In this document: positions 1 through 64,000 of the stretch, piece by piece
How the letters are laid out: every line of letters begins with the position of its first letter
Numbering within the stretch: the first letter of the stretch is position 1
NCBI GenBank assembly: GCA_016783545.1
Contig: JADHWJ010000002.1
Location: 1,617-65,616, forward strand
Reading direction: 5' to 3'
DNA from: Candidatus Aenigmatarchaeota archaeon
Lineage (GTDB): Archaea; Aenigmatarchaeota; Aenigmatarchaeia; QMZP01
Length of the DNA stretch: 64,000 bases
Made by a program: the position numbers and the translations under genes
The notes under the pieces: model-generated
Databases searched by the model: none
What the model saw: only the letters and a program-made list of their open reading frames with translations
What the model was told of the DNA's origin: nothing

Positions 1-2
1 AT

Positions 3-293
3 CTAGCTCATTTATTCGCAAGGAATAGGGGAGCTATTGATTTTGCTGGCACGTTGGACGCCATAGAGAGCCTGAAATTCAAGTACATTCACTTCCATTT
101 TTCAGGCATAAATTTTACACTTAAAGGTGAAAAGAATCATGTACCAATGGGCCAAAATCCGGATTTTAGGCCTTTTGCAGAAGAACTTTTGAAAAGAAAG
201 CAGAATTGCACAATAATTTCAGAAAGTCCAATTACTTGGAAAGATTCACTTAAAATGAAAGAGATATTCGAAGAGTTGGGGTATAAAATTTGA
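3..293 (+). CDS. Endonuclease IV-like TIM-barrel protein, C-terminal part (truncated by window start)
   Basis: Frame open from the window edge: LAHLFARNRG..HFHFSGI..GEKNH..IISESP, typical of the archaeal AP-endonuclease-2 family. Confidence 0.7.
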   Translation, partial: LAHLFARNRGAIDFAGTLDAIESLKFKYIHFHFSGINFTLKGEKNHVPMGQNPDFRPFAEELLKRKQNCTIISESPITWKDSLKMKEIFEELGYKI

Positions 294-622
294 ATATATT
301 TAAAGATTGGAAGATAATAACATAATAGAGATCTTTGGTCTCTGTTCATATTCACACGATTATTACGTTTGCTTTTACAAACACCAGAGAAGATTTTTTT
401 CTTAGTATTATCTACCCACTTGCTACCTTAGAACGTGTCTCAGGACAGTCTTAGATAGAAAGGGGGTGATCATATCATGGCGCCCACAGACTATGCCTAC
501 AAGCGACGATGTCTGACTGGGCACTTCATTTCTTCTGTTGGAGAATAAAATTGTTCTGGTGGAATCAGACTGGTTGTCCACCATAAGGTGCAGAGTCCAT
601 ACCTAATTGAAGGAATGGGCAA

Positions 623-1084
623 GTGAAGATGACAAACTGTTGGAGTTCTATCATGCGACAGCCTCTCCATATTGTGCTGGCTCTGGGTGTCTTTGCCGCG
701 GTTTGCGTTTATGCGCTTCTGGCAAGAGATGCCCGCGCGGACGTCGTAACAGCTAAGGACGTGGTGGCGATCACGAAGGCCGAGAAGGCAACAGTTGACA
801 CGGCGATTGAGTTGAAGATGACCAAGGCGCTCGATGAAGACATCGGGGCCAGCAGCACCCGGATGGCCGCAACGGAGAACGAGAAGAAGAGCAGCGACAG
901 TGCGAATGACGACAGCGTATTGGTAGTGGCGAACATCACCGGCGATGCCCGGGCGGCCCCTACAGCCAAGAAGCTGGCGAGCTCGAGCGACAGCACGGCG
1001 GCAAGAACGATCGAAGCCATCGGGATCGGCGGTGTGAACGACAAGACCCTGACAGCCGGCGCCGTGGCCTACGCCCTATTGTGA
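623..1084 (+). CDS. Orphan signal-anchored Ala/Thr/Asp-rich protein
   Basis: Hydrophobic N-terminal segment HIVLALGVFAAVCVYALLA; GC-rich codons; start could be 623, 629 or 653. Confidence 0.7.
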   Translation: MKMTNCWSSIMRQPLHIVLALGVFAAVCVYALLARDARADVVTAKDVVAITKAEKATVDTAIELKMTKALDEDIGASSTRMAATENEKKSSDSANDDSVLVVANITGDARAAPTAKKLASSSDSTAARTIEAIGIGGVNDKTLTAGAVAYALL

Positions 1085-1162
1085 GGAAGATGATCCTCTT
1101 TTGGGTATGGTCATGGTAAGAACTACCCCCCTCGGTCAGGACAGCTTCTGGCCGGGGGTAGT

Positions 1163-1211
1163 GGGGATAGGTGATGTTGACCTTGTGGTTCAAATCCACA
1201 TATCCCCTCCA
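1163..1211 (+). ncRNA. tRNA-like mini-structure (acceptor stem + T-arm + CCA, no D-arm)
   Basis: GGGGATA/TATCCCC 7-bp stem; TGTGG-TTCAAAT-CCACA T-arm; ends T-CCA. Confidence 0.5.
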
Positions 1212-1299
1212 ATTCGCCTCCGCCTCCCGGACAGGCGCAGCCCCAGATCAAGCGACACCCCAATATTCATGATGAGGTGGTGCTCGCTTGGTCTTTATA

Positions 1300-1316
1300 T
1301 TGTCATTTAAGCGGGA
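1300..1316 (+). repeat. Conserved site copy TTGTCATTTAAGCGGGA
   Basis: Matches the consensus TTGTCATYTTAANGGGA seen in 13 copies. Confidence 0.8.
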
Positions 1317-1377
1317 TATATATCATTGTCGAAAGGTAAAATTTACATTTAAAAGTATTATTGGATAAACATATCCT

Positions 1378-1911
1378 ATGATAGAAGTAAGAGTGCATGG
1401 AAGAGGAGGTCAGGGCGGAGTTACCTTTGTAGAGCTTTTGGCTAAGGCAGCTGGATTAGATGGAAAATATGTACAGGCGTTTCCAAGCTTTGGACCTGAA
1501 AGAACAGGTGCACCTGTCAAGGCATTTTGTAGAATAGATAATATACCAGTCACTTTGCGTTCCCAGATATATAGTCCTGATTTTGTGGTTGTTTTAGATC
1601 CCTCACTTTTGGATTTGCCAGAAGTTATTGAAGGAATAAAACCAGAGACAGTTATCATTGTAAACTCAGATAAAGGAATAGAACTGAATATAAAAAACAA
1701 AGTCTATACAATAGATGCTACAAAACTTGCCATGGAAATCCTTGGCAGGCCCATAACAAATACAGCAATGCTTGGTGCTTTCATAAAGGTTCTGGGATTG
1801 GTAAAATTGGAATCAGTTCTAAAAACAATTGATGAAAAGTTCCCAGAAAAGATTGCTGAGCCAAACAAGAAACTTATATCACAGTCATATGAGCTAATGG
1901 TGGTTGATTAA
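1378..1911 (+). CDS. porC: Pyruvate/2-oxoacid:ferredoxin oxidoreductase gamma subunit
   Basis: IRVHGRGGQG-type start, FGPERTGAP, NTAMLGA motifs. Confidence 0.95.
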   Translation: MIEVRVHGRGGQGGVTFVELLAKAAGLDGKYVQAFPSFGPERTGAPVKAFCRIDNIPVTLRSQIYSPDFVVVLDPSLLDLPEVIEGIKPETVIIVNSDKGIELNIKNKVYTIDATKLAMEILGRPITNTAMLGAFIKVLGLVKLESVLKTIDEKFPEKIAEPNKKLISQSYELMVVD

Positions 1912-2163
1912 ATGTCTAAAGTAGAAAACCTAGGTGTAATTGCGGAGCCTGGCTCTGCGAATAAAGACAAGAAGTCTGGATGGAGAACATTCAAACCAAA
2001 GATTAATGAAAAATGCACAAACTGTGGTTTTTGTGTTTCGTTTTGCCCAGAAGCTGGAATAACTATTGAAGGTGACAGGGCAAAGATAAATTATGATTAT
2101 TGCAAAGGCTGTATGATATGTGTTGATGTGTGCCCTTTGAAAGCAATAGAGGAGGAGAAATGA
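1912..2163 (+). CDS. porD: Pyruvate/2-oxoacid:ferredoxin oxidoreductase delta subunit (2x[4Fe-4S])
   Basis: WRTFKP, CxxCxxCxxxCP twice, DYCKGC. Confidence 0.95.
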   Translation: MSKVENLGVIAEPGSANKDKKSGWRTFKPKINEKCTNCGFCVSFCPEAGITIEGDRAKINYDYCKGCMICVDVCPLKAIEEEK

Positions 2164-4859
2164 AAGTGCTATCAGGTTCCCAGGCAGTTGCAGAGGCAGT
2201 AAAACTTTGTAAACCAGAGGTTGTTCCAGTTTATCCTATCACTCCAGCCACACCAATGGCAGAATACCTCTCACAGATGGTTGCTGATGGTGATTTGAAT
2301 GCTGAATTCATAACAGTGGAATCAGAACATTCTGCAATGTCAGCATGCATAGGCGCATCCTCAACAGGTGTAAGAACATTTACAGCAACAGCTTCACAAG
2401 GTCTTTGTGTAACACCGGATACTGATATAATCATGGAAAATCCAGGAATAAAAAACATAAAAGACTTTGTGGATAAAAATCTTGAGAAGTATAAAATAAA
2501 CCAAGGAAAATGGGAAATTGGAACTGGAACTGGCAAAATTTTGACATGGAATGGTCAGGAATTTGAATATGATAAAATAACCCATGTTCAGAGAATAAAA
2601 CCTCCAAAAAAGTTAATTAAAATTATAACGAGATCTGGTTCTGAAGTTACAGTTACACCAGATCATAAAATATTAATAGATAATGTAAATAAACCAGAAT
2701 GGATTGAAGCAAAAATGTTAAATGGCAATGAATATCTATATGCGCCAAGAAAAATAAAATTAAAAAATATAAAAAGACCAAAAATAATAGAATTTCTACC
2801 AGAAAATATGACTGTTATACTTGATTCCGAAATAAAAACAAGATTAGTTAGAAAAATAAAAAATATTTATGGGAGTTTAAATAAAGGTTCTAAAAAACTT
2901 GAAATACCAAAACATCATATTCTTTCTAACTATTCTATCTCTTTGGAAACAATAAAAAAATTATGTGATTCTGATATTATCAAGTGGAAAGAAATATATG
3001 AAAAAACAAATATATTCTCTCTTCACGGAGGGACAATTAAAACAAATTTTAAGGAACTAAATAAAGATTTCATGTACTTATTAGGTCTGATGTTTTCTGA
3101 TGGATGTTTCAAAGGAGATATTAAAAGTAAAAATAGGTTTGTATTCACTAATAAAAATAAAAAGTTATTGAAAATATTCTCAAATGGTTATAAAAAGTTA
3201 TTTCCGAACAAACCTGTTGGAAAGGTTTTACTTAAAAGAGGTGTAACACAGTTAATGGGTTCAAATTTTATATTTTCAATACTTGGCAAGAAAATAACTT
3301 TAAAGAAAATTTTCAGTTACGATGAAGAGCTAATAAAATCATTTCTGAAAGGTTATTTTGATGGTGATGGGAGTTGCAGAATTCAGAGCAAAAAAAGAAT
3401 AACAATATTCTTACATTGTAAAGATGATAGCAAAGTATCAGATCTGAAAAAGTTATTGTTAAGACTTGGTATTCTTAGTCATGTATATAAAAGAGATAAT
3501 ATTATTAGAGGTCTGTATATTTGTGGTTTGGGTGATACAATAAAATTTATAAGCACCATAGGAAGTAATCATCCTCAGAAACGAGAAAGATTCGTTATAG
3601 CTAAAAAATTCTTATTAAAATCTAAGCCAAGACCGCAATGGTCAGGTAAAACAGCTTTAATATGCAGAGATTTATTGATTGCTACAATAAAGAAAAGCTC
3701 ATATTCAATGAATGAAATTGATCCTGAGAATTATATTAATAAAACAAAATTTAGAAATACTCGAATAGGAAAGGAAAAATTAAGGGAAATTTTGAAAAGA
3801 ATGGAAGAAAGAAATTTTGAAAAAGATGAAACTTTCAGCTTACTGAAAAAGATGTCCTCAGATTCATTCTTTCTGGATCCCATAAAAAAAATAAAAAAAA
3901 TAAAGAGCCCACATAAATATGTTTACGATTTAACTGTTGAGAAGAATAGATCATTTGTTCCAAATGCTGCTTTTGTTGTTAGCAATTGCTTAATGCATGA
4001 AATGCTTTTTGTTGCATCAGGAACAAGATTGCCTATTGTTATGGCAATTGCAAACAGGGCACTGTCTGCTCCTTTGAATATTTGGAACGATCAGCAGGAT
4101 AGTTTTGCTCAAAGGGATTCTGGTTGGATACAGCTCTATGTTGAGAATGCACAAGAAGCTTTTGATACAATTATAATGGCATATAGGATAGCAGAGGAGA
4201 TGAAAACACCTGCAATGGTCTGCATGGATGGTTATGTTATCTCTCATACATATGAGAATGTTGAACTTCTTAGCCAGTCTGATGTTGATAGATTCCTTCC
4301 CAAATTCAAGCCAGAGATATTCCTTAACCCAAGAAAACCAATGACAATTGGCCCGGTAGGAACCCCTGAATATTATATGGAATTTAAAAAGCAGCAGCAG
4401 GATGCTCTGAAACAATCACTTGAGACAATTAAAAGAGTCAGCAATGAGTTTGCTTCAATGGTAAAAAGAAAGTATGGCAACGGCCTGATTGAAAAGATTG
4501 GTATGGAAGGAAAGAAGCATGCATTGATAACAATAGGTTCTCTGACAGGCACAGCAAGAGCTTTACAAGAGCAAGATGATTTTGGTATAATAAGAATTAA
4601 GGCATTGAGGCCTTTCCCTCTAAAACAGATAATAGAGGCCTGCAAAGACCTTGAGTCAGTGGGTGTTGTAGAAAAAGATATTTCTTTGGGGGCAAACGGT
4701 GTCCTATATGATGAAATACGTTCTGCTTTATATGGAAAATCCAAAGCAAAAGTCTCTGGTTATATAGCGGGATTGGGCGGAAAGGATATCACTCTCAGTG
4801 ATCTGAAAGGCATTTTGAAGAGTGTTAGGGCTGGAAAAGATAGTGTGGAGTGGATTTAA
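2160..4859 (+). CDS. porA: Pyruvate/2-oxoacid:ferredoxin oxidoreductase alpha subunit, intein-interrupted
   Basis: VYPITP, VESEHSAMSA, TATASQGL|intein|CLMHE, ANRALSAPLNIWNDQ. Confidence 0.93.
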   Translation: MKVLSGSQAVAEAVKLCKPEVVPVYPITPATPMAEYLSQMVADGDLNAEFITVESEHSAMSACIGASSTGVRTFTATASQGLCVTPDTDIIMENPGIKNIKDFVDKNLEKYKINQGKWEIGTGTGKILTWNGQEFEYDKITHVQRIKPPKKLIKIITRSGSEVTVTPDHKILIDNVNKPEWIEAKMLNGNEYLYAPRKIKLKNIKRPKIIEFLPENMTVILDSEIKTRLVRKIKNIYGSLNKGSKKLEIPKHHILSNYSISLETIKKLCDSDIIKWKEIYEKTNIFSLHGGTIKTNFKELNKDFMYLLGLMFSDGCFKGDIKSKNRFVFTNKNKKLLKIFSNGYKKLFPNKPVGKVLLKRGVTQLMGSNFIFSILGKKITLKKIFSYDEELIKSFLKGYFDGDGSCRIQSKKRITIFLHCKDDSKVSDLKKLLLRLGILSHVYKRDNIIRGLYICGLGDTIKFISTIGSNHPQKRERFVIAKKFLLKSKPRPQWSGKTALICRDLLIATIKKSSYSMNEIDPENYINKTKFRNTRIGKEKLREILKRMEERNFEKDETFSLLKKMSSDSFFLDPIKKIKKIKSPHKYVYDLTVEKNRSFVPNAAFVVSNCLMHEMLFVASGTRLPIVMAIANRALSAPLNIWNDQQDSFAQRDSGWIQLYVENAQEAFDTIIMAYRIAEEMKTPAMVCMDGYVISHTYENVELLSQSDVDRFLPKFKPEIFLNPRKPMTIGPVGTPEYYMEFKKQQQDALKQSLETIKRVSNEFASMVKRKYGNGLIEKIGMEGKKHALITIGSLTGTARALQEQDDFGIIRIKALRPFPLKQIIEACKDLESVGVVEKDISLGANGVLYDEIRSALYGKSKAKVSGYIAGLGGKDITLSDLKGILKSVRAGKDSVEWI
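2406..3986 (+). mobile_element. Intein with LAGLIDADG homing endonuclease (527 aa) in PorA
   Basis: Starts CVTPDT; block B VTVTPDHKIL; endonuclease motifs YLLGLMFSDG and FLKGYFDGDG; ends VYDLTV..FVVSN with +1 Cys. Confidence 0.93.
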
Positions 4860-4979
4860 CCCTTAAATTATTTTCTTCTAAGAAATATCCATGATTGACT
4901 TTGCTAAACTTCTTTCAAAAAGAAGTTCAATCAAGAAGGAGCTACCTTCATAAATTCAGGTAGCTTCCAAGGAGACTTC

Positions 4980-6113
4980 ATGATTGACTTTGCATTCAAG
5001 AATATCACAAGACAGAGAACAAGAACCATTCTCACCACTTTAGGAATTATAATAGGCATAGCTGCTATAGTTGCTTTAGGTTCTATTTCTGAAGGAATAA
5101 ATCAATACATAACTGCTAGCCTAGAACTTTCAGCAGGAAAGATAATAATTCAGCAAAGAGGTTCTGGTGGTTTTCAGGGAGGATTTGCTGGTTCTGATAT
5201 AACAGATGATGATCTAGAAGAGCTTGGGAGTATTGATGGAGTAAAAGAGATTGTTCCAATGAATCTATACTTTTCAATGGGTCGTGGAATGAGCTTTGGT
5301 CCTGGTATGGTTATAGCTGGAATAGATCCTGAAAGATCAGAATTTCTTGTTGGTGAGAACATAGAGATGCATGAAGGTAGGGAAATGGAAGGAGGCGAGA
5401 CTGGTGTAATGATGCTAGGATTTGTTTTTGCAGAACAAAGAGATCTGGGAGTTGGTGATTATTTTGAGTTGAAGGATATGGAGTTTGAGATAATAGGTAT
5501 ATTGGAAAAGATAGAAAATCCAAATGTTGATGATAGTGCAAGTGTAAATATAGTGGACATTCAGGAATTAATGGGTGTTGATACCTATCAGATGGCTTAT
5601 GTGGTCCCCTTTGATATAAGGGATGCTGAAGCAATTGCAGAAGAGATAGAGAATTCTTATGAAAAACTTTCAGCAACAACACCAGTAGAGCTCGCAAGAC
5701 AGGTTGGGGAGATAATAACTCAGATAAGATTATTCACTCTTGGTATTGGTGGCATAGCTGCTGTTGTTGGTGGTCTAGGTGTTCTTAATACAATGATAAT
5801 GGCTGTTCTTGAAAGAAGAAGGGAGATTGGTGTAATGAAGGCAATTGGTGCAACCAAGAGAAGAATATTAATGCAGATACTCACAGAGTCTGCAATGATA
5901 AGCCTTATTGGCGGTGCACTAGGTCTTGCAATAGGCGCTCTTGTTGTCTTTGGTATTGTTTTGGCTAGTGGTGGACAGTTGCCTGCTCAGGTAACACCAG
6001 GTCTTGCTGCTGGTAGTATGATATTTGCTCTGATGCTTGGAATAGTTGGTGGTGTTTACCCATCAATAAAAGCAGCGAATCTAGATCCAGTGGAGGCATT
6101 GAGATATGAGTGA
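4980..6113 (+). CDS. ABC transporter permease, MacB/FtsX family
   Basis: RTILTTLGIIIGIAAIVAL, VLERRREIGVMKAIGA, AANLDPVEALRYE. Confidence 0.93.
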   Translation: MIDFAFKNITRQRTRTILTTLGIIIGIAAIVALGSISEGINQYITASLELSAGKIIIQQRGSGGFQGGFAGSDITDDDLEELGSIDGVKEIVPMNLYFSMGRGMSFGPGMVIAGIDPERSEFLVGENIEMHEGREMEGGETGVMMLGFVFAEQRDLGVGDYFELKDMEFEIIGILEKIENPNVDDSASVNIVDIQELMGVDTYQMAYVVPFDIRDAEAIAEEIENSYEKLSATTPVELARQVGEIITQIRLFTLGIGGIAAVVGGLGVLNTMIMAVLERRREIGVMKAIGATKRRILMQILTESAMISLIGGALGLAIGALVVFGIVLASGGQLPAQVTPGLAAGSMIFALMLGIVGGVYPSIKAANLDPVEALRYE

Positions 6114-6813
6114 AACAGTCCTAGAAGTTCAGGATATAGTGAAGACCTATAATCAGGGTCTTCCGAATGAGATAAAAGTATTGAAAGAGGTAAGTATGAA
6201 AATAAATAAGGGTGACTTTGTTTCAATAGTGGGACCTTCTGGTTCTGGAAAGACCACACTTCTGGATATAATCGGCTGTCTGATGAGACCAACATCAGGT
6301 GGTGTGTTTGTTGATGGTGTGGATGTTAAAGAGCTTGGAGACTCAGAACTTGCAAATATCAGAGGAAACAAGATAGGTTTTGTTTTCCAGCAGTATAATC
6401 TTATTCAGACCATAACAGCGCAAGAGAATGTAGAGATTGCTCTTAGGATAATGGGAAAATCCAAGGGAGATGCAAAGAAAAGGGCAAAAGAGCTCCTAGA
6501 ACTGGTCGGTCTTGGGAAAAGGCTTAATAACAAACCCTCACAGATGTCTGGTGGTGAGCAACAAAGAGTTGCTATTGCAAGGGCATTAGCAAACAACCCT
6601 TCAATAATACTCGGAGATGAGCCAACAGGTAATCTGGATACAAAGACAGGCGAGAAAATACTGAATCTTCTTAAAAAATTAAACAATGAAAATGGTTATA
6701 CGATAGTTGTAGTAAGTCATGATCCAAATGTAACAGAATATGTTGATTATACTATACATATAAGAGATGGGGAGATAGAAAAGACCACAAATGGTACAAC
6801 AACTAATAAATAA
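6106..6813 (+). CDS. ABC transporter ATP-binding protein (LolD/MacB-like)
   Basis: GPSGSGKT, MSGGEQQRVAIARAL, DEPTGNLD. Confidence 0.95.
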   Translation: MSETVLEVQDIVKTYNQGLPNEIKVLKEVSMKINKGDFVSIVGPSGSGKTTLLDIIGCLMRPTSGGVFVDGVDVKELGDSELANIRGNKIGFVFQQYNLIQTITAQENVEIALRIMGKSKGDAKKRAKELLELVGLGKRLNNKPSQMSGGEQQRVAIARALANNPSIILGDEPTGNLDTKTGEKILNLLKKLNNENGYTIVVVSHDPNVTEYVDYTIHIRDGEIEKTTNGTTTNK

Positions 6814-6833
6814 TTTACTATCAATTGAGTGTT

Positions 6834-7976
6834 ATGAAAATAATAACAGTGTTCTTATTGGCAATGATTTTATTGGTTCCTTTAGCATTTGCACAGTCTC
6901 AGGCATCATCAAGCTTTGATGTTGTTCTTTCAAAACAGATACCATATCCAGCAGAACCTGGAAATGTAATAAACATAGAGATTGAAGTCCAAAACATAGG
7001 TTTTGACGACGGTGAAAATATTAACATAGAAATACTACCAGAAGAGCCGTTTAGACTGCTTCCAGGAGAGGATAAGAAGAAAACATTCAGCAGGATAGCT
7101 GCAAAAAGCTCTGTTAAAATCCCTTACAGGTTACAGGTCGATGCAGGAACAGTTACTAATGATTATGAATTGAAATTCAGGATATATAGGGAAGGTTCCA
7201 GTATCTCCCAGATAGAAAAAATTAATGTAGTTGTTCAGGGAATTCCAGACCTTATTCTGAATTCTGTAAGTATATATCCACAGAGGATAGAACCTTCAGG
7301 TATAGTTGATGTAGCAGCTTCAATAAAGAATGTTGGAACAGGCACTGCAAGACATGTTAAGGTAAGCATTGAATCAGAATCAGAAACCCTTGTACCATTA
7401 CTTTCAGGCGGACAGGTTTTTATTGATGATTTAGAGCCAAGTCATATAAAATCCGCAAGTTTAAGGTTAAAGATTGGCAATTCCGCAGAATACAAAACAT
7501 ATATAGCTAAGCTTACTTTAAGCTACAAAGATGAAAATGGAACAGAGCACTCAAAAACACATGATATAGGCATACCTGTGACAGGTAGCATACAGCTAGA
7601 TGTTATCAAAATAGAACCGAACATTGGAAGAGGTGTAATAAAGATAGAAATTGCCAACAAAGGCACTACAGATGCAAAGTCTTTGGACTCAAAGCTTATA
7701 ATAGGTAATGAAACAATTGGTGTGGACTATACGAGTCAGCTGAAAGCAAGCAAGCAGACCACTCTAGAGTTTCCTTTAATCTATAAAGGTTCTGGCAAGC
7801 TGGTGATAGATTACATAGGTCCTGGTATAGAGAAAAACACACTTGAAAAAGAGATTGTTCTGAACTTTGAAGAACCAGGTCAGGATAATACAGGAACAAT
7901 AGTAACTGTTATAGTAATTATAATAATCATTGTGTGGTACATAAGAAGACGAAGGAAAAACAAACAAAAAGCATAG
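6834..7976 (+). CDS. COG1361-type S-layer/CARDB-domain membrane-anchored protein
   Basis: Signal peptide, PYPAEPG and IKNVGTGTA motifs, C-terminal TM plus basic tail; usual partner of this ABC pair. Confidence 0.8.
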   Translation: MKIITVFLLAMILLVPLAFAQSQASSSFDVVLSKQIPYPAEPGNVINIEIEVQNIGFDDGENINIEILPEEPFRLLPGEDKKKTFSRIAAKSSVKIPYRLQVDAGTVTNDYELKFRIYREGSSISQIEKINVVVQGIPDLILNSVSIYPQRIEPSGIVDVAASIKNVGTGTARHVKVSIESESETLVPLLSGGQVFIDDLEPSHIKSASLRLKIGNSAEYKTYIAKLTLSYKDENGTEHSKTHDIGIPVTGSIQLDVIKIEPNIGRGVIKIEIANKGTTDAKSLDSKLIIGNETIGVDYTSQLKASKQTTLEFPLIYKGSGKLVIDYIGPGIEKNTLEKEIVLNFEEPGQDNTGTIVTVIVIIIIIVWYIRRRRKNKQKA

Positions 7977-8007
7977 ATACTTCTAAACAAAATTAAAAAT
8001 AAAAAAA

Positions 8008-8514
8008 TTAAACTTCTGGATGTTCACAAGGATCTATTTTACCTTCAGGTTTGAAATACTGGCTGAACCTTTTTCTCATTTCTTCCCTTGTAAGTCCTGC
8101 TTCTTCTGCCACTTCATATGCATGGTCTAGCATTGCATCTGTGGGCATTAATGCACCTAAATCCAGATATCTGTTTGCTTCTTTAAGCTCACCTTCGCAA
8201 GCAGCCAATGCAGCTCTAGCTTTTGTAGGTTCTACATATTCTTCTGGTAGACCCATACCTAAAAGCTCTGGCATGTCTTCAGCTTTGAAAAAACAATACT
8301 GATTCATATCTTGACAACTACCTGCTCTTCTGTTTGCTGTTTCAACTACCTCTGCTACAAACTCTGCTTCTATAGCTGCTCTATCTGCTTCCCAGTCTTC
8401 GTCAGTATATGCAGAACAATCTCTTGCCATCTTAATTAATTCAGCAGCGCCTTTGTCTGTTACAATAATTTCTGTCATATTATACTCTCTTGTGTCACCA
8501 TTTAACAGTGACAA
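8008..8514 (-). CDS. Orphan acidic protein
   Basis: 168-aa ORF with a TATA box (8535-8541) directly after a conserved site. Confidence 0.65.
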   Translation of the reverse strand: MSLLNGDTREYNMTEIIVTDKGAAELIKMARDCSAYTDEDWEADRAAIEAEFVAEVVETANRRAGSCQDMNQYCFFKAEDMPELLGMGLPEEYVEPTKARAALAACEGELKEANRYLDLGALMPTDAMLDHAYEVAEEAGLTREEMRKRFSQYFKPEGKIDPCEHPEV

Positions 8515-8549
8515 TTAATACTTGGAATATGAGTATATAAAGTTTTTTC

Positions 8550-8566
8550 TCCCGTTAAGATGACAA
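8550..8566 (-). repeat. Conserved site copy TTGTCATCTTAACGGGA
   Basis: Preceded on the minus strand by a 9-bp hairpin (8570-8604) and followed by GAAAAAACTTTATA. Confidence 0.9.
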
Positions 8567-8614
8567 AATAACAGGACAGAAAGGGTCTCCCCAATTGTCC
8601 TGTTCAATCTTACC

Positions 8615-9034
8615 TTACCGCCGACAGACACCGCACACGGTTCTCCGCCCACAACGGCAAGACGATTGCCGGACCGTGCTGAGAATCTCAGCACGTAGTT
8701 TGTTCAGCTCAGCCTTGAGTTGGTCTCTGCAGACCAGCCTTTGCACGCAGGCCTTGATCTCCTCGATCTGGCACCTCATTTCCCTGAGACCAACATTGGA
8801 GCAGCCATGTGAGCATTGCCGCCTCGAACTCGGTGTGTTCACATAGTCGCTGAGAACAACCAGCGACCGTTCGACCCTGTTGAGGCGATCCAGAACCGAG
8901 CGGAGATCTGTCCTTTTGCATGATTCCTTGGGGCGGATCTTTATGACGATCTCCTCACCACCCCTTTCACAGATGTACCGCTCAGATCCGAACACTGACG
9001 AAACAGCGACCAAAAAAATCACCAAGCACTTCAT
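8615..9034 (-). CDS. Orphan secreted coiled-coil, Cys-rich protein (139 aa)
   Basis: AAAGGAGG RBS before MKCLVIFLVAVSSVFG signal peptide; C-terminal CRCGRRTVCGVCRR. Confidence 0.75.
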   Translation of the reverse strand: MKCLVIFLVAVSSVFGSERYICERGGEEIVIKIRPKESCKRTDLRSVLDRLNRVERSLVVLSDYVNTPSSRRQCSHGCSNVGLREMRCQIEEIKACVQRLVCRDQLKAELNKLRAEILSTVRQSSCRCGRRTVCGVCRR

Positions 9035-9279
9035 CGTCTTCCTCCTTTCCAAAGACTTCCCAAAGACTAAGAAACAGAAACCTTCCACATTCCTTCGATT
9101 AAGAAAAACAAATTCGCTTTGTAACTGATGTTTTGTGAGAGCTGTATAGCGTTTTACTGCAAATACGGCTAAGAATAATATTAAATGAAGAAATGATTTA
9201 TAAATGTTCTTGTGTTTGCAATATGCCGTAAAGGCTTTTTCGTGAACGTTTTTGAATAAATATAGCCCAATAAAAAGGT

Positions 9280-11160
9280 TCAAACTAGCCTGATTGCGTC
9301 CAAATTATGCGGAACAATTGTTTCAACCCTAAAGGAATTATGCATGTCTTTTGCAAGTTCCATTGATCTCTTTTTTTCACCGTGGTTAATTATGACTCTG
9401 TCTGGCTTGCTTGCAATATTCCTCACATAGCCCATTAATTGCCTTCTGCCAGAATGCCCTGTTAAACCTTCGATTGTTTCAACATTCATTTCCATTCTAA
9501 TCACTTTTGTTTTTCCACCTTCTGTTCTAACAGGAATCTCTTTCCAACCTTTCTGTATTTTTCTACCCATTGTTCCGATTCCTTGATAACCTACAAAAAC
9601 CAGTGTATTTTTCTTCTCAGACGCGAATGCCTTCAAATACTCCATAACAGGTCCTCCTGAAAGCATACCTGATGTTGATATAACAACACACGGATCTCCG
9701 GAATCTATTATATCTTTTCTGGTTTTTGGCACAACCCTGTGGAATATGTCAGAAATAAACGGATTCTTTCCATAATGAAATATATTTTTTTGAAGATGTC
9801 TTGAAAGATATTCAGGATATGCAGTATGTATGGCCGTTGCGTCCCATATCATGCCGTCTATGTAAACAGGATATTTGAAATTACTGTCAGCCAGTATACA
9901 CATGACTTCCTGTCCTCTACCAACAGCGAATGATGGTATCAGAACCTTCCCTCCATTCTCAACAGTCTTGTTTATGATGCTCATTAGATTTTCTTCAACC
10001 TGCTTTCTTGGAGGAAGTATATTATCTCTGCCACCGTAAGTTGATTCCATTATAAGAGTCTCAACCCTTTGGAAGTTCTTAAATGCGGGTTCAAAAAGCT
10101 TTGTGGGTCCAAATTTGAAGTCGCTTGTATAAACAACATTGTGCAGACCTTCACCAATATGTAAATGAACAAGAGCAGAACCAAGAAGATGGCCAGATGG
10201 CTGTAAAGTAAGCCTTGTGTCCGCAGCAACATCAGTAACCTCTCCGTAATTAAGTGCAATTGTATGTTTTATGGTTTTCTCTATTGCCTTTTTGTTATAG
10301 TAGAGCTGCTTGCCTTCTTTCTGAGCAACCTCTATATAATCCAGGCACATCAGAACAAGTAAATCCCTTACAGGTGGAGTGCAATATAATGGTCCTTTAA
10401 AGCCCTGATCATATAAAAACGGAACAGCAGCGCAATGGTCGTTGTGACTATGTGTTAAAACAACACAGTCCAGTTTTTCAAGATCAAATTCAGGAGCTTC
10501 TAAATGTGGAAGTCTGTTTGAGCCAGGGTCTATACCACAATCCATTAGTATGTTGGCATGCTTTGTCTGCAAAAGAACACTGCTCATCCCAACACCTCTT
10601 GCACCACCAAGGAAGCTAAGCCTTACCCATTCATTTCTTCTCTGTTCCTCTGTCAAAAAACTGGAACTCACTTCCTGCCCAATCTTATTGAGGAATTTCT
10701 TCCTGTAATCTATTTCAGAATGAAGAAGATTTCTAACAGCTCTTACAACTTCAGAATCTATTGCAGGCGCTCTTTCTATTTTAGGAAGCCAGAATGTGGT
10801 ATCTTTTATTTTTCTAAAAGTCTCACCTGATTTGCCTATTATAACACCTGGTTTTGAGCTCTCTATAACAACCTTTCCAAGCTCTGGTTCGAAATATATT
10901 GCCTTTATAACATCTTTGTCAGAAACAATTTTGTGTATCTCTTTTTCTGTTTTCTCAGGGTCCATCATGATACTCATGTCTGCTCTTACTTCTACTCTTT
11001 TCTTCAGGTCTCTTACAATATCCCTTACTTTGCTTTCACATGTTTTGAAAAATTCTTTATTTTTTGTGTAAAGGACTATGTTTGAGCCCTCGAATTTTAC
11101 TTCAGAAATCTTCGCATCTTTTGGAAGTTTCTTTTCCAATTCCTGTAATATGCTGTTCAT
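9280..11160 (-). CDS. fttA: Archaeal CPSF1/FttA beta-CASP ribonuclease with KH domains
   Basis: N-terminal KH region, THSHNDH, SGHLLGSA, MESTYGG, TSGMLSGGP, GHSGR; next to psmB. Confidence 0.95.
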   Translation of the reverse strand: MNSILQELEKKLPKDAKISEVKFEGSNIVLYTKNKEFFKTCESKVRDIVRDLKKRVEVRADMSIMMDPEKTEKEIHKIVSDKDVIKAIYFEPELGKVVIESSKPGVIIGKSGETFRKIKDTTFWLPKIERAPAIDSEVVRAVRNLLHSEIDYRKKFLNKIGQEVSSSFLTEEQRRNEWVRLSFLGGARGVGMSSVLLQTKHANILMDCGIDPGSNRLPHLEAPEFDLEKLDCVVLTHSHNDHCAAVPFLYDQGFKGPLYCTPPVRDLLVLMCLDYIEVAQKEGKQLYYNKKAIEKTIKHTIALNYGEVTDVAADTRLTLQPSGHLLGSALVHLHIGEGLHNVVYTSDFKFGPTKLFEPAFKNFQRVETLIMESTYGGRDNILPPRKQVEENLMSIINKTVENGGKVLIPSFAVGRGQEVMCILADSNFKYPVYIDGMIWDATAIHTAYPEYLSRHLQKNIFHYGKNPFISDIFHRVVPKTRKDIIDSGDPCVVISTSGMLSGGPVMEYLKAFASEKKNTLVFVGYQGIGTMGRKIQKGWKEIPVRTEGGKTKVIRMEMNVETIEGLTGHSGRRQLMGYVRNIASKPDRVIINHGEKKRSMELAKDMHNSFRVETIVPHNLDAIRLV

Positions 11161-11208
11161 AATATAAACCGTAATATAATAGTTACTGCTCAAATTCATT
11201 GAGTATAA

Positions 11209-11862
11209 TTAATTTAGTAATTTTTCCACTTCTTCTGGTTCAATTTCATGCATGCCTTTTGAGTCTATAACAACAATGTCAATGCCTTTCCCACCTGATG
11301 CAATATCCCTTTCTCTTGCAGACCTTATGGCCCTTGCAACCATTACTTTTGCATCTTCAACACTCATACCCTTCTTATATTTATCCTCAAGAACGCCCAA
11401 TGCATATGGGGATCCAGATCCTGTTGAAAAATATTCCTTTTCCTCTGAAAGAGAGCCGCTGGGATCAAATGAATAGAGTTTTGGTTCTTTGTCATATCCT
11501 CCAACAACCAATTGCACTATGTAAGGATAAAACCTTCTTGAATAAAGGATATTTGCAATAAGGTTTGCTGCTGAATTAACACTTATCTTCCTCTCTTCTT
11601 TGAGACTGTAAAGCTTGATCTCTGCTTTAATATATCTTTCCAGTGCCTGCGCATCACCAACAAGACCAGCTATGGTCATTGCTATATGATCATCTAGTGG
11701 TAGTATTTTTTTGACATCTTTGCTTGCTACCATGTAGCCCATTGTAGCTTTTTTATCAGCTCCCAAAACAACAGCATTGTCACAAATAACACCAATAGTA
11801 GTTGTTCCGGTTTTCCTCATTTCTTCAGCTTTCGTCTCTCTATCTTTAAAATCTTGGTACAT
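11209..11862 (-). CDS. psmB: Proteasome beta subunit
   Basis: KTG|TTTIG propeptide cleavage, ADKKAT, STGSGSPYALG. Confidence 0.96.
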   Translation of the reverse strand: MYQDFKDRETKAEEMRKTGTTTIGVICDNAVVLGADKKATMGYMVASKDVKKILPLDDHIAMTIAGLVGDAQALERYIKAEIKLYSLKEERKISVNSAANLIANILYSRRFYPYIVQLVVGGYDKEPKLYSFDPSGSLSEEKEYFSTGSGSPYALGVLEDKYKKGMSVEDAKVMVARAIRSARERDIASGGKGIDIVVIDSKGMHEIEPEEVEKLLN

Positions 11863-12061
11863 TTCCCACCTAATTAGAATTTTAATCGCACTGTATAAGC
11901 AATTTAATATTATGTTTTATTTTACATAAACTACTTTATAAAGGTTTTATTCCCATGATTTACCCACTCATTTTTATACCATCAATCCATAGTTTATTTA
12001 TAAGTAAAAAAATACAAATTTCAATAACAAGCTAGCTTTTGAAATAAGGGATTATGGTTTT

Positions 12062-13186
12062 ATGGCCAAGAAAATAACAAAAAAGAAAGAGATTGAAAAA
12101 CTTGGAAAAAAAGAAAGGATAGAGATTCTAAAGAAATTCACTAAAGAAGCTATAAAGAAATACGGTTCTGTGATAAGAAGCATTGTTCTTTTCGGTTCAA
12201 CCGCAAGAGCTGAGTTTAAAGGCGAGTCTGATATAGACATATTTGTTATTATAGATGATACAAAACAAAAGATGACACCTGAATTGAAAGAAAGGATTGA
12301 ATTCGGACTTGATGATATAGCAAAGGGAACACACAAATTACTTTCAATGCAACAGCCATATACACTGACAGAATTCTGGAGACTTGTTAGGATGGGTCAT
12401 CCTATTGTTTTTAATTTCATAAGAGAAGGGGTTCCAATATATGACAAGGATATCTTCCTTCCAATAAAAAGGCTTTTGCAGATGGGCGAGATAAGGCCTT
12501 CTGAAGAAGCGGTTGAAAAGTTTATTGAAAGAGGACCAAAGAGGATAAAAAGGGTTGAGTCAGCCAAGATGTACATGGTTGTTGAAGACTGTTATTACGC
12601 AATGCTTGAATCAGCACAGGCTGTTCTAATGTTTATGGGCAAATACCCGCCAAGACCTAATGAAACACCAAGTGTTCTTAGAAAAACAGTTGTTAAGATG
12701 AAACTTCTTGATGAAACATTTGTAAAATATCTTGAAGATGTCATTGAGATAAGGAAAAAAGTTGAGCATAAAAAACTAAAAGAGATGTCAGGAAATGATG
12801 TTGATGAATGGATTGAAAAGACAAAGAAATTTGTAAAGAAAATGAAAGGTCTTTTGGCAAAGATTGAGGTTCTAAAAAGAGAGAACATGGTTGAGAAGAG
12901 CTATGTGATAATGGAAGAGACAATAAAGACAATACTAAAGACAATGGATAAGACAGTTCCAATGGGAAGGCTAGGTCTAAATAAAAGCTTTGAAAAAGAT
13001 CTCATTAAGACAGGCCTTGTGCCTAATGTTTATTCAAAGGTCAATAATGATCTGGAGAAAATGCACAATCTTGTAAAGAAAGGAAAAATAATGGAAATCC
13101 AGAAGCAGGATATTCTTATTAACAGGGAATATGTCAGGAAATTTATCAGGGAAGCTGGCAAGCTAATGAAGCAGTATAAAAAATAG
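12062..13186 (+). CDS. Nucleotidyltransferase-HEPN fusion protein
   Basis: LFGSTAR..SDIDIFVIIDD followed by a helical HEPN-like region (YYAMLESAQA). Confidence 0.8.
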   Translation: MAKKITKKKEIEKLGKKERIEILKKFTKEAIKKYGSVIRSIVLFGSTARAEFKGESDIDIFVIIDDTKQKMTPELKERIEFGLDDIAKGTHKLLSMQQPYTLTEFWRLVRMGHPIVFNFIREGVPIYDKDIFLPIKRLLQMGEIRPSEEAVEKFIERGPKRIKRVESAKMYMVVEDCYYAMLESAQAVLMFMGKYPPRPNETPSVLRKTVVKMKLLDETFVKYLEDVIEIRKKVEHKKLKEMSGNDVDEWIEKTKKFVKKMKGLLAKIEVLKRENMVEKSYVIMEETIKTILKTMDKTVPMGRLGLNKSFEKDLIKTGLVPNVYSKVNNDLEKMHNLVKKGKIMEIQKQDILINREYVRKFIREAGKLMKQYKK

Positions 13187-13597
13187 TCATTCTCTAAGAC
13201 TTAATCCATATCTACCAAGAATTTCTTTTACAGCTCTAAGTGATGTGGGACCAAAATGTTCATAATATAACAAATCCTTTTCAGATCTTGTTAAAAGTTG
13301 AGTGATAAGCCGAATTCCTTTAGCTTCAAAAACATTTTGACACCTTGCAGGAAACGGTAGTTCATCTACATTGCGATATGTAATATCTGTACCTGGTTCA
13401 GGGGTTTCTTTTCCCATATCATCCAGGGTAGTACATAGTTCATCTGTTACCCTATCAATCTCTTTTAGATAATTTTTTAAAAATTCGCTGTTCTCTGGAT
13501 CCTCATATTGATCCATTAAGTCCCTGGCAAATGTAGAATATCTTTTGGCTGTTGCCTTAAGGTATTCATGTCTTGCTGTCCGAATTTCCTGTTTCAT
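13187..13597 (-). CDS. Protein with C-terminal bacterial RNA polymerase alpha-CTD-like domain
   Basis: VDELPFPARCQNVFEAKGIRLITQLLTRSEKDLLYYEHFGPTSLRAVKEILGRYGLSL follows the RNA_pol_A_CTD pattern. Confidence 0.8.
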   Translation of the reverse strand: MKQEIRTARHEYLKATAKRYSTFARDLMDQYEDPENSEFLKNYLKEIDRVTDELCTTLDDMGKETPEPGTDITYRNVDELPFPARCQNVFEAKGIRLITQLLTRSEKDLLYYEHFGPTSLRAVKEILGRYGLSLRE

Positions 13598-13632
13598 ATA
13601 ATAAGATAAAATAACAGTTTATAAACACTTTA

Positions 13633-13649
13633 TCCCTTTAAAATGACAA
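13633..13649 (-). repeat. Conserved site copy TTGTCATTTTAAAGGGA
   Basis: Preceded by hairpin 13656-13688 and CTTTATA; followed by a TATA box. Confidence 0.9.
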
Positions 13650-13702
13650 TATAAAGAAGCCCTGTAAGATTGCTCAAACAGGGACTTCGTTGAGCCAACC
13701 TT

Positions 13703-13996
13703 TCAAAAAAGTAGGCTGACACTCAACAGGAGCGCTGCCAGATTGGCCACAGGTAATCCTGTTGTTACTGTCAAGAAAATCGTGTTGGCTAGGAAATTCA
13801 GTGATACTGTGTGCATCACCGGCCTCCACCAAAGATCCGCGTTGTGTGTGAAGAATTGCGAACCCAGGATGTTGCAGAGGACAATGATAATACAGTACGA
13901 AACAACAATATTGTCCACCTTCTTTTTTGCCCTTGAATAATCTATGACTATGAAGGCAAGGGACAGTACGCTTAACACTAGCCATCTAACATCCAT
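13703..13996 (-). CDS. Orphan small multi-pass membrane protein (97 aa)
   Basis: AAGGAG RBS before MDVRWLVLSVLSLAF; three hydrophobic segments. Confidence 0.7.
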   Translation of the reverse strand: MDVRWLVLSVLSLAFIVIDYSRAKKKVDNIVVSYCIIIVLCNILGSQFFTHNADLWWRPVMHTVSLNFLANTIFLTVTTGLPVANLAALLLSVSLLF

Positions 13997-14185
13997 CGGT
14001 TTCTCCTTGAAAGACTCTTTCCAGACAACTGATTCCAGTTTCTGTTCAGAGCAAGACCTAAGAAAAACAGTTCTCTCAGTACGTGTGTTGGAAAAAAACA
14101 AAACAACATTTTACAGCCTGTTTTGCTAAAACAATATTACTATTCGTAATGTTATTTATAAGTGTTTTTTTAACAAGAAATTGAG

Positions 14186-14485
14186 CTATTCCTTTCTTTT
14201 TCCGCTGCCATATTTGTTATACCAGCAAAGAATTGTCCATCTGGAAACCTTTATGCCTTCATATCTTTCCAAGTGCTTTTTTGCTTCTGCAAGAGAAAAG
14301 CCCTTTTCATATAAAGAAACAGCTTTCATGATATCTTTTCTACTGAACCTCATTCTCCAATAACCATCATGCAATGTGAATTTCCTTCCGCATTTCTTGC
14401 AAAGCCTAAGTCTTTTCTTAGTCCTATCATTATACCTGTATCCCCTGAATACAATACTTTCTGAATCGCAATATGGGCACTTCAT
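14186..14485 (-). pseudogene. Zn-ribbon + HTH protein resembling an IS6/IS1-type transposase N-terminus; no DDE domain
   Basis: MKCPYCDS..CKKCGRKF, HTH ending VSRWTILCWYNKY; stop before any catalytic domain. Confidence 0.6.
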
Positions 14486-14566
14486 GCTTATCACTCTGTA
14501 CTAAAACTTTTGTTTTCAGAGCTAATAAATGTACTATTAGAGGGATATCTTCCGGCCTTATAAATA

Positions 14567-14583
14567 TCCCTTTTAATTGACAC
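14567..14583 (-). repeat. Conserved site copy GTGTCAATTAAAAGGGA
   Basis: Preceded by hairpin 14594-14615 and CTTTATA; followed by TATTTATAAG. Confidence 0.8.
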
Positions 14584-14589
14584 TATAAA

Positions 14590-15740
14590 GGCAAGGTGGT
14601 CGGCGTAGGCCACCTATGGTCTGGAAATAGGATACTCTCCAAGGATCTCCGGTTCGAAGAGCCAGTTTCAGCCCCGGTACAATGAAGAGGACCGTTTGAG
14701 CGGGATCCTGATCCCAAAATACCGTCATCATTGTGTCGGGGGTTCCAGTGTCCCGTTTCGGCGCGCTCCAATAAAACATAGAGGAGCGATTGGCCGAGGA
14801 CTGTGCCGGGAGGACCCCCTGTGTTGGTGCTTACCTACCGGACCACCATTGCCCACCGAGAGCCTGTAGCCTTATCAGGGCTCGACTCCCGATAATTCCT
14901 ATTATTGGAGGCTTTTGGATTGTCTGTTTTGGGGCTACCTGAGACCACCTCATGTGGGTGGAAAGGTCTCGCCCCGTTTATGGTTCCCTCCCATTAGAAG
15001 GAGACCCTGAAGGATCTCCTGGGAGTCAAGTGCCTCCCCTTCGGTACAACTAACGCTCAGTGGGATAACTCCCCCCACCGTTCGTTACGAATCACATGAG
15101 GTGCGACCCAAGTCAGCCGAATCCGAACCTCATTTGCGTACTCCCCCTTTCGGGTAAGGTGCCCACCATGTTCTGGACGGGTTGGGTGGACACAGGTTGT
15201 CGGTTTCCGGTGCAACCGCCTTGCTAGGACTCCAGTAATCCCAGCTTTCGTGGCAGTTGGTAAGTGGTTGCCTCCGCGAGAGAGCAACCAACAATGCCTA
15301 GTGACTGGCCGAATTGGTGTTTGGCTTTATCTTTCAGTCTTCGCATAACACCCTTCTGCCACCTCGGACGCGAGGTTCAAAGTTGGATGTTAAAGCTAGG
15401 ACTTAGTCCTTGCCCTCGCAATTTGTTCTCCTTCCTTGCGTTGGCTAGTTTTGGCTCCCTTTAGAGCTCATCAGGAAAGCCAGCTTGGCCGAAGGAGATA
15501 TGCCAGTCTTTCAAGGTACGTCCTGATTTATAGAGATACGGTTTCTTGGCCAATAGCTACATAGGGTACTTCAAACGACAAAGCATGATGCAAATCATGC
15601 GTTTGACCTCCTTTCTAGCGGGGAGTAGGGCCATGAAAAAAATTTGGAGGGAGGGAGGCCGCCCGTGTGGGTCAGGCACGGACGACCTCCTGGGAGGGAG
15701 TTGGGTACGTAACCTAAGACAGAGAAAGATGTTAGTTTTC
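14590..15740 (-). ncRNA. Candidate large (~1.15 kb) structured non-coding RNA (island 4)
   Basis: GC-rich, no credible long ORF, dense hairpins; 14-bp helix 15654-15690 and helix 14999-15020 have G-U pairs only on the minus strand; CCC-GAAA-GGG and C-UUCG-G loops on minus. Confidence 0.65.
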
Positions 15741-15820
15741 TAGAAGTAGTACTAAAGAAAAAAATCATCTTCTCTGGGAGTTTGCAAAGCAAACCTTGTG
15801 AACTAATGAATATGAAATGA
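15740..15820 (-). promoter_or_regulatory. Conserved 5' leader shared with island 1, downstream of TATA box TTTAAATA (15851-15858)
   Basis: TTCATATTCA..GTTTGCTTTGCAAACTCCCAGAGAAGATGATTTTTTTCTTTAGTA versus 345-414. Confidence 0.7.
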
Positions 15821-15968
15821 TTAATGATACTTGACAATTCGCTCTTAATATTTAAATACTTATCCCATAAAAGTGGGAATTTCGTAAAGCCTCTTAAGGT
15901 TTCTTTTCCCAAGGGTTTTCTTGGGAGCAATATAAACAAAGAAGGTGGAAGCCTCTAAGAAAAGCCTT

Positions 15969-17990
15969 TTATACGAATTCTATCCTTTCAAACTTGCCTT
16001 TTTTCTCAAATTCCTTTACTGTAGAGATGAAAATAGTTGGCTTTCTCCCGCTTTCATAAGAGAATTTTGCAACTTCCTGTATGATTATGTTCTTTATGGA
16101 AGCGCTGGCGCATAAAAAATATTTGTTCTCTGAGACATCTTTTGCTATCTTGTCCCTGTCAAAACCAGTTTCTACCATAACAGAGATCTTTTTTCCACCT
16201 TCTTCAAATGTAAAGCAGTTCTTCTCTTCATTATATGTCCAGCCACTCTCAGAGAATATTGGATAGACATCATCTATGTTTATCTCCTTTTCCCCTTCTA
16301 TTCTACCAAATTGCTTCTCAAATATGCCCTGGCCAAGTTCTGTAAGATAATAATAATTTAGCTTGTTTTTCCCGACCTTTGCCTGTTTTATCTTAACCAG
16401 ACCAGAATCTATCAGGCCTCTTACATGTTTGTTAAATGTTGAGCCAGAAATCTTTACTGCTTTGTAAATCTGGGAAGTGAACGCAGCCCTGCCTTCACCC
16501 AAGACATGTAGTATATTCCAGCCCTGTTCTTCTAGTTCTTCTATCGGAATTTCGTCTGCTGGCTCCTTTTCAGACGAAGGCTCTTTTAGTCTTGCGAATA
16601 TTTCTGGAACCTGTGCTCTCATATGCTTTCTGACATCCTCATCTTTAATGGCACCTTTTCTCAATGAGTATTTTTTGAACTGGACAAGAAATGGGTCATG
16701 GAAAGCAGACATCCTCATTAGCATAAAACCATGCCCTATTGGTAGTTTTCTTAGATAGATACCCTGTTCTTCATAGTTTAGTCCTAGCATATTACTCGCA
16801 TCTAAGACATCAGACGCGTGTTTAGTATCCAGGCCCAGATTCATGTAGATATGTGTGGACGTGTTACCAAGTGCAGGATATGAAACAAGAGAAGGATGCT
16901 GGTCTATATAAATTATTCCCATACCAAGTTCCCTAATCTCTCTAAATATCAAATCCATGACTGTTTCTATACCAAGTGATGATGATTTTTCCCTATTCAA
17001 TACATGGTGCGCTTCTTCAAGTATAATAACACCCTGAAGCTCTTCCTTTTTCCCATGTATGAGAAGCCAATCTCTTATCCATTGAAGAATAATCTCTATG
17101 AAGAATGCCCTGTCATTTGCATCCAATGCATCTAGTTCTAATATGGTTATCTTTCCTTTCTGGAAAAATTCCGAGGGCTGAATACCTTCTTTGCATTTCC
17201 ATATCTCAGCAATCTCTCTGAAGCAAAGGCTTGCTAGAGGTCTTAGTGAAGTAGAAAGCCAGTTCCTTTCCCTTGATGAAAGAGACTCTCCTCCGTACCC
17301 CTCAAGCCAGCGTTTAATATCTGAAAGAATAGGATGCTGCTTCTCTTCGTGTATAGCATCCAGGCTTTTCATTATAAGATGCCTTCCGCCGCCCATAAGC
17401 ATGTACGCATGATCAAATATAGAAGAAAATTCCTTCATCCATTGGGATATCTGTATACCTTCTGGTGGTTTTAATGGATTGAATTTAAATGGTGCTGGAT
17501 CTCTTCCAATCGTATATACGTTTATGTGATCCTTTAGCTTTGTCTGTAAAAGATCCCTGTAATTTCTTTTGGAGAAATCAAATATCAGAATAGGAACATC
17601 ATTTTCGTTTATCTTATCTATAAGATCATATGCGATGTTTGTCTTTCCATAACCTGTAGAACCGAATATGCCTATGTGTGTAAGAAGCGCGTTCTTTCCT
17701 ATTTTCAGTGGATAGAGTCTTTTCTTTCCATATAGAACTTCTCCTATTTCTATATCACCAGACATTGCTATCTCTTTGTTTGGAGGTTCCATTAGAACAG
17801 AATCCCTTAGATCTTCATCAGAGAATGTAGCAGCCTTCAAAACATCAATAAGCTCAAATATTCTTTTCCTTGTGTCTTCGTCTGCCAGGAGGTATGCTCT
17901 TCCAAGTCTTGTAGCGCTTGCTTTTCCCAAGACAGGGATAAGTCTCTTTATTTCATCTGAAACCAGTCTTTCATGCATTTCTGTAACCAT
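15969..17990 (-). CDS. HerA/FtsK-like (DUF87) ATPase with C-terminal winged helix
   Basis: GIFGSTGYGKT Walker A, IILEEAHH Walker B, RELGMGIIYIDQHPS. Confidence 0.85.
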   Translation of the reverse strand: MVTEMHERLVSDEIKRLIPVLGKASATRLGRAYLLADEDTRKRIFELIDVLKAATFSDEDLRDSVLMEPPNKEIAMSGDIEIGEVLYGKKRLYPLKIGKNALLTHIGIFGSTGYGKTNIAYDLIDKINENDVPILIFDFSKRNYRDLLQTKLKDHINVYTIGRDPAPFKFNPLKPPEGIQISQWMKEFSSIFDHAYMLMGGGRHLIMKSLDAIHEEKQHPILSDIKRWLEGYGGESLSSRERNWLSTSLRPLASLCFREIAEIWKCKEGIQPSEFFQKGKITILELDALDANDRAFFIEIILQWIRDWLLIHGKKEELQGVIILEEAHHVLNREKSSSLGIETVMDLIFREIRELGMGIIYIDQHPSLVSYPALGNTSTHIYMNLGLDTKHASDVLDASNMLGLNYEEQGIYLRKLPIGHGFMLMRMSAFHDPFLVQFKKYSLRKGAIKDEDVRKHMRAQVPEIFARLKEPSSEKEPADEIPIEELEEQGWNILHVLGEGRAAFTSQIYKAVKISGSTFNKHVRGLIDSGLVKIKQAKVGKNKLNYYYLTELGQGIFEKQFGRIEGEKEINIDDVYPIFSESGWTYNEEKNCFTFEEGGKKISVMVETGFDRDKIAKDVSENKYFLCASASIKNIIIQEVAKFSYESGRKPTIFISTVKEFEKKGKFERIEFV

Positions 17991-18008
17991 AATTCCTCAA
18001 AATTTGCT

Positions 18009-18557
18009 CTATCTACCTTTGAATATTTTTACTATCTTTTTTTCTGTTTCAAATTGTTCTGAAAGCTCCCTAAACTCTGTTCTTAATTCCAATATATCCC
18101 GCCAGAACTGTAAATTTTCAGATCTTTTTTCCTTTCTAAGAATACTCATATCCAATTTTATGGCTCTCTTTTCATCAAGGTCTCCCACCTTCTCCATCAT
18201 CCTTTCCTTTTCTAATAAATCAACATCTATGTCATCTAAAACATCTTGGTGAATCTTTCCTCTCATTTCAATTGTCTTTTCTATCTCTTCTATTCTTGTT
18301 TTAAGAAATTCCACTCTGTCAAATAGACCACCAATAATATTAGGAGCAAGTCTTTCCAATGGCTGTATTTTTGTTTCCTCCATTTTTGGCATTGACCGTC
18401 TTTTGATAACCGTTTCAACTCTTTCTTCCACAGGTTTTTCTTCATATTCATCTTCCAGATCTTCAAGAAGTGTTTCTATCGGTGCTTCTGCCTCTTCTTT
18501 TTTCTTTTTATAAATATCGTCATCGTCTTCTGTTACATAACCTGGACCTATTGGCAT
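18009..18557 (-). CDS. Acidic coiled-coil protein, co-oriented with the ATPase
   Basis: 182-aa ORF, heptad-rich E/K/L/I. Confidence 0.75.
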   Translation of the reverse strand: MPIGPGYVTEDDDDIYKKKKEEAEAPIETLLEDLEDEYEEKPVEERVETVIKRRSMPKMEETKIQPLERLAPNIIGGLFDRVEFLKTRIEEIEKTIEMRGKIHQDVLDDIDVDLLEKERMMEKVGDLDEKRAIKLDMSILRKEKRSENLQFWRDILELRTEFRELSEQFETEKKIVKIFKGR

Positions 18558-18652
18558 TGTCTATCACCCTCCAAATAAATAAAATATCACAAGACAATAT
18601 ATACTTGTCTTTCTTACTAAAAAATGAAAGATATATTCTATGGAATTCGTAA

Positions 18653-18940
18653 CTAATACCCTGTGCTGCCGCTTGCCTTTGGATGATCTTTTTTCAATGT
18701 CCTTTTGCATGCCCTGTATGCATCTGAATTCGATGTTTCAGCTGGCAATGTAGTGCAGAGAATCTCCCTTTCTTTCAAAACAATTATATTACCATCTGTT
18801 CTTTCTCTGAAAATTTTTCTTAAAACCCTAACTTCTGTTTCATTCCTTTTAAAAAAATAGAATTCGTCACGTTCTCCACTGTACGCATATCCAGATTTAC
18901 CATCATCTTCATCTCTCCAAAAGACTTCTCCTTTAACCAT
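18653..18940 (-). CDS. Orphan protein
   Basis: 95-aa ORF with a TATA box and a degenerate conserved site upstream. Confidence 0.6.
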   Translation of the reverse strand: MVKGEVFWRDEDDGKSGYAYSGERDEFYFFKRNETEVRVLRKIFRERTDGNIIVLKEREILCTTLPAETSNSDAYRACKRTLKKDHPKASGSTGY

Positions 18941-18975
18941 TTTTATAGAAAGATAAATGATTTATAAAGTTCTTA

Positions 18976-18992
18976 TCCCCTTTAATGAAGAA
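18976..18992 (-). repeat. Degenerate conserved site TTCTTCATTAAAGGGGA
   Basis: Followed by TAAGAACTTTATAAA, as in other promoter-linked copies. Confidence 0.45.
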
Positions 18993-18995
18993 ACC

Positions 18996-19877
18996 CTAAA
19001 CCCCTGCCATCAATCTAATCAAATCCCTTAAACCAGGTGCTAGTCCAAGAATTATTACAACTATTTTCAAGAAATTTCTGAAATCTCTCTGTTCTGCATA
19101 TTGGTCTATAAGATACAGAACAGGTATCACAACAACTATCTTCAGGAAGAACATTGAGATTGGTCCAAATAATGCAGCAGAAACCCTAGGAACAACATGT
19201 TGTTCCAGATAACCAAAAATAGAGAGTGCAAAATATGTGGCAGAGGCGTCTAGGAAATGTGCACCCAAAACTATTTGATTTGTGGAAGAAAGCGGATTTT
19301 TTACTTTAAAATAGTCCAAACTTTTGCTAATTCCATAAAATAGCAGCATTAGGAGTAAAGTAGTGCCAATTATAAGGTAAAATGGCAGAAAATTCGAAAT
19401 TGGGAGCAATAGGGTAACTCTAACGCATAAAATTAGACCTATAATCGCCATAATGGCCCAATATGGGCTTCTAGGGGCATTTTTAGAGGCAAGTAGGTGC
19501 ATTTCAGGCTTAAAATGGGCAGTTACCTTTGATATAACAAGGGAGAAAATAAGCACACCTAACGCAAGGAAAAATGTTATTATATAGCTTCCAGGGGTTG
19601 GGAATATCAAAGAGCCATAAAATTGGTTCAATTCCGGTGTTAAAACACCTGTTACAGCAGAGTCATGTAAAACCCTTGTAGAAGAAGCCCAATATATGAA
19701 TGGTAAAATGGCTATGAAAAAATACCTGTCTATGTGTATATTCATTTTCCTAAGAAGCCTATATACCAAATATACAGCTACTACAAGTATCAAACCATAT
19801 ACTATCGTATTGAATGGGTTGAACCAACCGTTCTGAGTAATTGGCTGCAAAAAATATGTTTGGATAAAGTCTAACAT
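18996..19877 (-). CDS. DUF63 family membrane protein
   Basis: FNPFNTIVYG, AHFLDASATY, YLEQHVVPR, ILGLAPGLRD. Confidence 0.85.
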   Translation of the reverse strand: MLDFIQTYFLQPITQNGWFNPFNTIVYGLILVVAVYLVYRLLRKMNIHIDRYFFIAILPFIYWASSTRVLHDSAVTGVLTPELNQFYGSLIFPTPGSYIITFFLALGVLIFSLVISKVTAHFKPEMHLLASKNAPRSPYWAIMAIIGLILCVRVTLLLPISNFLPFYLIIGTTLLLMLLFYGISKSLDYFKVKNPLSSTNQIVLGAHFLDASATYFALSIFGYLEQHVVPRVSAALFGPISMFFLKIVVVIPVLYLIDQYAEQRDFRNFLKIVVIILGLAPGLRDLIRLMAGV

Positions 19878-19965
19878 TTTAATCTATTAGGCTTTGGAAA
19901 GTAATAAATCATAGAAATTTCATAACAGTGTGGCTATATATTCTCTTAATTATTAGTATAGTATT

Positions 19966-20619
19966 ATGGGATGCGAAGCATGTGATTTGTATGAAGAACA
20001 GTTAGGAGTTTTTTATAAACCCAGAGTTGTTCTAGCAGAAAGTTCTTACGAACCCAGAACAAGTTCTGAAAGGCCTTGGAGGGTATTGGGAGGAGATGAG
20101 CCAGGTATGGTTGAAAGGTTTTTAGATTCAGAACCTGTATATCAAAGTGATAGATTAAGAGATTATTTTGAGCCAGTAAAATCTAGAATAGATAACTGGA
20201 CTTCAGAAATTTTTGGATCAAAACCTTATTGGGGGGATATTCGTGTAGAGGAAAGAAGATACCCTGTTTTTGAATATGTAAAAAGCGGTATTAGATGGAT
20301 AGGCAAGATATTAGGACAGTATGAACCAGGAAAAAAGAAGATAACAGTTGACAGCTATCTTCTGAGAAATGGCGATGAAAGAATGATCCAAAGGGTTCTT
20401 GGAGAAGAGGGTCTGCATGCTTTCCAGCACAAATCAGGTGCAATTAAAAGAAATACAAAAAGATACGGTCGTAGATCTAGAGGCTATGTAGAGGGTGCTA
20501 CTGCTTATGTTGCAGACAGACTTTTTGGTAAAACACCTATTTACCGAAAGTGGAAAAATAGATTCGGTGGTATTGCAAGAAAATATGGCATGAAACCAGC
20601 TTTTTCTGGAAGTTATTAA
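19966..20619 (+). CDS. Hypothetical protein, possible zincin-like metallopeptidase
   Basis: GEEGLHAFQH followed by YVEGAT resembles a variant HExxH..E; weak. Confidence 0.6.
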   Translation: MGCEACDLYEEQLGVFYKPRVVLAESSYEPRTSSERPWRVLGGDEPGMVERFLDSEPVYQSDRLRDYFEPVKSRIDNWTSEIFGSKPYWGDIRVEERRYPVFEYVKSGIRWIGKILGQYEPGKKKITVDSYLLRNGDERMIQRVLGEEGLHAFQHKSGAIKRNTKRYGRRSRGYVEGATAYVADRLFGKTPIYRKWKNRFGGIARKYGMKPAFSGSY

Positions 20620-20789
20620 ACAGATTCCCTTCATGGCGAAATTGTAGTTTAATAGGCAGCGAACATAATATATATTAGGAGAGAAGTGTGTTACGCATAG
20701 CGTTTAGTAGGTTAAAACTTATTAGTGAGAACTACTAAATAGTTACAACTAATATAGGAAATTAACACATAGGTTTTGACAGTGAATTA

Positions 20790-21722
20790 ATGAAAACCGA
20801 AACAAACAGAGTTTGTAAATTAATAGCAGGTTTTGATATGGAATACGACATGCTGATAAGGAAGAAGTATTTGAAGGTTCAGGATAGGCTAGGCATGAGA
20901 ATAGGTATTCATGGCGGAACAAAGAAAATGCCTGTTCCAAGGACGGTTCAAGATGTTCTCAAAATTCTAAGAGAACTCTACAATATTGGCTTAAAGGCAT
21001 ACATATTACCAAAGGAGTTTTTTTCTAAGATAAAGGTTACAACAGATCTGTACACAACATATTACGGTGAGCTTCTAAAAATAAAGGATATAGCGAATAA
21101 ATATGACATTGAACTTAGCATTGAATATCCAAATCTTCCAGATCCTCCTGATGAAACACTGAAAATATTCATAACAATTGCATCTGTAATGGGATGCAGA
21201 ATGTTTATAGTAAGACCTGATTTCTATCCAATGGTTCCACAGGACCAGGCACTAAGGCTTACCGTCTATAAAATAAATGAGATTGTTTCTGAAGTTAATG
21301 CAAAAGCAAAAATCGGAATGGAAACAGCAGGGAAGATAGATGAATTAGGAAGCCTGGAGGACATTGTTGAAATAGCAAAAAGAACAAGGGAAACCAACAT
21401 TGTTATTAATTGGGGAAATATACATGCAAGGGGTTCTGGATCTTTGAGAACAACTGAAGATTTCGATAAGGTAGTAAAGAAGGTTTCAGAAGGTATAGGC
21501 GTAGGGTATTTCCGTGAAGCATTTTTTATATTCGGCGGAGTTTCATATGGACCATCTGGTCTTGTAAGGAAAATTCCTATAAAGAATTGTGACATGAAAC
21601 TAGAGGATCTGATAAAACAGATAATGACATATGGTATGAGAGGGACGCTTATTTTGGATGATCCTGGAAAGGAGCAATTTACACTCCAGATTCTGGATAG
21701 GCTTGCGGATACAGTAAGATAA
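20790..21722 (+). CDS. Endonuclease IV-like TIM-barrel protein with degenerate metal ligands
   Basis: ETAGKIDELGSLEDI, INWGNIHARG, GGVSYGPSG; true start may be 20838 or 20850. Confidence 0.7.
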   Translation: MKTETNRVCKLIAGFDMEYDMLIRKKYLKVQDRLGMRIGIHGGTKKMPVPRTVQDVLKILRELYNIGLKAYILPKEFFSKIKVTTDLYTTYYGELLKIKDIANKYDIELSIEYPNLPDPPDETLKIFITIASVMGCRMFIVRPDFYPMVPQDQALRLTVYKINEIVSEVNAKAKIGMETAGKIDELGSLEDIVEIAKRTRETNIVINWGNIHARGSGSLRTTEDFDKVVKKVSEGIGVGYFREAFFIFGGVSYGPSGLVRKIPIKNCDMKLEDLIKQIMTYGMRGTLILDDPGKEQFTLQILDRLADTVR

Positions 21723-22111
21723 TGAGTATTCTTAAACAATAATTTTTCTTTTTAAGTAACCAATACCAATTCAAGAGATATCAAAGCTCTTTTTGGCGTA
21801 AAACCCATTGAGCTTGTCCAACACATTTCACCAACTCATCAAGAGCTGGTTTAGAGAAGCTGTTTTCTTTCTTAGTTATCAGACTATCCTCTGTAAAGGA
21901 ACAATAGTCTTTTCTAGGTCTTCGGGAGCACTGTGTCCATTGGACTATGGCGGTAGAACATGGTAATGCCAATACGCAACCGTCCCATTGCAGCCATGCG
22001 CATAATTGGGAAATCGGTGGTGGCGGATTCTCTTTTCGCACCTCCCTTCTTGATGAAACCACTGACGCTTCGAGCAGTGCTATCCGAACTTTTTTTAGAA
22101 AGAGTTGGGTC

Positions 22112-22324
22112 ATGAATTACGTTGAGTGGAAGGTCAGAAACGCCCCAAAGAGGGAGAAGTGGTGGCAGAAGCTGCTTGCTATCATTATTCTTTGCTTGGG
22201 AGTAGCTCTCCTGGGCTGGCTTTTTGTTGATGCCTGGGAGAAGGAAGAGAGGTTCAGGGACGCCAGGCTGAAAGCGTTCCAAATAGAAAATGGAGTTGAC
22301 ATCAACGAAGTCAGCTCCAGATAG
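22112..22324 (+). CDS. Orphan single-pass membrane protein (70 aa)
   Basis: KWWQKLLAIIILCLGVALLGWLF TM segment; upstream start at 21947 also possible. Confidence 0.65.
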   Translation: MNYVEWKVRNAPKREKWWQKLLAIIILCLGVALLGWLFVDAWEKEERFRDARLKAFQIENGVDINEVSSR

Positions 22325-22408
22325 TATTGACACGACCCTCCCAACATAGAGAACAGTGTCAGTGCCAGAGATATGGGTTTGCCACAAGCTTACTCATACT
22401 CTGTTATA

Positions 22409-22425
22409 TTGTCATCTTAAAGGGA
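22409..22425 (+). repeat. Conserved site copy TTGTCATCTTAAAGGGA
   Basis: Directly upstream of GAAAAGGCTTATAAA promoter and ACTATAG-AACA-CTATAGT operator-like palindrome. Confidence 0.9.
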
Positions 22426-22462
22426 GAAAAGGCTTATAAACTATAGAACACTATAGTATACT

Positions 22463-22687
22463 ATGGAAACAACAACAATACAAATAACTGAGAATTTGCA
22501 AAATGAACTCAAATCCAGAAAAATATCAGAAAATGAAAGCTATGAAGAGGTTATATGGGATATGATAGAGGATACTATGGAACTTTCTGAACAAACCAAA
22601 AAAGATATAAGGGAAGCTGAAGAGGATATCAAAGCCGGTAGAGTTCATACACTTGAAGAGATTGAAAAGAGAATCAAAGATGATTGA
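22463..22687 (+). CDS. Antitoxin (DUF7557/VapB3-like), partner of RelE
   Basis: TTIQIT..ESYEEVIWDM..EEDIKAGRVHTLEEI; overlaps the toxin gene. Confidence 0.8.
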   Translation: METTTIQITENLQNELKSRKISENESYEEVIWDMIEDTMELSEQTKKDIREAEEDIKAGRVHTLEEIEKRIKDD

Positions 22688-22943
22688 AATGTATAATGTT
22701 ATTTTCTCTAAAAAAGCAGGAAAAGAGTTTGATAAATTGGAAAAAATAATTCAGAAAAGATTAGTTTCTGTAATCAAGAGGATAAGGATAAGACCTGAGG
22801 CTTTTGTTAGAAAGCTTGTCGGAGGACCTTATTATAGACTGAGAGTTGGTGAATACAGAGTAATTTTGGATATCAGAAAAGGAGAATTGATTATTCTGGT
22901 TATTTCTATTGGTCATAGAAGAAACATCTATAAGAGCCTTTAA
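22680..22943 (+). CDS. RelE/ParE family toxin
   Basis: YNVIFSKKAGKEF..YRLRVGEYRVI..IGHRRNIY. Confidence 0.92.
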   Translation: MIEMYNVIFSKKAGKEFDKLEKIIQKRLVSVIKRIRIRPEAFVRKLVGGPYYRLRVGEYRVILDIRKGELIILVISIGHRRNIYKSL

Positions 22944-22954
22944 TTTACTTAAAT

Positions 22955-22971
22955 TTGTCATTTTAGAGGGA
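22955..22971 (+). repeat. Conserved site copy TTGTCATTTTAGAGGGA
   Basis: 11 bp after the relE stop; followed by GAAAAAGCTTTATAAA and GTAAACA-AATA-TGTTTAC palindrome. Confidence 0.9.
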
Positions 22972-23017
22972 GAAAAAGCTTTATAAATATGTAAACAAAT
23001 ATGTTTACAGTGATTAT

Positions 23018-23254
23018 ATGGTTCAAGTTCAATTAAGAGTGCCAGATAATATGGTTAAGGATATTGATGGATGGGTAGAAGAAGGAAGATTCAAAAACAG
23101 AAGCGATGCTGTTAAAACAATTATATCTCTATATGAGGATAAGATGAAAACAATGGAATTCCTAAAAATGCTTGTAAATAGGAGCAAAGAAGCTGAAAAT
23201 AACCCTGAAAAATTGATACCCCTGGATGATCTGGATGTTAAAAGTTCTAATTAA
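23018..23254 (+). CDS. Ribbon-helix-helix (CopG/Arc/MetJ) antitoxin
   Basis: VQVQLRVP..IDGWVEEGRFKNRSDAVK. Confidence 0.88.
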   Translation: MVQVQLRVPDNMVKDIDGWVEEGRFKNRSDAVKTIISLYEDKMKTMEFLKMLVNRSKEAENNPEKLIPLDDLDVKSSN

Positions 23255-23308
23255 TAATAAAGCGAATTTTTACAGATATGCCTTGATCGGCATTATAGGA
23301 GGCATTGG

Positions 23309-23569
23309 ATGTTTAAGATACTTCTACACACTCTAAGTTTAAAATCTCTTGAAAAGCTGGATAAAGAAGTTCAGTTTCAAATAAGGAAGAAATTAAGAGA
23401 ACTTGAGGAATTTCCTGAACAAAGAGGTAAGCATTTAAGATATACACAATTCTGGAGTCTGAGAATAGGTGATTATAGAGCTATATATGAAATTAAAAAT
23501 AAAGAAGTTATTGTTCTTTTCATAGGTCATAGAGATAGAGTATATGATGATTTCTCAAAGATATTTTAG
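23309..23569 (+). CDS. RelE/ParE family toxin
   Basis: WSLRIGDYRAIY..FIGHRDRVY. Confidence 0.92.
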   Translation: MFKILLHTLSLKSLEKLDKEVQFQIRKKLRELEEFPEQRGKHLRYTQFWSLRIGDYRAIYEIKNKEVIVLFIGHRDRVYDDFSKIF

Positions 23570-23714
23570 ACAGACGATTTACTTAAATTTGTTTAAGCCT
23601 TTTAGAGGCAAATGAAACCTCCATTTAAACCAATAAGATCAAATGGAGAACCTACTGCCTTCTTTGGTTAAATCTTTTCGCAAAAGCCTTAAGTTCACCC
23701 AAAAACCCTTAAAA

Positions 23715-23731
23715 TTGTAATCTTAACGGGA
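23715..23731 (+). repeat. Conserved site copy TTGTAATCTTAACGGGA
   Basis: Followed by GAAAAAGCTTTATATA; same sequence at 52002. Confidence 0.9.
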
Positions 23732-24160
23732 GAAAAAGCTTTATATACCACTAATACAATTAATCTTATCTGTCACTATGTAATAGTGATAATTAAAGGG
23801 AGAACATGGGAGTAACTCATGTTCTATGAAACTTAAATAGAGTTGCAATGCAACCGAAAGTTTCATAAATAGTAATTACAAATAAAAGAGATCAGGTGTC
23901 AAATTTGTCCCGCAAGGGTGAATTTGGCAAACTCTCCCATCTTGGAACTGCCAGTTGGCAGTTCCTCTTGGACCATTGGTTGTAAAAGATCAATGGTTTT
24001 ATCCTTACAAACACAATTGAACTGGCTTACTATCTTCGGATATACCAGTTCAAACCGAGTGAATACACGGATTAAAGGGCCAAATTTTTCTAGTTCTGAG
24101 AATCTTCAATGATTTTCTTCAAGGTCTTTTGTCTGTCTACTCGGTAATTACATAATTGTT

Positions 24161-24500
24161 AGGGACAGGAAGCGGGGTCGGTAAAACCATCCCCGATTAC
24201 TATACATCGCAACGGTAGGAGTCGCGAGTCCGCCCGCAGTACCACGCCTAATGGCTGGTAATGGCCGGCATAATTCCTACCCGGGGTCGGAACCACCCCG
24301 CTTCCTCCCTTCGGCTTCTAAGGTATACAGCCCCCTTTAGAAGAATACACCGAAGGATTCAAACGGTTCAGGGGCAATGTGGTGCACCATAATATTACAT
24401 AGGAGTATATAGGTGCACAAGGACGCCGAAGGGAGTCCCGAAAATTTGTCGTACCTCACTATGACATATGGTGAGGCACTCGCGTCCTCTAAGAGGACAC
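24161..24500 (+). ncRNA. Candidate structured RNA / long leader
   Basis: AGGAAGCGGGGT pairs with ACCCCGCTTCCT and encloses GGTAGGA/TCCTACC; four more hairpins follow. Confidence 0.55.
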
Positions 24501-24546
24501 TGATGTTTCGCTGATGGAGTCTTTTTCACTGAAAGGAGTGAAAGAG

Positions 24547-25086
24547 ATGGAAGAAGAAAGACGGTCAGAAGAAAGAGCAGACGCATACGAAGAGTTGGGT
24601 GAGGTTGCTGTGCCCACACCCGAGACCGCGCCGGAACCCACGGGTGGGATCACGATCAGGTTCACTCGCGGGAACGTAGTTTCCGCATTGATCGGAGCCC
24701 TGATTTGTTTCGGGGTGATGTACCTGATCTCCGAGGGAAACGACCGGCGACAGGTCGACGAGATCACCGAGCTGCGCGAGGTCGGCCTGAAGCTGCACAC
24801 CCTGGCCCAGAAGGCGTTCGACAAGTGCCGGGATATCGAGGGCTACGAGCGGGCCACGTTGAAGGTCCCGGCGATTTTGGCAAAGGGGCAGAAGGTCGAG
24901 ACCGCACCGAAACCGAAGCCCCGACAGGTCGAGCCGGAGCCGCAGCCTGAACCGGTCTACGACGACCCGGAGCCCGAGGTCGTGGAGCCTGAGCCGGTCA
25001 CGACCAACGACGACCCTCGGACCGAGGATCCCCCACCCATCGCGAACGATGAGTTTGAGGATGGGGGCGACGAAGGCGGCGAGTAG
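24547..25086 (+). CDS. Orphan membrane-anchored protein with Pro/Glu-rich acidic tail
   Basis: AAAGGAG RBS; TM VVSALIGALICFGVMYLI; ELREVGLK motif; ends DEGGE. Confidence 0.8.
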   Translation: MEEERRSEERADAYEELGEVAVPTPETAPEPTGGITIRFTRGNVVSALIGALICFGVMYLISEGNDRRQVDEITELREVGLKLHTLAQKAFDKCRDIEGYERATLKVPAILAKGQKVETAPKPKPRQVEPEPQPEPVYDDPEPEVVEPEPVTTNDDPRTEDPPPIANDEFEDGGDEGGE

Positions 25087-25096
25087 TTTTCGCTGC

Positions 25097-25151
25097 AACG
25101 GGAGTCCTATAGGCCTCGGGACTTCCTTAACAAAATAAAGGGAGGCCTACT
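25097..25151 (+). repeat. 55-bp intergenic direct repeat, copy 1
   Basis: AACGGGAGTCCTATAGGCCTCGGGACTTCCTTAACAAAATAAAGGGAGGCCTACT identical at 26162-26216. Confidence 0.95.
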
Positions 25152-25190
25152 GATGGATGTTGACGTTCGACGGTAAGAAAGGGACACAAC

Positions 25191-26153
25191 ATGAGGACGA
25201 GAGCCCTCACGGCCGCGCTCATTTTCACGGCCGCAACCATAGGACTCGCTGGGAGCGCCCGCGAGCATTACAAGGTCGGCGTCCGGCACATGATTCAGGG
25301 GTCTGATGCATATAACCCCCGTGCCGCGATGGAGGCCTTCAGCAAGGTATGTGAAGCCGATCCCACGTACGGGAACTCGATTGGCTTTGCGAAGCCTGTC
25401 AAGGAGCAGCTGTTCAACGCTGCTATGGCGTACTTCTCCGAAGTTACGGAGTCAGAGATGACTCTGGAGAAGAAGTTGGAAGAGCTGACTGCGATTAGGA
25501 TTGCATTGTTCATGTGTAAGTCAGATCGAGGTCAGTTCTCAGAAGTTGACCAAAGTGGTCTGAACGCGAAGATCATGGCGGTCAACGCGGTAGCCCAACG
25601 GGTGCAGGAGGTCATTAGGGCGCAATCCCGACAGGCCGAGCCGGAGAAGTTCGACGCAGCCGCGACGATGCAAGAGGTCGCGACACGTTACGATACGGCC
25701 AAGCGAGAGCTGGCCTTCGCGTCTCAGCTCGTGGGAGAGGTCCTTGAACAGGACCCGGACCATGAGGAAGCGAATCGGGCCAGGGAGCTCCTTGAGATTC
25801 GCCTCATACCAGTGGATGAGTTCAATGAGCTCAATGCGACCGTCTCGTTGCTGAAACAGACGGTTAACGAGGCCGCGGACAAGATTCGCGAGGCCCGGCA
25901 GGATCACGCGCGCCGGGTCCTTTACTCGCGCGAGCTGCGCGAGGTCGGGCTGAAGTTTCACGAGCTCGCCGAGATCAGTTACAACAAGTGGCTGAAGTTG
26001 GCCAAGCCCGGAAGCGAGGCTCGGACGCTGAAGCTTCCGGAGGTGCTGGAATACGAGCCGTTCATCTCGGAGCAGGTCCTTGATCTGGTTCACGACGATG
26101 AGCAGCACGAAGGCGACGAGCACGAAGCCGACGACGACGAAGGCGGTGAGTAA
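25191..26153 (+). CDS. Orphan secreted helical (TPR-like) protein, paralog of 24547-25086
   Basis: Signal peptide MRTRALTAALIFTAA; ELREVGLKFHELA; ends DEGGE. Confidence 0.8.
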   Translation: MRTRALTAALIFTAATIGLAGSAREHYKVGVRHMIQGSDAYNPRAAMEAFSKVCEADPTYGNSIGFAKPVKEQLFNAAMAYFSEVTESEMTLEKKLEELTAIRIALFMCKSDRGQFSEVDQSGLNAKIMAVNAVAQRVQEVIRAQSRQAEPEKFDAAATMQEVATRYDTAKRELAFASQLVGEVLEQDPDHEEANRARELLEIRLIPVDEFNELNATVSLLKQTVNEAADKIREARQDHARRVLYSRELREVGLKFHELAEISYNKWLKLAKPGSEARTLKLPEVLEYEPFISEQVLDLVHDDEQHEGDEHEADDDEGGE

Positions 26154-26161
26154 CTAGCCGT

Positions 26162-26216
26162 AACGGGAGTCCTATAGGCCTCGGGACTTCCTTAACAAAA
26201 TAAAGGGAGGCCTACT
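26162..26216 (+). repeat. 55-bp intergenic direct repeat, copy 2
   Basis: Identical to 25097-25151. Confidence 0.95.
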
Positions 26217-26259
26217 TTGGACGTGAAGTTGGGACGTTTTCAGAAGAAGGAGTAGTACC

Positions 26260-26754
26260 ATGAGAGCGATCACGATCGCCCTTATCACCGTTGCCGGACT
26301 GTCGTTCATCGGGTCGGTCGAGGCAGCGGAGATCGATTTGGACGCCGCATTGGCGGAAGTGACGGCCGCGCCGGATACGACGGCCGCGCCGGTTCGGAGA
26401 AGTACCAGTGCCCAGAGGCCGGTGGTTCGGAGAAGCGCCACCAGGGTCGCATACCCGGCCGCTCAGGCGCATGCTGATGCCGCAGTCACGGACATTGAGT
26501 CCAGTATCACTGAGGCCGAGGCACACGGGCGTGTTCGCCGCGCCCAGGCTGATAGGGTAGTTTCCGCAGCAGAAGAGGCCGAGGCCATGGCAGATGCGGC
26601 GGCGGCTCGGGCCCGTAGGGCGCAGGCCGAGGCACGCTTCGAGGGTGCCCGGAGCGAATTCCATAGTGGTTGCAGCGATGCGGCTGCCACACAGTATCGG
26701 ACACATCTCCGGCGCGTGACCCGTGCCAGCGGAGGTCGGGTGCCTGTTCGGTAA
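26260..26754 (+). CDS. Orphan secreted Ala/Arg-rich coiled-coil protein
   Basis: GAAGGAG RBS; signal peptide MRAITIALITVAGLSFIGSVEA; internal 27-30 nt duplication (TTAAPVRRST/AQRPVVRRSA). Confidence 0.75.
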   Translation: MRAITIALITVAGLSFIGSVEAAEIDLDAALAEVTAAPDTTAAPVRRSTSAQRPVVRRSATRVAYPAAQAHADAAVTDIESSITEAEAHGRVRRAQADRVVSAAEEAEAMADAAAARARRAQAEARFEGARSEFHSGCSDAAATQYRTHLRRVTRASGGRVPVR

Positions 26755-26765
26755 TACCCGATCTC

Positions 26766-26809
26766 AACCTCCCCCTGGTGGCATACAACCAGCTTGCCAG
26801 GGGGAGGTT
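26766..26809 (+). terminator. 13-bp perfect hairpin (terminator or processing site)
   Basis: AACCTCCCCCTGG..CCAGGGGGAGGTT. Confidence 0.55.
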
Positions 26810-26879
26810 AGCGTCCTTAAAAAGCTGGTTTTTCACCAGACCAGTCAAAACAACGAGACCTTCTTGAAAGGAGGTTGTC

Positions 26880-27239
26880 ATGTGGAGAATAAGTACAGGC
26901 GAGCTGGCACTTTTGATCATCGGCAGCTTTGTTGCCGGTGCAGTTGTTGCCGGCTTTCTTAGTCGGTTGGTGCGGGGTCGAGGCAAGCCGTCTCCGGCAG
27001 CTCAGCCAGTGCCAGTGCCGAGCGAGTCGGAAGTCGTTCTGACGAAAAGGGAGCTGACGGCTCTGGTGAAGAGCCAGGTTGTTAGTGCTCTCAAGGAGAA
27101 GGAGCTGGGAGCACAGCCCGAGCCGATAGAGCCGCCGGAGTTGACCAAACTGTCGGTAGAAGAAGTGGTTGATGCAATACCCGAATCAATCACCGCCGAG
27201 AAGGAGGAGGAAGTACCCGAGAAAGGAGAAGACTCATGA
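26880..27239 (+). CDS. Orphan single-pass membrane protein
   Basis: AAAGGAGG RBS; TM LALLIIGSFVAGAVVAGFL. Confidence 0.75.
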   Translation: MWRISTGELALLIIGSFVAGAVVAGFLSRLVRGRGKPSPAAQPVPVPSESEVVLTKRELTALVKSQVVSALKEKELGAQPEPIEPPELTKLSVEEVVDAIPESITAEKEEEVPEKGEDS

Positions 27240-27826
27240 GGAATCTGAGTTTCGCCGCCATCATAGCGGCTCTCCTTCTTGTAGGTTGTGAGAGGGAGAA
27301 GAGTTCCAGCAGCCGAGGGCGCACAACCAGGCGCGCCGCCGATGGGGAGAAGTTGACCCTTCGGGACCTGCAGGCGGATCCTAACGGGTTCGCTATCGTG
27401 GACCCAGACCGCCGGCGAATGAAGCTCCCCATGAGCTTCAGAATCGTCAGAGCCATGGACGGCGGGTCCGGTGAGGAAGTTATGCTGGTCGCTTATCTTG
27501 GGGGTGAGGAGAGCCCCAGCGATGAGCAGGACGGGGTTGAGGAAGATGTACCGCCGAACTATGTTCTCGTCCGGGTTCGGCGGGCGTGTGGTGTAGATCT
27601 CCTTGGCGGGGAGACGAACGCCAACTGCCGCCTCTTTGTGAAGAAGTTCGAGCGCAAAGGGACGGTGGAGATGGGCGATCACGGTGACGAATTGTATGTA
27701 ATCACGGTCGCTCGCGGGGACATCTACTACAACTACGACGTCATGTCCCTGAGCGGCGATAACATGACGGATACGGTTGAGCGAGACCGGCCGCCGGATC
27801 CGGTGCGGCACCACAGCTACCCGTAA
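27236..27826 (+). CDS. Orphan putative lipoprotein
   Basis: MRNLSFAAIIAALLLVG-C lipobox; ATGA overlap with the previous gene. Confidence 0.75.
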   Translation: MRNLSFAAIIAALLLVGCEREKSSSSRGRTTRRAADGEKLTLRDLQADPNGFAIVDPDRRRMKLPMSFRIVRAMDGGSGEEVMLVAYLGGEESPSDEQDGVEEDVPPNYVLVRVRRACGVDLLGGETNANCRLFVKKFERKGTVEMGDHGDELYVITVARGDIYYNYDVMSLSGDNMTDTVERDRPPDPVRHHSYP

Positions 27827-27989
27827 GGGAAATGAATACCAGGTCCCTCCCAAGGGGTGGAGGGGCCTGGTGGCCTCTTGAGAGAAAGGAGATGAAAATC
27901 ATGTTGTGACGCCTTTCACAAAAACAACACAATGTTGAGGGTACGGCAACAGTACCAGAAAGGGAGTGGCGCCCCACAGTTGCTTTATG

Positions 27990-28025
27990 ATGTCTTTTTA
28001 ACGGTATATACCATTAACTTGACTG
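27990..28025. repeat. Two degenerate conserved sites head-to-head (27990-28006 +, 28009-28025 -) around palindrome GGTATATACC
   Basis: ATGTCTTTTTAACGGTA and CAGTCAAGTTAATGGTA, each preceded by a hairpin. Confidence 0.7.
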
Positions 28026-28060
28026 AGTAAAGGGGAAGTTGTTCCCCTTGTAATTACTCC

Positions 28061-28993
28061 TTATTTGATTTGATTCAGCTCTTCGTGAAAGCTTCTCCCA
28101 GCAGGGACCATGTCGTCTGTAACCCTGGGGTACTTCTCCCTTTTCTGTAGCAGACGGTTGGTGGCCTCTTCGAGTCGGTGTTTGAGCCCTTGCATGGGCT
28201 CATAAGAGGGCCTGGGCCAGATCAGGATACCACCATCCTTGAGAGAGTATGTGAGTCCGAAGGGCTCAAGGAGTATGGTTAGTATGGCACCAACAGACCC
28301 TTCGAGGCATTCCACCTGCTCGATCTTGATATGGTCCTCCCTATTGACCATCAGGTCGAAGGTCACCTTAAACCCCCCAATATCAGCTAGACCACTCACC
28401 AACTCTTCGAGTGTGATTGAAAGAGGGCTGGGCTGGAAGGTTATTTCCTTATCGAGCTTCTTCAAGAGATCGATCTTCCAACGCTGCTCTGAACCAAACT
28501 CTTTTTCCAGGTCCTCGTCCACCTTCATCTGGTAGAGTTTGTTGCAGATCTTAGTCCTCTCTTCAGCTGCTCGGAGTTGGGTAAAGAGCCGTGCCTCTCT
28601 CTTATTACGGGGCTCTTCCACAGCACTCTTCAGACTAGCTTTGGCTGTTTTGAGCTGTTCCTTAAGGCTCGCTTCAGTTGTCTGATACCCTTCGACCCTT
28701 TTGCGGAGATCCTCGAGCTCCTTTTGGGCTTGGTCCCTTTCCCCCTCTGCGATTCGGAGCATCTTGATGAAAGGGCCGTTGTGCTTGGCCTTTTCGAGTT
28801 TCTGGTTCTCTGCTGAGAGTCTCTTTACCTCGGTTCGAAGCTCAGCGAGCTCAGGTTCGTACTTGGCTTTCAGCTCTTCTCGAACCCGGTTTTCACCTTC
28901 CTTTACGAGCCGACTGACCTCCTCTTGGAGACCTAGATCACCCGCAAAGGCCAGTGCTGTGAAGCATAGTGATACAGCGATTCTTCTGTACAT
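28061..28993 (-). CDS. Secreted coiled-coil protein with STN/secretin-N-like domain
   Basis: Signal peptide MYRRIAVSLCFTALAFAG; TLEELV..ILTILLEPFGLTYSLKDGGILI. Confidence 0.75.
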   Translation of the reverse strand: MYRRIAVSLCFTALAFAGDLGLQEEVSRLVKEGENRVREELKAKYEPELAELRTEVKRLSAENQKLEKAKHNGPFIKMLRIAEGERDQAQKELEDLRKRVEGYQTTEASLKEQLKTAKASLKSAVEEPRNKREARLFTQLRAAEERTKICNKLYQMKVDEDLEKEFGSEQRWKIDLLKKLDKEITFQPSPLSITLEELVSGLADIGGFKVTFDLMVNREDHIKIEQVECLEGSVGAILTILLEPFGLTYSLKDGGILIWPRPSYEPMQGLKHRLEEATNRLLQKREKYPRVTDDMVPAGRSFHEELNQIK

Positions 28994-29005
28994 ATTAATC
29001 CTCCC

Positions 29006-29542
29006 TCAGAACACGATGAAATTGAATGCTCCTGTATAAGCAAATAGACTTGCTATTAGAAGCACCAATATCATCACCAGAATCCAGGCCATCTTACTTT
29101 TCGACATGGTCAGAGTAAACGACCGCCACCAGGTCCTCCTTATACCTGGTTCATCGACCCTCCTATTCACCATCAGCACACGTACTATGTATAGAAGACC
29201 ACCCACTATGGTTGCAATAATGCTCCAAAAGAGCACACCCATCTTCACTAGTGTGGATGGTTGTTGCTTCTTCAGATCATTGAGACTTAGAAGCCTTTCT
29301 TTTTCCTTGAGATGATTCTGAAGATCAGCTATCTTCTTGGCCTTTTCCTCGAGTCTGGCCAGACTTTCTGCTCCCTTCTGGTTAGCCTGCTCAAGCTGGG
29401 CAGAGAGTTTGGTGTTCTCTGCCCGGAGATGCTTGACCTCATTTTGGAGCTTCTCGTACTCTTTCTCGAATTCAGCTATCCGAGAGAGGTCGGGGTCTGC
29501 TGTTACTAGAAACTGTACGAGTAGAAACATTACGCTTTTCAT
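29006..29542 (-). CDS. Orphan coiled-coil protein with two C-terminal TM segments
   Basis: Short hydrophobic N-terminus, heptads, two hydrophobic segments. Confidence 0.75.
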   Translation of the reverse strand: MKSVMFLLVQFLVTADPDLSRIAEFEKEYEKLQNEVKHLRAENTKLSAQLEQANQKGAESLARLEEKAKKIADLQNHLKEKERLLSLNDLKKQQPSTLVKMGVLFWSIIATIVGGLLYIVRVLMVNRRVDEPGIRRTWWRSFTLTMSKSKMAWILVMILVLLIASLFAYTGAFNFIVF

Positions 29543-30096
29543 TGGCTACTCTCCTCTGGCAAAACATCGCCTAACAAATCACCGAGTATGATCCTTGGCT
29601 CATTCATAATCGTTCTCAGCCTATTTTCTGATAGTGCAATCTCCTTTTCAAAGGCCTTTCGCTGCCATATGGTAATACCTAACAATACAATGACCAATAC
29701 GATGAGATAGAGTCCGGCGAGGGCCATTATCCATTTCCTCTGGTTCGCAGCTTGCTGTATCACCCTATCTCTAGCCATCCTAGCTTCCTTAACCTCTTGG
29801 CTAAGGGTTACAATTGCCCTGTTAAGACCTCGGATCTCCTTTCCAAGGGCAATCTGGGTGGTTTTCAGCGTTTTCTCGGCCTTTACCCGGGCTTCTTGAG
29901 AAAAACTAAGCCCCCTCTCTGTTATGTCAAGTTGTTGATTGAGGTTCTTTAGCCTTTCATCAGCAACCCGGAGCTTCCCCTTGAGCTCCTGATTTTCGAT
30001 CTGGAGCCTTTTGAGCCCCTTCTCGAACCTGGTGATCGATTCTTCCCCATACACTGTAAGACAGAGTAGGGGAAATACCATAGCTATGCGATACAT
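29539..30096 (-). CDS. Orphan signal peptide + coiled-coil + TM protein
   Basis: MYRIAMVFPLLCLTVYG; TM WIMALAGLYLIVLVIVLLGITIW. Confidence 0.75.
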   Translation of the reverse strand: MYRIAMVFPLLCLTVYGEESITRFEKGLKRLQIENQELKGKLRVADERLKNLNQQLDITERGLSFSQEARVKAEKTLKTTQIALGKEIRGLNRAIVTLSQEVKEARMARDRVIQQAANQRKWIMALAGLYLIVLVIVLLGITIWQRKAFEKEIALSENRLRTIMNEPRIILGDLLGDVLPEESSQ

Positions 30097-30369
30097 CTGA
30101 TTTCCCCTTAAGACGAACAAAGGACTAAAGAAAGTCCCTGAGAAATGGAAATCTGGCTAAAAAAGTGAATTATGAGACAATTCTCTCTCTTATCTAACCA
30201 GATAGACATATACGAATAATCCAATAGGTTTTTACACTCTATTGGGCAATATGTGTGTTATGTGTAAGGGTATTTGGCACAAAACCGCTTAAAAGCGGTA
30301 TTTAGTGACCATTGAATAGTAACATTAGAAATAGTTATTTAAATACATTATTGTGTGAAAAAATCGTGT

Positions 30370-33300
30370 TTATGATGACTGAGGGATGGTATCAGGTTCC
30401 TGAGGAACTGTATCTGGTTCTTGGGGAACGGTATCCGGTTCTTGTGGGCTACCATCAGGTTCTTGGTCACCACCACCATCGCTCATAGTACTCCAACTAA
30501 CAGGACACGCAAGTCCACCGCAGCTGAATGTATTAAAGTCACACTCAGGAGTCTCTCCCCTTGGGCAGTCAACATCCTTTCCTTTAAAACTTGAAGCAAG
30601 TCTTGTCCAGAAGCTCTTCTCTGAACAGCATTTTATTCCACCAAATTCTAACTTAGTGCTCTTTGTATCAATTCTTTGGTATGTATAGTTTGCATTCCCT
30701 CTTAACACAAACGTCTTTGAAGGCACTTCTAGGTCTGTAAGGCCTTGTTTAAAGTAACAAGATGCAACATATACACCTTTCAGCTGGCTGAAAGCAGCTT
30801 TGTCCCATACCAGCTTATTACCATCTTTTCTTGGAGCAGGATAACAGTCATTTTCGTGGCTAAAGCCAGGAACATTTTCAAGGAATTCTCCAGGGAACTC
30901 CAGTTCTATGAATTTCATATCAGTAATGTTTCCTTTGTTTCCCTGTGCTCCGGCAAGATTTATATCCACACTGAAAGGCATTCCCTCTGTAATCGGCTGT
31001 TCCTGAGTGTCTATGTTAAGCCTTACAGGGGCGTTTGTAAGTGTTGCCGCCTTCTTTGCTACTGATACTATACCTTCCCTTGTCCTTCTATCCCATTCAT
31101 CCCTGCCCATGAACTCAATCTCAAAGCTTGAGTCTATCTTGTACTTGTACATCACTACGGCTGTTAATGGTATGAATTTCTCCCTTAGGTTAGTGGATAA
31201 TGTGGTTGCGCAATCTATCATATCTGTTGCAGGGAAGAATACCTCTGTTGAAGCTAATTTGTTTAGATTTCTGTCAGGTGTTTGCAGTGGCTGTTCACAA
31301 TATCCAGGAGTGCCTCTCCTGAAGTCGTCATCACCTATATTTGTATTATGACATGCAATTTCAAGTTCAGTGTCGTCTACAAATCCAAGCTGGCCTATAT
31401 TGATATAGGTTTCATCCCCAGGCGCCCAGCTCGGGTCGTAATGAAGCGGAGAGCTAATCCTTATAGATACCTCTTCTGCGTCGAACGCGCCCTTATTATC
31501 AAGCTTGAGAGAGACAGTGTATGGCCTGCAGACATAGATAAGGCTAGTTCTAAAGCTGGTTATTTCAATACCATATGCTCCTGCCAAGCCTGTGTCAGAG
31601 TCTGTTGCGTATGAACCATTCATCATCTGTTGGGCATAACCAACAGGGTTTGTCAATAGTTTCCATCCAGTTCCGAACATGCCACCAAAGCCTGTGAACA
31701 GCTCTGCTAGTGGTTTGAATACGTCAGAGAAGCCTGTATAAACAGTTGGGAACCAGTCTCCAAGTATTGCTCCGCCAACTTCCTGGGTGCCTGGACCGAA
31801 TGCATATATTACTGTAGCTGCGCCTAGCATAAGCATACCAACTTCTGCTCTGTTCTCTGTGGGCGCGAAGAACCCAGCCACAAACGTGACAAACCAGAAA
31901 TACAGGAAGAATCCCTTAAGTAAGCCGGTCAGCTCCCATCCAACCCCTCCAATCATCTGGAAAAGCCCTCCCATACCGATATCTCCGCTAAATACCATCA
32001 ACAGAGCAAGGACTATGAAAATTGGAGCGCCCATTGGTATTTTTGAAATAGCAAAAAGCAAGCCAATTCCAACAAATACAATTGCAATGGCCCAGCCTCC
32101 AAGTGCTCCAGAACCTATTAATGCAATTCCCATTAATAATGCAAAAACGAATTTCATTGGTATTTCGTAGAGTGACAGTCTTTCATCTACATCTGCTGTT
32201 GGCGCTCCGCCAGCGCCTCTGTTCGCATGCGGTGGCGCAATAAAGAATGCCCATGCTATAAGCGCAAGAACCCATGAATCAAAAATACTAAGGAACGCAA
32301 ATGGTATGAATGTACATCCCAGAATGAACCTGTATGTGGAATCTATAAACTGTGAAGGATTATATCTATCCCCTAAATCATATCCATGTGAATAGCTAAG
32401 ATAACCAACAAAAAGAGTTATTATTCCGAAAAGGTTGAAGAAAGGAATTTCACTTTTTACAAAAAGACCCATGAACCCTCCGCCCATGAAGCCTGCATAC
32501 ATTCCTATTATTGCTGCTGACTTGAAGAAACTCTTTGTGAAGGCCATGCTGTAGTGGTGCCTTCCTGGTCTGTCATGGTGCATGTCTGATACAGCTCTGT
32601 GTAAATTTCCACCATACCCTCTGAATGACCTGCCTATCCCTCTGCCCCAATGACCTACACGTCCGAATCCACCATGGCGTATATCGAGTCCGGTCAAATC
32701 CGCATCTCGTATGGCTCTATCATCTTCAGGTTGGTCTCCCATTGGCCAATAGTCTGCTGGGTTAGGGAACATGTAATAGGCTGCCCAAGAAAAGAATCCA
32801 ACTATAAACCAGAAGTTTCCGGTCATTGATGACACAATCAGGCCGATTGCTACTAATGCAATGGTGGGCATATAGTCCCTGATGCTCCAGTGGGAGTAGG
32901 CGTCTCTCCAATGGAGTTCGCCTCTTTCCTTTTTCTTTTCCTTTAATGTAAATGTTATCTTGTAAACATGGTTTTTACAGTCAACATCAACATTATATTC
33001 TTCTGGATCAGGATCATGGGTATTACATAAACATCTCACATCATATACATTAGCTACGTTTGTTAGGAATGTAAAGAATCTTACCTTTTTCTTTGCAGGC
33101 ACATCTGCCAGTTTAAATGTTGAATTGGTTGGTTGAGGATCACAATGAACACTTACATTTTCTGCTTCCAAATCACTGGCTTTATTATCAATATAAACTA
33201 CAATCTTACAGCCTGGGCCAGCGGGGCCAGCAGGAGGTGGACCACCAGGAGGACCACCAGGAGGACCAGCAGGAGGACCACCAGGACCAGCAGGAGGTGG

Positions 33301-34515
33301 AGCACCAGGAGGACCAGCAGGAGGACCACCAGGACCAGCAGGAGGTGGAGCACCAGGAGGACCACCAGGACCAGCAGGAGGTGGAGCACCAGGAGGACCA
33401 GCAGGAGGACCACCAGGACCAGCAGGAGGACCACCAGCAGGAGCAGGCGCTGCAGCAGCCGGGCCTCCAGTATAATGAGCAACTACAGAATAGTTCTGGT
33501 CCATTTTTATATCTATTTCAGAATCACCGGTGTACAGATCAACATCAGGTATTGTATGTGGTGGTACTCCTGGTTGCCGGGCTGCAAGACCATCTCTGAC
33601 ACCAGTTATTTTATTTGGAACTGCTGGTGGAGCTGGCATACCTGGACCAAATCTATTCTCTAATATATCACCAGGCCACAAATTAACACCGTTTACTGTC
33701 CAATGGTCAAAAGTATAACCCGGATTAGGTCTTTGATGAATAGTTACAACAGAATCCTTTGCAGGTTCTGATTTTCCGTGCAGATTAACCCAACCAGCTT
33801 TTTCAGGTGCTTCATTAACAGCAAGAATAACTTTACCAGGTGGAGGTACAGGAGCCGGAGCAGGTGCTGGAGGAGGCGGAGCAGGAGCGGGTGGAGGAGG
33901 TTGCAATTGAAAATATGCTACGATGGTAGTATCTGCATTTAAATTAACGATTCTGGCCGGGTTGACGGATCCATCTTCCCATTTTTGAAAGACATAAAGG
34001 TTTCCACCAATAGCAACATTGTTATTGACAATGATATTTTTTACACCAGCCTTTAGTTTACCCTTATATGTGGTTGTTTTAGATGAACCATCTAGTGTAA
34101 AAGGAACACCTTTCATCGGCAAAGAATCAACAACCAATGTAAATTTATTTCCACCACCAGCACAACTACCAGTTGCTGTTATACTAATTTTTTTTGTTGC
34201 TAAAACTTTAGCGTTACTATCAATAACTTCAATAGTGATAACATGCTCACCTGGTACTATACCTGTTTTTGCATGGATATTTAATCCATTAGTGAAAAGA
34301 CCAGTATTATTTATGAGTTGTGCTGAATCATATATTCCATCTGTTCTTTCTGGTGGTTCAACCGACCCAAACCATGCAATAAGTTTTGGAAGAGATTTTA
34401 TTCTGATATCTATTAATTCATTTTGTGGTCCCCTGACATTGAATCCTAAAGTACTAGGTTTGCAAATTTTTACATTTGTTTTAGATACAGTGCTAATTTC
34501 TGCTAAACTAGGCAA
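30370..34515 (-). CDS. Large surface/membrane protein with Ig-like domains, Pro/Gly repeats and multi-pass core
   Basis: 1381-aa ORF, GGTGA RBS before TTG; InlB-B-repeat-like GYTFDHWTVNG; PGGPP repeats; many TM segments; LKLDNKGAFDA CARDB-like segment. Confidence 0.8.
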   Translation of the reverse strand: MPSLAEISTVSKTNVKICKPSTLGFNVRGPQNELIDIRIKSLPKLIAWFGSVEPPERTDGIYDSAQLINNTGLFTNGLNIHAKTGIVPGEHVITIEVIDSNAKVLATKKISITATGSCAGGGNKFTLVVDSLPMKGVPFTLDGSSKTTTYKGKLKAGVKNIIVNNNVAIGGNLYVFQKWEDGSVNPARIVNLNADTTIVAYFQLQPPPPAPAPPPPAPAPAPVPPPGKVILAVNEAPEKAGWVNLHGKSEPAKDSVVTIHQRPNPGYTFDHWTVNGVNLWPGDILENRFGPGMPAPPAVPNKITGVRDGLAARQPGVPPHTIPDVDLYTGDSEIDIKMDQNYSVVAHYTGGPAAAAPAPAGGPPAGPGGPPAGPPGAPPPAGPGGPPGAPPPAGPGGPPAGPPGAPPPAGPGGPPAGPPGGPPGGPPPAGPAGPGCKIVVYIDNKASDLEAENVSVHCDPQPTNSTFKLADVPAKKKVRFFTFLTNVANVYDVRCLCNTHDPDPEEYNVDVDCKNHVYKITFTLKEKKKERGELHWRDAYSHWSIRDYMPTIALVAIGLIVSSMTGNFWFIVGFFSWAAYYMFPNPADYWPMGDQPEDDRAIRDADLTGLDIRHGGFGRVGHWGRGIGRSFRGYGGNLHRAVSDMHHDRPGRHHYSMAFTKSFFKSAAIIGMYAGFMGGGFMGLFVKSEIPFFNLFGIITLFVGYLSYSHGYDLGDRYNPSQFIDSTYRFILGCTFIPFAFLSIFDSWVLALIAWAFFIAPPHANRGAGGAPTADVDERLSLYEIPMKFVFALLMGIALIGSGALGGWAIAIVFVGIGLLFAISKIPMGAPIFIVLALLMVFSGDIGMGGLFQMIGGVGWELTGLLKGFFLYFWFVTFVAGFFAPTENRAEVGMLMLGAATVIYAFGPGTQEVGGAILGDWFPTVYTGFSDVFKPLAELFTGFGGMFGTGWKLLTNPVGYAQQMMNGSYATDSDTGLAGAYGIEITSFRTSLIYVCRPYTVSLKLDNKGAFDAEEVSIRISSPLHYDPSWAPGDETYINIGQLGFVDDTELEIACHNTNIGDDDFRRGTPGYCEQPLQTPDRNLNKLASTEVFFPATDMIDCATTLSTNLREKFIPLTAVVMYKYKIDSSFEIEFMGRDEWDRRTREGIVSVAKKAATLTNAPVRLNIDTQEQPITEGMPFSVDINLAGAQGNKGNITDMKFIELEFPGEFLENVPGFSHENDCYPAPRKDGNKLVWDKAAFSQLKGVYVASCYFKQGLTDLEVPSKTFVLRGNANYTYQRIDTKSTKLEFGGIKCCSEKSFWTRLASSFKGKDVDCPRGETPECDFNTFSCGGLACPVSWSTMSDGGGDQEPDGSPQEPDTVPQEPDTVPQEPDTIPQSS
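33215..33465 (-). repeat. Low-complexity tandem repeat encoding (P/A)GGPP
   Basis: Iterated CCAGCAGGAGGACCACCAGGA units. Confidence 0.9.
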
Positions 34516-34577
34516 TTAATCACCGATTAATTATTAGGTTAGAACAAGTTAAATAATTAGTAAAGTTCTTTAATGGG

Positions 34578-34949
34578 TTAAGCTGTTTGATAAAGTTCCA
34601 TCTGAGCAGAATTTGTATCTTCGTCTCTAAGACCTCTTCCGCCTCTTCGTCTTGCTCTGTTTCTGAGATAAATAGCACCGCCTGTTAGAGCTAAACCCGC
34701 AGCAACTGAACCATAAAGAATAGGGTGTTCTACAATTTCCTTGTAGTAACCCATACTATCATCGGGCATTAATGCTGTGAAAGCATTGGCTGGCCATCTT
34801 AGATAAAATGGAAGACTGTCTATTTCATTTTCTATGTATTGAGAAACACCTACCCAACCACCTAGAGCTGTACCTGATGCAGCTACAGTTGCACCTGCCA
34901 ATCTCTTACCCCTTTTCCACATAGAATCTCTGGGTTTTCTTTTAGCCAT
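34578..34949 (-). CDS. Orphan two-TM membrane protein
   Basis: MAKRKPRDS start with TATA upstream; two hydrophobic Gly/Ala-rich segments. Confidence 0.65.
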   Translation of the reverse strand: MAKRKPRDSMWKRGKRLAGATVAASGTALGGWVGVSQYIENEIDSLPFYLRWPANAFTALMPDDSMGYYKEIVEHPILYGSVAAGLALTGGAIYLRNRARRRGGRGLRDEDTNSAQMELYQTA

Positions 34950-35110
34950 ATTTGTCACTATCCTATAGTAACAATTAGAATATGTATTTAAATACTTATA
35001 TAACGCTGTTATATGGCTCTGAAACCTATCAGAGAACTGAATAGCCTTTTGCATCTCATTTGTTGAGTAGCAGATATTATTAATTTAAACAAAGAAACCA
35101 AAGAATAATT

Positions 35111-35473
35111 ATGAATGAAGAAGCTAAAAAATGGATGAAAAAAGCAGAAGATGATTTTGAAAATGCGGAAATTCTTCTTAGGAATAAAAAATATGATGGT
35201 GCAATGTTTTTCTCCCAACAAGCCGCAGAAAAGGCTCTAAAGGCAATTTCTATCGAGAAATTTAACAGGCTGAGAAAAATCCATGATTTGGTGGAGCTTG
35301 GGAAAGATGTGAATCTTGATAAGAATCTTCTTGAAAACGCAAAAGAGCTTACAATGGCATATATTTATTCTAGGTATCCTGATGCTGAAGAAATTAAAGA
35401 TTTGAAAAAGCTTTCTGAAAATCTTGCTGAATATTCAAGGAGGATAGTAGAATGGGTAAAAAAGAGTCTGTGA
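35111..35473 (+). CDS. HEPN domain protein (HEPN-MNT pair)
   Basis: FFSQQAAEKALKA, KIHDL, YIYSRYPD. Confidence 0.92.
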   Translation: MNEEAKKWMKKAEDDFENAEILLRNKKYDGAMFFSQQAAEKALKAISIEKFNRLRKIHDLVELGKDVNLDKNLLENAKELTMAYIYSRYPDAEEIKDLKKLSENLAEYSRRIVEWVKKSL

Positions 35474-35772
35474 TAAAGAGTCTGAAAGATTTCAAAAAGT
35501 CATTAAGCAAGGATTTTCCAGTGAAAAGAATGCTGCTATTTGGTAGTTATGCCAGCGGAAAGCCTCGTAAAGACAGTGACATAGATCTTATTATAGTAAG
35601 TTCTAAATTCAAAAGATTAAACTTCATAAAAAGAGGGGCTAAAATGTACGGTTATTGGAAAATAAGATTTCCTGTTGATTTTCTTTGCTACACACCAAAG
35701 GAGTTTAACAAACTGAAAAAAAGACCAACAATAGTTAAAGAAGCTATAGACAACGGAATAGAAATTAATTAG
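35452..35772 (+). CDS. Minimal nucleotidyltransferase (MNT)
   Basis: LLFGSYASG..DSDIDLIIVS, VDFLCYTPKEF. Confidence 0.92.
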   Translation: MGKKESVIKSLKDFKKSLSKDFPVKRMLLFGSYASGKPRKDSDIDLIIVSSKFKRLNFIKRGAKMYGYWKIRFPVDFLCYTPKEFNKLKKRPTIVKEAIDNGIEIN

Positions 35773-35774
35773 TC

Positions 35775-36893
35775 TCACCTTTCAATACCAACAATAACCT
35801 TCTGCACATCAAAGCTTCCTGTAGCAGAGAGCTCTAATGTGTTAGAACCTATCTGTACATCATTCATTGAGAAATAAACAGTATTTACACCTTCTTTTAC
35901 AATACCTAAAGGCAATTTCTTTTCATTCAATTTTAATTCCAAAGAACCCTGCCTTTCAATATTTGTAACCTGTGCATCAATTCTTCCCCTTAGGCCAAGC
36001 CTCAGGGAATTGAAAGCCTTTGCAGAAACATCAAAATCCCTTTTCTTTGAGACTTCATCAGAAACAAGGAAAAGCTTAAGCTCAACATCTCTCATTTTCA
36101 ATGGCCTGTCTGAATTAACAGAAACAAGGTTTGGTCCAGACCTTAGTGGTGCATCTGCCAGTGTGAATTTTGCAACATCCACACCTCTTGGAACTTTTTC
36201 ATATATTGTTTTTCCATTGACTTTTACAACCACTGAAACAGCGCTTGTTGCATAAAATCTTAGGTCAGCATGCTCGAATTTCTCTATATCAGATGGCTCC
36301 AGAATCAATGGTATGATTTTTGCAGGACCATACTCAAGTTTTATCTCTATATCCTTTAGGAAATAATAATTCTCTGCCCAGAATGCAACACCAGGGCTGT
36401 CTGCATAGAGTTCAACTGTATTGCTTTGCTTTATGTATTGCTTGTCAACATACACATCAAGTTCGTCTTCTGGTTTTCCTTTGTATATCTCTTTTCCGTT
36501 CCATCTTACAGCAAAATCACCCACTCTATTGGAGCTGGTATCAACATGTGCAGTCATCCTTATATTGTTCATATCATCCATCAGCCATTCAGGGATATCT
36601 ATATCAAAACCTTCTTTGTGTGAACCAAACACACTTGATTTGAACTCTAGCTGGGGTATTGTTTTAAGTGTTTCTGCCTGTAGCTCTCCTGATACAAAAT
36701 CAGGCACTTCAACAATCTTTGATGCTATATTTGTGACTATGCCTAGTTTTCCAAAATTAAGAACAGTAATCTCTTCGATATTGCCTGTTGTGATAGGCCC
36801 TACGAATGAACCTATTAATAGAAAAGAAACTATTATTCCTAATGCAACTATGAGAAGAATAAAAAAATCATTCCAACCTTTAAGTTTTTTCAT
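35775..36893 (-). CDS. Membrane-anchored beta-rich extracellular protein
   Basis: N-terminal TM, repeated beta-sandwich-like segments. Confidence 0.7.
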   Translation of the reverse strand: MKKLKGWNDFFILLIVALGIIVSFLLIGSFVGPITTGNIEEITVLNFGKLGIVTNIASKIVEVPDFVSGELQAETLKTIPQLEFKSSVFGSHKEGFDIDIPEWLMDDMNNIRMTAHVDTSSNRVGDFAVRWNGKEIYKGKPEDELDVYVDKQYIKQSNTVELYADSPGVAFWAENYYFLKDIEIKLEYGPAKIIPLILEPSDIEKFEHADLRFYATSAVSVVVKVNGKTIYEKVPRGVDVAKFTLADAPLRSGPNLVSVNSDRPLKMRDVELKLFLVSDEVSKKRDFDVSAKAFNSLRLGLRGRIDAQVTNIERQGSLELKLNEKKLPLGIVKEGVNTVYFSMNDVQIGSNTLELSATGSFDVQKVIVGIER

Positions 36894-36936
36894 ATATTAT
36901 TATTGTTTAGCAATAATTAAATAGTTAGGTATTATT

Positions 36937-37935
36937 ATGCACGTATCTTATATCAAAAAAGAGAAAAAAGCAAGGCTCAAGGTGGAAACACCAGAAGATC
37001 TCTGGCATCTTTCAAAAGTCCTTGAGAAAGGAGATCTTATTACTGCTAAGACTCTGAGGAAGAAGACAATTAGAAGGGGAAAGGAGATAGTTGAAGGAAA
37101 AAGAGAGGCAATGACCCTGCAGATAGAGCTTGAAAAAACAGAGTATAGAAAAGAAACACATTCATTAAAGCTTCTTGGAAAGATCACTTTAGGGCCTGAA
37201 GATGTAAAATTAGGTTCCCATCATTCCATATACGTAGAACCTGGCTTATTGCTCATAGTACAAAAGGACTGGAAGAATTACCAGTTGGATAAACTAAGGA
37301 AAGCCGGTGTAAAGAAAACCCTGGTTTTTGTATGTACAATAGACAGGGATGGCGCTGATTTTGCCATATTGAAAGACAATGGTATAGAGTTCCATGGAAA
37401 GAAAAGCTTCAAAAAAAGATCCAGAGAGGAAGAGAAAAGGGATGAGTTCTACAATGAAATAATTTCTATTATGAAAGACCAGAAAACAATAATAATTGCA
37501 GGACCTGGGTTTGAAAAGGAAAACCTTTACAAATACATAAAGGAAAAAGAGCCAGAGCTTGCAAAAAGATGCTTTACTGAAAATGCTTCTGAAAGGGGGA
37601 GATCTGGAATAAGAGAGGTTCTTAGAAAATCAGGCAACAAAATACTAAAAGAGAGCAGAATAGCTGAAGAGACAATACTTGTTGATAATTTCTTTAAGGA
37701 GCTGGAAAAAGAAGGCCTTATTGTATATGGAAAAAAAGAAACAGAGAAGGCATTGGAAATGGGTGCTCTAAAGGAGCTTTTGGTCTCAGATGACAAAATA
37801 AATGAATTTGAGAATATTCTGAATAAAGCAGAGAAGATGCAGACAAAAATACACATAATTAGTGCAGAGCATGATACTGGCGAGCAATTCCTTGGTTTTG
37901 GAGGAATTGGCGGTTTTTTGAGATTTAAGCTCTAA
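36937..37935 (+). CDS. pelA: mRNA surveillance protein Pelota
   Basis: ETPEDLWHL, IIIAGPGFEK, GEQFLGFGGIGGFLRF. Confidence 0.93.
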   Translation: MHVSYIKKEKKARLKVETPEDLWHLSKVLEKGDLITAKTLRKKTIRRGKEIVEGKREAMTLQIELEKTEYRKETHSLKLLGKITLGPEDVKLGSHHSIYVEPGLLLIVQKDWKNYQLDKLRKAGVKKTLVFVCTIDRDGADFAILKDNGIEFHGKKSFKKRSREEEKRDEFYNEIISIMKDQKTIIIAGPGFEKENLYKYIKEKEPELAKRCFTENASERGRSGIREVLRKSGNKILKESRIAEETILVDNFFKELEKEGLIVYGKKETEKALEMGALKELLVSDDKINEFENILNKAEKMQTKIHIISAEHDTGEQFLGFGGIGGFLRFKL

Positions 37936-38156
37936 AATGTATTTTTAAATCAAAAAATAATGATAATATATCTGCCTCCTGAATTTTCAAAGATCCAATG
38001 GTTTTCTATAATAGATTTGAAACGTTCAAAGAGATATGCAAATCTTTGTTTGCATGTACTTTGAAAAAAATTTCAAAGAGAATAAGATCGTTTCAGCTCT
38101 ATTTCTCTATTTTTCCTGGTTTCTGATGACTTTTCACTGTCTTTGGAGGAAGAGCT

Positions 38157-38306
38157 ATGGACTTGGAGTTCTGGTTTTTCGTTATTCTTGCTATGAGTCT
38201 TATCCTCAACATCGTTCTGATTATCGTGGCTCTTGGGCAAAGGACCAGGATCACGAATCTAGAAGATGACTTGGATATCTCAGAATCACACGCAGATGAG
38301 CGGTAG
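38157..38306 (+). CDS. 49-aa single-pass membrane protein (not in ORF track)
   Basis: GGAGGA RBS; MDLEFWFFVILAMSLILNIVLIIV. Confidence 0.7.
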   Translation: MDLEFWFFVILAMSLILNIVLIIVALGQRTRITNLEDDLDISESHADER

Positions 38307-38332
38307 ATTTCCGCTACATCAGGAGGAGAATT

Positions 38333-38488
38333 ATGGATTGGACGATCTGTTTTCTGGTCGCGAGCGTTGGTCTGAACATCGTGTTGTTGGTTGTCGTTCG
38401 TCGCAAAAACAGGGAAAATCAGGCCCTTTTGGATGAACTGGGAAGCCTGAGAACTGATCGTAGATCAACATTCGAATTCAGGAGGTGA
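38333..38488 (+). CDS. 51-aa single-pass membrane protein, paralog of 38157-38306 (not in ORF track)
   Basis: AGGAGG RBS; MDWTICFLVASVGLNIVLLVVV. Confidence 0.7.
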   Translation: MDWTICFLVASVGLNIVLLVVVRRKNRENQALLDELGSLRTDRRSTFEFRR

Positions 38489-38491
38489 ATC

Positions 38492-38674
38492 GTGGATGAC
38501 CGTGAAAATCTCAAAGAACAGATCCGCTGGAAGAACGAGCGGATAGCGACGTTGGAGGAGCGCGTGAAGGCACTCCAGGAACGAACAGAGGAGCTGGAAA
38601 CCCAGAATGCCGCATTGGGCAGAGAACTTGGGCGGCTGAGAGAGGAAAGGAGTTTGAAAGCTCTTACGAGCTGA
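38492..38674 (+). CDS. Small coiled-coil protein
   Basis: AGGAGGT RBS, GTG start, heptad repeats. Confidence 0.65.
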   Translation: MDDRENLKEQIRWKNERIATLEERVKALQERTEELETQNAALGRELGRLREERSLKALTS

Positions 38675-38684
38675 GGAGACAAAT

Positions 38685-39008
38685 ATGCATGTGAAGAAGG
38701 CAGATGTAATCGCGTTGATTGTCGGGGCCTTTGTCATCGTTGTGGTCTTTATCATATGTAACTGGGCGAATAGCTTGTTCTCGGTTTACAAGTGCAAACC
38801 CTGTATGGTGAAGGCTGTAAACGAGAGCAAGAGCAACTATAAGGAGAGAATCGGCGTTGAACTGACAGTTGTCTACGAGACCGGCGAGGAGAAGAGAGAG
38901 ACGCTCTACAAGCCGGATTGGTGGCTTCTGGACAAGAATATCCTGAAGCCGGGTGTGAAGCTTCCGCTGAAGAAGCCGAAAGCTTTCATACCGGCAAGGA
39001 CACGATAG
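38685..39008 (+). CDS. Orphan membrane-anchored protein
   Basis: GAGGAG RBS; TM VIALIVGAFVIVVVFIIC. Confidence 0.7.
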   Translation: MHVKKADVIALIVGAFVIVVVFIICNWANSLFSVYKCKPCMVKAVNESKSNYKERIGVELTVVYETGEEKRETLYKPDWWLLDKNILKPGVKLPLKKPKAFIPARTR

Positions 39009-39016
39009 GAGAGAAC

Positions 39017-39475
39017 ATGAAAAAAGTGCGCGGATTTACCCTAATTGAGTTGTTGTTCTGTGTTGCGATCCTTGCGATCTTGGTTGCTGTATTCCTACCG
39101 ATGTTCGTCAAATCAGCCAACAAAAAGCTCACAGAGAGGGCACAGGAGTTCGCAAAAAACCCGCCCATCGAGGACAATCTCCTGTTCTCCAACAAAGACG
39201 GTCGGGTGGAGATGTATACCGGTAACCTCGACATGCTGGGAATCAGCTTCAGCAGGACCAAGACAGGATATGATGCCATGATCTGTGGTAGGATGAGTGA
39301 GAGGATGAAAGACATTGTCCTCATAGTCTGGAAGACAACTGGCGAGGTCATTCTTTACCCAGACAGGAAGAAGCTGGGAGACAATGTCTATCTCTGGAAA
39401 GTTGTCTATCTTCCGAAGGTCAATATTGAGAAGATTGACGTTCCGAATGACAGCCGTTCACCTACGAAGGGGTGA
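39017..39475 (+). CDS. Bacterial-type prepilin N-terminal cleavage/methylation domain protein
   Basis: MKKVRG-FTLIELLFCVAILAILVAVFLP with Glu at +5. Confidence 0.85.
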   Translation: MKKVRGFTLIELLFCVAILAILVAVFLPMFVKSANKKLTERAQEFAKNPPIEDNLLFSNKDGRVEMYTGNLDMLGISFSRTKTGYDAMICGRMSERMKDIVLIVWKTTGEVILYPDRKKLGDNVYLWKVVYLPKVNIEKIDVPNDSRSPTKG

Positions 39476-39517
39476 ACCATGGGGATATGTGTTGGATGAC
39501 ACTAATTCCCCATTACT

Positions 39518-39569
39518 ATGTCTTATTAACGGGATATATATAAAAATAGTTATCCCTTTTAAATGACAA
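39518..39569. repeat. Two conserved sites head-to-head (39518-39534 +, 39553-39569 -)
   Basis: ATGTCTTATTAACGGGA and TTGTCATTTAAAAGGGA separated by 18 AT-rich bp. Confidence 0.85.
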
Positions 39570-41101
39570 TGTAAGTAAGTCCAGGAGGATAGGGCGGGCT
39601 ACCACTGGACTTGTTTGCTACCTTTGAATCTTCCTCCGGGCGCGTCTGGCAATCGCCTGGAGGATGATCAACCTCAGGTTTGCCCTTCGTAGCGGGTCGA
39701 ACATACCAGTCCAACCAAAGGCTTCGATGAAGTGTTCAATGGCTTGGATTTCCCTTCGTAGGTCAAAGCCCACGGCGTTCGAGACCTGTGCCTCAACCTT
39801 TTCTTCAGGGAATTTGACCCCGTTAACGGACTTGACTAGTTCTTCCGCTAAGCTTGCCTGTAGGTATTCGGTAGTTTTGGCAATCAGCCTTGCGCGCCAG
39901 TTCTCTTCCATCAGTCCTAGGGTCTGTCGGAGGTACTCATCGTACCCACACCGTGCCAGGGTGGTTCCCAGCTCGAGTAGGGCGTACTGCTTTTGCTGTC
40001 CCCTCAGTTCAGCCACAGCATCGCTGAGGGTCTGATGATTAAAATTTTCACTAGAATTCATACTTCGGAGGATGATCCGGCCCTGGACCTTACCGACAGT
40101 GGTTTGGAGGTGTTTCTGGAGACTCTCCACCGGTTTAGTGTCCTCCCCAACGAGTTCGTACATGAGTTGGACTATTCCCTGGTCCAGGACAACCAAGGAG
40201 TCGGTGTAGTCACTAGATCCATGGGTATAGGCCAGGCCAGAGAATTGGGTCAGTAGCCCATGGGCCATCTTCGCTATCCTGCCCAGTTGGATTATGACAT
40301 GGACCATCTCGATGAAGCTTTTCCGTTGGACTCTCCGGTCCCCGATTTTGAAGAGCTTCACCGTGTTCTCGTAGAGCTGTCTATTATCATGTGAGTAGAG
40401 CAATGTGAGAACCTCTACTTTGATCGCAGCGACCCTAGATATTGCCAGATCATTCTGGGGTTGCAGGTCTTTGAACATATCGATGATCGGAACGCAGTCA
40501 TTACCCATCTCGCTTATCCCAAGGACTAACCATTTCAGAGCTTCGGCCTTGGAGACTGGGTCATTGATAGCAATTTGCCTTCCAGAAACAATCAGATTAG
40601 GCCAGGCAAACTGCCAGACATCCGAACAGGCCTTGCAGACACCTGCTAGGATATTGTCAGCGCTCTTGACATCTGGCCTATCTTCAGGCAAAGATGCCAG
40701 GTCAATTCTGATCATCTCGACAAGTCGTCGGAAAAGACTCTGCATGTCGAAGGTTGACTCATACTTATCCACGATCCACTGTGCCTGACCTCTGGAGATG
40801 TTTCCATTAGACATCAGATGGGTAATCTCAGCCACCTGTTTCATCGTCGCCGGCTTGCTTTCCAGCAAGTTCTTAGGTTTCATCTTTTTCTCCTTTGACA
40901 AATACCTATTAACCAAGCGCACCCCGCCGCACGGTTGGAATAGAGGTATTTGCCCAAAGACACCTCCCAGATGAAAAAGAGGCGCCTGGCCAAAAGAAAC
41001 GACGATCCGGACCACCCGGATTTTAGTTGTTTTCTTTCCAAAAGACAGCAGAAACCAGATGAGAAAGAGTCCTTTATTTAGAAGGTTCCGCAGGTTCTCT
41101 A
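39553..41101 (-). mobile_element. GC-rich island 9 (one orphan helical gene)
   Basis: Gene, hairpin 39577-39612, site; TAGAGAAC near the 5' edge. Confidence 0.5.
39618..40883 (-). CDS. Orphan alpha-helical protein (421 aa)
   Basis: AAAGGAG RBS before MKPKNLLESKPATMKQ; long open frame. Confidence 0.75.
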   Translation of the reverse strand: MKPKNLLESKPATMKQVAEITHLMSNGNISRGQAQWIVDKYESTFDMQSLFRRLVEMIRIDLASLPEDRPDVKSADNILAGVCKACSDVWQFAWPNLIVSGRQIAINDPVSKAEALKWLVLGISEMGNDCVPIIDMFKDLQPQNDLAISRVAAIKVEVLTLLYSHDNRQLYENTVKLFKIGDRRVQRKSFIEMVHVIIQLGRIAKMAHGLLTQFSGLAYTHGSSDYTDSLVVLDQGIVQLMYELVGEDTKPVESLQKHLQTTVGKVQGRIILRSMNSSENFNHQTLSDAVAELRGQQKQYALLELGTTLARCGYDEYLRQTLGLMEENWRARLIAKTTEYLQASLAEELVKSVNGVKFPEEKVEAQVSNAVGFDLRREIQAIEHFIEAFGWTGMFDPLRRANLRLIILQAIARRARRKIQR

Positions 41102-41330
41102 GGAAATAAATAATGTGTGAAAATCAAAATCACCCTTTAATGTGATTAGGATTGTTTATATCTTTCAATACATGGTTTTTAAGTGCGTTTATACTGTTAA
41201 ATTGACAAAACTTATTATCATTAATAACAAAATATAAAAGGTTATTATAATTGATTATATCCGAAGGACTTTGGGGTTGAGACTTTTGAGGCAAATAATT
41301 TTTAATGGAGGTAACCAATAAAAGGTTCAC

Positions 41331-41678
41331 ATGCGTGGGTTCTGGTATACTTTAGAGGCAGTACTTGCAGGCATACTTCTTATAGGCTTTCTTTTAGCTG
41401 TAAATACATTCTATCTCTCACCAAGAACCTCAGAGCCGCAGCCCTATCTTATTCTCAAAGGCCTTGATGAGCAGGGTATTTTGAGAGCATATGCTGTTGC
41501 AGATGATTATTCAGGGTTGAATTCCCAGATAGATACCGCATATAATCATTCTGTAGAAATATGCAGCACTGGTTGTGTTGGAGAAAAGTCTGAAGCAGAT
41601 AATGTTTTTGTTGGAAGGTATTTTGTTTCAGGTGAAAATAGTTATGATCCTAAAGAAGTGAGGTTGTATCTATGGTAA
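41331..41678 (+). CDS. Archaeal pilin-like protein (class III signal peptide)
   Basis: MRG-FWYTLEAVLAGILL. Confidence 0.7.
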   Translation: MRGFWYTLEAVLAGILLIGFLLAVNTFYLSPRTSEPQPYLILKGLDEQGILRAYAVADDYSGLNSQIDTAYNHSVEICSTGCVGEKSEADNVFVGRYFVSGENSYDPKEVRLYLW

Positions 41679-42190
41679 GGAAAGCTCAGTTTTTTATATT
41701 GGGTGCAGTGATACTGCTTGCGCTAATGCTTTCCTCAATGAGTTTTTACAGACCAATTGCATCTGAAACAGAAAATGTTGAATACATGGCTGAAAATATT
41801 GCGAATGAGCATGCAAATGCATTAAATCTTATACTAAAGTCCGGAACCCCATCAGAGCTTGCCACATTCACCAATTTTCTTAAAGAAAAGACTGATTTCA
41901 AAGCTGTTTGGCTTGTTTCAGAGAAGCAGGGATCCAGTTTATCAATAACAGCCGGGAACTTCCTTGGAGAAGACAAGGAAATAATAGTGGAAGTCGGCGG
42001 GAATTCGGAAACCCTTTCAGTGCCTGATTCAACAGCAGTTTCCAAAACCTTTTCGGTGAGCTCAGCAGTGAAAATAAAATGGGATAGTGAAGAAAGGACG
42101 TTTGACTGGGTTTCAGATAAAACCAACATGTTTGTGCAGATAAATATGGAAAGAGGGGAAAATCTGGTGAAAAAAGAAATCAATGTTTAA
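41672..42190 (+). CDS. Archaeal pilin-like protein (class III signal peptide)
   Basis: RKA-QFFILGAVILL. Confidence 0.7.
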   Translation: MVRKAQFFILGAVILLALMLSSMSFYRPIASETENVEYMAENIANEHANALNLILKSGTPSELATFTNFLKEKTDFKAVWLVSEKQGSSLSITAGNFLGEDKEIIVEVGGNSETLSVPDSTAVSKTFSVSSAVKIKWDSEERTFDWVSDKTNMFVQINMERGENLVKKEINV

Positions 42191-42573
42191 CTTTTTTCTT
42201 CTTTTTCTTTAACAACTTTCACAATAACTTTATCTTTCTGTTTCTTTTTCCATGCCCTGGAGAACGGTGAAAGTATAATCCTTAATATCTTATACGATGT
42301 GTTCATGGCTGAGAATACAAAGAAGAATACAACACCAGCTAAAGCAAACCAGAGGATTGAAGTTATTGTAAGTGGTATTCCAAATCCTATGTAGTTTAGT
42401 CCAAGTGGGAGAAAAGCAAACGCAATTCCTGTGAATATGGCCTTTGTGACATATTGGAATGTCTTGTATGCAAGAAACACAAAAGCAACTAATATGACAC
42501 CAGCAATGATAGGATTAAGCTGAAACAATTGTGCAATAAGACCTGTTATCTCTCCCAACATAATAACACTCAC
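42187..42573 (-). CDS. Membrane protein
   Basis: Three hydrophobic segments and a Lys-rich tail. Confidence 0.7.
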   Translation of the reverse strand: MSVIMLGEITGLIAQLFQLNPIIAGVILVAFVFLAYKTFQYVTKAIFTGIAFAFLPLGLNYIGFGIPLTITSILWFALAGVVFFFVFSAMNTSYKILRIILSPFSRAWKKKQKDKVIVKVVKEKEEKS

Positions 42574-42639
42574 TTTAGTTAAATATTTGGCTTCTGAATA
42601 ATAAAGCCTTTTATTTACTAAAAACTAATATTAGTATAG

Positions 42640-43077
42640 ATGTTTATGGCTAGACGAAAAACTAAAAAAATAGTTAGGGCTAAGAGGACAGTTAAATCCA
42701 GGGCAAGGAAGACTCGTTCTAAGATCAGGAGAGCAAAAAGACCAAAACCAAACCTAAAGAAACCGACCATAAGAAGAGCAAAAATAAAGGTTTCAAGAAA
42801 ATTGGCAAACAGAGCAGCAAAATCAAAGGAAAAACATTATGTAGGAAAGATAAGCCATTATTTCACAAGGATTGGTGTAGGTGTGGTGGAAGTTGAAAAA
42901 CCAGTCAGGAAAGGTGAATGGCTAAAGATAGAAGGGTTTACAACAAACATGAGACAGAAAGCGAATTCCATACAGCATAACAGGAGAGACATAAAACTTG
43001 CCAACAGAGGAAAATCAATTGGCCTGAAAGTAAATGACCGTGTAAGAGAAAATGATAAAGTATACGTGTTCAGGTAA
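42640..43077 (+). CDS. EF-Tu domain II-like / peptidase U32 C-terminal beta-barrel protein with basic N-terminal tail
   Basis: VGKISHYFTRIGVGVV..SIGLKVNDRVRENDKVY. Confidence 0.75.
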   Translation: MFMARRKTKKIVRAKRTVKSRARKTRSKIRRAKRPKPNLKKPTIRRAKIKVSRKLANRAAKSKEKHYVGKISHYFTRIGVGVVEVEKPVRKGEWLKIEGFTTNMRQKANSIQHNRRDIKLANRGKSIGLKVNDRVRENDKVYVFR

Positions 43078-43120
43078 ATAACATCTTACTGATAATCTGG
43101 ACACCCTTTCTTTATTTATA

Positions 43121-43792
43121 TTAATATAAAGTTATGGTATATCTTTTAACAAATCCAAGATTCTCTTCTGAAACACCCACAGAATGACCGCCTTCTATTC
43201 TTTCAGCTTCCATTTCAAGCTGCGCTTTCAGTCTTTCTACAGAATCTGCACAGTCTGTTTTCACTAACTTTGTTCCACCACCAGCCTTCTTTCTGAATCC
43301 ATCTGATTTCACAACAACGTCCTCAATTCTCTTTGTTTCATTGAAAATAAGCCTGAAAGCATAACCTATTACATCAGGGTCCAGACCGAGCCTCTCTTCA
43401 TTTGCCTGTGCTATTCTTTTAGTTATTTTTGCCCTTTCTATTTCAGGGACATGAATAGGCAGGCCTCTTGGATACTTGTATCTTGCAATAGCCACACCCA
43501 CTTTTGATGTCCTCTCCAATAATTTTTTTAGCAGTTCCTTGTCAACGTCATGGACATTGACATGGGGATAATTATCACCAGCGTCCCAGCAAAGAGCACT
43601 TACTAATTTAGGATAGAAACCCTGCGCATATGCTGACATACATGAATCCTTTCTGGAGAATTTACCTGTTCTGTAAACTTCTGGATTGGCTGGGTATTTT
43701 GCACGAGTGGCAAACATTCTTAATATCTCAGTATCATAAGCTTCTGCCAGATCCCTTATTTCCTCTATAGGGTCTATTTCTTTTGGGTTCAT
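43121..43792 (-). CDS. Chorismate mutase-like (duplicated AroQ fold) protein
   Basis: IEEIRDLAEAYDTEILRMFATRAKY and VDKELLKKLLER..IARYK..GLPIHVPEIE..LGLDPD. Confidence 0.6.
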   Translation of the reverse strand: MNPKEIDPIEEIRDLAEAYDTEILRMFATRAKYPANPEVYRTGKFSRKDSCMSAYAQGFYPKLVSALCWDAGDNYPHVNVHDVDKELLKKLLERTSKVGVAIARYKYPRGLPIHVPEIERAKITKRIAQANEERLGLDPDVIGYAFRLIFNETKRIEDVVVKSDGFRKKAGGGTKLVKTDCADSVERLKAQLEMEAERIEGGHSVGVSEENLGFVKRYTITLY

Positions 43793-43823
43793 AGAATAAA
43801 TTCATTAAAAGTTTTAAAAGCCT

Positions 43824-44813
43824 TTATTTCATCCAAACAACATCAACTTCGTCTGTTCTCTGTCTTGGATAAACTTCTGCCTTTTCTGGTTCCAGAGGCT
43901 TTTGTCCAAATTTGTAAGCCAAAAGTCCTGTCCAGGCAATATTCGCACCGCAGTCACCGCAATATTCTCTTGGGCATACAAAGAATTTGGCACCCCTTTC
44001 TTTGCACATTATTTCAAGCATTTCCTGTAGTCTCTTGTTTGCAGCAACACCACCTGTCAGCAAAACCTCACTTTTTCCTGTATGTGCTAGCGCCCTTTCA
44101 GTTACCTCAGTAAGCATGGCAAAACAGGTTTCCTGAAAAGAAAAGCAAATATCCTCTATTTTTTCTTTGTTCTTGAACTTTCTGGCACATTCGCTAAGGA
44201 TTCCAGAAAAGGAAAGATCCATTCCCTTGACAGTATATGGAAGTTCTGTCCAGCTACCTTTTTTCGCAAGCTCTTCTATCTTAGGGCCTGCTGGAAAGCC
44301 TATGCCAAGCTCTCTTCCAAGCTTGTCCATTGCATTGCCTATTCCAATATCATTCGTTTCTCCAAATTGCCTATATTTGCCTTCTGCAAAACCTAATATT
44401 TGGGTATTGGCACCGCTTGTAAATGTCACTATTGGGTCATTTGATTTTGTAAAAAGTTTACCTATTTCTATATGCGCTATCAGATGATAGACACCGATTA
44501 ATGGTTTTTTGTATTTTTTCGCAAGCTCTTTTGCAAATTCCAGGCCAACATAAAGGCAGTGTGGAAGTCCAGGTGCCTGGCTAAAAGAGATTATATCAAC
44601 ATCCTTCATGGAAATATTTGCTTTTTCAAGTGCCTGTTTTAATAGTTCATCCTTTATTTCCTTATGGTGTTCAGCAGCTTCCATTGGTATTATACCCCAA
44701 CCCTGTTTCTTTGGTTTATACATATCTGTTTCATTACTGAGGACTTCGCCATTGTCAGTGACTATACCAATGCTGAAACTATGCGCTGTTGATTCAATTC
44801 CTAAGCATATCAT
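43824..44813 (-). CDS. kae1: t6A synthase Kae1/TsaD
   Basis: LGIESTAH, HLIAHIEIG, TSGANTQ, GETNDIGIGN, GGVAAN, CGDCGANI. Confidence 0.95.
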   Translation of the reverse strand: MICLGIESTAHSFSIGIVTDNGEVLSNETDMYKPKKQGWGIIPMEAAEHHKEIKDELLKQALEKANISMKDVDIISFSQAPGLPHCLYVGLEFAKELAKKYKKPLIGVYHLIAHIEIGKLFTKSNDPIVTFTSGANTQILGFAEGKYRQFGETNDIGIGNAMDKLGRELGIGFPAGPKIEELAKKGSWTELPYTVKGMDLSFSGILSECARKFKNKEKIEDICFSFQETCFAMLTEVTERALAHTGKSEVLLTGGVAANKRLQEMLEIMCKERGAKFFVCPREYCGDCGANIAWTGLLAYKFGQKPLEPEKAEVYPRQRTDEVDVVWMK

Positions 44814-44846
44814 ACTAACAGTTTAGCATAATCCTTAAAAAGCTTA

Positions 44847-45311
44847 TTGTTTAAAATCCAGAGTATGAGAAAAGAAAAAATGGGCAAATATACAATAGCG
44901 CTCTTTGTGGACAGTGAAAACTGCATAAGACAAGACACTGGCGTGACATTTGATGAGATAATGGCTGTTGCAGGGGAATATGGAGATGTTGCTATGGCAA
45001 GGGCATATGTGAATACTTCTTTTGAGCAGTATACGGGTTTCTTAAAAGCCATTCTATTATCTGGTTTTGAGCGGGTTGATAATTCTGGAAATGTTGACAC
45101 AAAACTTGCTGTTGATGTTGGGGTACTTGTTGCAGAAAGGGATGATATAGATATGGTTGCACTGGCAGCTGCAGATAGGGATTATTTGCCCATAATCTAT
45201 GCATCAAGAGAACACAAAAAAGATAGCTTGATTTTGCTTCCAAGGTCGTGTGAGGTATTGGAAAGGGCTGCTACTTATTCAAGACGGTTAGGGAATTTTG
45301 GGAAAAAATAA
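44847..45311 (+). CDS. NYN (LabA/DUF88) domain protein
   Basis: ALFVDSEN, VDTKLAVD, AAADRDYLP. Confidence 0.8.
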   Translation: MFKIQSMRKEKMGKYTIALFVDSENCIRQDTGVTFDEIMAVAGEYGDVAMARAYVNTSFEQYTGFLKAILLSGFERVDNSGNVDTKLAVDVGVLVAERDDIDMVALAAADRDYLPIIYASREHKKDSLILLPRSCEVLERAATYSRRLGNFGKK

Positions 45312-45381
45312 CTTTTATAAACTTTATGTACAAATATCTATTATGGTAAGCATAATCATTATTATACGATGATTTTGGTAT

Positions 45382-45672
45382 TTGCTTACTTCTAACTATT
45401 TCTGGTGTTTTATGATTAGTTCTGGGGTATTAGATGAAAGAAGATTGAATGAATACTGGCCTTTAGAGCTAGATGATTCTAAATACATGCTTGAGCACAT
45501 GTATGATGATCTTGGCAGCATAGCGTTGGATCCAAATTATAATAGTCCTGCACAGAGACTTTTCAGTATGTCTCGAAGTGTACAAAATTCAGCTTTAAGA
45601 GAGAAATGTAGACGGACATTTCTGAAAGTCACAACAGAGGCTTATAGAAAGAGATTCTGGATGGAGGTATGA
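45382..45672 (+). CDS. Hypothetical protein
   Basis: 96-aa ORF between NYN and ileS; start uncertain (TTG). Confidence 0.4.
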   Translation: MLTSNYFWCFMISSGVLDERRLNEYWPLELDDSKYMLEHMYDDLGSIALDPNYNSPAQRLFSMSRSVQNSALREKCRRTFLKVTTEAYRKRFWMEV

Positions 45673-45704
45673 ATTTAAATCAGAGAAAAAGAAAATAAAT
45701 TACT

Positions 45705-48536
45705 ATGGAACCATACAATCCGCAAAAAATAGAAGAAGAGGCTTTGAAACATTGGGTAGCCAAAAAAACATATGAAAAAGCAAAAGATAAAAGAAAAAAC
45801 GGAAAGCCGTATTATTTTATTGATGGGCCGCCATATGCGTCAGGCTCTATTCATCTTGGAACAGCAATGAATAAGATAATAAAGGATTGTTATATTCGAT
45901 TTTTCAGGATGCAAGGTTTCAATGTCTGGGATCAGCCTGGCTATGATACACATGGCACTCCTATTGAAGTTAAAGTTGAGAAACAACTTGGATTCACCAA
46001 TAAAAAAGACATTGAGAAATATGGCATGGGAAAATTCATTAAGAAGTGCAGAGAGTTTGCAACAAAATACATAGATGTAATGAATAAACAATTTGCAGGT
46101 CTTGGTGTTTGGATGGATTGGGATAACCCATATCTTACTTTACATAATAGATATATCGAAGGTGCATGGTTTACATTCAAAAGAGCATATGAAAATAAGT
46201 TCCTTTACAAAGGAAGTTATCCAGTGCATGCATGTTCTCGATGCGAGACTGTTGTTGCTTATAATGAGGTTGAATATCAAAATCTGACAGACACCTCAAT
46301 TTATGTGAAATTCCCTGTCAAAGGAAAGCCAAAAACATATTTTGCGATCTGGACTACTACACCGTGGACGATTCCCTCAAATACTGGAATAATGGTTAAT
46401 CCAAAGTTTGATTATTCTTATGTGAAAATACCTACAGGAGAGACTCTTATTATAGCAAAGGAACTTGTTGAAAAGATAATGTCAGAGATTATTGAGACAG
46501 GCAATTATAAAATTGTTAAAACAGTGAAAGGAAAAGATTTGAATGGAATGGTATACGAGCATCCATTAACAAATTGTGTTCCTGCCTTACAGAACCTGAA
46601 AAATGGTCATAGGGTTGTTCTTTCTTCAAGATATGTTACTTTGGATAGTGGAACAGGTTTGGTTCATGCAGCACCAGGTCATGGTACAGAGGATTTCATT
46701 GTTGGAAAAGAGACAGGTCTTCCTGTAGTCTCACCTGTTAAAATAGATGGTACTTACAAGAAAGAGGCAGGTAGCTGGCTTGCTGGAAAGTATGTGAAAG
46801 ATATGGATCATGTTATTATAGAGAAACTTAATGAAAGAGGCGTTCTTCTTGGAAGAGAAGAGGTTTCTCATGATTATCCAATTTGCTGGAGATGTTCCAC
46901 ACCATTGCTTTTCATTAACATACCTCAGTGGTTCCTCAAAGTTGAAGATATAAGAAAGAATCTAATTGTAGAGAATAAAAAAGTTAATTGGGTTCCTAGT
47001 TGGGCTAAGAAAAGAATGAATGATTGGTTGGAGAATCTTGGTGATTGGCCTATCTCTCGTCAGCGTTTTTGGGGAATACCATTGCCTATATGGGAATGTA
47101 AATGCGGTAATACAGATGTTATAGGCTCTTTAGAAGAACTGAAAAAGAAATCTGGACTAAAAAAGGAAGTGGATTTCCACAGACCAGAAATAGATACTGT
47201 AAAATGGAAATGTAGTTGCGGAGAAGAGATGAAGAGAATTCCTGATGTTCTTGATGTTTGGTTTGATTCTGGTGTGTGTACATGGGCTTCTTTGGGCTAT
47301 CCAAGGGATAAGAAACTATTCCAGAAATTTTGGCCATCTGATTTCCAGCTTGAAGGTCCTGATCAGTTTAGAGGATGGTGGAACTCTCAGATGATTACAA
47401 GCTATGTTACCTTCAAGAAGGCTCCTTACAAGAACATACTTTTACATGGGTTCATTATGGATGCAAAGGGAATCAAACTAAGTAAATCAAAAGGAAATGC
47501 TATAGATCCGATAGAGATTTCTGAAAGAGAGGGAAAAGATATTTTCAGATTTTACATGCTTTCTAATCCACCATGGAATAATTTTTATTTCAGTTTTGAT
47601 GAATTAAAAGAAACTAAAAGATTTTTCAATGTTTTTTGGAATGTCTATCAGTTCATTAAAACATATAGTCAGAAGGTTACCAAAACACCTGAGCTGAATG
47701 TGGAAGATAAATGGATAATCAGTAAGTTGAATAGTATATTAGAATCAGCAGAGCATGGAAGTAATTTCCATATGCATAAGGTTGCCCAAGAGCTAAAAGA
47801 GTTTATTTTAAATGATTTTTCCAGATGGTATATTAAACTTATCAGAGATAGGGTCTCACCATCATATGTAGGAAAAGACAAGGCTGGAGCACAATATACT
47901 TTAAATATTATTCTTGAGACAGTTGCAAGAGCATTGGCACCAATTTCCCCGTTCCTTACAGATCATATATACAGGGACCTTTTTGGTGAATCTGTTCATT
48001 TTGAAGACTATCCAAAACCAGACAAAAGAAAAATAGACAGCAAACTTGAAAAAGACATGGAATCAGTTAAGATCATTTTCGAGGCATTGACAACGCTAAG
48101 ACAGGAAAAGGAGATAAGATTAAGATGGCCTGTTGACAAGGTTTTTGTTCAGATGAAAACACCACCAAAACAATTAGCTGATATAATAAAGTACATATGC
48201 AATGTTAAGGATGTTGCTTTTGTAAGCAAGCTAACTGGAAAAGGAAAAGAATTTGAAGGTGGCTCACTTACACTAGGAAAAGCTCTTATGGACGAAGCTT
48301 TTGTTCGGGAGCTAACAAGAAAGACACAACAGCTTAGAAAAGAAGCCAAGTTGCAGGTCTCTGATACAATATCACTTTATTTAAACACTGACAAAGATAC
48401 AGAACAGCTAATAGAAAAGTTTAAGGATGATGTTCTGAAAGGAACTAGTGCAAAGAGTTTAGAGTTTAGTTCAAAGGAACCAAAAGGTGTTCTAGAATTT
48501 GAAGGTAAGAATGTTAGCATTGGTTTTAAGAAGTAA
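45705..48536 (+). CDS. ileS: Isoleucyl-tRNA synthetase
   Basis: DGPPYASGSIHLGT, WTTTPWT, GTGLVHAAPGHG, SRQRFWGIP, KLSKSKGN. Confidence 0.97.
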   Translation: MEPYNPQKIEEEALKHWVAKKTYEKAKDKRKNGKPYYFIDGPPYASGSIHLGTAMNKIIKDCYIRFFRMQGFNVWDQPGYDTHGTPIEVKVEKQLGFTNKKDIEKYGMGKFIKKCREFATKYIDVMNKQFAGLGVWMDWDNPYLTLHNRYIEGAWFTFKRAYENKFLYKGSYPVHACSRCETVVAYNEVEYQNLTDTSIYVKFPVKGKPKTYFAIWTTTPWTIPSNTGIMVNPKFDYSYVKIPTGETLIIAKELVEKIMSEIIETGNYKIVKTVKGKDLNGMVYEHPLTNCVPALQNLKNGHRVVLSSRYVTLDSGTGLVHAAPGHGTEDFIVGKETGLPVVSPVKIDGTYKKEAGSWLAGKYVKDMDHVIIEKLNERGVLLGREEVSHDYPICWRCSTPLLFINIPQWFLKVEDIRKNLIVENKKVNWVPSWAKKRMNDWLENLGDWPISRQRFWGIPLPIWECKCGNTDVIGSLEELKKKSGLKKEVDFHRPEIDTVKWKCSCGEEMKRIPDVLDVWFDSGVCTWASLGYPRDKKLFQKFWPSDFQLEGPDQFRGWWNSQMITSYVTFKKAPYKNILLHGFIMDAKGIKLSKSKGNAIDPIEISEREGKDIFRFYMLSNPPWNNFYFSFDELKETKRFFNVFWNVYQFIKTYSQKVTKTPELNVEDKWIISKLNSILESAEHGSNFHMHKVAQELKEFILNDFSRWYIKLIRDRVSPSYVGKDKAGAQYTLNIILETVARALAPISPFLTDHIYRDLFGESVHFEDYPKPDKRKIDSKLEKDMESVKIIFEALTTLRQEKEIRLRWPVDKVFVQMKTPPKQLADIIKYICNVKDVAFVSKLTGKGKEFEGGSLTLGKALMDEAFVRELTRKTQQLRKEAKLQVSDTISLYLNTDKDTEQLIEKFKDDVLKGTSAKSLEFSSKEPKGVLEFEGKNVSIGFKK

Positions 48537-48607
48537 TTAATTCTAGCAAACACTTATAAACTTATAAGTACTAATATACTTATAAGTATAGCATTTATGG
48601 TTATATA

Positions 48608-48910
48608 ATGAAAAAGAGTCTAGAAATTATTGGAAAGGAAATACGTCGAAACAAGAATGCACATTATCCAAGATTAGATACAATGATTATGGTAGAAGAG
48701 ACTATAAAAAAAGAGGGGGTAATAACCAAAACAAAGTTATATAGAGAACTACCAAAAAAGGTTATGTTTCCCACATTGGAGATAATAATTCAGTATCTGG
48801 AATCAAAGGGAATAATAGTAAGAGATAAAATAGGCCAGATAGTATACACATATAACCCAAAAACCCTAGAAAAATACAGGAAACTAAAGCACCTTGAAAT
48901 AAAGATATGA
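48608..48910 (+). CDS. Winged-helix antitoxin-like protein
   Basis: YPRLDTMIMVE..LPKKVM..YLESKG; ATGA overlap with the toxin; TACTTATAAGTA palindromes upstream. Confidence 0.7.
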   Translation: MKKSLEIIGKEIRRNKNAHYPRLDTMIMVEETIKKEGVITKTKLYRELPKKVMFPTLEIIIQYLESKGIIVRDKIGQIVYTYNPKTLEKYRKLKHLEIKI

Positions 48911-49245
48911 AAGATGTGAGATTAGTATTTGCGGATGAGAGAGTTGAGATTGCTTATAATAAATTATCTGAGAAACCCGAATTTTTCAAATTAAAGAAGT
49001 TTTTAGATAGGGCAATTGAAGATATTAGAAATAATTCTAGTTGTGGAATAGGCATAAAGAAAAAATTAATACCTAGAGAATATATGGAAAAATATGATAT
49101 AACTAGTCTTTTCAAATATGATTTACCAGATGGTTGGAGATTGTTTTATTCACTTGAAACACGAGAGATATTTGTGTTAGCTATAATTCTGGAATGGATG
49201 AGTCATAAAGACTATGAAAAGAAATTTAAATATGCAGTGAGATAA
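48907..49245 (+). CDS. RelE-like toxin
   Basis: GIGIKKKLIP..LFKYDLPDGWRLFY..WMSHKDYE. Confidence 0.8.
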   Translation: MKDVRLVFADERVEIAYNKLSEKPEFFKLKKFLDRAIEDIRNNSSCGIGIKKKLIPREYMEKYDITSLFKYDLPDGWRLFYSLETREIFVLAIILEWMSHKDYEKKFKYAVR

Positions 49246-49253
49246 TTTAATAA

Positions 49254-49388
49254 TCATCTTAAACACATTGGTAATCCACTAGTTGACTTATGATATCTAA
49301 CGCATTCGCAACATTTTCCATGCCTTTCACAATCTTCTTCTGGGCAAGTGCAAGTTTTCTTATTCTCTTGAATATTTGAACAATCCAT
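49254..49388 (-). CDS. 44-aa Cys/His-rich metal-binding protein (DUF6485-like; not in ORF track)
   Basis: CTCPEEDCERHGKCCECVRYH..LPMCL. Confidence 0.75.
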   Translation of the reverse strand: MDCSNIQENKKTCTCPEEDCERHGKCCECVRYHKSTSGLPMCLR

Positions 49389-49416
49389 AAAGAATATAAT
49401 GACTAGATTATTTAAA

Positions 49417-50049
49417 TTACTGACTTGATATGTCTAAAGTACCAGCGCTATCTTTTACTATTTTAAGTCCTTCTGCAACAACATCAAAGTTCTTTGCAAG
49501 TTCTCTGAACATATCTGCTTCCCTTCTTTCATCAAAAAAGTCAAGCTGAGAAACCTTTGCATATGAATTTTCTCCTGCTCTTTGAAGAATTTTTCTTATA
49601 CCCTCACTTGAAGGTTCTTCTATTGGAATATCCATACCAACTTCTGCTATCATATCTCTTGCAAAATCCAATGTTTCCATTGCATGACCATAAAAAATAC
49701 TTAAACACCCAGGATAAGCACCTGTCCAGAAAAGAGTGAAATCACCTAGATATCTATATTGTTCCCTTTCAGCACCAGCACTAACCATAATAGGAAGAGT
49801 TTCAATCTCTGTGAGTGTTTTTGCAATTACAAGTCTTGCAACTCTTTTATTTTTACCTCTAAATGTATTATCCATATGAGAATATCTTGTGAGAAGCCTT
49901 GCAGTATATTCTTTACTTGGTTCAGAAATAGCGTCACCATATACTATATCAGCTGCAGCTCTGAAACGCCTCCCAAGTTCGCTTGCGTATGGTACAGGGA
50001 CTTCTTTGAACCCTAGTACACGTGTAGGATCAATCATTCCCATATACAA
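49417..50049 (-). CDS. Hypothetical helical protein
   Basis: 210-aa ORF; YRYLGDFTLFWTGAYP segment recalls a bacterial uncharacterised family. Confidence 0.65.
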   Translation of the reverse strand: MYMGMIDPTRVLGFKEVPVPYASELGRRFRAAADIVYGDAISEPSKEYTARLLTRYSHMDNTFRGKNKRVARLVIAKTLTEIETLPIMVSAGAEREQYRYLGDFTLFWTGAYPGCLSIFYGHAMETLDFARDMIAEVGMDIPIEEPSSEGIRKILQRAGENSYAKVSQLDFFDERREADMFRELAKNFDVVAEGLKIVKDSAGTLDISSQ

Positions 50050-50230
50050 TATTAGAAGTAAAATTTTTATATCTAATATGGGAATTCACAATCTAACTTG
50101 GTATTGTGGAAACTGTTATATTTTCCCACCACTTGGAATTTTTAAGTATTTAGAACCTCAGAATAACGTTTATAAGCCAAGAATTGAACTATAATCATAG
50201 GTATGCATTACATACCACGAGCAGGAAAGT

Positions 50231-51409
50231 ATGCTTCAGCTTAAATGGAATGGAAGTGAAATATGGGCTGAAGACCCTGAAACTATTGGAAAAATCAGAC
50301 AGAATTTTTTCGGCGAACATAAAAACGCTAGGGTCTTCTTAAATATAGAAGAAGCTCTATATCTCTTACAGTTCCAGAACGCTGAATGTGAAAGAGATGG
50401 TAAAAAAATAGGTTTCAATGATCTTGCAAGTGCCTATGCAAAAGCAGAACCAAGGCTTTTTATAAGATATAATGCTTTTAGGGACTGGAGAGACAGAGGC
50501 CTTGTTGCAAAAAGATTTGATAAAATTCAGGGTCTTGGAGCAGAAACTGCAAAGAAATATCCTTCGCAAAAAATGCAGATAAAGAAAATAAATGCAAAAA
50601 TAGTGTGGTATCCTGGGTCGCTTTTCTCTATTCTTGAAGATGAAAAACTTGGAAAAGAACTTTTTAATACATATTGGTTTGGGCAGTTTGGTATTTACAA
50701 ACAGGATAGAGGAACATTACTCAAACTGAATTTCTTTGAAACAATTTTCCTGGCAAAACATTTTGGAGTAAAGGTAATAAGCGCTAATACAGGAACAGAA
50801 GCAAACTACAAGAACATAATGGAGGATGTGATAAAGAAAAGGGAATATACAAAGCAGTTATATGAAGTGTATGAGGAATGGAGACTTCATGATTTTGTTG
50901 TAAAAACAGGCTTTAAATTCGGTTCGCATTTCAGGATATATTTTCCAGGCGCAAGTCCCGCCAAGAAAGGCAAATGGATACATTCAAAGCATGTTCTGCA
51001 CATTTTCCCAAAAGAAGAAAGGCTTTTAATTTCTGAATGGTCCAGAGCAGTCAGAGTAGCACATGGTGTAAAAAAGACGTTTATACTGGCAATTCCAAAG
51101 ATGGATGAAAGTGATTATATAAATTATCCTTTGGATTACCTTGCATATAGAAGAAAAAAGCATAAAGGAAACCTGATAAGAGAAACACCAAAAGACAAAC
51201 CAAGATATCTGTTAGAGGCTGTTTCAGAGGATGATCATATAGGTGGAATAGAGCTTGCAACATTACTGAAAAGGTCTTCTGACCAGAAACTGGAGCTATT
51301 GCTTTCTATTTCAGATAGGGAATCTGCTATCACTTACTATGTTCTGAAAAAGGTTAACATACCAGACTCTAAGTATGAATACTATGAAATAGAATGGATG
51401 AAACCCTAA
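50231..51409 (+). CDS. endA: tRNA-intron endonuclease, three-unit (epsilon2-like) architecture
   Basis: VVKTGFKFGSHFRIY, HSKH, SRAVRVAHGVKK catalytic unit between partial N- and C-terminal units; 392 aa. Confidence 0.9.
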   Translation: MLQLKWNGSEIWAEDPETIGKIRQNFFGEHKNARVFLNIEEALYLLQFQNAECERDGKKIGFNDLASAYAKAEPRLFIRYNAFRDWRDRGLVAKRFDKIQGLGAETAKKYPSQKMQIKKINAKIVWYPGSLFSILEDEKLGKELFNTYWFGQFGIYKQDRGTLLKLNFFETIFLAKHFGVKVISANTGTEANYKNIMEDVIKKREYTKQLYEVYEEWRLHDFVVKTGFKFGSHFRIYFPGASPAKKGKWIHSKHVLHIFPKEERLLISEWSRAVRVAHGVKKTFILAIPKMDESDYINYPLDYLAYRRKKHKGNLIRETPKDKPRYLLEAVSEDDHIGGIELATLLKRSSDQKLELLLSISDRESAITYYVLKKVNIPDSKYEYYEIEWMKP

Positions 51410-51661
51410 CTACTTATATACCTTTTTCCTATGTAAAAATCTTAAAAGAAAAAGTTTATAGTCTCTGACTGAATAAATTAATCTATATGGTTTTACATAT
51501 ACTGTTCTTTCACCTCTGAGACCATATCTTAGAGGTTTGCCAATGTTAGGATTTTCGATTATTTTTTCTATCTGTTTCTTAATTCTTCTTAGCATTTCAG
51601 AATCTTTGAGAGATTTTAGATTCTTCTCAAATTCTTTACTACTTCTTATTATCATTTTCAC
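51410..51661 (-). CDS. RelE/ParE family toxin
   Basis: NPNIGKPLRYGLRGER..PYRLIY..FLHRKKVY. Confidence 0.9.
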   Translation of the reverse strand: MKMIIRSSKEFEKNLKSLKDSEMLRRIKKQIEKIIENPNIGKPLRYGLRGERTVYVKPYRLIYSVRDYKLFLLRFLHRKKVYK

Positions 51662-51950
51662 AATCAGAAATTAGTTTACCGAGTTCTTTGAGAAAATCTT
51701 CTGCACTACTTTCAGTATATTCCCCTTTTTCTACCTCTTCCCATGCATTTTTTGCTTCTTTTGCCAATTCTAGTTCTTCCTTTGTTATAGGATTTTCAAC
51801 TTTTTTCAGCAGAAGCATATCATCATCAAAGCTTGAAATGGCAAAAACACTGCCTTCTGCTATATGCATATTCTTTCTCATATGTTTAGGGATTACTACC
51901 TGCCCTTTAGAACTCATTCTTGTAAGTTCTGGAATTGCTTTTTTATCCAT
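51639..51950 (-). CDS. AbrB/MazE/SpoVT family antitoxin
   Basis: TRMSSKGQVVIPKHMR; AGTAAGA-TTG-TCTTACT palindrome at the start. Confidence 0.9.
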   Translation of the reverse strand: MDKKAIPELTRMSSKGQVVIPKHMRKNMHIAEGSVFAISSFDDDMLLLKKVENPITKEELELAKEAKNAWEEVEKGEYTESSAEDFLKELGKLISDCENDNKK

Positions 51951-52001
51951 ATAGTAAGATTGTCTTACTTACTTATAAATGTTGCATGAAATTGCCTAAT
52001 T

Positions 52002-52018
52002 TTGTAATCTTAACGGGA
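52002..52018 (+). repeat. Conserved site copy TTGTAATCTTAACGGGA
   Basis: Same as 23715; followed by GAAAAAGCTTTATAA and GTCACT..AGTGAC palindrome. Confidence 0.9.
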
Positions 52019-52087
52019 GAAAAAGCTTTATAAGGGGATAATATAAGTATTAATTGTCACTAACAAATAGTGACATGAGGTATTATT

Positions 52088-52348
52088 ATGGATGCGGAGA
52101 ATATAAAAAGACGGGCTGAAAGGGGAGATACTATTAATGTTGATTCCTATCGGGCCGGAGACAGATACGCTGTATTTGGTCTTTCTGATGAAAGGCTGAT
52201 TGGTGAATCTGGTCAGGTAGAACCCAATGGTTATAAACCATTAAAAAGGTTCGAAGTTGTTGATAAGGAGATAAGAGACCTTGATACTAATGAAACAGTC
52301 TTTGATAAGGCTGGTTATACTGGTGGTGCTCTTAAGATGGCAGCTTAA
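52088..52348 (+). CDS. Orphan protein
   Basis: GAGGT RBS; 86-aa ORF downstream of site plus promoter. Confidence 0.65.
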   Translation: MDAENIKRRAERGDTINVDSYRAGDRYAVFGLSDERLIGESGQVEPNGYKPLKRFEVVDKEIRDLDTNETVFDKAGYTGGALKMAA

Positions 52349-52410
52349 TTTTTTTCTTTTATTTTTAACAAAATAGAAGCATTTATAAATATTAACTTCA
52401 AATAAATCTT

Positions 52411-53295
52411 ATGTCTGAAGAGAATACAGATGAAAAAAAAGAAGAGCGGGAAGAAAAAACAGATACGCATAAAGAAGAAAACACAGAGACTCACAAAGAA
52501 CATGTAGAGAAAAAACCTGAGTATGAGAAAGAATTTCAAGAGACTTTTGAAAAGAAAAGAAAACCTTATGTTTTTGCGGCTGTAATTGTTATTGCATTTG
52601 TTGTGGGATATTTTGTCACACCAACAATAACAGGTTTTATGACAGCTTCACCAAGCCAGATTGGTAATAAAATGGTTAGTTTTGTTAATGAAAATCTGAT
52701 ACCAGGAGGCGGTGTTACTTTAGTTTCTGTTGAAACAATGAGTGATTTATACGTGATTACAGTATCTTTTGAAGGAAATGATATGCCCCTATATGCAACA
52801 AAAGACGGAAAATTCCTTATTCTAGGAAATGTAGTAGACACAACTCAGCCTATTCCAGATCAGGGACCAATAAATACATCGACAGTGAAATCAGATATAC
52901 CTGAGAACACTGACATAAAAACATTCCTTGATAGTGGAGAAGAAATATGCTCTGTTGATGGAAAACCAATAATAAGAATGTATTCATTCTCAGAATGTGA
53001 TTTTTGTGCATGGACTAAGCCAATATTTGAAAAGGTGGTTGGGGAATATGTAGAAGCTGGAAAAGTGACTGCATATCTATGGGAAGACAATTTTAATATA
53101 ATGTCAGAAGATCTTGAAGAAATAAGCGAAGAAGAAGTTTTGCTTTACCAGAAATATGGTCTTGACGGAGTTCCTGCATTCATATTCGGCTGTAAATATT
53201 ACAGATCAGGTGCACCATTCATTAACGAAGAAAACGGGGAAACAATGGAAGAAGATGAATTTAGGGCTGTTATAGAAGACCTTATTGGAGAATAA
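52411..53295 (+). CDS. Membrane-anchored thioredoxin-fold protein
   Basis: TM, YATKDGKFL, CDFC, GVPAFIFGCKY. Confidence 0.85.
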   Translation: MSEENTDEKKEEREEKTDTHKEENTETHKEHVEKKPEYEKEFQETFEKKRKPYVFAAVIVIAFVVGYFVTPTITGFMTASPSQIGNKMVSFVNENLIPGGGVTLVSVETMSDLYVITVSFEGNDMPLYATKDGKFLILGNVVDTTQPIPDQGPINTSTVKSDIPENTDIKTFLDSGEEICSVDGKPIIRMYSFSECDFCAWTKPIFEKVVGEYVEAGKVTAYLWEDNFNIMSEDLEEISEEEVLLYQKYGLDGVPAFIFGCKYYRSGAPFINEENGETMEEDEFRAVIEDLIGE

Positions 53296-53352
53296 TTACT
53301 GGTTTCTAAAAGTATACAAAGCATTTATAAATATTAACTTCAAATAAATCTT

Positions 53353-54408
53353 ATGTCTGAAGAGAACAAAGAAGAAAATAAAAAAGAGACTGAAGAAAAC
53401 ACAGATGCACAAAAAGAAGAGAACAAAGAAGAGAGAGGAGAAGTTTCTGAATCAAGTGAAGAGTTCAATGAAGCGTTTGAAAAGAAAAAGAAACCTTATG
53501 CTTTTGCAGCTATTGTTGTTATTGCATTTCTTGCAGGTTATTTTATCAGTCCAACAATAACAGGCTTTATGATAGGGCCTTCAGATGGTTCTCTTTCAGA
53601 AAATGACATTTCTAATAAAATGATTGCATTCATTAATGAGAATGTAGTTCCTGATGGCGGGGTCACATTAATCTCATCTGAAAAATCAGGCGATTTATAC
53701 AGGATTCTTGTATCTTATCAGGGAAATCAGATGCCTATTCATACAACAAAAGACGGAAGGTTCCTTGTTCTTGGCAATGTCATAGATACATTATCGCCGC
53801 AAACACCAGTAGATAATGGCGGTGATCCACAGCCAGTAGACACTGGAATAACAAAATTAGATAAACCAACAGTTGAACTATTCGTTATGACTCATTGTCC
53901 ATATGGTACACAATCAGAAAAAGGTATTATTCCCACATTAAAGACACTGGGTGATAGTGTGGATGCTAAGATAAGATTTGTGCATTACTTTATGCATGGT
54001 GATAAGGAAGAACAGGAAACTTATAGGCAGGTTTGTATAAGAGAAGATCAGCCAGAAAAGTTCTTAGCTTATCTGGAATGTTTCTTGGAAGATGATGATA
54101 GTAGCAGGTGTTTATCTGAAACAGGTATAGATACTGAAGTATTGAGCACATGCATGGAAAATAGCGCAGCAGATTACTATGCACAGGATTCTGCAATAAG
54201 CGAGGGTTATGGTGTAAGAGGTTCACCAACACTTGTAGTTAATGGGCAGATAGCTAATTCAGCAAGAAGCTCAGCTGCATATTTAGCAACAATTTGTTCA
54301 GCTTTCAATGTAGTACCAGAAAATTGTGCAGCAAAGTTATCATCAGAAGCACCCTCACCAGGATTTGGATACTCTGGAACTGGTGCATCTGGCGGAAGTT
54401 GTGGTTAG
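53353..54408 (+). CDS. Membrane-anchored DsbA/thioredoxin-fold protein, paralog of the previous gene
   Basis: FVMTHCPYG, MHGDKE, VRGSPTLVVNG. Confidence 0.85.
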   Translation: MSEENKEENKKETEENTDAQKEENKEERGEVSESSEEFNEAFEKKKKPYAFAAIVVIAFLAGYFISPTITGFMIGPSDGSLSENDISNKMIAFINENVVPDGGVTLISSEKSGDLYRILVSYQGNQMPIHTTKDGRFLVLGNVIDTLSPQTPVDNGGDPQPVDTGITKLDKPTVELFVMTHCPYGTQSEKGIIPTLKTLGDSVDAKIRFVHYFMHGDKEEQETYRQVCIREDQPEKFLAYLECFLEDDDSSRCLSETGIDTEVLSTCMENSAADYYAQDSAISEGYGVRGSPTLVVNGQIANSARSSAAYLATICSAFNVVPENCAAKLSSEAPSPGFGYSGTGASGGSCG

Positions 54409-54436
54409 TTTTTAAACCAGAGACCCAATTTTATTC

Positions 54437-55291
54437 ATGAAACAGTTTATTTATAGTTTTGAGAATGAAGTGAATGCTACTATAAAGAAATATAAACTTC
54501 TGAAAAAGAATGAAAAAACATTAGTTGCGTGTTCAGGTGGAAAGGATTCCATAACAGTGCTTTATATCTTGAACAAATTGGGATATAACCCAGAAGCCTT
54601 GATAATAGATTTGCATATAGGCAAATATAGTGATGATAATTTAAAGAACCTTAAACAGGTCTGCAAAGAACAAGGAATAAAGCTTCATGTTGTTTCAATT
54701 AGGAAGGAGTTTGGATGCACGCCTTGCTATGCCAAATCTTTGATAAATTCAAAGGGCATGAACCTTAGCAGCTGTTCTATATGCGGCATAATGAAAAGAT
54801 ACATGCTTAATAAAAAAGCAAGAGAACTTGGCGCAAACAAAATTGCAACAGGGCACAACCTGGATGACGAGGCACAGACAGTTCTAATGAACTTTTTTAC
54901 ATGTAATGTAGATGCAGGGCTGAATACAGGTCCAAGTACAGGTGTGATAAAGGATAAGAAGTTTGTTCAAAGAGTAAAGCCGTTATTTTTCTCAAAGGAA
55001 TCTGATGTAAGAAAGTATTCTGAAGCAATGAATTTCCCTGTCATATATGATAATTGCCCATGTTCTACTGGCTCTTTCAGGCATGAAATAAAAGATAAAA
55101 TTAATCAACTTGAAAAAGATTACCCTGGAACAAAAATAAACCTTGTGGAATCGTTTCTAAAAACAGTATCAGAGATCAGAAAAAACATTCCAAAAGGCGC
55201 TTTGAAGATATGCAAAAAATGCAAAGAACCGACTAGGAACGAAAAATGCTCTGTTTGTGAACTTTTTGGAAAAATCAAAGGATTTAAGTAA
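54437..55291 (+). CDS. ttuA: tRNA 2-thiolation protein, TtuA/NcsA family
   Basis: VACSGGKDS, CSICG..KR, ATGHNLDDEAQT, C-terminal CxxC..CxxC. Confidence 0.85.
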   Translation: MKQFIYSFENEVNATIKKYKLLKKNEKTLVACSGGKDSITVLYILNKLGYNPEALIIDLHIGKYSDDNLKNLKQVCKEQGIKLHVVSIRKEFGCTPCYAKSLINSKGMNLSSCSICGIMKRYMLNKKARELGANKIATGHNLDDEAQTVLMNFFTCNVDAGLNTGPSTGVIKDKKFVQRVKPLFFSKESDVRKYSEAMNFPVIYDNCPCSTGSFRHEIKDKINQLEKDYPGTKINLVESFLKTVSEIRKNIPKGALKICKKCKEPTRNEKCSVCELFGKIKGFK

Positions 55292-55310
55292 TGATAAACA
55301 TTATTCTCTT

Positions 55311-55823
55311 ATGAAAAACCGAATAGTTGGATTTCTGATAATAGGAATTGCAATTTTGATAGGCTTTATAATATATTCCTTTAACAGGGCAATGGTTACT
55401 ATAGTGAGTCAGTCCTGTTCTCATGGCTCAACATGCCCTATGTGGGGAAGCATTGATTTTCAGACGAATGTTAGTGCTGTGATAATGGTGTTTGTTGTCA
55501 TCATAGGCATATATCTCATATTTTTTGGAAAAGAAGAGAAAATAATCACTAAAATAGAAAAAGTACATGAACAGCTTGATCCAAAGAATATAACAAAGGA
55601 AAATTACAATGATATCTTGGAAAGTTTAAATGAAGAAGAAAGTGCAGTTTTTGAGAAGATAATTGAATCAAAAGGTTCTGTTTTACAGTCAAAACTAATA
55701 GATGATGAATTTACAAAAGTCAGAATTACAAGGATTTTGGATAGGCTTGAGGGTAGAAATCTTATAGAAAGAAAAAGACGCGGAATGACGAATATTGTTC
55801 TATTGAAACATTCAGGAAACTAG
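55311..55823 (+). CDS. Two-TM protein with C-terminal winged helix (membrane-bound regulator)
   Basis: CSHGSTC loop; VRITRILDRLEGRNLIERKRRGMTN. Confidence 0.8.
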   Translation: MKNRIVGFLIIGIAILIGFIIYSFNRAMVTIVSQSCSHGSTCPMWGSIDFQTNVSAVIMVFVVIIGIYLIFFGKEEKIITKIEKVHEQLDPKNITKENYNDILESLNEEESAVFEKIIESKGSVLQSKLIDDEFTKVRITRILDRLEGRNLIERKRRGMTNIVLLKHSGN

Positions 55824-55865
55824 TTTCACCCAAGGGATATATGGTGTTTCACCTTCGAATTCTAT

Positions 55866-56765
55866 ATGGAAAAGGAAATTTCTGTAAAAGGGATGACATG
55901 CAAGAACTGTTCAGATAAGATAGAAAAAGAATTAAAAGAAACTGATGGTGTAAAAGATGTTAAAATTGATCTTATCAAGGATACAGTAACTGTTAAATTT
56001 GATTCTGAGAAAGTAGACATTGAAAATATAAAATCAAAAATAGATGGTCTTGGTTATTCAACAGACGGGAAAACATCAAAAAACAGGACAATGATGGAGG
56101 GAATAGCATATGGCTTAATTCCTCATATAGGTTGCATTGCGTTTATTGTTGGTTCTATCTTGGGTGTTACTCTTTTAATGGAATTTTTTAGACCAATTCT
56201 AATGAATAGATGGTTTTTTCATATACTTTTTCTAGTATCAGTAGGTTTTGCAACACTTTCATCTGTTATATATTTGAGAAAGAATGGAATGTGCTCAGTT
56301 GCTGGTGCTAAGAAGAAGAGGACATATCTTGGAACAATGTATGGTTCTACAATAGGAATAAACCTGGTATTGTTCATGTTAATATTCCCATTACTTGCAA
56401 ACATTTCAGTTGCTGCACCTATAACAGGTGGTATCGTTGCTGCAAGTGATATGTCAAGTATAAAATTCCAGGTTGATATACCATGCCCTGGTCATGCGCC
56501 ATTGATATCACAAGAACTGAAAACAATAGATGGTGTTTTGGGAATAGAATTTAGTTTCCCTAACTATTTTGATGTAGATTATGATTCTTCAAGAACTTCA
56601 AAAGAAGAGATGCTCGAGCTAGAAGTTTTTGATGAATATCCTGCAACAGTTGTGGGCGGTGGTGTTAAACAAGCAGCACCAAGAACTATTGCTTCAGGCG
56701 GCAGCTGTGGTGGTAGTTGTGGAGGAAGTAGTTGCGGCGGGAGCAGCTGTGGTTGTGGTGGATAA
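55866..56765 (+). CDS. Heavy-metal-associated (HMA) domain membrane protein
   Basis: GMTCKNC, PHIGCI, IPCPGH, Cys/Gly tail. Confidence 0.85.
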   Translation: MEKEISVKGMTCKNCSDKIEKELKETDGVKDVKIDLIKDTVTVKFDSEKVDIENIKSKIDGLGYSTDGKTSKNRTMMEGIAYGLIPHIGCIAFIVGSILGVTLLMEFFRPILMNRWFFHILFLVSVGFATLSSVIYLRKNGMCSVAGAKKKRTYLGTMYGSTIGINLVLFMLIFPLLANISVAAPITGGIVAASDMSSIKFQVDIPCPGHAPLISQELKTIDGVLGIEFSFPNYFDVDYDSSRTSKEEMLELEVFDEYPATVVGGGVKQAAPRTIASGGSCGGSCGGSSCGGSSCGCGG

Positions 56766-56777
56766 TAGGAGGATAAG

Positions 56778-57224
56778 ATGAATAAAATTTTTGCTGGTAT
56801 AGGAGTTTTGGTTATTATAGCAGTAATTGCATTGGTTCCTGGTATGTTCGGAACAACGGGTAATATAGTAACAGAAGGTGCATTTACAATACCTATAACA
56901 GAGATATCAGAAACAGCAAAGTTCTATGAATATGATTCAAATGGTGTTACAGTAAGATTCTTTGTGGTAAAAGCAAATGACGGTAATATTAAAACAGCGT
57001 TTGATGCATGTGATGTCTGTTATAGAAGCAAAAAGGGTTACAGACAAGATGGAGAATATATGGTATGCAATAACTGCGGAAATAAATATCCTATAACTGG
57101 TCTAGGAACAGAAAACAGAAACCCTGGTGGATGTTGGCCAAGTTACTTGGCAAGTATTATAATTGGAAATGAACTTATAATACAAAAATCAGATATTGAT
57201 AAGGGAAGAACAAGCTTTGCCTAA
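56778..57224 (+). CDS. DUF2318 membrane iron-sulfur protein
   Basis: FDACDVC..KGY..CNNCG..GGCWP. Confidence 0.85.
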
Positions 57225-57262
57225 TAAAGAATTCTTCCTATTTTATTTTATATGGTGTTAAA

Positions 57263-59440
57263 ATGAAGAGCACAATTAAGATATCAGGTATGCATTGCGC
57301 GTCATGTGCACAAAACATAGAGTCATCTATAGGAAAAATGGATGGTGTTATATCTGCAAGCGTTAATTTTGCTTCTGAAAAACTTACAGTGGAATTTAAT
57401 GAGAATGTTACTGAGAATCAGATAAAGAAAGCTGTTGAAAAGCTGGGCTTTAAAACAGCTGATGGATCAGTTGATACAGAGAAAAAAGAAAGAGAAAAAG
57501 AGATGCAAAGTTTGAAAAGAAAATTCCTGTTATCATTGGCACTCTCAATTCCTATTTTTATAATCTCAATGATTCTTGATATGTGGTTTGGTATGTCTAT
57601 ACCGTTTAAGAATGAAATATTATTGATTTTGACAATACCGGTTCAGTTTGTTGTTGGTTATGGTTTCTATAAGGGCACGTTTACAGCACTGAAAGCAAAA
57701 ACAGCGAGTATGGATACGCTAGTGGCAATAGGCACATCTGCTGCATTTATCTACAGTATACTTGTCATGGTATTTCCAGGGCTTTTTGGAAGTCATGTGT
57801 ATTTTGAAACATCCGCTGTTTTGATAACATTCATAATATTTGGAAGATGGCTTGAAGCAATAACAAAGGGAAAGACCTCAGAAGCTATTAAAAAACTTGT
57901 CGGGCTTCAGCCAAAAACAGCCATAGTTATCAGGAAAGGTAAAGAGACTGAGATTCCGATTGAAGACGTGGTTGTTGGTGATGTTATTTTAGTCAAACCA
58001 GGACAGAAAATACCTGTTGACGGTGTTATTGTTGATGGTCATTCTTCTGTTGATGAATCCATGATAACAGGAGAGAGTATACCTGTTGAGAAAGGAAAAG
58101 GTGATACTGTAATTGGTGCAACCATTAATAAACATGGTTCTTTCAGGTTTAGGGCAACCAAAGTTGGAAAGGATACTGCATTATATCAGATAATAAAACT
58201 CGTTGAAGATGCACAGGGTAGCAAGGCACCAATCCAGAGAATTGCAGATAGAGTAAGCAGTTACTTTGTTCCTGCTGTTATTTTGATAGCTCTTCTAAGC
58301 TTCTCATTGTGGTTCTTTGTTATCGGACAGACATTTATTTTCAGCTTGACGGTTTTTGTTGCTGTGATAATAATAGCATGTCCTTGTTCTCTTGGATTGG
58401 CTACACCAACAGCAATAATGGTTGGTACAGGAAAAGGAGCTGAGAATGGTGTTCTTATCAAGGGTGCAGAAGCACTTGAGAATGCACACAAGCTTACAAC
58501 TATAGTTTTTGATAAGACAGGAACATTAACAAAAGGAAAGCCTGTTGTAACTGATATTGTAAATGTAGGAAAAATGAACAAGAATGATATAATAAAATAT
58601 GCTGCTATTCTTGAAAAGAAATCAGAACATCCACTTGCAGAAGCTATTATGAATAAAGCAAAAGGCAAGATACCCGAAGCCAGTTCTTTCAAAGCCATTC
58701 CAGGATATGGTATAACAGGAAAATATGGAAAACAAGATATATTGTTTGGAAACCTGAAACTAATTAAGAAAAATAAGATAGTTATTGATGATATTGAAGA
58801 AAAAGTAGCACAGCTAGAAGGTCAGGGAAAGACAACAATGATACTCTCAGTTAATAAAAAAGCTGTTGGAATAATAGCTGTTGCTGATGTTCTGAAAAAG
58901 AATTCAAAAAGTGCTGTTGAAAGACTTAAAAAAATGGGTAAAGATGTATTCATGATTACAGGGGATAATGAAAGAACAGCCAGGGCAATCGGAAGCCAGC
59001 TTGGAATAACAAATATACTAGCAGAAGTTTTGCCAGAAGAAAAGGAAAAAGAGATTGGAAAGCTTCAAAAATCAGGAAAAGTTGTTGCTATGGTTGGTGA
59101 TGGAATAAATGATGCACCTGCATTAGCAAAGGCAGACATAGGCATTGCTCTAGGAGCAGGAACTGATGTTGCTCTGGAAACAGGACAGATTATTCTTGTA
59201 AAAGACGATCCCAAAGACGTGGCAACAGCAATAGATTTAAGCAATTATACAATCAAAAAGATTAGGCAGAACCTATTCTGGGCATTCTTTTACAATTCTG
59301 TTGGCATACCAATTGCAGCAGGTATTTTGTACCCATTCACAGGGTTCTTACTAAATCCAATGATTGCAGGAGCTGCAATGGCTTTAAGCTCTGTGAGCGT
59401 TGTTTCAAATTCTTTGCTCATGAAAAGGTACAAGAAGTAA
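57263..59440 (+). CDS. copA: Copper-translocating P1B-type ATPase
   Basis: [37 protein letters not shown]. Confidence 0.96.
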
Positions 59441-59470
59441 TATATATTAATATATAATAGAATTGATATT

Positions 59471-60670
59471 ATGGATGAAAAAATACGCTCTGATTTCCCT
59501 GTATTGAATAGGGAAGGCAAACCAATAATATACCTGGATTCGGCATGTCAAACTCTTAGACCAAACCAGGTAATTGACAAGATAAATGAATACTATAAAG
59601 AATATCCTGCTTGTGGGGGAAGAAGCCTTCATAAACTAGGTAAAATGGTTGATGAGAAGGTCATAGAAAGCAGAAAAAGAATGCAGAAATTCATTGGAGC
59701 AAAGAAGTCAGAAGAGGTTATTTTTACTAAAAACACAACAGAAGGGATAAACATTATTTTGAACTCACTTTCTCTGAAGTCAGGAGATGCTGTTATAACA
59801 ACTGACAAAGAACACAATTCAGTTCTTTTACCAGTACAGTTCCTTGCAAAAAGAAAAGGCATTGAACATAAGATAACAAAATCAAATGATGATGGAACAT
59901 TTAATCTGGATAAATTTCAAGAACTGCTTACACCAGAGGTAAAATTGGTTTCAGTTGTTCATACTTCTAATATAGACGGGTTTACAAACCCTGCAAAAGA
60001 GATAGTTAAAGCAGCGCATGATAATGGAAGCTTAGTGCTTTTGGATGGAGCACAGTCTGTTCCTCATAAGGAAGTAGATGTGAAAAAACTAGATGTTGAT
60101 TTCCTTGCATTTTCAGGTCATAAAATGTGTGGACCTTCTGGTACAGGAATTCTATATGGTAAATATGATCTTCTGAAAAATATGGAACCTATTTTTGTTG
60201 GCGGTGAAACAGTCTCTAATTCAACATATACAACAAGTGAAATGGAAAACCCACCAGAGAGATTTGAACCAGGTCTTCAGAACTATGCTGGTATGGTAGG
60301 TCTTGCAGAAGCAGCAAGATATTTACAGAAGATTGGAATGGATAAGATACAGAGACATGATGTTGAATTAAACAAATATCTGACAGAAAATGCAAGAGAT
60401 TTAGGTCTTCAAATATTAGGGCCTAGTGACCCAGGTCTAAGAAGCGGAGTCTTTTCTTTTAATATAAAGGGCCTTGACCCTCATGAAATAGCTATTATGT
60501 TGGATCATACAAACAATATAGCAGTAAGATCTGGCATGCATTGTGTGCATTCATGGTTTAATGAAAACGAAATAAAAGGTTCTGTTAGAGCTTCAATGTA
60601 TTTCTATAACACTAAAGAAGAAATAGAAACATTTATATCAACGCTTAAGGAAATAATTAAACTAAGATAA
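59471..60670 (+). CDS. sufS: Cysteine desulfurase, SufS/CsdA class
   Basis: YLDSA, FTKNTTE, DGAQS, FSGHKMCGP, RSGMHC. Confidence 0.9.
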   Translation: MDEKIRSDFPVLNREGKPIIYLDSACQTLRPNQVIDKINEYYKEYPACGGRSLHKLGKMVDEKVIESRKRMQKFIGAKKSEEVIFTKNTTEGINIILNSLSLKSGDAVITTDKEHNSVLLPVQFLAKRKGIEHKITKSNDDGTFNLDKFQELLTPEVKLVSVVHTSNIDGFTNPAKEIVKAAHDNGSLVLLDGAQSVPHKEVDVKKLDVDFLAFSGHKMCGPSGTGILYGKYDLLKNMEPIFVGGETVSNSTYTTSEMENPPERFEPGLQNYAGMVGLAEAARYLQKIGMDKIQRHDVELNKYLTENARDLGLQILGPSDPGLRSGVFSFNIKGLDPHEIAIMLDHTNNIAVRSGMHCVHSWFNENEIKGSVRASMYFYNTKEEIETFISTLKEIIKLR

Positions 60671-60674
60671 TTTT

Positions 60675-61127
60675 GTGAATATTATGGTTGCATGTATTAT
60701 TGCTCTGATTGTACTTGCCTTTATGGCACTGTTTTCAGCAAAATATAGGGTATGGTTTAGGGAAGCGCTTTCTTGCGTTACCCGAAGATTTGTGTTAAAG
60801 TCGTGTAATACAGGGTTTGACTCTAAAGTTAAATCTGTTGTAACAGCAAAACTTCTAAAGAAGAATGTAAAAATGGCAAGATTCACCCACAAATATTTTG
60901 AGGCAATCTCCTGGATATTTATGATAATATTTGTAGTTTCATTGGTTTTTACAGCATATGGATTATATAATATAGCTGTTTATGGGAGCTGCGATCCACA
61001 GAATCCAGATATGTGTGTGCTTACACCAGGAATAAGCTCTTGTTCACACGAATGCCCAGAAGGTAATTGTCAGGCTAGTATGGTTCCCTGTGATACATGT
61101 GGTTGTTCTGGAGAGGAATGTAGCTGA
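60675..61127 (+). CDS. Membrane protein with Cys-rich C-terminus
   Basis: Two TM segments, GSCDPQ..C motif. Confidence 0.75.
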   Translation: MNIMVACIIALIVLAFMALFSAKYRVWFREALSCVTRRFVLKSCNTGFDSKVKSVVTAKLLKKNVKMARFTHKYFEAISWIFMIIFVVSLVFTAYGLYNIAVYGSCDPQNPDMCVLTPGISSCSHECPEGNCQASMVPCDTCGCSGEECS

Positions 61128-61252
61128 TTTTTAACCAAAAACCTATTTAAATAACCCAAAAACCATTATATATATAAACTATTTCTTCTAATTTCTATGA
61201 ATTAGAGGTAGTGGTTTAATAACCAAAAATCCATATAATTAAGTGAAAAAAT

Positions 61253-61828
61253 ATGTATAAAATAATATCAGTTGATGACAAGGTAAGGGTTTCTCCTTCA
61301 AAGTTCAATATGGACTTTGAAAAGGCAGTAAAATCCAGTCTTGAAGATAAATGGGAAGGTGTTATAAATCCTGATTTGGGAGTAATATTGGCAGTTATAT
61401 CAATAGAGAACATAAAAGAAGGTAGGATATTCCCTGGTGATGGTGCAATTCACTATCCAGTGGGATTCAAGCTATTGACGTTTATACCAGAAAACCATGA
61501 GCTGATTAAGGGAAATATAATAGATGTTACAGAATTTGGCGCATTTGTGAACCTAGGACCTTTGGATGGAATGATACACGTATCACAGATAATGAATGAT
61601 TTTGTTTCCTTTGATGAAAAGAAAGCTGTGTTTGTAGGAAGGGATAGCAAAAGGATTTTGAAAGAAGGTGACCAGGTCATGGCAAGGATAATATCTGTCT
61701 CATATGCTGGAAACCAGTTCAAAATAGGATTGACAACAAGGCAGGCAGGTCTTGGTGCGTTGTTATGGATAGATGCTGATAAGAAAGCTGCGAAAAAAGC
61801 CGCAGCTCCGGTAAAGAAAAAGGAATAA
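61253..61828 (+). CDS. rpo7: RNA polymerase subunit Rpo7 (E')
   Basis: PGDGAIHY, FGAFVNLGPLDGMIHVSQI, KIGLTTRQAGLG. Confidence 0.96.
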   Translation: MYKIISVDDKVRVSPSKFNMDFEKAVKSSLEDKWEGVINPDLGVILAVISIENIKEGRIFPGDGAIHYPVGFKLLTFIPENHELIKGNIIDVTEFGAFVNLGPLDGMIHVSQIMNDFVSFDEKKAVFVGRDSKRILKEGDQVMARIISVSYAGNQFKIGLTTRQAGLGALLWIDADKKAAKKAAAPVKKKE

Positions 61829-61830
61829 AT

Positions 61831-62022
61831 ATGTCTAGTAAAGAAAAAGTTTGCAGGGATTGTAAAAGATTTGTTCAGGGGAACACATGCCCTGTATGTA
61901 GGCAGTCAAATTTCTCTCGTTCATGGAAGGGTACTGTTCTAATAGTGGATCCAGAAGGTTCTGAAATAGCACAAAGTTTGAGTATAACTGTTCCTGGAAA
62001 ATATGCTCTTTGGGTGAGATAA
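61831..62022 (+). CDS. spt4: Transcription elongation factor Spt4
   Basis: CRDC..CPVC..W.G..PGKYALWVR. Confidence 0.95.
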   Translation: MSSKEKVCRDCKRFVQGNTCPVCRQSNFSRSWKGTVLIVDPEGSEIAQSLSITVPGKYALWVR

Positions 62023-62023
62023 T

Positions 62024-62434
62024 ATGGCAGAAATTCTAGAACAAAAAAAGAATCCTTTGTTAAAAAGGGAAGAATCTTGGATTTTAATAGAACATAAAGG
62101 AAAACCCACTCCAAAGAGAGATGAAATACTCTCAGAAATTTCAAAAGTTTTAAAATCTAAAGACGAATTAATAATTATAGATAAAGTGTTTTCCCAGAAA
62201 GGCAAGTCAGCTTCCAGAGTAAAAGTACTGGCTTATTCGAAAAAAGAAGACATACCAGAATCAAAGCTGGAAAAAATGAAAAGAAGGGCTTTGCCATTGG
62301 GTAAGAGAGGAAAATCAAAAGAAGGCGAAGCTTCTGGAGACGCTCCAAGCGAAGCTCCTACTAAAGCAACGGAAAAACCTTCTAAAAAGGAACCACCAAA
62401 AGAAGAACCACCAAAAGAAGATGAAAAGAAGTGA
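62024..62434 (+). CDS. rps24e: 30S ribosomal protein S24e
   Basis: KKNPLLKREE..TPKRDE; low-complexity tail. Confidence 0.88.
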   Translation: MAEILEQKKNPLLKREESWILIEHKGKPTPKRDEILSEISKVLKSKDELIIIDKVFSQKGKSASRVKVLAYSKKEDIPESKLEKMKRRALPLGKRGKSKEGEASGDAPSEAPTKATEKPSKKEPPKEEPPKEDEKK

Positions 62435-62444
62435 TAATGATTTT

Positions 62445-63191
62445 ATGAAATACGATCTACAGGGCTCAACAATGCAGATGTTGAATATTGAGATACCAGA
62501 AGGTAAAACAATAATTTCTGAATCAGGTAGAATGGTTTACATGACTGATAATATTCAGATGGAAACTAAATCAAAAGGCGGTTTCTGGTCTGGTGTGAAA
62601 AGAAAGTTTGCAGGTGAAAGTTTTTTCCTTGTTAATTTCAGTTCAATTGGTTCAAAAGGTTTAGTGGCATTTGGTTCAGAATTTCCAGGGAAGATAGTGC
62701 CAATGAAGCTCGTAGCAGGGCAGGAAATCATTGCACAGAAAGACGCATTTCTCTGCGCAGAAGATACTGTTAATTTTGATGCTACATGGGCAAGAAAACT
62801 AGGTGCGGGTGTACTTGGTGGCGAAGGTCTTATACTTATCAAAGTTAGAGGTCCTGGTACTTGTTTTTTCAATGTTGGTGGTGAGATAAGCGAGATAAAT
62901 CTGAAAGCAGGCCAGAAAATAAGGGTTGATACAGGAAACCTTGCTATGTTTGATTCTTCTATAACATATAGCGTTGAAAGAGTAAAAGGTGTAAGGAATA
63001 TGATTTGGGGTGGCGAAGGTCTTTTCCTTGCCACATGCACAGGTCCAGGAAGGGTCTGGGTTCAAAGTCTTCCAATAAATGAATTTGCAGGAAAGATCGC
63101 TGAATATCTTCCTTCTCAGAGAAGAGGTGGAGGTAGCCTTGCTGCAATGGCTGCTGGCGGGGTTATAGGTAGTGTTCTTTCAAGTAGGTGA
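62445..63191 (+). CDS. AIM24 family (TIGR00266) protein
   Basis: SESGRMVY, GESFFLV, QKDAFLC, GGEGLFL, GPGRVWVQSLP. Confidence 0.92.
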   Translation: MKYDLQGSTMQMLNIEIPEGKTIISESGRMVYMTDNIQMETKSKGGFWSGVKRKFAGESFFLVNFSSIGSKGLVAFGSEFPGKIVPMKLVAGQEIIAQKDAFLCAEDTVNFDATWARKLGAGVLGGEGLILIKVRGPGTCFFNVGGEISEINLKAGQKIRVDTGNLAMFDSSITYSVERVKGVRNMIWGGEGLFLATCTGPGRVWVQSLPINEFAGKIAEYLPSQRRGGGSLAAMAAGGVIGSVLSSR

Positions 63192-63195
63192 ATAA

Positions 63196-63510
63196 ATGCC
63201 AGAAAAAACCTTTTTCGGAAAGCTTATTTTATATGTTCTTTTAGGTCTTGTTACGATTGCCTTAACATCTGCTGTTTTGTTTTTCGTTGTTTTGGCATTG
63301 ATACCATATGCTAAATTAATGGCAATGGGAATGATTGGAATAATTTTGCTTATAACTATAGCATTTTTTACGTTTATTGCCATCTACATAGCGCTTTTTG
63401 TGGGTATTTTCATGCGTTATGTTTTTAAATCTATGAATGTAAGTAAAGTTAATAAAAAGTATGCAATTAACAGTGTAAAAGAAGCAGGCAGAAGAAAAAA
63501 AGGTAAATAA
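63196..63510 (+). CDS. Membrane protein
   Basis: Long hydrophobic stretch and basic tail. Confidence 0.7.
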   Translation: MPEKTFFGKLILYVLLGLVTIALTSAVLFFVVLALIPYAKLMAMGMIGIILLITIAFFTFIAIYIALFVGIFMRYVFKSMNVSKVNKKYAINSVKEAGRRKKGK

Positions 63511-63588
63511 TTATGGTTGAGCCTGCTTTTAGAGCCCAAGGGCGTCTACCAAAAGCAGGCGGGCAAAACCCAAGGAAGGAAAATAATT

Positions 63589-63984
63589 ATGGTTGAAGAA
63601 GAAAAAAAAGAAGAAGTGAAAGAAGAAGCAAAAACAGAAGAAAAAGCAGAGGAAGCCCTAGAAGCTAAAGCTTCTGGGTCCCAGAGTTCCGAAGGAAACT
63701 CTAGGGCTCCAAAGGAAGAGAAGCTAGAAGTAGAGGGTGCTAGACCCAAAGAAGAAAAAGAGGTAAAAAAAGAAAAGCACGTAGAAAAGAAAGGCAAAAG
63801 GGTAAGAACAGGCAGAAAGCATGAGTCTGTTAAGCCAAATTCTTATTTTGATATTCAGGGTGACAAAATTATAAGAAAGGGCACTAACTGCCCAAGATGT
63901 GGTCCAGGTACTTTGCTAGCAAAGCATAAAGACAGGCAAACATGTGGAAGATGCGGTCTAACAGCTTTTGAAAACACTGATTAA
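63589..63984 (+). CDS. rps27ae: 30S ribosomal protein S27ae with long charged N-terminal extension
   Basis: [23 protein letters not shown]. Confidence 0.92.
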
Positions 63985-64000
63985 GTTTATTTATATATTT

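Follow-up and report, generated by a model that had tools for sequence, protein, structure and literature searches.

In the tiny genome of a Candidatus Aenigmatarchaeota archaeon, almost every block of horizontally acquired genes has its ends marked by a repeated 17-base motif. Its best explanation, to which we give a probability of roughly 0.55, is a domesticated DNA-binding domain of a transposase together with dispersed solo-end sites that act as transcription-unit boundaries; the parts of this explanation are well supported and the function is what we infer from them. On sequence grounds, there is good support for the site being a terminal inverted repeat of IS6/IS26 type that stands alone and has kept its inner, transposase-binding part. 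Homology likewise gives good support for regarding the zinc-ribbon and helix-turn-helix (ZF-HTH) protein encoded at 14186-14494 on the minus strand as a zinc-finger IS6 transposase reduced to its DNA-binding region, with no DDE catalytic domain.

The window, i.e., the whole analysed stretch of 64,000 nucleotides, contains 13 matches to TTGTCATYTTAANGGGA with up to three mismatches, versus 2.2 expected and 6 in the richest shuffle. With a position weight matrix (PWM) of 25 columns and a threshold of at least 16 bits, 46 sites were detected in the 886-kb genome versus 2 in a shuffled genome, and their consensus reads TATA-TTGTCAWTTWARMGGGA-TAWA; the recurrence noticed in the preliminary description of the window thus extends genome-wide. 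Eleven of the 13 copies named there score 20-37 bits (1300+, 8550-, 13633-, 14567-, 22409+, 22955+, 23715+, 27990+, 39518+, 39553- and 52002+), 28009- is degenerate (10.8 bits), yet its position and hairpin conform to the pattern, and 18976- was rejected with less than 9 bits. A genuine site at 41192- (17.5 bits) was absent from that list. The strong conservation of the sites over 25 columns, also between genera whose aCPSF1 shows only about 60% identity, argues for selection on them.

The literature on IS6 elements describes a GG tip and a cTGTt motif in the repeat, the inner part of which is bound by the transposase, and the IS26 enzyme no longer binds when the TGT at positions 6-8, or R49/W50 in its helix 3, is mutated. 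This TGT, within an inner motif of the cTGTt...caaa type, is invariant in 31/31 sites of the host genome at the same offset as in the IS6 repeats. TA stands in place of the GG tip in the host, with T in 25/31 and A in 27/31 sites at positions -4/-3; the sites in relatives read tGTATTGTCAACTTAAnGGGA and have tG or gC there. Judging from these sequences, the cleavable GG is lost from the sites, where the transposase would cut. The site aligns with GGTATTGTCAACTTAA, the perfect repeat at both ends of a cyanobacterial IS6 of about 830 bp, and with the repeat GATATTGTCAATTTAAAGGGATA of an archaeal zinc-finger IS. In a zinc-finger IS present in several copies in an archaeon, the transposase start comes after the end GATATTGTCAATTTAAAGGGATATA. 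Elements of the IS6 family with a motif-type end occur in archaea and in bacteria. An insertion sequence of this family has two inverted ends, about 0.7-0.9 kb and up to 1.7 kb apart, that enclose a DDE transposase gene, with 8-bp target duplications; for 37/46 of the sites there is no inverted partner above background within 150 nt, and the genome has no DDE_Tnp_IS240. Unlike an insertion sequence, the system consists of about 46 solo copies at gene boundaries and a single-copy gene conserved across genera.

In tblastn searches, the ZF-HTH protein matched the N-terminus of an IS whose end equals the motif (57% identity, E = 4e-17) and the IS6 transposase of the relative G017 (36% identity, E = 6e-14), a bona fide family member (PF13610, 78.6 bits; NF033587, E = 6e-34). 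The NCBIfam matches of the protein itself to IS6 and IS1 N-termini were sub-threshold (NF033587, E = 3e-5). It has the N-terminal HTH of IS6 transposases, which in some clades includes a zinc finger, and no DDE domain: the reading frame ends at 99-102 aa, the open frames of orthologs span 94-134 aa, and no DDE-coding sequence was found downstream of the gene. The paired cysteines CPxC...CxxC and the residues S-R-W are invariant in the orthologs, with R-W placed in the predicted recognition helix as in Tnp26. An AF2 model (pLDDT 81) consists of a zinc ribbon and three helices, and a fold search gave no significant match. The gene is single-copy in this genome and in relatives, and its orthologs are 49-66% identical, compared with 58-66% for aCPSF1 across an overlapping set of relatives.

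By analogy with InsA, which binds at both ends of IS1 and represses the left-end promoter, the ZF-HTH protein probably binds the sites. Like our protein, InsA is a stand-alone chain, about 90-100 aa long, that combines a zinc finger with an HTH and has its DNA-binding domain in common with the transposase. The anatomy of such a regulator is seen at the ZF-HTH gene, where 14567-14583 (minus strand, 29.1 bits), which closes the ORF-less island 4 behind the hairpin 14594-14615, is also an upstream operator-like site in the order site, TATA, about 72 nt, ATG. A degenerate inverted partner ATGTACTATTAGAGGGA at 14529-14545 (plus strand, 7.3 bits) is separated from it by a 21-nt spacer, so that the two bracket the TATA box of the gene, for which repression is predicted. 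The orthologous gene in G017 has the same inverted-pair arrangement, and every ortholog has sites within about 30-120 nt. The difference is that InsA is encoded in the active IS that it regulates, whereas in this archaeon no such IS is left and the sites lie scattered at boundaries of host genes.

In a set of 41 relatives, presence of the protein and presence of the motif coincide perfectly (Fisher p = 3.4e-9). Each of the 14 genomes encoding the protein contains two or more motif matches (mean 7.5), while the 27 genomes lacking it average 0.33, which equals the reversed-pattern control, and the co-occurrence repeats in a second family. The distribution of the protein is patchy even within genera, as one would sooner expect of an accessory system than of a core factor for termination. 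A patchy, single-copy, transposase-derived gene flanked by its own sites, which number in the dozens, are short and extragenic and mostly follow closely on genes, recalls the REP/RAYT systems. However, RAYTs, which are domesticated from IS200-like elements, keep the HUH/Y1 catalytic domain, whereas only a double-strand DNA-binding domain is predicted here; REPs are conserved hairpins acted on as single strands, whereas here the conserved core TTGTCAWTTWARMGGGA lies outside the hairpin and the hairpins are mutually unrelated. SETMAR with the Hsmar1/MADE1 ends, like other eukaryotic transposase-derived factors, offers a precedent for a DNA-binding domain of a DDE transposase that was kept by the host and still recognises dispersed repeat ends of an extinct element, as would be predicted from sequence for the ZF-HTH protein. 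Those sites spread in eukaryotes as two-ended miniature elements, in contrast to solo ends at the terminators and promoters of an archaeon.

Across the genome, the GC content is at least 0.44 upstream of 30/46 sites and the reverse asymmetry occurs at one only, so the association with GC shifts proposed for the window holds genome-wide. At these 30 sites, a GC-rich transcription unit of foreign appearance ends in a stem-loop and a short T-rich linker, behind which the site lies, and essentially every strong GC island terminates in a site. The mean folding energy of the 45 nt upstream of the GC-side sites is -13.9 kcal/mol versus -3.7 kcal/mol downstream of all 46. The hairpins reported earlier are present at all nine island ends in the window; they are unrelated in sequence (-10.9 to -24.6 kcal/mol) and end 3-10 nt before the site, and the linker is usually YCTTTATA. 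The stems end in CC(C) followed by TTTATA in the host or by T4-8 in relatives, where a clear T-run precedes the site, and they lie 13-117 nt past stop codons; in sequence, this is the layout of an intrinsic terminator, i.e., a GC-rich stem and then a T-run 3' of a stop. The orientation of the site is always that of the upstream unit, and head-to-head pairs, spaced by 2, 7 and 18 bp, sit between convergent units.

Island 1 is closed by the site at 1300-1316 (plus strand, 36.9 bits), which follows the hairpin 1245-1294 (-24.6 kcal/mol) by 5 nt and has the TATA of the por operon about 33 nt downstream. On the minus strand, 8550-8566 (31.2 bits; hairpin 8570-8604) closes island 2 and is directly followed by the BRE/TATA GAAAAAACTTTATA of a gene at 8008-8514 starting 35 nt past the site, and 13633-13649 (35.7 bits; hairpin 13656-13688) closes island 3, with the TATA and leaderless start of gene 13187-13597 35 nt downstream. 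The site at 22409-22425 (plus strand, 33.4 bits; hairpin 22366-22403) closes island 5 directly upstream of the BRE/TATA of a first toxin-antitoxin pair, whose gene start lies 37 nt past it. The three copies described previously as promoter-adjacent indeed have a BRE/TATA downstream, all on the plus strand: 22955-22971 (29.9 bits, no hairpin) is followed by GAAAAAGCTTTATAA of a second toxin-antitoxin pair, 23715-23731 (24.5 bits) by a BRE/TATA and a TGTCAC..GTGATA operator, and 52002-52018 (24.9 bits), located between divergent genes, by GAAAAAGCTTTATAA and the TGTCAC..GTGACA operator of gene 52088-52348. Since 23715-23731 is also the 5'-flanking site of island 6, which is closed by 27990-28006 (plus strand, 20.6 bits; hairpin 27959-27986), direct repeats flank this 4.26-kb block with a GC content of 0.56, and the stretch 22409-27990 has the order site, toxin-antitoxin, site, toxin-antitoxin, site, island, site. 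Head-to-head with 27990+ and 2 bp away, the degenerate 28009-28025 (minus strand; hairpin 28030-28049) closes island 7. Islands 8 and 9 end in another such pair, 18 bp apart, formed by 39518-39534 (plus strand, 23.1 bits; hairpin 39479-39513) and 39553-39569 (minus strand, 30.5 bits; hairpin 39577-39612). The weaker site 41192-41208 (minus strand) lies on the 5' side of island 9, which is thus flanked by direct copies; the interval from 39553- to 41192- measures 1622 nt and has a GC content of 0.49.

The GC-rich islands are real, lineage-specific insertions. Their ORFs have GC3 values of 0.5-0.75 against a background of 0.25-0.34, their units lie on both strands and carry their own TATA promoters and leaders, and no island in the window matched rRNA, tRNA or Rfam families. 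The comparison of orthologous loci for empty sites, envisaged in the preliminary description, was informative at gatB, where a 1.77-kb island and its site part two genes that are direct neighbours in four relatives; these relatives lack the site, which seems to have come with the island. Searches for island cargo in relatives found none. The part of the original proposal that stands is a dispersed, mobile-element-derived motif, probably recognised in trans and associated with lineage-specific insertions, whereas active capture is not supported.

One could imagine a capture platform in which the solo ends are recombination sites and foreign 'translocatable units' are added to the outer tip of a site already in the genome, with catalysis in trans by the DDE transposase of a same-ended IS6 on a co-resident or incoming element and with the ZF-HTH protein helping or regulating recombination. 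Besides the insertions themselves and the gatB site, this is favoured by the foreign DNA always abutting the outer tip of the repeat, like flanking DNA at an IS end, by five units flanked by direct site copies, by the array-like stretch 22409-27990, by the same-ended IS6 elements of archaea and bacteria and by the precedent of IS26, which acts by targeted conservative cointegration. We nevertheless consider it unlikely, if the most credible of the alternatives. The factor proposed to act in trans is a DNA-binding domain without DDE, the GG needed for cleavage is replaced by TA, and neither DDE_Tnp_IS240 in the genome, which is about 70% complete, nor a catalytic transposase matching the sites was found. 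Among relatives with full-length IS6, the end sequence differs from the motif in G017 and no site copies were found in G098, G129 and G175. Most islands have a site on one side only, none occurs twice in the genome or was found in another genome, and no viral association was found. The fallback offered in the preliminary description, a shared transcript-end or regulatory signal, fits the boundary anatomy better.

Slightly less probable still is an ordinary regulon, in which the ZF-HTH protein represses or activates the promoters just downstream and the hairpins are unrelated terminators of neighbours in a compact genome. The site abuts a BRE/TATA in many cases, nine genes start 35-38 nt past a site, the sites at the protein's own promoter are consistent with autoregulation, and InsA is a precedent for such a repressor. 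On the other hand, for a dozen sites or more the next feature is a convergent gene or a second site, leaving no room for a promoter, as the head-to-head pairs illustrate, and both the tight hairpin spacing and an orientation always set by the upstream unit would be unexpected.

We find it improbable that the sites are inert relics, i.e., that an IS6-type element or a miniature derivative inserted just after hairpin and T-run terminators, which in this host only foreign, bacterial-type genes would have, and left solo ends, the ZF-HTH protein being an InsA-like inhibitor that protects against same-ended IS6. Insertion of this kind would account for the link between sites and foreign genes without a cassette mechanism; class C group II introns of bacteria target terminators, the three head-to-head pairs resemble miniature elements of 36-52 bp, and InsA competes with the transposase at IS1 ends. 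However, solo ends cannot transpose, most sites are devoid of an inverted partner, we know of no mechanism that would leave only one end each time, and the conservation of the sites speaks for selection.

Single-strand substrates of the attC or HUH/Y1 (REP/IS200) type, or assembly chimeras, are largely refuted: a variable hairpin does adjoin a fixed core, orphan genes and interspersed toxin-antitoxin modules recall integron cassettes, and genes for three tyrosine recombinases and a single IS200-like Y1 transposase are present in the genome, but, in agreement with the preliminary description, there is neither GTTRRRY in an R'/R'' palindrome of conserved architecture nor hairpin sequence recognisable by a Y1 enzyme, the units are dispersed in both orientations with their own promoters instead of forming promoterless co-oriented cassettes next to IntI, attI and Pc, none of the recombinase genes adjoins a site, all being distant or on other contigs, the hairpins flanking the Y1 gene (contig C8) are of a different kind and no site lies close to it, and the junction of island 1, site and por recurs in two other public assemblies with 99.8-99.96% identity.

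Returning to the boundary reading, we hypothesize that a site, once bound, would delimit transcription units in an orientation-dependent manner, and that at 3' ends its position 3-10 nt past a GC-rich hairpin and T-rich linker would make it a roadblock. The Reb1/Nsi1/TTF-I roadblock terminators of RNA polymerase I combine, on the same principle, a T-rich release element with an oriented protein-binding site behind it, and Reb1 roadblocks upstream of promoters would be matched by a site that also shields the next promoter. The mechanism is proposed by analogy; the proteins share no homology, and the spacing from T-tract to site is shorter here. RNA polymerase would probably stall about 12-20 nt before the site, which places it within the hairpin and not on the T-tract, so a terminator-helper mechanism is not geometrically clean. 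The boundary model alone also leaves unexplained why almost only foreign GC-rich units carry the site and how a sequence of about 24 nt arose some 30 times behind unrelated hairpins. The distance of 35-38 nt to the nine gene starts is that of an IS left end with its transposase promoter. Where a gene follows and the site abuts its BRE/TATA, the bound site would insulate the next promoter and probably repress or tune it, including the protein's own promoter and those of several toxin-antitoxin pairs, while the roadblock would make termination efficient for GC-rich, horizontally acquired genes.

The sites of this archaeon have a defined anatomy, the sites and a zinc-ribbon and helix-turn-helix (ZF-HTH) protein are homologous to parts of IS6 elements, and the two co-occur across genomes. 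Our overall reading, to which we assign a probability of about 0.55, is that of a domesticated IS6-derived DNA-binding domain with boundary sites. With up to three mismatches, TTGTCATYTTAANGGGA is matched 13 times in the window, compared with 2.2 matches expected and a maximum of 6 among 100 shuffles of the window. A position weight matrix, an approach that the preliminary description had suggested, was derived here from 31 good copies and delimits a conserved span of 25 columns, TATA-TTGTCAWTTWARMGGGA-TAWA; in the whole genome (886 kb, 18 contigs, 36% GC, with the archaeal markers aCPSF1, archaeal PorA with an intein, and tRNA splicing endonuclease) 46 sites score 16 bits or more, compared with 2 in a shuffled genome. 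Eleven of the sites listed in that description are strong and 28009- is degenerate, while 18976- is not a site; 41192- is a real site beyond those listed. The hairpins reported before the site at island ends are present at all nine GC-rich islands of the window, with stems of unrelated sequence, energies of -10.9 to -24.6 kcal/mol and ends 3-10 nt before the site; a perfect-stem hairpin scan picked up too few known hairpins to give the proportion of terminator-like hairpins that have a site. The predicted tie to a GC shift is borne out as well, since 30 of the 46 sites have a GC content of at least 0.44 on the 5' side and the reverse asymmetry is seen at 1 of 46. Mean fold energy is -13.9 kcal/mol in the 45 nt before GC-side sites and -3.7 kcal/mol after all 46 sites, and practically all strong GC islands of the genome terminate in a site. 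Relatives from other genera keep the motif as TTGTCAACTTAANGGGA, in every case behind a hairpin and a distinct T-run, e.g., TTTTTGTA.

IS6 family ends carry a GG tip and the inner motifs cTGTt/caaa, and Tnp26 binds the inner part of the IS26 end, this binding being abolished by a G-to-T change in TGT (positions 6-8) or by changes of R49 or W50 in helix 3. As the TGT of the sites described here is invariant and lies exactly at the offset of positions 6-8 of IS6 ends, and the two tip positions are TA instead of GG, the motif is, judged by its sequence, a solo IS6-type end that kept the binding part and lost the cleavage tip. A pattern scan over 596 Gb of genomes gave matches mostly at chance level and two multicopy cases. 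In a 'Methanoperedens' bin, GATATTGTCAATTTAAAGGGATATA stands at four contig ends and a zinc-finger transposase-like ORF starts 33-45 nt later, and in a Gloeocapsa genome GGTATTGTCAACTTAA bounds both sides of three copies of an IS6 of ~830 bp. The cyanobacterial IS6 (loci L065, L094 and L095 of the Gloeocapsa MAG) and the archaeal zinc-finger IS (loci L069, L070, L123 and L131 of the 'Methanoperedens' bin) have the near-identical end G(G/A)TATTGTCAAYTTAA, a likeness indicative of an IS6 subgroup that spans both domains; every archaeal copy lies at a contig end, and the element is thus unassembled. The site itself is not an insertion sequence, as DDE, second end and GG tip are all missing, and a miniature-element origin was discarded because most sites have no inverted partner. 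A sigma-70-like or archaeal core-promoter motif was ruled out by head-to-head pairs and sites facing convergent genes, integron and HUH systems were rejected, and a viral origin was dismissed with 8 single matches in IMG/VR, consistent with chance.

The ORF at 14186-14494 (-), immediately downstream of site 14567-, encodes the ZF-HTH protein and is homologous to transposase N-termini, with 57% identity (E = 4e-17) to the N-terminus of the IS that has the motif itself as its end and 36% identity (E = 6e-14) to residues 18-109 of the bona fide IS6 transposase of the relative G017. NCBIfam gave sub-threshold matches to IS6, IS1 and IS1/IS1595 zinc domains. About 30 stand-alone homologs of 87-177 aa, most of them 94-133 aa, exist in public data, some annotated by JGI as 'transposase-like protein'; CPxC...CxxC, RMRF and S-R-W are invariant in these homologs. 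The AF2 model (pLDDT 81) predicts a three-stranded zinc ribbon with a three-helix bundle, for which a fold search returned weak, non-significant domain-level matches only. The TATA box of the gene in the window is enclosed by two sites in inverted orientation, one strong and one weak.

Of 40 relatives, 13 have a single-copy ortholog (49-66% identity, open frame of 98-134 aa), and the distribution within the family is patchy. All 14 genomes with the protein contain at least 2 motif matches (mean 7.5), and the 27 genomes without it have a mean of 0.33, equal to the reversed-pattern control (Fisher p = 3.4e-9, a value inflated by shared ancestry). In all genomes that carry it, the gene has sites within ~30-120 nt. 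The same association holds for a second family of the class: genomes encoding the protein contain 1-5 sites there, most of them next to the gene, and zero sites were found in G098, G129 and G175, three genomes whose only homologs are full-length IS6. The conservation of the ZF-HTH protein is comparable to that of aCPSF1 (58-66% identical), which argues for a host function and against a decaying IS fragment. We consider it quite probable that the site is an end of IS6 type and that the ZF-HTH protein family recognises it. We infer both the binding of the sites by the protein encoded in the window and the effect of this binding discussed below.

The GC-rich islands are unlikely to be assembly chimeras, since the junction of island 1, site and por recurs in two other public assemblies with 99.8-99.96% identity. 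The pyruvate:ferredoxin oxidoreductase alpha subunit at 2130-4859 (+) contains an intein of ~525 aa with detected N- and C-terminal splicing motifs. A comparison of orthologous loci, as the preliminary description had proposed, found loci without the insert at gatB: in four relatives an acetyltransferase-like gene adjoins gatB with a gap of 0-43 nt, and in the genome studied here the two are separated by 1.77 kb of GC-rich DNA that closes with hairpin, site and a new TATA, with gatB starting 36 nt past the site. None of the twelve upstream junctions inspected in relatives has a site at gatB, and the island cargo sought in relatives was absent. This comparison, together with the missing cargo, shows that the islands are lineage-specific insertions. 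At the aCPSF1 locus the upstream neighbour is syntenic in 11 relatives and the downstream side is not conserved; a search of JGI metagenomes for close relatives found one locus only, with 59% identity.

Island ORFs have a GC3 of 0.5-0.75 compared with 0.25-0.34 in neighbouring genes, and most of their proteins have no Pfam match. Several are bacterial-style, with features such as the prepilin N-methylation motif GFTLIELL, signal peptides of lipobox-like or Sec type and, at their genes, strong Shine-Dalgarno sites. A 7-kb island on contig C1, considered as rRNA, holds sugar-metabolism genes instead; its fucose-isomerase-like protein shares ~60% identity with proteins from Planctomycetota, Armatimonadota and Omnitrophota, so that no recent donor can be named. 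The island-9 protein of 421 aa (39618-40883, -) has no detectable homolog among 5.8 billion clustered sequences and displays a clear coding-type GC periodicity. In another island (C11:10409-10815, -), a response-regulator receiver domain is divided between two abutting ORFs of 61 and 73 aa, which suggests a frameshift or sequencing error. Structural RNA was rejected as the explanation of the islands, with no Rfam or ARAGORN match in the window. The 1.15-kb GC-rich island at 14590-15740 (-), directly upstream of the ZF-HTH gene, has dense predicted stems, no credible ORF and no Rfam family or tRNA match, and carries its own promoter and leader and a 3' hairpin and site. A tRNA-like minihelix at 1163-1211 (+), with acceptor stem, T-arm and CCA visible in the sequence, was called by neither ARAGORN nor Rfam. 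Each island has an archaeal TATA promoter followed by a long leader in which short motifs recur: AGAGAA, TTTCTTAG and (A)GTCTTTGG, the last repeated once or twice directly before a strong AAGGAGG Shine-Dalgarno, are seen at 345-414 (+), at 15740-15820 (-) and at most island 5' ends across the genome, with 4-10x enrichment in island 5' regions. They may constitute a common post-transcriptional control element.

The sites recur in two contexts under a single orientation rule. At 3' ends, 13-117 nt past the stop codon, the site comes after a hairpin and T-linker, with its former outer tip toward the oncoming gene, and convergent units have facing site pairs 2, 7 or 18 bp apart with no promoter room between. 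When the next gene is co-directional, BRE/TATA adjoins the site, and nine genes start 35-38 nt past it, a layout that copies the order of end, promoter and start in the motif-ended IS. Several site-adjoining promoters are those of toxin-antitoxin (TA) genes and form site-GAAAAAGCTTTATAA-operator. Three site-linked promoters (8515-8549, 23732-23800 and 52019-52087) have a near-identical BRE/TATA, GAAAAAGCTTTATA, and behind it palindromes of the form TGTCAC-N9-11-GTGACA, which are probably the antitoxin operators in paralogous modules of small genes. Another site-adjacent promoter precedes a 136-aa protein (13187-13597, -) whose C-terminal part matches PF03118, the C-terminal domain of the bacterial RNA polymerase alpha subunit (E = 6e-11, above cut-off), which is unusual in an archaeon.

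A polar boundary element would be one explanation covering all site contexts: the bound site would act as a roadblock aiding termination and would also shield or repress the next promoter, as InsA represses the promoter at the IS1 left end. A pure terminator model does not account for the precise placement of sites at promoters; a pure operator model breaks down where sites lie between convergent units. We put the odds of a boundary or terminator function slightly below even, and the roadblock geometry is a weakness, as the stall would probably fall inside the hairpin rather than on the T-tract.

The position behind foreign genes could have arisen if selection repeatedly placed the module behind GC-rich units without T-rich termination signals, or if terminators of hairpin and T-run, confined in this genome to foreign genes, were the target of an ancestral element. 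Alternatively, the sites travel with or capture incoming DNA by the translocatable-unit logic of IS26. The gene-capture system first proposed stands as far as inserted islands and dispersed sites are concerned; the lost GG tip and the missing DDE partner speak against it. The gatB insert seems to have been brought in with a site, the outer tip always lies against foreign DNA and five units, including TA-TA-island 6, lie between direct copies, but most islands have a site on one side only and no island was found twice. Moreover, the DDE_Tnp_IS240 domain is absent from the genome and present in only 2 of 41 relatives, and the full-length IS6 of G017 was rejected as catalytic partner as its end sequence differs from the motif. 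Three tyrosine recombinases are encoded in the genome, as is one IS200-like Y1 transposase; no site lies near any of them. The single Y1 (HUH) gene (C8:31400-31849) has its own flanking hairpins, unrelated to the motif; two recombinase genes are adjacent (C7:39767-41456), possibly as part of an integrated element, and the third (C11:900-1802) is probably XerA. We consider it unlikely that the solo ends and their proposed binding protein form a minimal gene-acquisition platform, in which the outer tip of a vestigial IS end of 24 bp would be the place where foreign, largely bacterial-type units integrate or are preferentially kept, the IS of the IS26 logic being reduced to a binding site. If true, such a platform would shape most of the accessory genome in these reduced DPANN archaea.

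We rate the system as a domesticated transposase DNA-binding domain with dispersed end-derived sites. In eukaryotes, the domestication of such domains together with dispersed repeat ends is well known, and REP/RAYT of bacteria is a catalytically active counterpart. By descent, its nearest relatives are IS6/IS26 ends, the transposase N-terminus and IS1 InsA, by system logic REP/RAYT and SETMAR with the Hsmar1 ends of primates, and by proposed mechanism roadblock terminators of the Reb1/TTF-I type. What is new here is an archaeal, IS6-derived system of solo ends tied to terminators and horizontally acquired genes; our literature search found no description of an archaeal, IS6-derived or terminator-coupled case. 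To our knowledge, the factors and signals that end transcription units in Archaea are still poorly defined, and if the boundary function holds, the system would be their first proposed terminator or insulator with sequence specificity and protein dependence. The same 3' tag marks about 30 foreign units, many of which code for exported or surface proteins, and this makes the accessory gene set easily enumerated and the hypothesis easily testable with one small protein and one 25-bp site. The system would also provide a handle on how a genome-reduced symbiont accommodates compositionally foreign, horizontally acquired genes.

Follow-up and report, generated by a model that had tools for sequence, protein, structure and literature searches.

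The window analyzed here is a 64-kb stretch of DNA (C12:1617-65616) from an Aenigmatarchaeota metagenome-assembled genome (G000; 0.886 Mb in 18 contigs, 70% complete), which is small and AT rich, with a GC content of about 36%. The window is interrupted by blocks of more than 50% GC with sharp edges, located at 412-1337, 8548-9079, 14574-15765, 21901-22374, 24133-29532, 29688 to about 34000 (patchy) and 38287-41082, and as a whole it gave no Rfam match at the gathering score and no ARAGORN call. The first of its GC-rich islands lies between the genes nfo and porG on the forward strand; the fourth, on the reverse strand, lies downstream of a gene for a HerA-like ATPase. The features of these two islands are as follows.

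Island 1
294-305, forward: TATA box ATATATTTAAAG, directly after the nfo stop codon (291-293) and 41-46 nt 5' of TTCATATTCAC
345-459, forward: leader (E 2.1e-8 with an HMM of 22 leaders; 2.3e-10 with R1, a sequence-only covariance model of 29 leaders)
345-355: leader block TTCATATTCAC
367-382: leader hairpin GTTTG/CAAAC
386-391: AGAGAA
402-405: TTAG
437-440: distal GTCT
448-452: proximal GTCTT
462-470: extended Shine-Dalgarno site GGGGGTGAT, followed by ATG at 476
476-1084, forward: GC-rich cargo with no Pfam family, comprising a 23-codon short ORF (476-547) and a signal-peptide ORF (623/628-1084)
1250-1320, forward: 3' end, with a stable hairpin, TTTATA, the box TTGTCATTTAAGCGGGA (1300-1316) and then a TATA sequence

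Island 4
15847-15860, reverse: TATA box AGTATTTAAATA, preceded by a degenerate box-like sequence (15861-15882)
15712-15820, reverse: leader (E 9.4e-6 with the HMM of 22 leaders; 1.5e-7 with R1)
15816-15806: leader block TTCATATTCAT, followed by a hairpin GTTTG/CAAAC
about 15778-15769: CCCAGAGAAG
about 15755-15751: TTTAG
15720-15716: GTCTT, with neither a second GTCTT nor a Shine-Dalgarno site in this leader
14584-15711, reverse: cargo of 1.1 kb, 52% GC, with no ORF longer than 76 amino acids
14567-14583, reverse: 3' box GTGTCAATTAAAAGGGA, preceded by a hairpin and TTTATA

The preliminary description of this DNA had paired the sequence at 345-414 (forward) with that at 15740-15820 (reverse), and we confirmed both the sequences and the coordinates of the pair. 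In a repeat search, the two copies appear as the inverted pair I2 (345-403 and 15758-15816, 59 nt, 71% ungapped), and a gapped local alignment extends over about 70 nt, from TTCATATTCA to TTAGTA(Y)TA, with a score of 52. Shuffled sequences scored 15.3±2.5, with a maximum of 31 in 2000 shuffles, which places the observed score about 14 SD above the control, and 52 was not attained by any of 5000 81-mers drawn at random from the genome; the similarity is therefore significant also against an AT-rich background, a point on which the first account had made its own reading depend. It had furthermore placed both copies downstream of a TTTAAA-type TATA box, and indeed they begin about 35-46 nt 3' of such a box (299-304 and 15856-15851, respectively). 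Simple word-based searches were of little use, as blastn-short with the two leaders was noisy and found seeds of 11-12 nt between copies and no third near-identical copy, and a word search for TTCTTAGGTCTT was nonspecific.

The leader family in the genome

About 30 GC-rich islands were located across the genome by means of their 3' motif, and their 5' edges were then read, all of them showing one order of blocks. The two focal copies turned out to be the most similar members of a family of leaders of 100-150 nt, 22 of which can be aligned with conserved blocks and fixed spacing. In the 5' half, the TATA box is followed by a CATATTCA/TTTCAC block, an optional hairpin, YAGAGAA and, 12-22 nt further on, TTAG; in the 3' half, TTAG is followed by about 30 nt without indels, GTCT, exactly 11 nt and GTCTT, after which coding cargo presents a purine-rich Shine-Dalgarno site and ATG. 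The hairpin occurs in about one-third of the copies (about 10 of 29), where it is stable, has 5-7 bp of variable sequence and ends 2-4 nt before YAGAGAA. The GTCTT motifs precede the first gene of an island only, internal genes being devoid of them. In the three-copy leader of the relative G004, the GTCT(T) spacings are 11 and 10 nt, close to the helical repeat of DNA.

With the HMM of 22 leaders, nhmmer found 32 matches in the genome at E < 0.02, all of them flanked by AT-rich sequence upstream (0.28-0.45 GC) and by GC-richer sequence downstream (0.40-0.56), and R1 found 34 at E <= 0.01, so that about 34 copies can be counted in the 0.89-Mb genome. An HMM built without the two focal copies recovered both of them (E 5e-4 and 0.026 in the window) and gave exactly nine matches in the window, one for each GC-rich island, and nothing else at E < 10. 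These matches are listed below together with the leaders and 3' boxes of the remaining islands.

Island 1: leave-two-out match 372-459, forward
Island 2: leader 9045-9122, reverse; leave-two-out match 9120-9045; box 8550-8566, reverse
Island 3: leader 14004-14081, reverse; leave-two-out match 14081-14004; box 13633-13649, reverse
Island 4: leave-two-out match 15793-15714, reverse
Island 5: leader 21852-21928, forward; leave-two-out match 21852-21928; box 22409-22425, forward
Island 6: weak leader 24081-24138, forward (E 0.8 with the HMM of 22 leaders, 0.035 with the leave-two-out HMM, 0.003 with R1); leave-two-out match 24081-24138; box 27990-28006, forward
Island 7: leader 30103-30191, reverse; leave-two-out match 30191-30103; box 28009-28025, reverse, tail to tail with the box of island 6
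Island 8: leader 38069-38150, forward; leave-two-out match 38070-38150; box 39518-39534, forward
Island 9: leader 41034-41123, reverse; leave-two-out match 41123-41034; box 39553-39569, reverse, tail to tail with the box of island 8

The shorter versions that had been noticed at 14058-14077 (reverse), 21853-21877 (forward) and about 9099-9120 (reverse) are thus genuine members of the family, being recovered by the leave-two-out HMM. The impression that only (A)GAGAA is left at islands 6 to 9 has to be corrected, since the whole order and spacing of the blocks is kept there (E 4e-8 to 0.035). The genome-wide profile searches also settled whether the motif is common upstream of core genes: it was not found upstream of the AT-rich ones.

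No conserved base pairs were returned by RNAalifold on 29 leaders, and a search of islands 1 and 4 against Rfam at E <= 1 gave a chance-level match to MicX (E 0.15) over island 1 and nothing else. A riboswitch, an attenuator or another known leader was therefore rejected, given the lack of a conserved structure and of a match to a curated family and the optional nature of the hairpin. Because the leader is made up of short linear motifs with constant spacing and lacks a conserved fold, a protein-binding function appears to be the most economical reading of its sequence.

The start context of the host genes differs in frequency terms from that of the islands, Shine-Dalgarno sites occurring in 12% of the long AT-rich host ORFs versus 47% of the GC-rich ORFs. 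In the AT-rich long ORFs, TATA sequences peak sharply between -30 and -26 relative to the ATG (19% versus a background of 3-5%), which, together with the low frequency of Shine-Dalgarno sites, fits host starts that are mostly leaderless or internal to operons.

Cargo and 3' ends of the units

The second conserved end of the units is formed by a hairpin and a box with the consensus TTGTCWTTTAAGAGGGATA. The box, TTGTCWTTTAAGAGGGA, occurs on the same strand 448-4187 nt downstream of 31 of the 35 leader matches, and the 31 complete units amount to 38.7 kb, or 4.4% of the assembly. The hairpins before the box are stable (mean z -2.8, with 20 of 28 below -2) and unrelated in sequence; in 18 of 28 cases, 3-6 nt separate the end of the stem from the box, and a TTTATA-like linker comes after the stem.

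Between these ends, the islands have nothing in common: all-against-all blastn returned only the box region, and blastp only the N terminus of prepilins. The cargo families recognized in Pfam include fucose isomerase, a xylose-isomerase-like TIM barrel, Gfo/Idh/MocA, PfkB, SDR, VIT-VWA, MFS, peptidase M54, Big_9/cadherin and bacterial-type N_methyl prepilins, and many cargo ORFs have no Pfam family; in particular, the 420-amino-acid protein of island 9 has no detectable homologue. The GC content at third codon positions is 0.64 in cargo ORFs versus a genome median of 0.29, and AT-rich cargo is found in two leader-bearing units. The best 80 genomic matches of the TIM-barrel protein are mostly from Planctomycetota, with up to 71% identity over the full length, and no record named as archaeal was seen among these 80. 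The possibility that the two-gene cargo is a conserved bacterial operon was rejected, a distant MocA homologue lying next door in 4 of 72 bacterial loci.

Two units carry cargo that is not protein coding in appearance. In the unit at C7:28884-30515 (forward), the cargo consists of four tRNA genes (Asn-GTT, Thr-GGT, Thr-CGT and Glu-CTC), which are four of the five tRNAs that ARAGORN calls in the whole assembly without the intron option, and the first of them starts 11 nt after the distal GTCT. The ORF-free cargo of island 4 folds more stably than expected, with an MFE z of -4.1 for the sense strand versus -2.6 for the antisense strand. It was not matched by any Rfam family, and comparison with the syntenic site of the relatives revealed no similarity with either blastn or tblastx. 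It is probably a structured noncoding RNA, to judge from its predicted folding, and may represent a new large RNA. Since the leader heads the tRNA unit and the ORF-free island 4 as well as coding cargo, its role is not purely translational. Many GNRA-like loops can be seen in the predicted fold of the island 4 cargo. In the 3' region of island 1, at 1150-1232 (forward), we noticed a tRNA-like minihelix (GGGGATA...TGTGGTTCAAATCCACATATCCCCTCCA), which was not called by ARAGORN or Rfam. Its acceptor stem has 7 bp, its T-arm is canonical and its CCA is encoded, and it has no D or anticodon arm.

The box also occurs apart from the leader. A leaderless array (22409-23762, forward) contains boxes at 22409, 22955 and 23715, each followed by the BRE/TATA-like promoter GAAAAAGCTTTATAA, in the manner of an integron-like mini-array; the first two boxes head leaderless AT-rich antitoxin/RelE-like gene pairs, as identified from their translations. 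The same module of box and promoter is found at 52002 (forward), 8550 (reverse), C4:18560/19135 and C13:19100/21850. Furthermore, the boxes of convergent islands stand tail to tail, 2-16 nt apart, at 27990-28025 and 39518-39569 in the window and at C13:9219-9259, and this arrangement suggests that insertions cluster at existing boxes.

Among the 31 genomes searched, the 24-nt box is present in 11, namely G000 and ten relatives, all of one family, and a reversed-pattern control was found in none; it occurs also in 64 metagenome contigs, many of them with the layout of hairpin and box, and in no viral contig of IMG/VR. Beyond G000, the leader model gave four matches in G004, weak ones elsewhere and a few in contigs. 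The same blocks could be read in G004 (L029 and L035), G010, G008 (L126 and L198) and the metagenome contig L137. The leader model transfers poorly to other genera, and the leader therefore evolves much faster than the 3' box, with the architecture being kept.

Gene order in relatives and the evidence on mobility

The gap between nfo and porG measures 1085 nt in G000, where it is filled by the promoter, leader, cargo, hairpin and box of island 1, versus 70-220 nt in G002, G007, G012, G006, G010 and G020, the last of which belongs to a different family from G000. In these six "empty" junctions, promoter, leader, cargo and box are absent together. Since nfo and porG are adjacent in the six relatives, the leader of island 1 belongs to the inserted segment, and the whole island, promoter and leader included, is on the evidence of gene order an insertion relative to them. 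An alignment against empty sites had been proposed as a way to see whether the leader travels with the cargo, and at island 1 it does. Contigs from an independent marine metagenome contain both junctions of the island.

At the site of island 4, the HerA-like gene is followed by a leader-like element also in G004 (R1 E 2e-7) and G010 (2e-4), and TTCATGCTCA and GTCTT blocks follow the same gene in G008, G007, G005 and G020, with a downstream sequence that differs in each relative examined. Leader-like sequences with different cargo in several genera indicate that the leader may persist as a platform while the cargo changes or that the HerA-like site may be a hot spot. It is possible to extend this to all the units and to suppose a resident platform, comparable to attI with Pc, in which promoter and leader are fixed and cargo, hairpin and box are swapped by site-specific recombination near GTCTT. 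Apart from the HerA-like site, such a scheme could draw on the box-like appearance of the proximal YTGTCTTTTGRAARGGA in some leaders, on the degenerate box that stands exactly at the AT-to-GC junction of one island and on the three tail-to-tail pairs, which suggest that boxes attract insertions. We nevertheless regard it as unlikely, because promoter and leader are missing along with the cargo at nfo-porG in the six relatives, no leader joined directly to a box, as an empty platform would be, occurs in G000, and no integrase lies beside any unit of the window. Moreover, the junction of leader and cargo is variable, with tRNA cargo following the distal GTCT and coding cargo starting 10-80 nt after the proximal one. 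Also, the leader motif and the box do not covary, since in G008 the leaders keep GTCTT and the boxes read GTCAA or GTCTA. We tried the idea that the proximal GTCTT YTGTCTTTTGRAARGGA is a 5' copy of the 3' box, forming an att-like direct repeat, and the enrichment was weak: 6 of 35 leaders score above the 95th percentile of controls at one aligned position, 3 of them above the 99th. It is kept as a minor possibility.

The claim in the preliminary description that the leader is a left end holds insofar as unrelated cargo is enclosed between the leader and the 3' site (31 of 35 leader matches) in islands that share only their ends; a left end in the sense of a recombination site is only a possibility, as no terminal repeats, target duplication or empty platform were found. 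In detail, the units have neither a terminal inverted or direct repeat nor a target duplication, there are no convincing flank duplications around those of G000, and neither a recombinase nor a circular junction was found for them. Two independent samples that contain the strain show the same arrangement, with no excision joints or strain polymorphism. Because no recombinase, empty platform, circular junction or polymorphism was found, mobility rests on the comparison between genera. Of the 31 genomes, 29 encode tyrosine recombinases; those of G000 show no linkage to the units.

These observations bear on a further alternative, according to which the leader is the shared operator or 5' untranslated region of an ordinary regulon of vertically inherited genes and mobility has been over-read. 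The sameness of the two samples agrees with it, as do the short, linear motifs at fixed spacing, typical of protein-binding sites, and the position 3' of the HerA-like gene, whose conservation in several genera fits the vertical inheritance of a resident promoter-leader. However, a regulon would not need a second conserved end with hairpin and box, the nfo-porG insertion argues against vertical inheritance, and 31 complete units making up 4.4% of the assembly are a high copy number. The cargoes, moreover, are unrelated to one another and mostly without known relatives, with third-position GC far above that of the genome (0.64 versus 0.29) and bacterial best homologues, and we thus consider this explanation quite improbable. 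Finally, although the leader is AT rich, contains a T-run and yields seeds of only 11-12 nt with blastn-short, a chance or low-complexity likeness in intergenic DNA or an assembly artifact has a negligible probability in view of an alignment score about 14 SD above shuffles, of profile matches confined to the 5' edges of the islands and of junctions reproduced in an independent assembly.

A particular arrangement was seen in G008, where a unit of leader, PepD-like cargo and box (L126, C24:43500-51500, at 2623-6075) is flanked on one side by an intact tyrosine recombinase gene and on the other by a duplicate of the 3' end of that gene, about 310 bp long and about 93% identical. A single crossover of a circle with homology to the flank would give this arrangement. 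Integrative elements that target tRNA genes or gene ends rebuild the 3' end of their target, and integrases of the SSV type are partitioned upon integration; the G008 unit, beside its duplicated recombinase 3' end, resembles these elements, whereas the units of G000 have neither a flank duplication nor an integrase of their own. Transposons and MITEs (DDE, IS200/IS605) were excluded, as the two ends do not form an inverted repeat, the hairpins have no common sequence and no duplication of the flanks was found. As regards a capture of genes by reverse transcription, two reverse transcriptase (RVT_1) genes, on C17 and C16, are unlinked to the units; one of them is accompanied by a 41-nt repeat like the VR/TR of diversity-generating retroelements (DGR) and is probably of the DGR type. 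Across the relatives, the presence of reverse transcriptase and the number of boxes are weakly correlated.

The leader as an end module of gene cassettes

DPANN archaea, with their tiny genomes, rely on other cells, and little is known about how they acquire and express foreign genes. We propose, with a probability of roughly 0.6, that the leader forms the 5' end module of cassettes, is transcribed and acts as a portable expression adaptor, with motifs that would be read by a sequence-specific protein. The layout of a cassette would be a TATA box, the leader, a Shine-Dalgarno site and ATG in the case of coding cargo, a GC-rich and often bacterial cargo, a hairpin, TTTATA and the box TTGTCWTTTAAGAGGGATA. 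In the transcript of a cassette, the leader would form the 5' untranslated region, and it would provide foreign genes with a host promoter context and, for coding cargo, with a start led by a Shine-Dalgarno site, and one protein could read the motifs, set at fixed and roughly helical spacing, on the DNA or on the nascent RNA of all cassettes. Judged on sequence, the leader and the conserved end box together look like the two ends of a kind of gene cassette that has not been described.

Canonical attC arrays occur in archaea, Aenigmatarchaeota included (Ghaly et al. 2022, PMC9668308). Full-text searches of the literature yielded this paper and, more broadly, studies of horizontal gene transfer among DPANN archaea, and no description of the leaders and boxes considered here. 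The units share with integrons and CALINs the combination of unrelated genes, often foreign or of unknown function, with a conserved element on the 3' side that resembles a recombination site and adjoins a stem-loop, the toxin-antitoxin-like units with their own promoters in the short array at 22409-23762, and a flow of genes across the domain boundary. Different from integrons, the 3' element consists of unrelated stems and a strongly conserved box of 17-24 nt, the units are dispersed singly and in both orientations between core genes, and every GC-rich unit has a TATA promoter of its own, together with a conserved leader of 100-150 nt. Integron cassettes are typically promoterless. The cargo is unrelated and largely foreign, as expected of integrons; the box TTGTCWTTTAAGAGGGATA lacks the GTTRRRY core of attC, and the stems are unrelated, as judged by inspection. 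PF00589 was found in G000 on contigs C11 and C7 only and not by the array or elsewhere on the contig of the window, the assembly being 70% complete. On these grounds (no GTTRRRY, no IntI on the contig, dispersion and own promoters), we rejected the identification of the units as integron cassettes and of the leader as attI or attC.

In class 1 integrons, the platform with attI, Pc and ORF-11 supplies a promoter and a translation start. The leader is similar in that a standard upstream segment equips any cargo with a promoter and with a ribosome-binding site or a short ORF, as in island 1, where a Shine-Dalgarno site and the 23-codon ORF precede the main gene. It differs in that each cargo, and not each array, has a copy, in that it is absent together with the cargo in relatives (island 1), and in that it has no adjacent integrase gene and no sequence similarity to that platform.

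Horizontally acquired operons are also preceded by the ops/JUMPStart leaders read by RfaH and by the leaders on which the NusG paralogues LoaP and UpxY act. The likeness is positional only and consists of a short conserved element in the long 5' leader of foreign operons; by analogy, our leader could work as a cotranscriptional license for foreign DNA. The differences are that several motifs are spread over about 100 nt, that no ops sequence is present and that the host is an archaeon. A single Spt5-NGN gene was found in G000 and in 25 of 30 relatives (two have none, and one has a second weak match), and since G000 has one Spt5 gene only, it has no RfaH-like paralogue. A leader of the ops/RfaH antitermination type was thus rejected for want of an ops sequence and of an Spt5/NusG paralogue.

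It is tempting, though rather doubtful, to go further and hypothesize that these Aenigmatarchaeota have a dedicated way of domesticating foreign genes, whereby bacterial genes would enter as pieces the size of a transcript, beginning at the Shine-Dalgarno site and ending with the intrinsic terminator hairpin, perhaps by way of RNA, and would be set between a promoter-leader and the 24-nt box. The leader would then be the handle for a cassette-specific protein licensing the transcription and translation of GC-rich foreign DNA in a cell whose mRNAs are otherwise leaderless, and the ends would permit insertion and exchange of cargo; if true, this would amount to a cross-domain gene-capture machine unrelated to integrons.

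Returning to the end module proposed above, discrete units whose 5' and 3' ends are stereotyped account for no less than 4.4% of the assembled genome; these units carry bacterial-type enzymes, pilins, lipoprotein-like proteins, tRNAs and an apparent large RNA. The shared leader provides a signature with which such imports may be searched for in other genomes and a route to the protein or proteins that recognize the units, as well as a handle on what makes a bacterial gene expressible in an archaeon, namely, a promoter, a leader and the use of Shine-Dalgarno sites in a mostly leaderless background. Should the units be mobile, a second cassette system, independent of integrons, would exist for the transfer of genes from one domain to another.

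Some minor features of the window may be added. Island 6 contains a 60-nt intergenic repeat, 97% identical between its copies at 25092-25151 and 26157-26216 (forward; GCYGYAACGGGAGTCCTATAGGCCTCGGGACTTCC...), which includes a hairpin. An AT-rich ORF of 136 amino acids (13187-13597, reverse), directly 3' of the island 3 box, matches PF03118 (E 6e-11), the C-terminal domain of the bacterial RNA polymerase alpha subunit, which is unusual in an archaeon. A 1381-amino-acid ORF of intermediate GC content (30370-34515, reverse) contains a long array of 12-nt tandem repeats, especially at 33191-33490.

What the first reader, a model, noticed from the sequence alone, without database searches (positions are those of the whole stretch)
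623..40883. Island cargo is almost all bacterial-style exported or membrane protein: possible host-directed arsenal
Seen: about 16 of 18 island ORFs have a signal peptide or TM segment, usually with coiled coils, and most have a strong AGGAG(G) RBS and GC-rich codons. Many core genes here are AT-rich with the TATA box close to the start codon. Known: DPANN archaea are host-dependent. Inference: the cargo could be captured from a GC-rich bacterial host or neighbour (surface mimicry, attachment), or kept host-like because the RNA or DNA is meant to be expressed in the host. The flanking leader, hairpins and tRNA mimic would fit the second idea, which is speculative.
Basis: inference. Interest (0 to 1): 0.7.

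Follow-up and report, generated by a model that had tools for sequence, protein, structure and literature searches.

The report
Foreign GC-rich gene cassettes in DPANN archaeon
A tiny AT-rich symbiotic archaeon carries about 28 short GC-rich patches of foreign, bacterial-looking genes, each ending at the same 26-base site derived from a jumping-gene end; in this window they encode mostly surface or secreted proteins, but nothing shows that they are weapons made for expression inside a host.

Summary
The span 623-40883 is not one island. It is core archaeal genes interrupted by eight GC-rich patches (45-66% GC, against 36% for the genome).

- 14 of 15 GC-rich ORFs have a signal peptide or TM segment, against 31% of native genes.
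- 9-11 of 15 have a strong Shine-Dalgarno site, against 26% of native genes, which are mostly leaderless.
- Contigs from two independent metagenome studies span the junctions at even depth, so this is not a chimera.
- Genome-wide the export bias disappears (7 of 22 elsewhere, where the cargo includes sugar enzymes, an SDR and VIT-VWA). The Shine-Dalgarno bias holds (70%).

The tested window cargo is ORFan: i15 has no hit among 1.84 billion representatives. Cargo with homologs has bacterial best hits at about 61% identity (Planctomycetota and others).

Each island ends in a hairpin plus a motif that matches the left inverted repeat of a zinc-ribbon IS6-family element. A conserved DDE-less Zn-HTH protein co-occurs with the motif across the family.

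Best reading: recently captured foreign cassettes docked at IS6-derived sites. "Captured from bacteria" is partly supported. "From the host" and "expressed in the host" have no support.

The parts
345..1291 (+). Island 1. Leader at 345-470. ORF i01 at 629-1084 (151 aa, signal/TM, GC3 0.72). GC-rich 3' UTR with a tRNA-like minihelix ending in CCA (about 1163-1211) and a terminal hairpin.
1292..1323 (+). 3' site (IS6 IRL-like motif TTTATATTGTCATTTAAGCGGGATATATAT), directly upstream of the porG promoter.
8543..9280 (-). Island 2. ORF i02 at 8615-9034 (139 aa, signal peptide, Cys-rich, strong SD). Hairpin and motif at 8543-8576.
13628..14101 (-). Island 3. ORF i03 at 13703-14101 (3 TM, GC3 0.50). 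Hairpin and motif at 13628-13658.
14186..14494 (-). Native-composition Zn-ribbon/HTH protein of 102 aa. It is homologous to the N-terminal DNA-binding part of zinc-ribbon IS6-family transposases and has no DDE domain. It is the candidate binder of the motif.
14562..15830 (-). ORF-less GC-rich island (14594-15740) with the leader at 15690-15830 and the motif at 14562-14593. It shows no codon periodicity and has no Rfam match.
21780..22431 (+). Island 4. ORF i04 at 21947-22324 (1 TM). Motif at 22400-22431.
22400..23745 (+). Two AT-rich toxin-antitoxin cassettes (22463-22943 and 23018-23569), separated by direct copies of the motif at 22400, 22948 and 23706.
23750..28008 (+). Island 5 (58% GC). 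ORF i05 at 24514-25086 (TM). ORF i06 at 25191-26153 (SP). ORF i07 at 26260-26754 (SP). ORF i08 at 26880-27239 (TM). ORF i09 at 27236-27826 (lipoprotein-type signal LLVGC). Degenerate motif at 27982-28008.
28003..30300 (-). Island 6, tail to tail with island 5. ORF i10 at 28061-28993 (SP plus long helices). ORF i11 at 29006-29542 and ORF i12 at 29539-30120 (SP plus coiled coil plus TM). Degenerate motif at 28003-28032.
38100..39540 (+). Island 7. ORF i13 at 38685-39008 (TM). ORF i14 at 39017-39475, a bacterial-type prepilin (RG|FTLIELL, N_methyl 3e-8). Motif at 39508-39540.
39548..41100 (-). Island 8, tail to tail with island 7. ORF i15 at 39618-40883 (421 aa, all-alpha, strong SD). It is the only non-exported cargo and has no homolog anywhere. 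Motif at 39548-39575.
30370..35054 (-). Not foreign. The 1381-aa multi-TM protein with PAGPPG repeats (30370-34515) and the 158-aa TM protein (34578-35054) have native codon composition.
13187..13597 (-). Not GC-rich. A 136-aa protein with a bacterial RNA-polymerase alpha C-terminal domain and native GC3 of 0.20. It sits just after a motif copy.

Best explanation
**What it is.** The GC-rich patches are recently acquired foreign gene cassettes of bacterial type. They sit in the chromosome of an AT-rich Aenigmatarchaeota (DPANN) archaeon.

**Anatomy of a cassette.**
- An AT-rich archaeal promoter and a leader.
- One to five ORFs with Shine-Dalgarno sites and GC-rich codons.
- A stable hairpin.
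- Then, 2-5 nt later, a conserved site of about 26 nt (TTATATTGTCAnTTAAGAGGGATATA).

**The site.** It matches the left terminal inverted repeat plus promoter region of a zinc-ribbon IS6-family insertion sequence. The island always abuts the outer tip of that repeat.

**The associated protein.** A family-conserved, DDE-less Zn-ribbon/HTH protein corresponds to the DNA-binding N-terminus of that transposase. It is encoded beside one site and co-occurs with the site across genera.

**Inferred mechanism.** The sites act as docking points at which incoming DNA is integrated. This resembles IS26 translocatable units inserting next to an existing IS end, or cassettes entering an integron. Arrays, tail-to-tail pairs and singletons upstream of native promoters build up in this way.

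**The cargo.** It is whatever the source pool supplies. In this window mainly envelope proteins were retained: Sec and lipoprotein signals, a prepilin, coiled-coil membrane proteins. If they are expressed, they most likely decorate the archaeon's own surface. Elsewhere in the genome the cargo includes cytoplasmic enzymes and gene fragments.

**Shown:** the foreign composition, the junctions in independent assemblies, the motif-island association, the IS6 origin of the motif, the conserved Zn-HTH protein and the bacterial affinity of the cargo that has homologs.

**Inferred:** the integration mechanism, expression, and a surface role.
For: **Composition and gene syntax**
- GC and GC3 contrast between islands and native genes.
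- SD-led island ORFs, 23 of 33, against 26% of native genes (p=6e-7).
- Leaderless native genes.

**The islands are real**
- Logan contigs of a 2020 aquatic study and a 2024 marine study cross the AT/GC junctions at even depth, about 13x and about 4-5x.

**Motif and islands**
- nhmmer finds about 43 motif copies at E<=0.1. 28 of them are directly preceded by an island, about 36 kb in total.
- The hairpin ends 2-5 nt before the motif in about 23 of 27 islands. Median dG is -16.5 and z is -2.8, against -7.2 and -0.5 at copies without an island.
- The same motif occurs in 14 of 41 related genomes, with almost no matches to the control pattern.
- In the AT-rich relative G008, all 14 copies follow GC-rich islands that carry SD-led, often lipoprotein or signal-peptide ORFs.

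**The motif is an IS6 end**
- In Woesearchaeota, LFW-280 and Methanoperedens MAG contigs, it is the outer end of a repeat whose first gene is the Zn-HTH homolog.
- L099 is a complete element with IRL and IRR and an IS6-type DDE C-terminus.

**The Zn-HTH protein**
- About 100 aa, single-copy, in at least 21 of 47 family genomes.
- It co-occurs with the motif (10/1/2/11, p=6e-4).

**Foreign and bacterial cargo**
- N_methyl prepilins.
- The 564-aa island enzyme has more than 3000 homologs. All the named ones among the top 120 are bacterial: Planctomycetota, Phycisphaerae, Armatimonadota, Omnitrophota and others.
- Window cargo is absent from 90 genomes of the same order.

**A compositional class of their own**
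- Random halves of the islands correlate at r=0.90.
- Islands against native DNA give 0.56, and against GC-rich relatives 0.61-0.69.
- G000 islands against G008 islands give 0.79.
Against: - No DDE transposase of the IS6 type (PF13610) exists in any of 12 motif-bearing genomes. No integron integrase exists either. The catalyst of integration is therefore unknown.
- The 5' ends of the islands have no consistent repeat.
- An orthologous 'empty' porG locus in a relative shows only a weak motif-like element. The CPSF locus is not syntenic. Targeting of a pre-existing site is therefore not demonstrated.
- No donor was found. i10 and i15 have no homolog anywhere.
- The best bacterial identity for other cargo is only about 61%. 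For a recent transfer, that requires an unsampled donor lineage.
- Some cargo looks fragmentary: half an MFS transporter and a split PfkB. This argues against selection for function.
- Expression is untested.
- The export enrichment is not genome-wide.
Confidence: 0.6

Rival explanations
1. The cassettes do not come from bacterial chromosomes. They belong to a lineage-specific mobile gene pool of these archaea, such as an unsampled plasmid, virus or other extrachromosomal element. This pool would have its own GC-rich composition and circulate among Aenigmatarchaeota genera.
For: - The tested window cargo is ORFan.
- The islands have a reproducible tetranucleotide signature (halves r=0.90).
- The signature is shared between two genera (r=0.79) although they share no genes.
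- The same end site is used family-wide.
- TA cassettes use the same site.
Against: - No PHROG hit of substance.
- Cargo with homologs is ordinary bacterial metabolism with bacterial best hits.
- No replication, capsid or conjugation genes were seen in any island.
Confidence: 0.25
2. Host-directed arsenal. The cassettes keep bacterial codons, SD sites and terminators because their RNA or DNA is delivered to a bacterial host and expressed there.
For: - Bacterial gene syntax in an archaeon whose own genes are mostly leaderless.
- Composition is not ameliorated, although the best bacterial identity is only about 61%.
Against: - No delivery machinery, toxin or effector domain was found.
- The leader is not general.
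- The tRNA mimic is not significant.
- The 3' site is an IS end.
- Cargo elsewhere consists of housekeeping-type enzymes and gene fragments.
- Sec signals would be pointless for proteins made inside a host cytoplasm. This last point rests on my own knowledge.
Confidence: 0.04
3. Assembly or binning artefact: GC-rich bacterial fragments were mis-joined into an AT-rich MAG.
For: - Sharp GC steps.
- The MAG is only 70% complete.
Against: - Contigs from two independent studies span the junctions at equal depth. Only 2 differences were listed over 20 kb, one of them in only one run.
- Every island ends at the same motif.
- The same architecture occurs in other genera.
Confidence: 0.02
4. The adjacency arises by selection, not by targeting. 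The motif would be only a native promoter or insulator element bound by the Zn-HTH protein. Foreign DNA would insert at random and survive only where such an element shields the downstream gene.
For: - The motif lies 5-10 nt upstream of the TATA box of native genes such as porG.
- 15 copies have no island.
- No transposase is present.
Against: - Tail-to-tail motif pairs have no gene behind them (27982/28032 and 39508/39575).
- The hairpin-to-motif distance is constant.
- All 14 of 14 motif copies in G008 carry islands.
Confidence: 0.09

Closest known systems
Integron gene cassettes, including the archaeal CALINs of Ghaly et al. 2022 (PMC9668308)
   Same: - Small, mostly ORFan cassettes: one or a few ORFs followed by a hairpin of variable sequence and a short conserved core.
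- Direct arrays.
- TA cassettes among them.
- Signal-peptide proteins are enriched. The published figures are 13.2% against 6.9% in archaeal cassettes and 16.1% against 6.8% in metagenomic cassettes.
- Cross-domain gene flow.
   Different: - No GTTRRRY/RYYYAAC boxes in the site (sequences).
- No IntI.
- Sites are dispersed upstream of core-gene promoters rather than gathered in one array.
- Islands carry their own archaeal promoter.
- The Aenigmatarchaeota MAG with a published CALIN (JAFCEM01, my G006) has no array of this motif.
IS6/IS26-family insertion sequences and IS26 translocatable units (mechanism from my own knowledge: Harmer, Moran and Hall 2014)
   Same: - The site is the IRL of a zinc-ribbon IS6-family element.
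- Cargo lies against the outer tip of the repeat.
- Direct repeats of the end separate successive cargo segments, as in IS26 arrays.
   Different: - Only a solo end of about 26 nt remains.
- No DDE transposase exists in 12 genomes.
- A stand-alone DNA-binding domain is conserved instead.
- A hairpin precedes each end.
- Target duplications were not examined.
IS6-like cargo transposons and transposase-less IS6-type cassettes noted earlier in this scan in other DPANN genomes (AI notes)
   Same: - IS6-type ends.
- Position just upstream of TATA boxes.
- One noted case carries a GC-rich, truncated bacterial membrane gene.
   Different: - Those elements have two inverted ends and lie inside them. 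Here the islands lie outside a single end and have no inverted partner.
Inferred bacterial-to-Aenigmarchaeota horizontal transfers (Li et al. 2021, PMC8407114)
   Same: - Bacterial genes in Aenigmarchaeota genomes.
- Identities to bacterial homologs are low (about 42% there, about 61% here).
   Different: - Those transfers were judged ancient.
- Here the composition is not ameliorated, the genes are species-specific, and they are tied to a specific site.

Membership tests
Integron (cassette plus attC plus IntI) | attC site with R''/R' core boxes (RYYYAAC ... GTTRRRY) | tested here: not met
   The conserved block is TTATATTGTCAnTTAAGAGGGATA. No GTTRRRY appears on either strand in the roughly 43 aligned copies. 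This was judged by inspection. IntegronFinder's attC model was not available.
Integron (cassette plus attC plus IntI) | Integron integrase IntI (TIGR02249, with its extra domain) | tested here: not met
   The best match scores 124 bits against a cut-off of 265. Matches skip profile positions of about 178-235.
Integron (cassette plus attC plus IntI) | ORF(s) followed by an imperfect hairpin; cassettes arrayed in one orientation | tested here: met
   A hairpin is present at about 23 of 27 island ends. Direct arrays occur at 15900-13628 (-) and 22400-28008 (+).
IS6/IS26-family insertion sequence | Terminal inverted repeats of the family | tested here: met
   The motif equals the IRL of a complete IS6-like element in L099, which has IRL GATATTGTCAACTTAAAGGGATA and IRR GATATTGTCAAGTTATCGATA. 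It forms multi-copy ends in other archaeal MAGs.
IS6/IS26-family insertion sequence | DDE transposase (PF13610 / NF033587) | tested here: not met
   No PF13610 match in 12 motif-bearing genomes, with positive controls. The window ORF 14186-14494 matches only profile positions 3-53 of 202 of NF033587, at E=3e-5, below the cut-off.
IS6/IS26-family insertion sequence | 8-bp target-site duplication; two inverted ends around the mobile DNA | tested here: not met
   No inverted partner was found at the 5' ends of the islands. Duplications were not examined.
Bacterial type IV pilin / T2SS pseudopilin | Prepilin N-terminal cleavage/methylation motif G|FTLIE plus a hydrophobic helix | tested here: met
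   i14: PF07963 at 2.9e-8 (above the cut-off) and TIGR02532 at 4.4e-6. Two more are at C6:4270-5429. The globular part has no match.
tRNA-targeting genomic island (integrase plus tRNA gene) | Adjacent tRNA gene and tyrosine integrase | tested here: not met
   No tRNA gene in the window. The three tyrosine recombinases lie on other contigs. The tRNA-like minihelix is not significant.
Host-directed effector or toxin arsenal | Recognisable toxin, effector or injection-system domains, or delivery signals | tested here: not met
   No such family in Pfam, NCBIfam or PHROGs for the cargo proteins scanned: all but i14 in Pfam, and subsets of them in NCBIfam and PHROGs. The PDB search of i10 and i15 found nothing significant. 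AF2 models were too poor for a fold search.

The most novel reading that the evidence does not exclude
Aenigmatarchaeota of this family run an integron-like gene-capture system built from a domesticated insertion sequence. A DDE-less Zn-ribbon/HTH protein, the old IS6 transposase DNA-binding domain, marks dispersed solo IS ends. At these ends hairpin-terminated cassettes from one recurrent GC-rich bacterial-type source are integrated by an unknown catalyst and expressed from archaeal promoters. The source could be the physical partner. The system would supply a fast-turnover set of envelope proteins for cell-cell contact.
Probability: 0.25. Interest if true: 0.8.

Novelty: new variant of a known kind. 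Interest (0 to 1): 0.6.

Why it matters
DPANN archaea depend on other cells, and for Aenigmatarchaeota the partners are unknown. About 4% of this 0.9-Mb genome is un-ameliorated foreign DNA with bacterial gene syntax, docked at one specific site type. A relative from another genus has the same arrangement.

- **A handle on the partner.** The islands' shared oligonucleotide signature and their genes can be used to look for the donor in the same samples.
- **A route for cross-domain gene flow.** The system works without an integron integrase or a resident transposase. It may therefore be a second, IS-derived way for small genomes to sample foreign surface proteins.
- **A warning for MAG curation.** Filters based on GC or tetranucleotide outliers would remove exactly these regions.

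Tried and rejected
- **RNA annotations.** Rfam at gathering and at E<=1, and ARAGORN, found nothing for the leader, the tRNA mimic or the ORF-less island.
- **Homology of window cargo.** i15 and i10 gave no hits in the word-based search. i15 gave no hits in the full HMMER search of 1.84 billion representatives. There are no paralogs in the genome and no matches to relatives' islands. PHROGs and PDB sequence searches were empty.
- **Structure.** AF2 single-sequence models of i10 and i15 had pLDDT 50 and 48, so no fold search was run.
- **Reverse-transcriptase capture of mRNAs.** The two RTs are DGR-type (IGNLTSQ motif). They are absent from some motif-bearing genomes. I dropped this idea.
- **Published Aenigmatarchaeota CALIN.** It is not made of this motif.
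- **Synteny search for empty sites.** The porG locus gave one weak motif-like element in G012. The CPSF locus gave nothing.
- **Synteny of the C1 island with a Phycisphaerae contig.** None.
- **RNA runs.** None listed.
- **Consensus terminator scan.** It did not pick up the island-end hairpins, because of its loop and stem limits.
- **Single-donor claim from tetranucleotides.** Rejected. Leave-one-out values (median about 0.63) lie only slightly above the cross-genome controls (0.46-0.58).

Full report
**Setting**

The window is C12:1617-65616 of an 886-kb, 18-contig MAG with 35.9% GC. Earlier notes of this scan place it in the Aenigmatarchaeota. That fits the named relatives carrying the same motif. 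One same-family relative, G006, is the JAFCEM01 MAG, which Ghaly et al. list under order and family QMZP01.

**The span is not one island**

The span 623-40883 contains ordinary archaeal genes:
- pyruvate:ferredoxin oxidoreductase, with an intein in the alpha subunit;
- an ABC transporter;
- a CPSF-type nuclease;
- a proteasome beta subunit;
- a HerA-like ATPase;
- a Pelota/aRF1-like protein.

Between them lie eight GC-rich patches of 0.4-4 kb with 45-66% GC.

**Check of the observation**

- I curated 15 ORFs with GC3 of 0.50-0.75. The genome median is 0.29.
- 14 of them have an N-terminal signal-like segment or at least one TM segment. The exception is i15. The native rate is 217 of 691 genes (p=1.3e-6).
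- The signals include AXA-type Sec signals, one lipobox (LLVGC, i09) and one bacterial prepilin motif (RG|FTLIELL, i14; PF07963 2.9e-8, TIGR02532).
- Strong Shine-Dalgarno sites precede 9 of 15, or 11 of 15 with better start choices for i05 and i12. The native rate is 26% (p=0.007).
- Native genes have a sharp TATA-like peak at -30 to -26 from the start codon, which means many leaderless genes.
The GC peak at 33.2-33.5 kb is a PAGPPG repeat.

**The islands are real**

Logan contigs of a 2020 aquatic run and of 2024 marine runs cover the region. Single contigs cross the AT/GC junctions, for example 23716-25126, 26187-33284, 35508-41400 and 29908-30747. Depth is even. Only two differences were listed over 20 kb, and one of them is seen in only one run. 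Contigs break only at the repeated motif.

**The export bias is local**

Other islands carry different cargo:
- a xylose-isomerase-like TIM barrel, Gfo/Idh/MocA, an ACP, a split PfkB and a fucose-isomerase-like protein (C1);
- a 934-aa VIT-VWA protein (C13);
- an SDR (C14);
- half an MFS transporter (C4);
- a Big_9 secreted protein (C16);
- a signal-bearing M54 peptidase (C2);
- two more prepilins (C6).

With automated calls, island ORFs outside the window are 7 of 22 TM/SP, the native rate. The SD bias holds at 23 of 33 against 26% (p=6e-7). Pooled with the curated window set, the figure is 21 of 37 (p=0.002). In relative G008 it is about 15 of 24 (p=0.003). Published integron cassettes show a similar, milder enrichment.

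**Origin of the cargo**

- i15 and i10 have no homolog in the 5.8-billion-cluster search. i15 has none among 1.84 billion representatives searched by full HMMER.
- A concatenate of ten window proteins matches none of 90 other genomes of the order. There are no paralogs and no matches in relatives' islands.
- The tested window cargo is therefore species-specific and ORFan, not vertically inherited archaeal genes.
- For cargo with homologs the affinity is bacterial. The 564-aa C1 protein has more than 3000 relatives, and the best are about 61% identical. Every named one among the top 120 is bacterial: Planctomycetota, Phycisphaerae, Armatimonadota, Omnitrophota, Caldiserica and Calescamantes.
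- No near-identical donor copy was found. These collections hold the proteins of this MAG's own contigs (the self-hits). I did not establish whether they hold the rest of the source metagenome.
- Li et al. used the same kind of low identity to argue against bacterial hosts for Aenigmarchaeota. Here the un-ameliorated GC3 argues for recent arrival from an unsampled source.

**Composition**

- Pooled island halves correlate at r=0.90 in tetranucleotide usage. Same-genome calibration gives 0.92-0.94.
- Islands against native DNA give 0.56, against GC-rich relatives 0.61-0.69, and against a Phycisphaerae contig 0.48.
- G000 islands against G008 islands give 0.79, while G008 islands against their own genome give 0.39.
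- Leave-one-out values (median about 0.63) are only a little above the cross-genome controls. One donor cannot be told from a stable mixture.

**What delimits the islands**

- Every island ends in a stable hairpin. 2-5 nt later comes TTATATTGTCAnTTAAGAGGGATATA.
- 28 of about 43 motif copies follow an island, about 36 kb in total.
- The remaining copies flank AT-rich TA cassettes or precede native genes.
- Two pairs of islands meet tail to tail at facing motifs (27982/28032 and 39508/39575).
- The motif occurs in 14 of 41 relatives, and the control pattern gave almost no matches. In AT-rich G008 all 14 copies follow GC-rich islands.

**The motif is an IS6 end**

A scan of species-representative genomes showed the same sequence at the outer end of a multi-copy repeat in other archaeal MAGs. 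Its first gene is a homolog of window ORF 14186-14494. In a Woesearchaeota contig the element is complete, with IRL, IRR and an IS6-type DDE C-terminus. The motif is therefore the IRL plus promoter of a zinc-ribbon IS6-family element, and the islands abut its outer tip.

**The conserved protein, and what is missing**

- The 102-aa Zn-HTH protein is conserved as a stand-alone gene of about 100 aa in at least 21 of 47 family genomes.
- It co-occurs with the motif (p=6e-4).
- No IS6 DDE domain exists in 12 motif-bearing genomes.
- No IntI exists.
- The reverse transcriptases are DGR-type.

**Interpretation**

The best-supported reading is capture of foreign, bacterial-type cassettes at IS6-derived docking sites. 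This is analogous to IS26 translocatable units or integron cassettes, with an unknown catalyst. The envelope-protein content of this window is real, but it is not a general property of the system.

The idea that the cassettes are meant to be expressed in a host has no support:
- the leader is shared clearly by two islands only;
- the tRNA mimic is not significant;
- no effector-like domain or delivery system was found.

Earlier AI notes on IS6-like cargo elements in other DPANN genomes fit the IS6 link. They describe two-ended elements, unlike the one-ended arrangement here.

Noticed in passing
window 2130-4859 (+): The PFOR alpha-subunit gene (909 aa) carries a large insertion with LAGLIDADG-type motifs (LLGLMFSDGC ... 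GYFDGDGS). This looks like an intein with a homing endonuclease. The insertion is very AT-rich (23-29% GC).
   Followed up: no
window 14594-15740 (-): A 1.15-kb GC-rich (53%) island with no ORF longer than 89 aa. It has no codon-position GC periodicity and no Rfam match even at E<=1. Its tetranucleotide usage differs from the other islands (r=0.33). It has the shared leader and the 3' site, so it may be a non-coding RNA cargo.
   Followed up: partly
window 1163-1211 (+): A minihelix with a 7-bp acceptor-like stem, a GTGGTTCAAATCCAC T-arm-like hairpin and a terminal CCA, in the 3' UTR of i01. ARAGORN and Rfam do not call it, and its fold is no better than shuffles (z=-0.49).
   Followed up: partly
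window 13187-13597 (-): A 136-aa protein with a bacterial RNA polymerase alpha C-terminal domain (PF03118, 6e-11) and native AT-rich codons, in an archaeon. Only one weak relative was found in 47 family genomes.
   Followed up: partly
window 25092-25151 and 26157-26216: A 60-nt repeat, 97% identical, follows both i05 and i06. It consists of a hairpin plus AAAGGGAGG. The two proteins share a C-terminal module (RELREVGLK...) and an acidic tail, so they are a local duplication inside island 5.
   Followed up: no
window 30370-34515 (-): A 1381-aa multi-pass membrane protein of native composition. It has a long (P/A/G)-rich repeat (33191-33490) and an InlB B-repeat-like domain. It is probably a surface protein of the archaeon itself.
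   Followed up: no
window 22463-23569 (+): Two RelE/ParE-like toxin-antitoxin pairs, each bounded by the IS6-end motif. This arrangement resembles the TA cassettes of chromosomal integrons.
   Followed up: partly
L060, L061, L107, L120 (Ca. Methanoperedens MAG JAPZAO01 contigs): Four contigs end in the same IS6-like left end (GA|TATTGTCAATTTAAAGGGATA + TATTTAAATA + Zn-HTH gene). About 90% identical copies occur in the uncultured archaeon LFW-280. This points to a multi-copy element shared between distant archaea, or to mis-binned contigs.
   Followed up: partly
genome C17:2142-3197 and C16:43487-44566: Two reverse transcriptases with the DGR-type IGNLTSQ motif. A short GC-rich stretch lies just upstream of the C17 copy.
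   Followed up: no
genome C4:25680-26333 and C1:20994-21880: Island cargo that looks truncated or frameshifted. One is half an MFS transporter (profile positions 35-182 of 347). The other is a PfkB-like kinase split over two overlapping ORFs.
   Followed up: partly

What the first reader, a model, noticed from the sequence alone, without database searches (positions are those of the whole stretch)
1163..1211. 49-nt tRNA mimic (acceptor stem + T-arm + CCA) in the 3' region of island 1
Seen: GGGGATA-[GGT GATGTTG ACC]-T-[TGTGG TTCAAAT CCACA]-TATCCCC-T-CCA. This is a perfect 7-bp acceptor stem, a canonical 5-bp T-arm with a TTCRAAT loop and an encoded CCA, but no D-arm and only a 3-4 bp stem with a 7-nt loop. 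It directly follows a ~16-bp hairpin (1121-1162). Known: such top-half mimics are substrates for RNase P, RNase Z and CCA enzymes (tmRNA tRNA-like domain, mascRNA, Y RNAs). Inference: a processing or stability signal for island transcripts, or a relic of a tRNA integration site.
Basis: partly seen in the sequence, partly recalled or inferred. Interest (0 to 1): 0.68.

Follow-up and report, generated by a model that had tools for sequence, protein, structure and literature searches.

The report
Truncated tRNA-like stub in archaeal cassette
A 49-base stretch in a tiny symbiotic-type archaeon really is the "top half" of a transfer RNA (acceptor stem, T-arm and CCA, with no D-arm or usable anticodon arm) sitting behind a foreign gene; it most likely marks a cutting site for tRNA-trimming enzymes, but it has no relatives anywhere and its use is untested.

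Summary
Window 1163-1211 (+) reads exactly as described: a perfect 7-bp acceptor stem, a canonical 5-bp T-arm with loop TTCAAAT, discriminator U and CCA, directly after a 17-bp hairpin (1122-1162).

It is not chance. Shuffled genomes give about 0.005 such elements. The acceptor and T-arm are identical to those of a real bacterial tRNA-Ile.

It is not a tRNA gene, a split tRNA or an att remnant:
- ARAGORN and Rfam reject it, and it has no D-arm or usable anticodon arm.
- No tRNA of this genome, or of 300 genomes of its class, has this 3' end.

It lies in the 3' non-coding part of an orphan GC-rich foreign cassette in a 36% GC DPANN genome. The genome holds one other element of the same build (M2, in a foreign tRNA island), also just behind a hairpin. 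None occurs in 46 family genomes, metagenomes or viral contigs.

My best reading (about 0.45) is a t-element-type stub. RNase P would cut at 1162/1163 and leave the upstream mRNA capped by the hairpin.

The main rival (about 0.3) is an inert remnant of a foreign tRNA. Nearest-neighbour folding prefers an extended hairpin over the T-arm by 3.5 kcal/mol. No RNA data could be obtained.

The parts
653..1084 (+). Orphan cargo ORF of island 1 (143 aa, N-terminal signal-peptide-like segment)
   Evidence: One search lists the ORF. It hits only itself among 5.8 billion proteins. GC by codon position is 0.60/0.49/0.74, typical of a real GC-rich coding sequence.
1083..1102 (+). Small hairpin plus TTTT directly after the stop codon (weak terminator-like site)
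   Evidence: There are only four T, so read-through into the downstream structures is plausible but not shown.
1122..1162 (+). Hairpin H1 (9+8 bp) whose last base abuts the first base of the tRNA-like element
   Evidence: -26.5 kcal/mol, z -4.9, and 0 of 200 shuffles fold as well.
1163..1169 (+). 5' acceptor strand GGGGATA
   Evidence: It pairs perfectly with 1201-1207, with pair probability 0.86-1.0 in the ensemble.
1170..1183 (+). 14-nt linker replacing the D-arm, anticodon arm and variable loop; it can form GGT/ACC with a 7-nt loop or pair with the T-arm
   Evidence: It resembles both an Ile anticodon loop (UGAU..UGAC, 8/10) and an Asn one (UGUU.ACC, 7/8), so its ancestry is undecidable.
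1184..1200 (+). T-arm TGTGG-TTCAAAT-CCACA
   Evidence: It matches the GGTTCRANYCC motif used to define t-elements (PMC1920247) and is identical to the T-arm of a Nomurabacteria tRNA-Ile(GAU).
1201..1211 (+). 3' acceptor strand TATCCCC, discriminator T, encoded CCA
   Evidence: Native tRNA genes of this genome do not encode CCA, whereas two of the three intact tRNA genes of the foreign island do.
1215..1237 (+). Small hairpin downstream of the element
1245..1294 (+). Terminal hairpin of the island
1296..1322 (+). Conserved end box TATATTGTCATTTAAGCGGGATATATA that closes the island
   Evidence: It is repeated 22 times in this genome at up to 3 mismatches and occurs in 17 other family genomes.

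Best explanation
M1 (1163-1211) is a tRNA-derived 'top-half' element. It is a foreign, CCA-encoding tRNA that has lost its D-arm and anticodon arm but keeps an intact 12-bp acceptor/T-arm minihelix. It was carried into a DPANN archaeon inside a GC-rich gene cassette.

It works like a t-element. When the cassette is transcribed through it, RNase P cuts between 1162 and 1163. The upstream mRNA then ends in the 17-bp hairpin H1, which would shield it from 3' exonucleases. tRNase Z or exonucleases, together with the CCA-adding enzyme, would trim the released roughly 46-49-nt stub.

Shown: the anatomy, its non-random nature, its foreign origin, its co-orientation with the cargo, and a second element of the same build.

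Inferred: transcription through the element, formation of the T-arm in vivo, and the cleavage itself.
For: - The top half is fully canonical: 12 of 12 Watson-Crick pairs, G53:C61, the GGTTCRANYCC motif, a discriminator and CCA.
- Chance expectation is about 0.005 per genome.
- The acceptor and T-arm are identical over 31 nt to a real tRNA-Ile(GAU) of a Nomurabacteria MAG. That was the only exact hit for the 23-nt 3' part among 185,579 species genomes.
- The genome holds just one other such element, M2 (C7:29240-29289). It lies in a foreign island of tRNA genes and has a nearly equal linker (15 against 14 nt) and the same orientation as its island.
- Both elements start 0-1 nt after a hairpin. 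Only about 3% of island positions lie 0-2 nt after a simple hairpin.
- The generic top-half model scores M1 at 46.4 bits and M2 at 40.4 bits, against 34.3 or less for the 3' halves of real tRNAs.
- The enzymes are plausible. An archaeal CCA-adding enzyme is present at 452 bits. RNase P RNA is found in 32 of 47 family genomes, including 6 of 6 high-quality ones.
- There is precedent. t-elements downstream of ORFs create mRNA 3' ends through RNase P in plant mitochondria (PMC1920247). In Haloferax, t-elements are cut by RNase P and tRNase Z in vivo (PMC4326828).
Against: - There is no homologue anywhere, so there is no covariation or conservation. The search covered 46 family genomes, 105 kb next to end boxes in 17 relatives, and metagenome and viral contigs.
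- Only 2 of about 30 islands carry such an element, so it is not a standard part of the cassette.
- Predicted thermodynamics favour an extended hairpin over the T-arm by 3.5 kcal/mol.
- A weak hairpin-plus-T4 site after the stop codon could end transcription before M1.
- RNase P RNA was not found in this 70%-complete assembly. Only a weak, partial RNase Z-like MBL protein was found.
- M2 has U at position 57 and no clean CCA, as a decaying copy would.
- If the islands are recent imports, intact helices need no selection.
Confidence: 0.45

Rival explanations
1. M1 is an inert relic. It would be a foreign tRNA gene that suffered an internal deletion, in the donor or after transfer, and now sits as dead DNA in the 3' non-coding part of the cassette. 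Its helices are intact only because the import is recent.
For: - The island is an orphan and still about 58% GC in a 36% GC genome, which suggests a recent arrival.
- M2 lies among intact foreign tRNA genes and shows decay: U57 and no CCA.
- No such element exists in 46 relatives.
- The predicted fold does not favour the T-arm.
- Truncated tRNA copies next to mobile DNA are common (own knowledge).
Against: - Two unrelated stubs each keep both acceptor strands and the T-arm while losing exactly the D and anticodon arms, with 14- and 15-nt linkers. Each also abuts a hairpin. Random deletions rarely do this twice.
- None of the 24 stem bases is disrupted.
Confidence: 0.3
2. M1 is tRNA-derived sequence now acting simply as one more stem-loop of the island's 3' region. 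It would fold as the extended 16-bp imperfect hairpin and serve as a transcript stabiliser or terminator, or as a DNA-level palindrome. tRNA enzymes would play no part.
For: - The MFE structure is the extended hairpin at -20.7 kcal/mol, with the linker GTG and TTGACC pairing with the T-arm.
- The 3' region holds three other hairpins.
- The minus strand folds almost as well, at -19.3 kcal/mol.
Against: - A plain hairpin does not need a perfect GGTTCAAATCC T-loop, G53:C61, a discriminator and CCA.
- The fold z-score is only -2.7.
- Energy models omit T-loop tertiary stabilisation.
Confidence: 0.12
3. M1 is an att-site remnant: the displaced 3' part of a tRNA gene left by an integrative element.
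For: The position at the end of a foreign island and the encoded 3' end of a tRNA fit the classic picture.
Against: - The 5' acceptor strand is present too.
- No tRNA in this genome is similar.
- No tRNA within 3 mismatches exists in 300 genomes of the class.
- The native tRNA-Ile(GAU) has an unrelated acceptor, GGGCTCG.
- Native tRNAs lack an encoded CCA.
Confidence: 0.03
4. M1 is a working but aberrant tRNA: armless, split, permuted or intron-laden.
For: The native tRNA genes here are unusual, with introns even in the T-loop, so odd tRNA genes are expected. Relaxed ARAGORN draws poor cloverleaves through the region.
Against: - There is no 5-bp anticodon stem and no U33.
- ARAGORN finds no tRNA at default settings, and Rfam finds none even at E<=10.
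- The relaxed ARAGORN models have 3 unpaired acceptor positions and a 4-nt 'anticodon'.
- No partner 5' half with GGGGATA plus a D-arm exists, and no complementary leader lies at a tRNA-like site.
Confidence: 0.02

Closest known systems
t-elements: tRNA-like processing signals of plant mitochondria (Forner et al. 2007, PMC1920247) and of Haloferax volcanii (Hoelzle et al. 2008 and 2012, as cited in PMC4326828)
   Same: Both have an incomplete cloverleaf that keeps an acceptor-like stem and a conserved pseudouridine arm (GGTTCRANYCC). Both are placed next to an ORF or RNA whose end they would define. In the known cases RNase P makes mRNA 3' ends at downstream t-elements and tRNase Z or the CCA enzyme acts on the stub.
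   Different: No transcript ends or cleavage are known for M1. M1 is shorter (46 nt plus CCA) than most t-elements, encodes its CCA, sits in imported GC-rich DNA of a DPANN archaeon, and has no conserved relatives.
MALAT1 / mascRNA and MEN-beta tRNA-like 3'-end modules (PMC8457004, PMC11693755)
   Same: The layout is the same: a stable protective structure lies immediately upstream of a tRNA-like element, so that RNase P cleavage creates a protected 3' end and releases a small tRNA-like RNA that receives CCA.
   Different: Those are eukaryotic nuclear lncRNAs. Their protective structure is a triple helix, not a hairpin, and mascRNA keeps D-like and anticodon-like arms. This is an analogy only, not homology.
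Truncated tRNA-like stubs in phage and virus tRNA islands
   Same: They are 46-51-nt acceptor/T-arm minihelices lacking the anticodon arm, placed next to hairpins or structured RNAs in mobile DNA.
   Different: Those notes report conservation among related phages. M1 and M2 have no relatives, and no viral origin of the islands could be shown.
Partial tRNA copies at attL/attR of integrative elements
   Same: Both are tRNA-derived sequence at the edge of foreign DNA.
   Different: att remnants copy the 3' (or 5') part of a resident tRNA gene only. M1 has both acceptor strands and matches no resident or lineage tRNA.

Membership tests
Canonical tRNA gene (Rfam RF00005) | Four-arm cloverleaf recognised by ARAGORN or the covariance model | tested here: not met
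   ARAGORN finds 0 genes in the window. Rfam finds no hit at the gathering score or at E<=10. RF00005 run over the whole genome does not list it at E<=1.
Canonical tRNA gene (Rfam RF00005) | 5-bp anticodon stem and a 7-nt loop with U33 and a purine at 37 | tested here: not met
   Only a 3-bp stem (GGT/ACC) is possible. The loop is GAUGUUG, with A at the U33 position.
Canonical tRNA gene (Rfam RF00005) | 7-bp acceptor stem stacked on a 5-bp T-stem with a T54 T55 C56 R57 A58 loop | tested here: met
   All 12 pairs are Watson-Crick and the loop is TTCAAAT.
t-element (tRNA-like processing signal) | Conserved pseudouridine-arm motif GGTTCRANYCC within a non-canonical cloverleaf closed by an acceptor-like stem | tested here: met
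   GGTTCAAATCC lies at 1187-1197 and the 7-bp closing stem is 1163-1169/1201-1207. The criterion comes from PMC1920247.
t-element (tRNA-like processing signal) | Transcript 5'/3' ends coincide with the element's borders; cleavage by RNase P and/or tRNase Z | not testable with these tools
t-element (tRNA-like processing signal) | Processing enzymes present in the organism | tested here: inconclusive
   The CCA-adding enzyme is present. RNase P RNA is absent from this 70%-complete assembly but present in 32 of 47 family genomes. Only a weak partial RNase Z-like protein was found.
t-element (tRNA-like processing signal) | Predicted fold adopts the T-arm | tested here: not met
   The MFE and the ensemble favour an extended hairpin, and the tRNA-like fold is 3.5 kcal/mol less stable. 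The model ignores T-loop tertiary contacts, so this lowers the claim but does not exclude it.
att remnant of an integrative element | Identity to the 3' part of a resident tRNA gene | tested here: not met
   There is no similar tRNA in the genome. In 300 genomes of the same class, only this genome's own copy matches within 3 mismatches.
att remnant of an integrative element | Only one part of the tRNA is duplicated (no complementary acceptor strand) | tested here: not met
   Both acceptor strands are present.
Split or permuted archaeal tRNA | A partner half-gene elsewhere with a complementary leader or trailer | tested here: not met
   No GGGGATA followed by a D-arm exists anywhere in the genome. 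The few 10-mers complementary to the putative leader lie at non-tRNA sites.

The most novel reading that the evidence does not exclude
The 'hairpin plus top-half tRNA stub' is a deliberate RNA punctuation module of a previously undescribed archaeal gene-cassette system. RNase P cleavage at the stub would give cassette mRNAs (M1) and structured spacer RNAs (M2 island) hairpin-capped 3' ends. This would be an archaeal counterpart of the MALAT1/mascRNA mechanism, and the released stub could have a role of its own, for example as a decoy for enzymes or defence nucleases that recognise tRNA.
Probability: 0.15. Interest if true: 0.6.

Novelty: new member of a known kind. Interest (0 to 1): 0.35.

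Why it matters
If the stub is cut in vivo, it would be the first t-element-type mRNA 3'-end signal in a DPANN archaeon. It would also show that imported cassettes bring their own RNA-processing punctuation, which bears on how these tiny genomes express foreign GC-rich genes. If it is inert, it still has value as a marker. Together with the CCA-encoding tRNA genes of the other island, it shows that the GC-rich islands come from a donor whose tRNA genes are unlike those of the host lineage.

Tried and rejected
- **Standard and relaxed tRNA finders.** ARAGORN default finds nothing. With introns allowed, genome-wide, it does not call M1. At 70% and 50% thresholds and in mitochondrial modes it gives only junk cloverleaves with unpaired acceptor positions, a 4-nt anticodon, or the T-arm misread as an anticodon arm.
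- **Rfam.** No hit at the gathering score or at E<=10.
- **Assigning an isotype to the ancestor.** The exact match to tRNA-Ile(GAU) looked decisive. However, viral tRNA-Gln and tRNA-Asn genes share the same acceptor and T-loop, and the linker resembles the Ile and Asn anticodon loops about equally. I dropped the Ile claim.
- **Homologues of the cargo protein.** Only a self hit.
- **Homologues of the 3' region in the family.** Only the end box recurs.
- **Collection scans.** Exact and degenerate patterns found nothing in metagenome or viral contigs. The 3' ends of the other island's tRNA-Thr and of M2 found nothing in viral contigs.
- **MAFFT alignment of M1 with M2.** The register was wrong. 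I replaced it with an alignment anchored by spliced top halves of real tRNAs.
- **Single-sequence model R1.** It was too sequence-specific to be useful.
- **Python scan of relatives' loci.** I used the covariance model instead.
- **Split-tRNA partner search.** Negative.
- **Hoelzle 2008 paper.** Not held.

Full report
**Observation**

- All 12 pairs of the acceptor and T stems are Watson-Crick.
- G53:C61 is present.
- GGTTCAAATCC fits the GGTTCRANYCC pseudouridine-arm motif (PMC1920247).
- The hairpin in front spans 1122-1162 with 9+8 bp, -26.5 kcal/mol and z -4.9. Its last base touches the first base of the element.

**Is it more than chance?**

I scanned both strands of the whole 886-kb genome for a 7-bp acceptor, 0-32 nt, and a 5-bp T-stem with an NTCNANN loop. 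Only two elements fit: this one (M1) and one other (M2).

| Pattern in 100 block-shuffled genomes | Hits per genome |
|---|---|
| Relaxed pattern | 1.7 |
| With a TTCRA loop | 0.29 |
| With an NCCA tail | 0.02 |
| With GC-rich stems | 0.11 |

The combination seen here is therefore expected about 0.005 times per genome. In addition, the 23-nt 3' part has one exact match among 185,579 species genomes. That match is the T-arm and acceptor of a tRNA-Ile(GAU) gene of a Nomurabacteria MAG, which also starts with GGGGATA. The element is genuinely tRNA-like and almost certainly tRNA-derived.

**It is not a tRNA gene**

- ARAGORN, Rfam at the gathering score and at E<=10, and RF00005 over the genome do not call it.
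- There is no D-arm.
- The only possible 'anticodon' stem has 3 bp, and its loop has A where U33 should be.
- Relaxed and mitochondrial ARAGORN modes produce only defective cloverleaves.
- No partner half-gene exists.

**Folding caveat**

The nearest-neighbour MFE of the 49-mer keeps the acceptor stem but pairs the linker with the T-arm, giving an extended imperfect hairpin.
- The extended hairpin scores -20.7 kcal/mol. The tRNA-like fold scores -17.2.
- The T-arm pairs have probability 0.003.
- T-loop tertiary contacts are not modelled, so this weakens the tRNA-like fold but does not exclude it.

**Context**

The genome is an 886-kb, 36% GC, 70%-complete archaeal MAG. Earlier notes place it in Aenigmarchaeota, which I did not check.

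M1 lies in a roughly 0.9-kb island of 50-60% GC. The layout, all on the + strand, is:

| Feature | Coordinates |
|---|---|
| Orphan ORF | 653-1084 |
| Weak hairpin plus T4 | 1083-1102 |
| Hairpin H1 | 1122-1162 |
| M1 | 1163-1211 |
| Small hairpin | 1215-1237 |
| Terminal hairpin | 1245-1294 |
| End box TATATTGTCATTTAAGCGGGATATATA | 1296-1322 |

The ORF hits only itself among 5.8 billion proteins and has coding-like GC3 of 0.74. The end box recurs 22 times in this genome and occurs in 17 other family genomes. The genome has about 30 such GC-rich islands, 34 kb in all.

**Origin**

- The native tRNA genes of this genome carry introns, some inside the T-loop. They never encode CCA, and their acceptors are unrelated to M1. 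The native tRNA-Ile(GAU), for example, starts GGGCTCG.
- No genome among 300 of the same class has a sequence within 3 mismatches of M1's 3' 24 nt.
- These results reject the reading 'remnant of a host tRNA used as an integration site'.
- Two of the three intact tRNA genes in the other GC-rich island (C7) do encode CCA. M1 therefore belongs to the imported material.
- I could not name the ancestral isotype. Viral tRNA-Ile, tRNA-Gln and tRNA-Asn genes all share this acceptor and T-loop, and the linker resembles the Ile (8/10) and Asn (7/8) anticodon loops about equally.

**A second element, and a search for the class**

M2 (C7:29240-29289, +) reads GAGAAGG, 15 nt, GTGGG-TTCTAAT-CCCAC, CCTTCTC.
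- An eighth acceptor pair is possible.
- Position 57 is U, and there is no clean CCA.
- It lies among foreign tRNA genes and starts 1 nt after a 6-bp hairpin.
- Only about 3% of island positions lie 0-2 nt after a simple hairpin.

I built a generic top-half covariance model, R2, from M1, M2 and 12 spliced top halves of real tRNAs. Because M1 and M2 are training sequences, their scores are favoured by construction.

| Search with R2 | Result |
|---|---|
| M1 | 46.4 bits |
| M2 | 40.4 bits |
| 3' halves of real tRNAs | 34.3 bits or less |
| 46 other family genomes | best hits 35 bits, all 3' parts of ordinary tRNA genes with mismatched pseudo-acceptors |
| 105 kb next to end boxes in 17 relatives | nothing above 25.8 bits |

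Degenerate pattern scans of metagenome and viral contigs found no short forms. The class is therefore confined, so far, to two orphan copies in this one genome.

**Enzymes**

- An archaeal CCA-adding enzyme is present at 452 bits.
- RNase P RNA was not found in this incomplete assembly. It is present in 32 of 47 family genomes, including all six high-quality ones.
- Only a weak, N-terminal RNase Z-like match exists, in a 257-aa MBL protein.

**Mechanism and rivals**

I commit to the t-element reading at about 0.45. On read-through transcription, RNase P cuts at 1162|1163. The cargo mRNA then ends in hairpin H1, and the stub is trimmed and CCA-repaired.

This is the layout shown experimentally for t-elements downstream of ORFs in plant mitochondria (PMC1920247) and for engineered t-element constructs in Haloferax (PMC4326828). 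It is analogous to MALAT1/mascRNA (PMC8457004).

The main arguments for it are:
- The top half is flawless.
- The same truncated architecture occurs twice independently.
- Both copies abut a hairpin.

The main arguments against it are:
- There is no conservation.
- The fold prediction is unfavourable.
- A possible terminator lies upstream.
- M2 shows signs of decay.

| Rival | Odds |
|---|---|
| Inert relic of a foreign tRNA | about 0.3 |
| Tamed hairpin with no tRNA-enzyme role | about 0.12 |
| att remnant | about 0.03 |
| Odd functional tRNA | about 0.02 |

**Limits**

With no homologues, no covariation test is possible.

Noticed in passing
G000:C7:29240-29289 (+), locus L014 741-790: A second top-half tRNA-like element (M2). 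It has a 7-8-bp acceptor, a 15-nt linker and the T-arm GTGGG-TTCTAAT-CCCAC, and sits 1 nt after a 6-bp hairpin in the GC-rich tRNA island. Its T-stem equals that of the neighbouring tRNA-Thr(GGU), while its acceptor differs at four fully compensated pairs.
   Followed up: partly
G000:C17:63188-63244 (-), C8:46091-46150 (-), C2:28191-28288 (-), C18:4925-4979 (+): Native tRNA genes appear to be interrupted at non-canonical sites, including inside the T-loop. As a result ARAGORN finds only 5 intron-less tRNAs and RF00005 only about 10 above its cut-off in 886 kb. None of the native genes encodes CCA. The true tRNA set of this genome is largely undetected by standard tools.
   Followed up: partly
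whole genome G000: RNase P RNA (RF00373) was not found in this assembly at E<=1, although 32 of 47 family genomes have it. Several native tRNA genes have a TATA-like box about 27 nt upstream of base 1, which might mean leaderless tRNA transcripts.
   Followed up: partly
window 1123-1131, 1154-1161, 1163-1170, 1201-1207: Hairpin H1 and M1 share near-repeated strands: CTACCCCC / GGGGGTAG and GGGGATAG / TATCCCC. Alternative crossed pairings are therefore possible, for example 1154-1160 with 1201-1207 as a 7-bp stem with one G-U. This could be a duplication trace or a conformational switch.
   Followed up: no
window 1083-1102: A small hairpin, GAGGAAGATGATCCTC, followed by TTTT overlaps the stop codon of the cargo ORF. 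It may be a weak archaeal terminator that decides whether M1 is co-transcribed.
   Followed up: no
G000:C13:28249 (-): The 12-mer GGGGATAGGTGA, identical to the first 12 nt of M1, occurs in another GC-rich island (C13:27601-28560). About 0.1 such matches are expected by chance, and no T-arm follows it.
   Followed up: no
L016 520-594, L031 451-525, L032 1066-1139: In three relatives an ordinary tRNA gene lies 0.3-1 kb upstream of an end box and is co-oriented with it. tRNA genes may be preferred neighbours of these boxes.
   Followed up: no
L083 and L087 (IMG/VR contigs): Two related viral contigs carry arrays of 33-36 tRNA genes. The arrays include a tRNA-Ile(GAU) with the same acceptor stem and T-loop as M1.
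   Followed up: no
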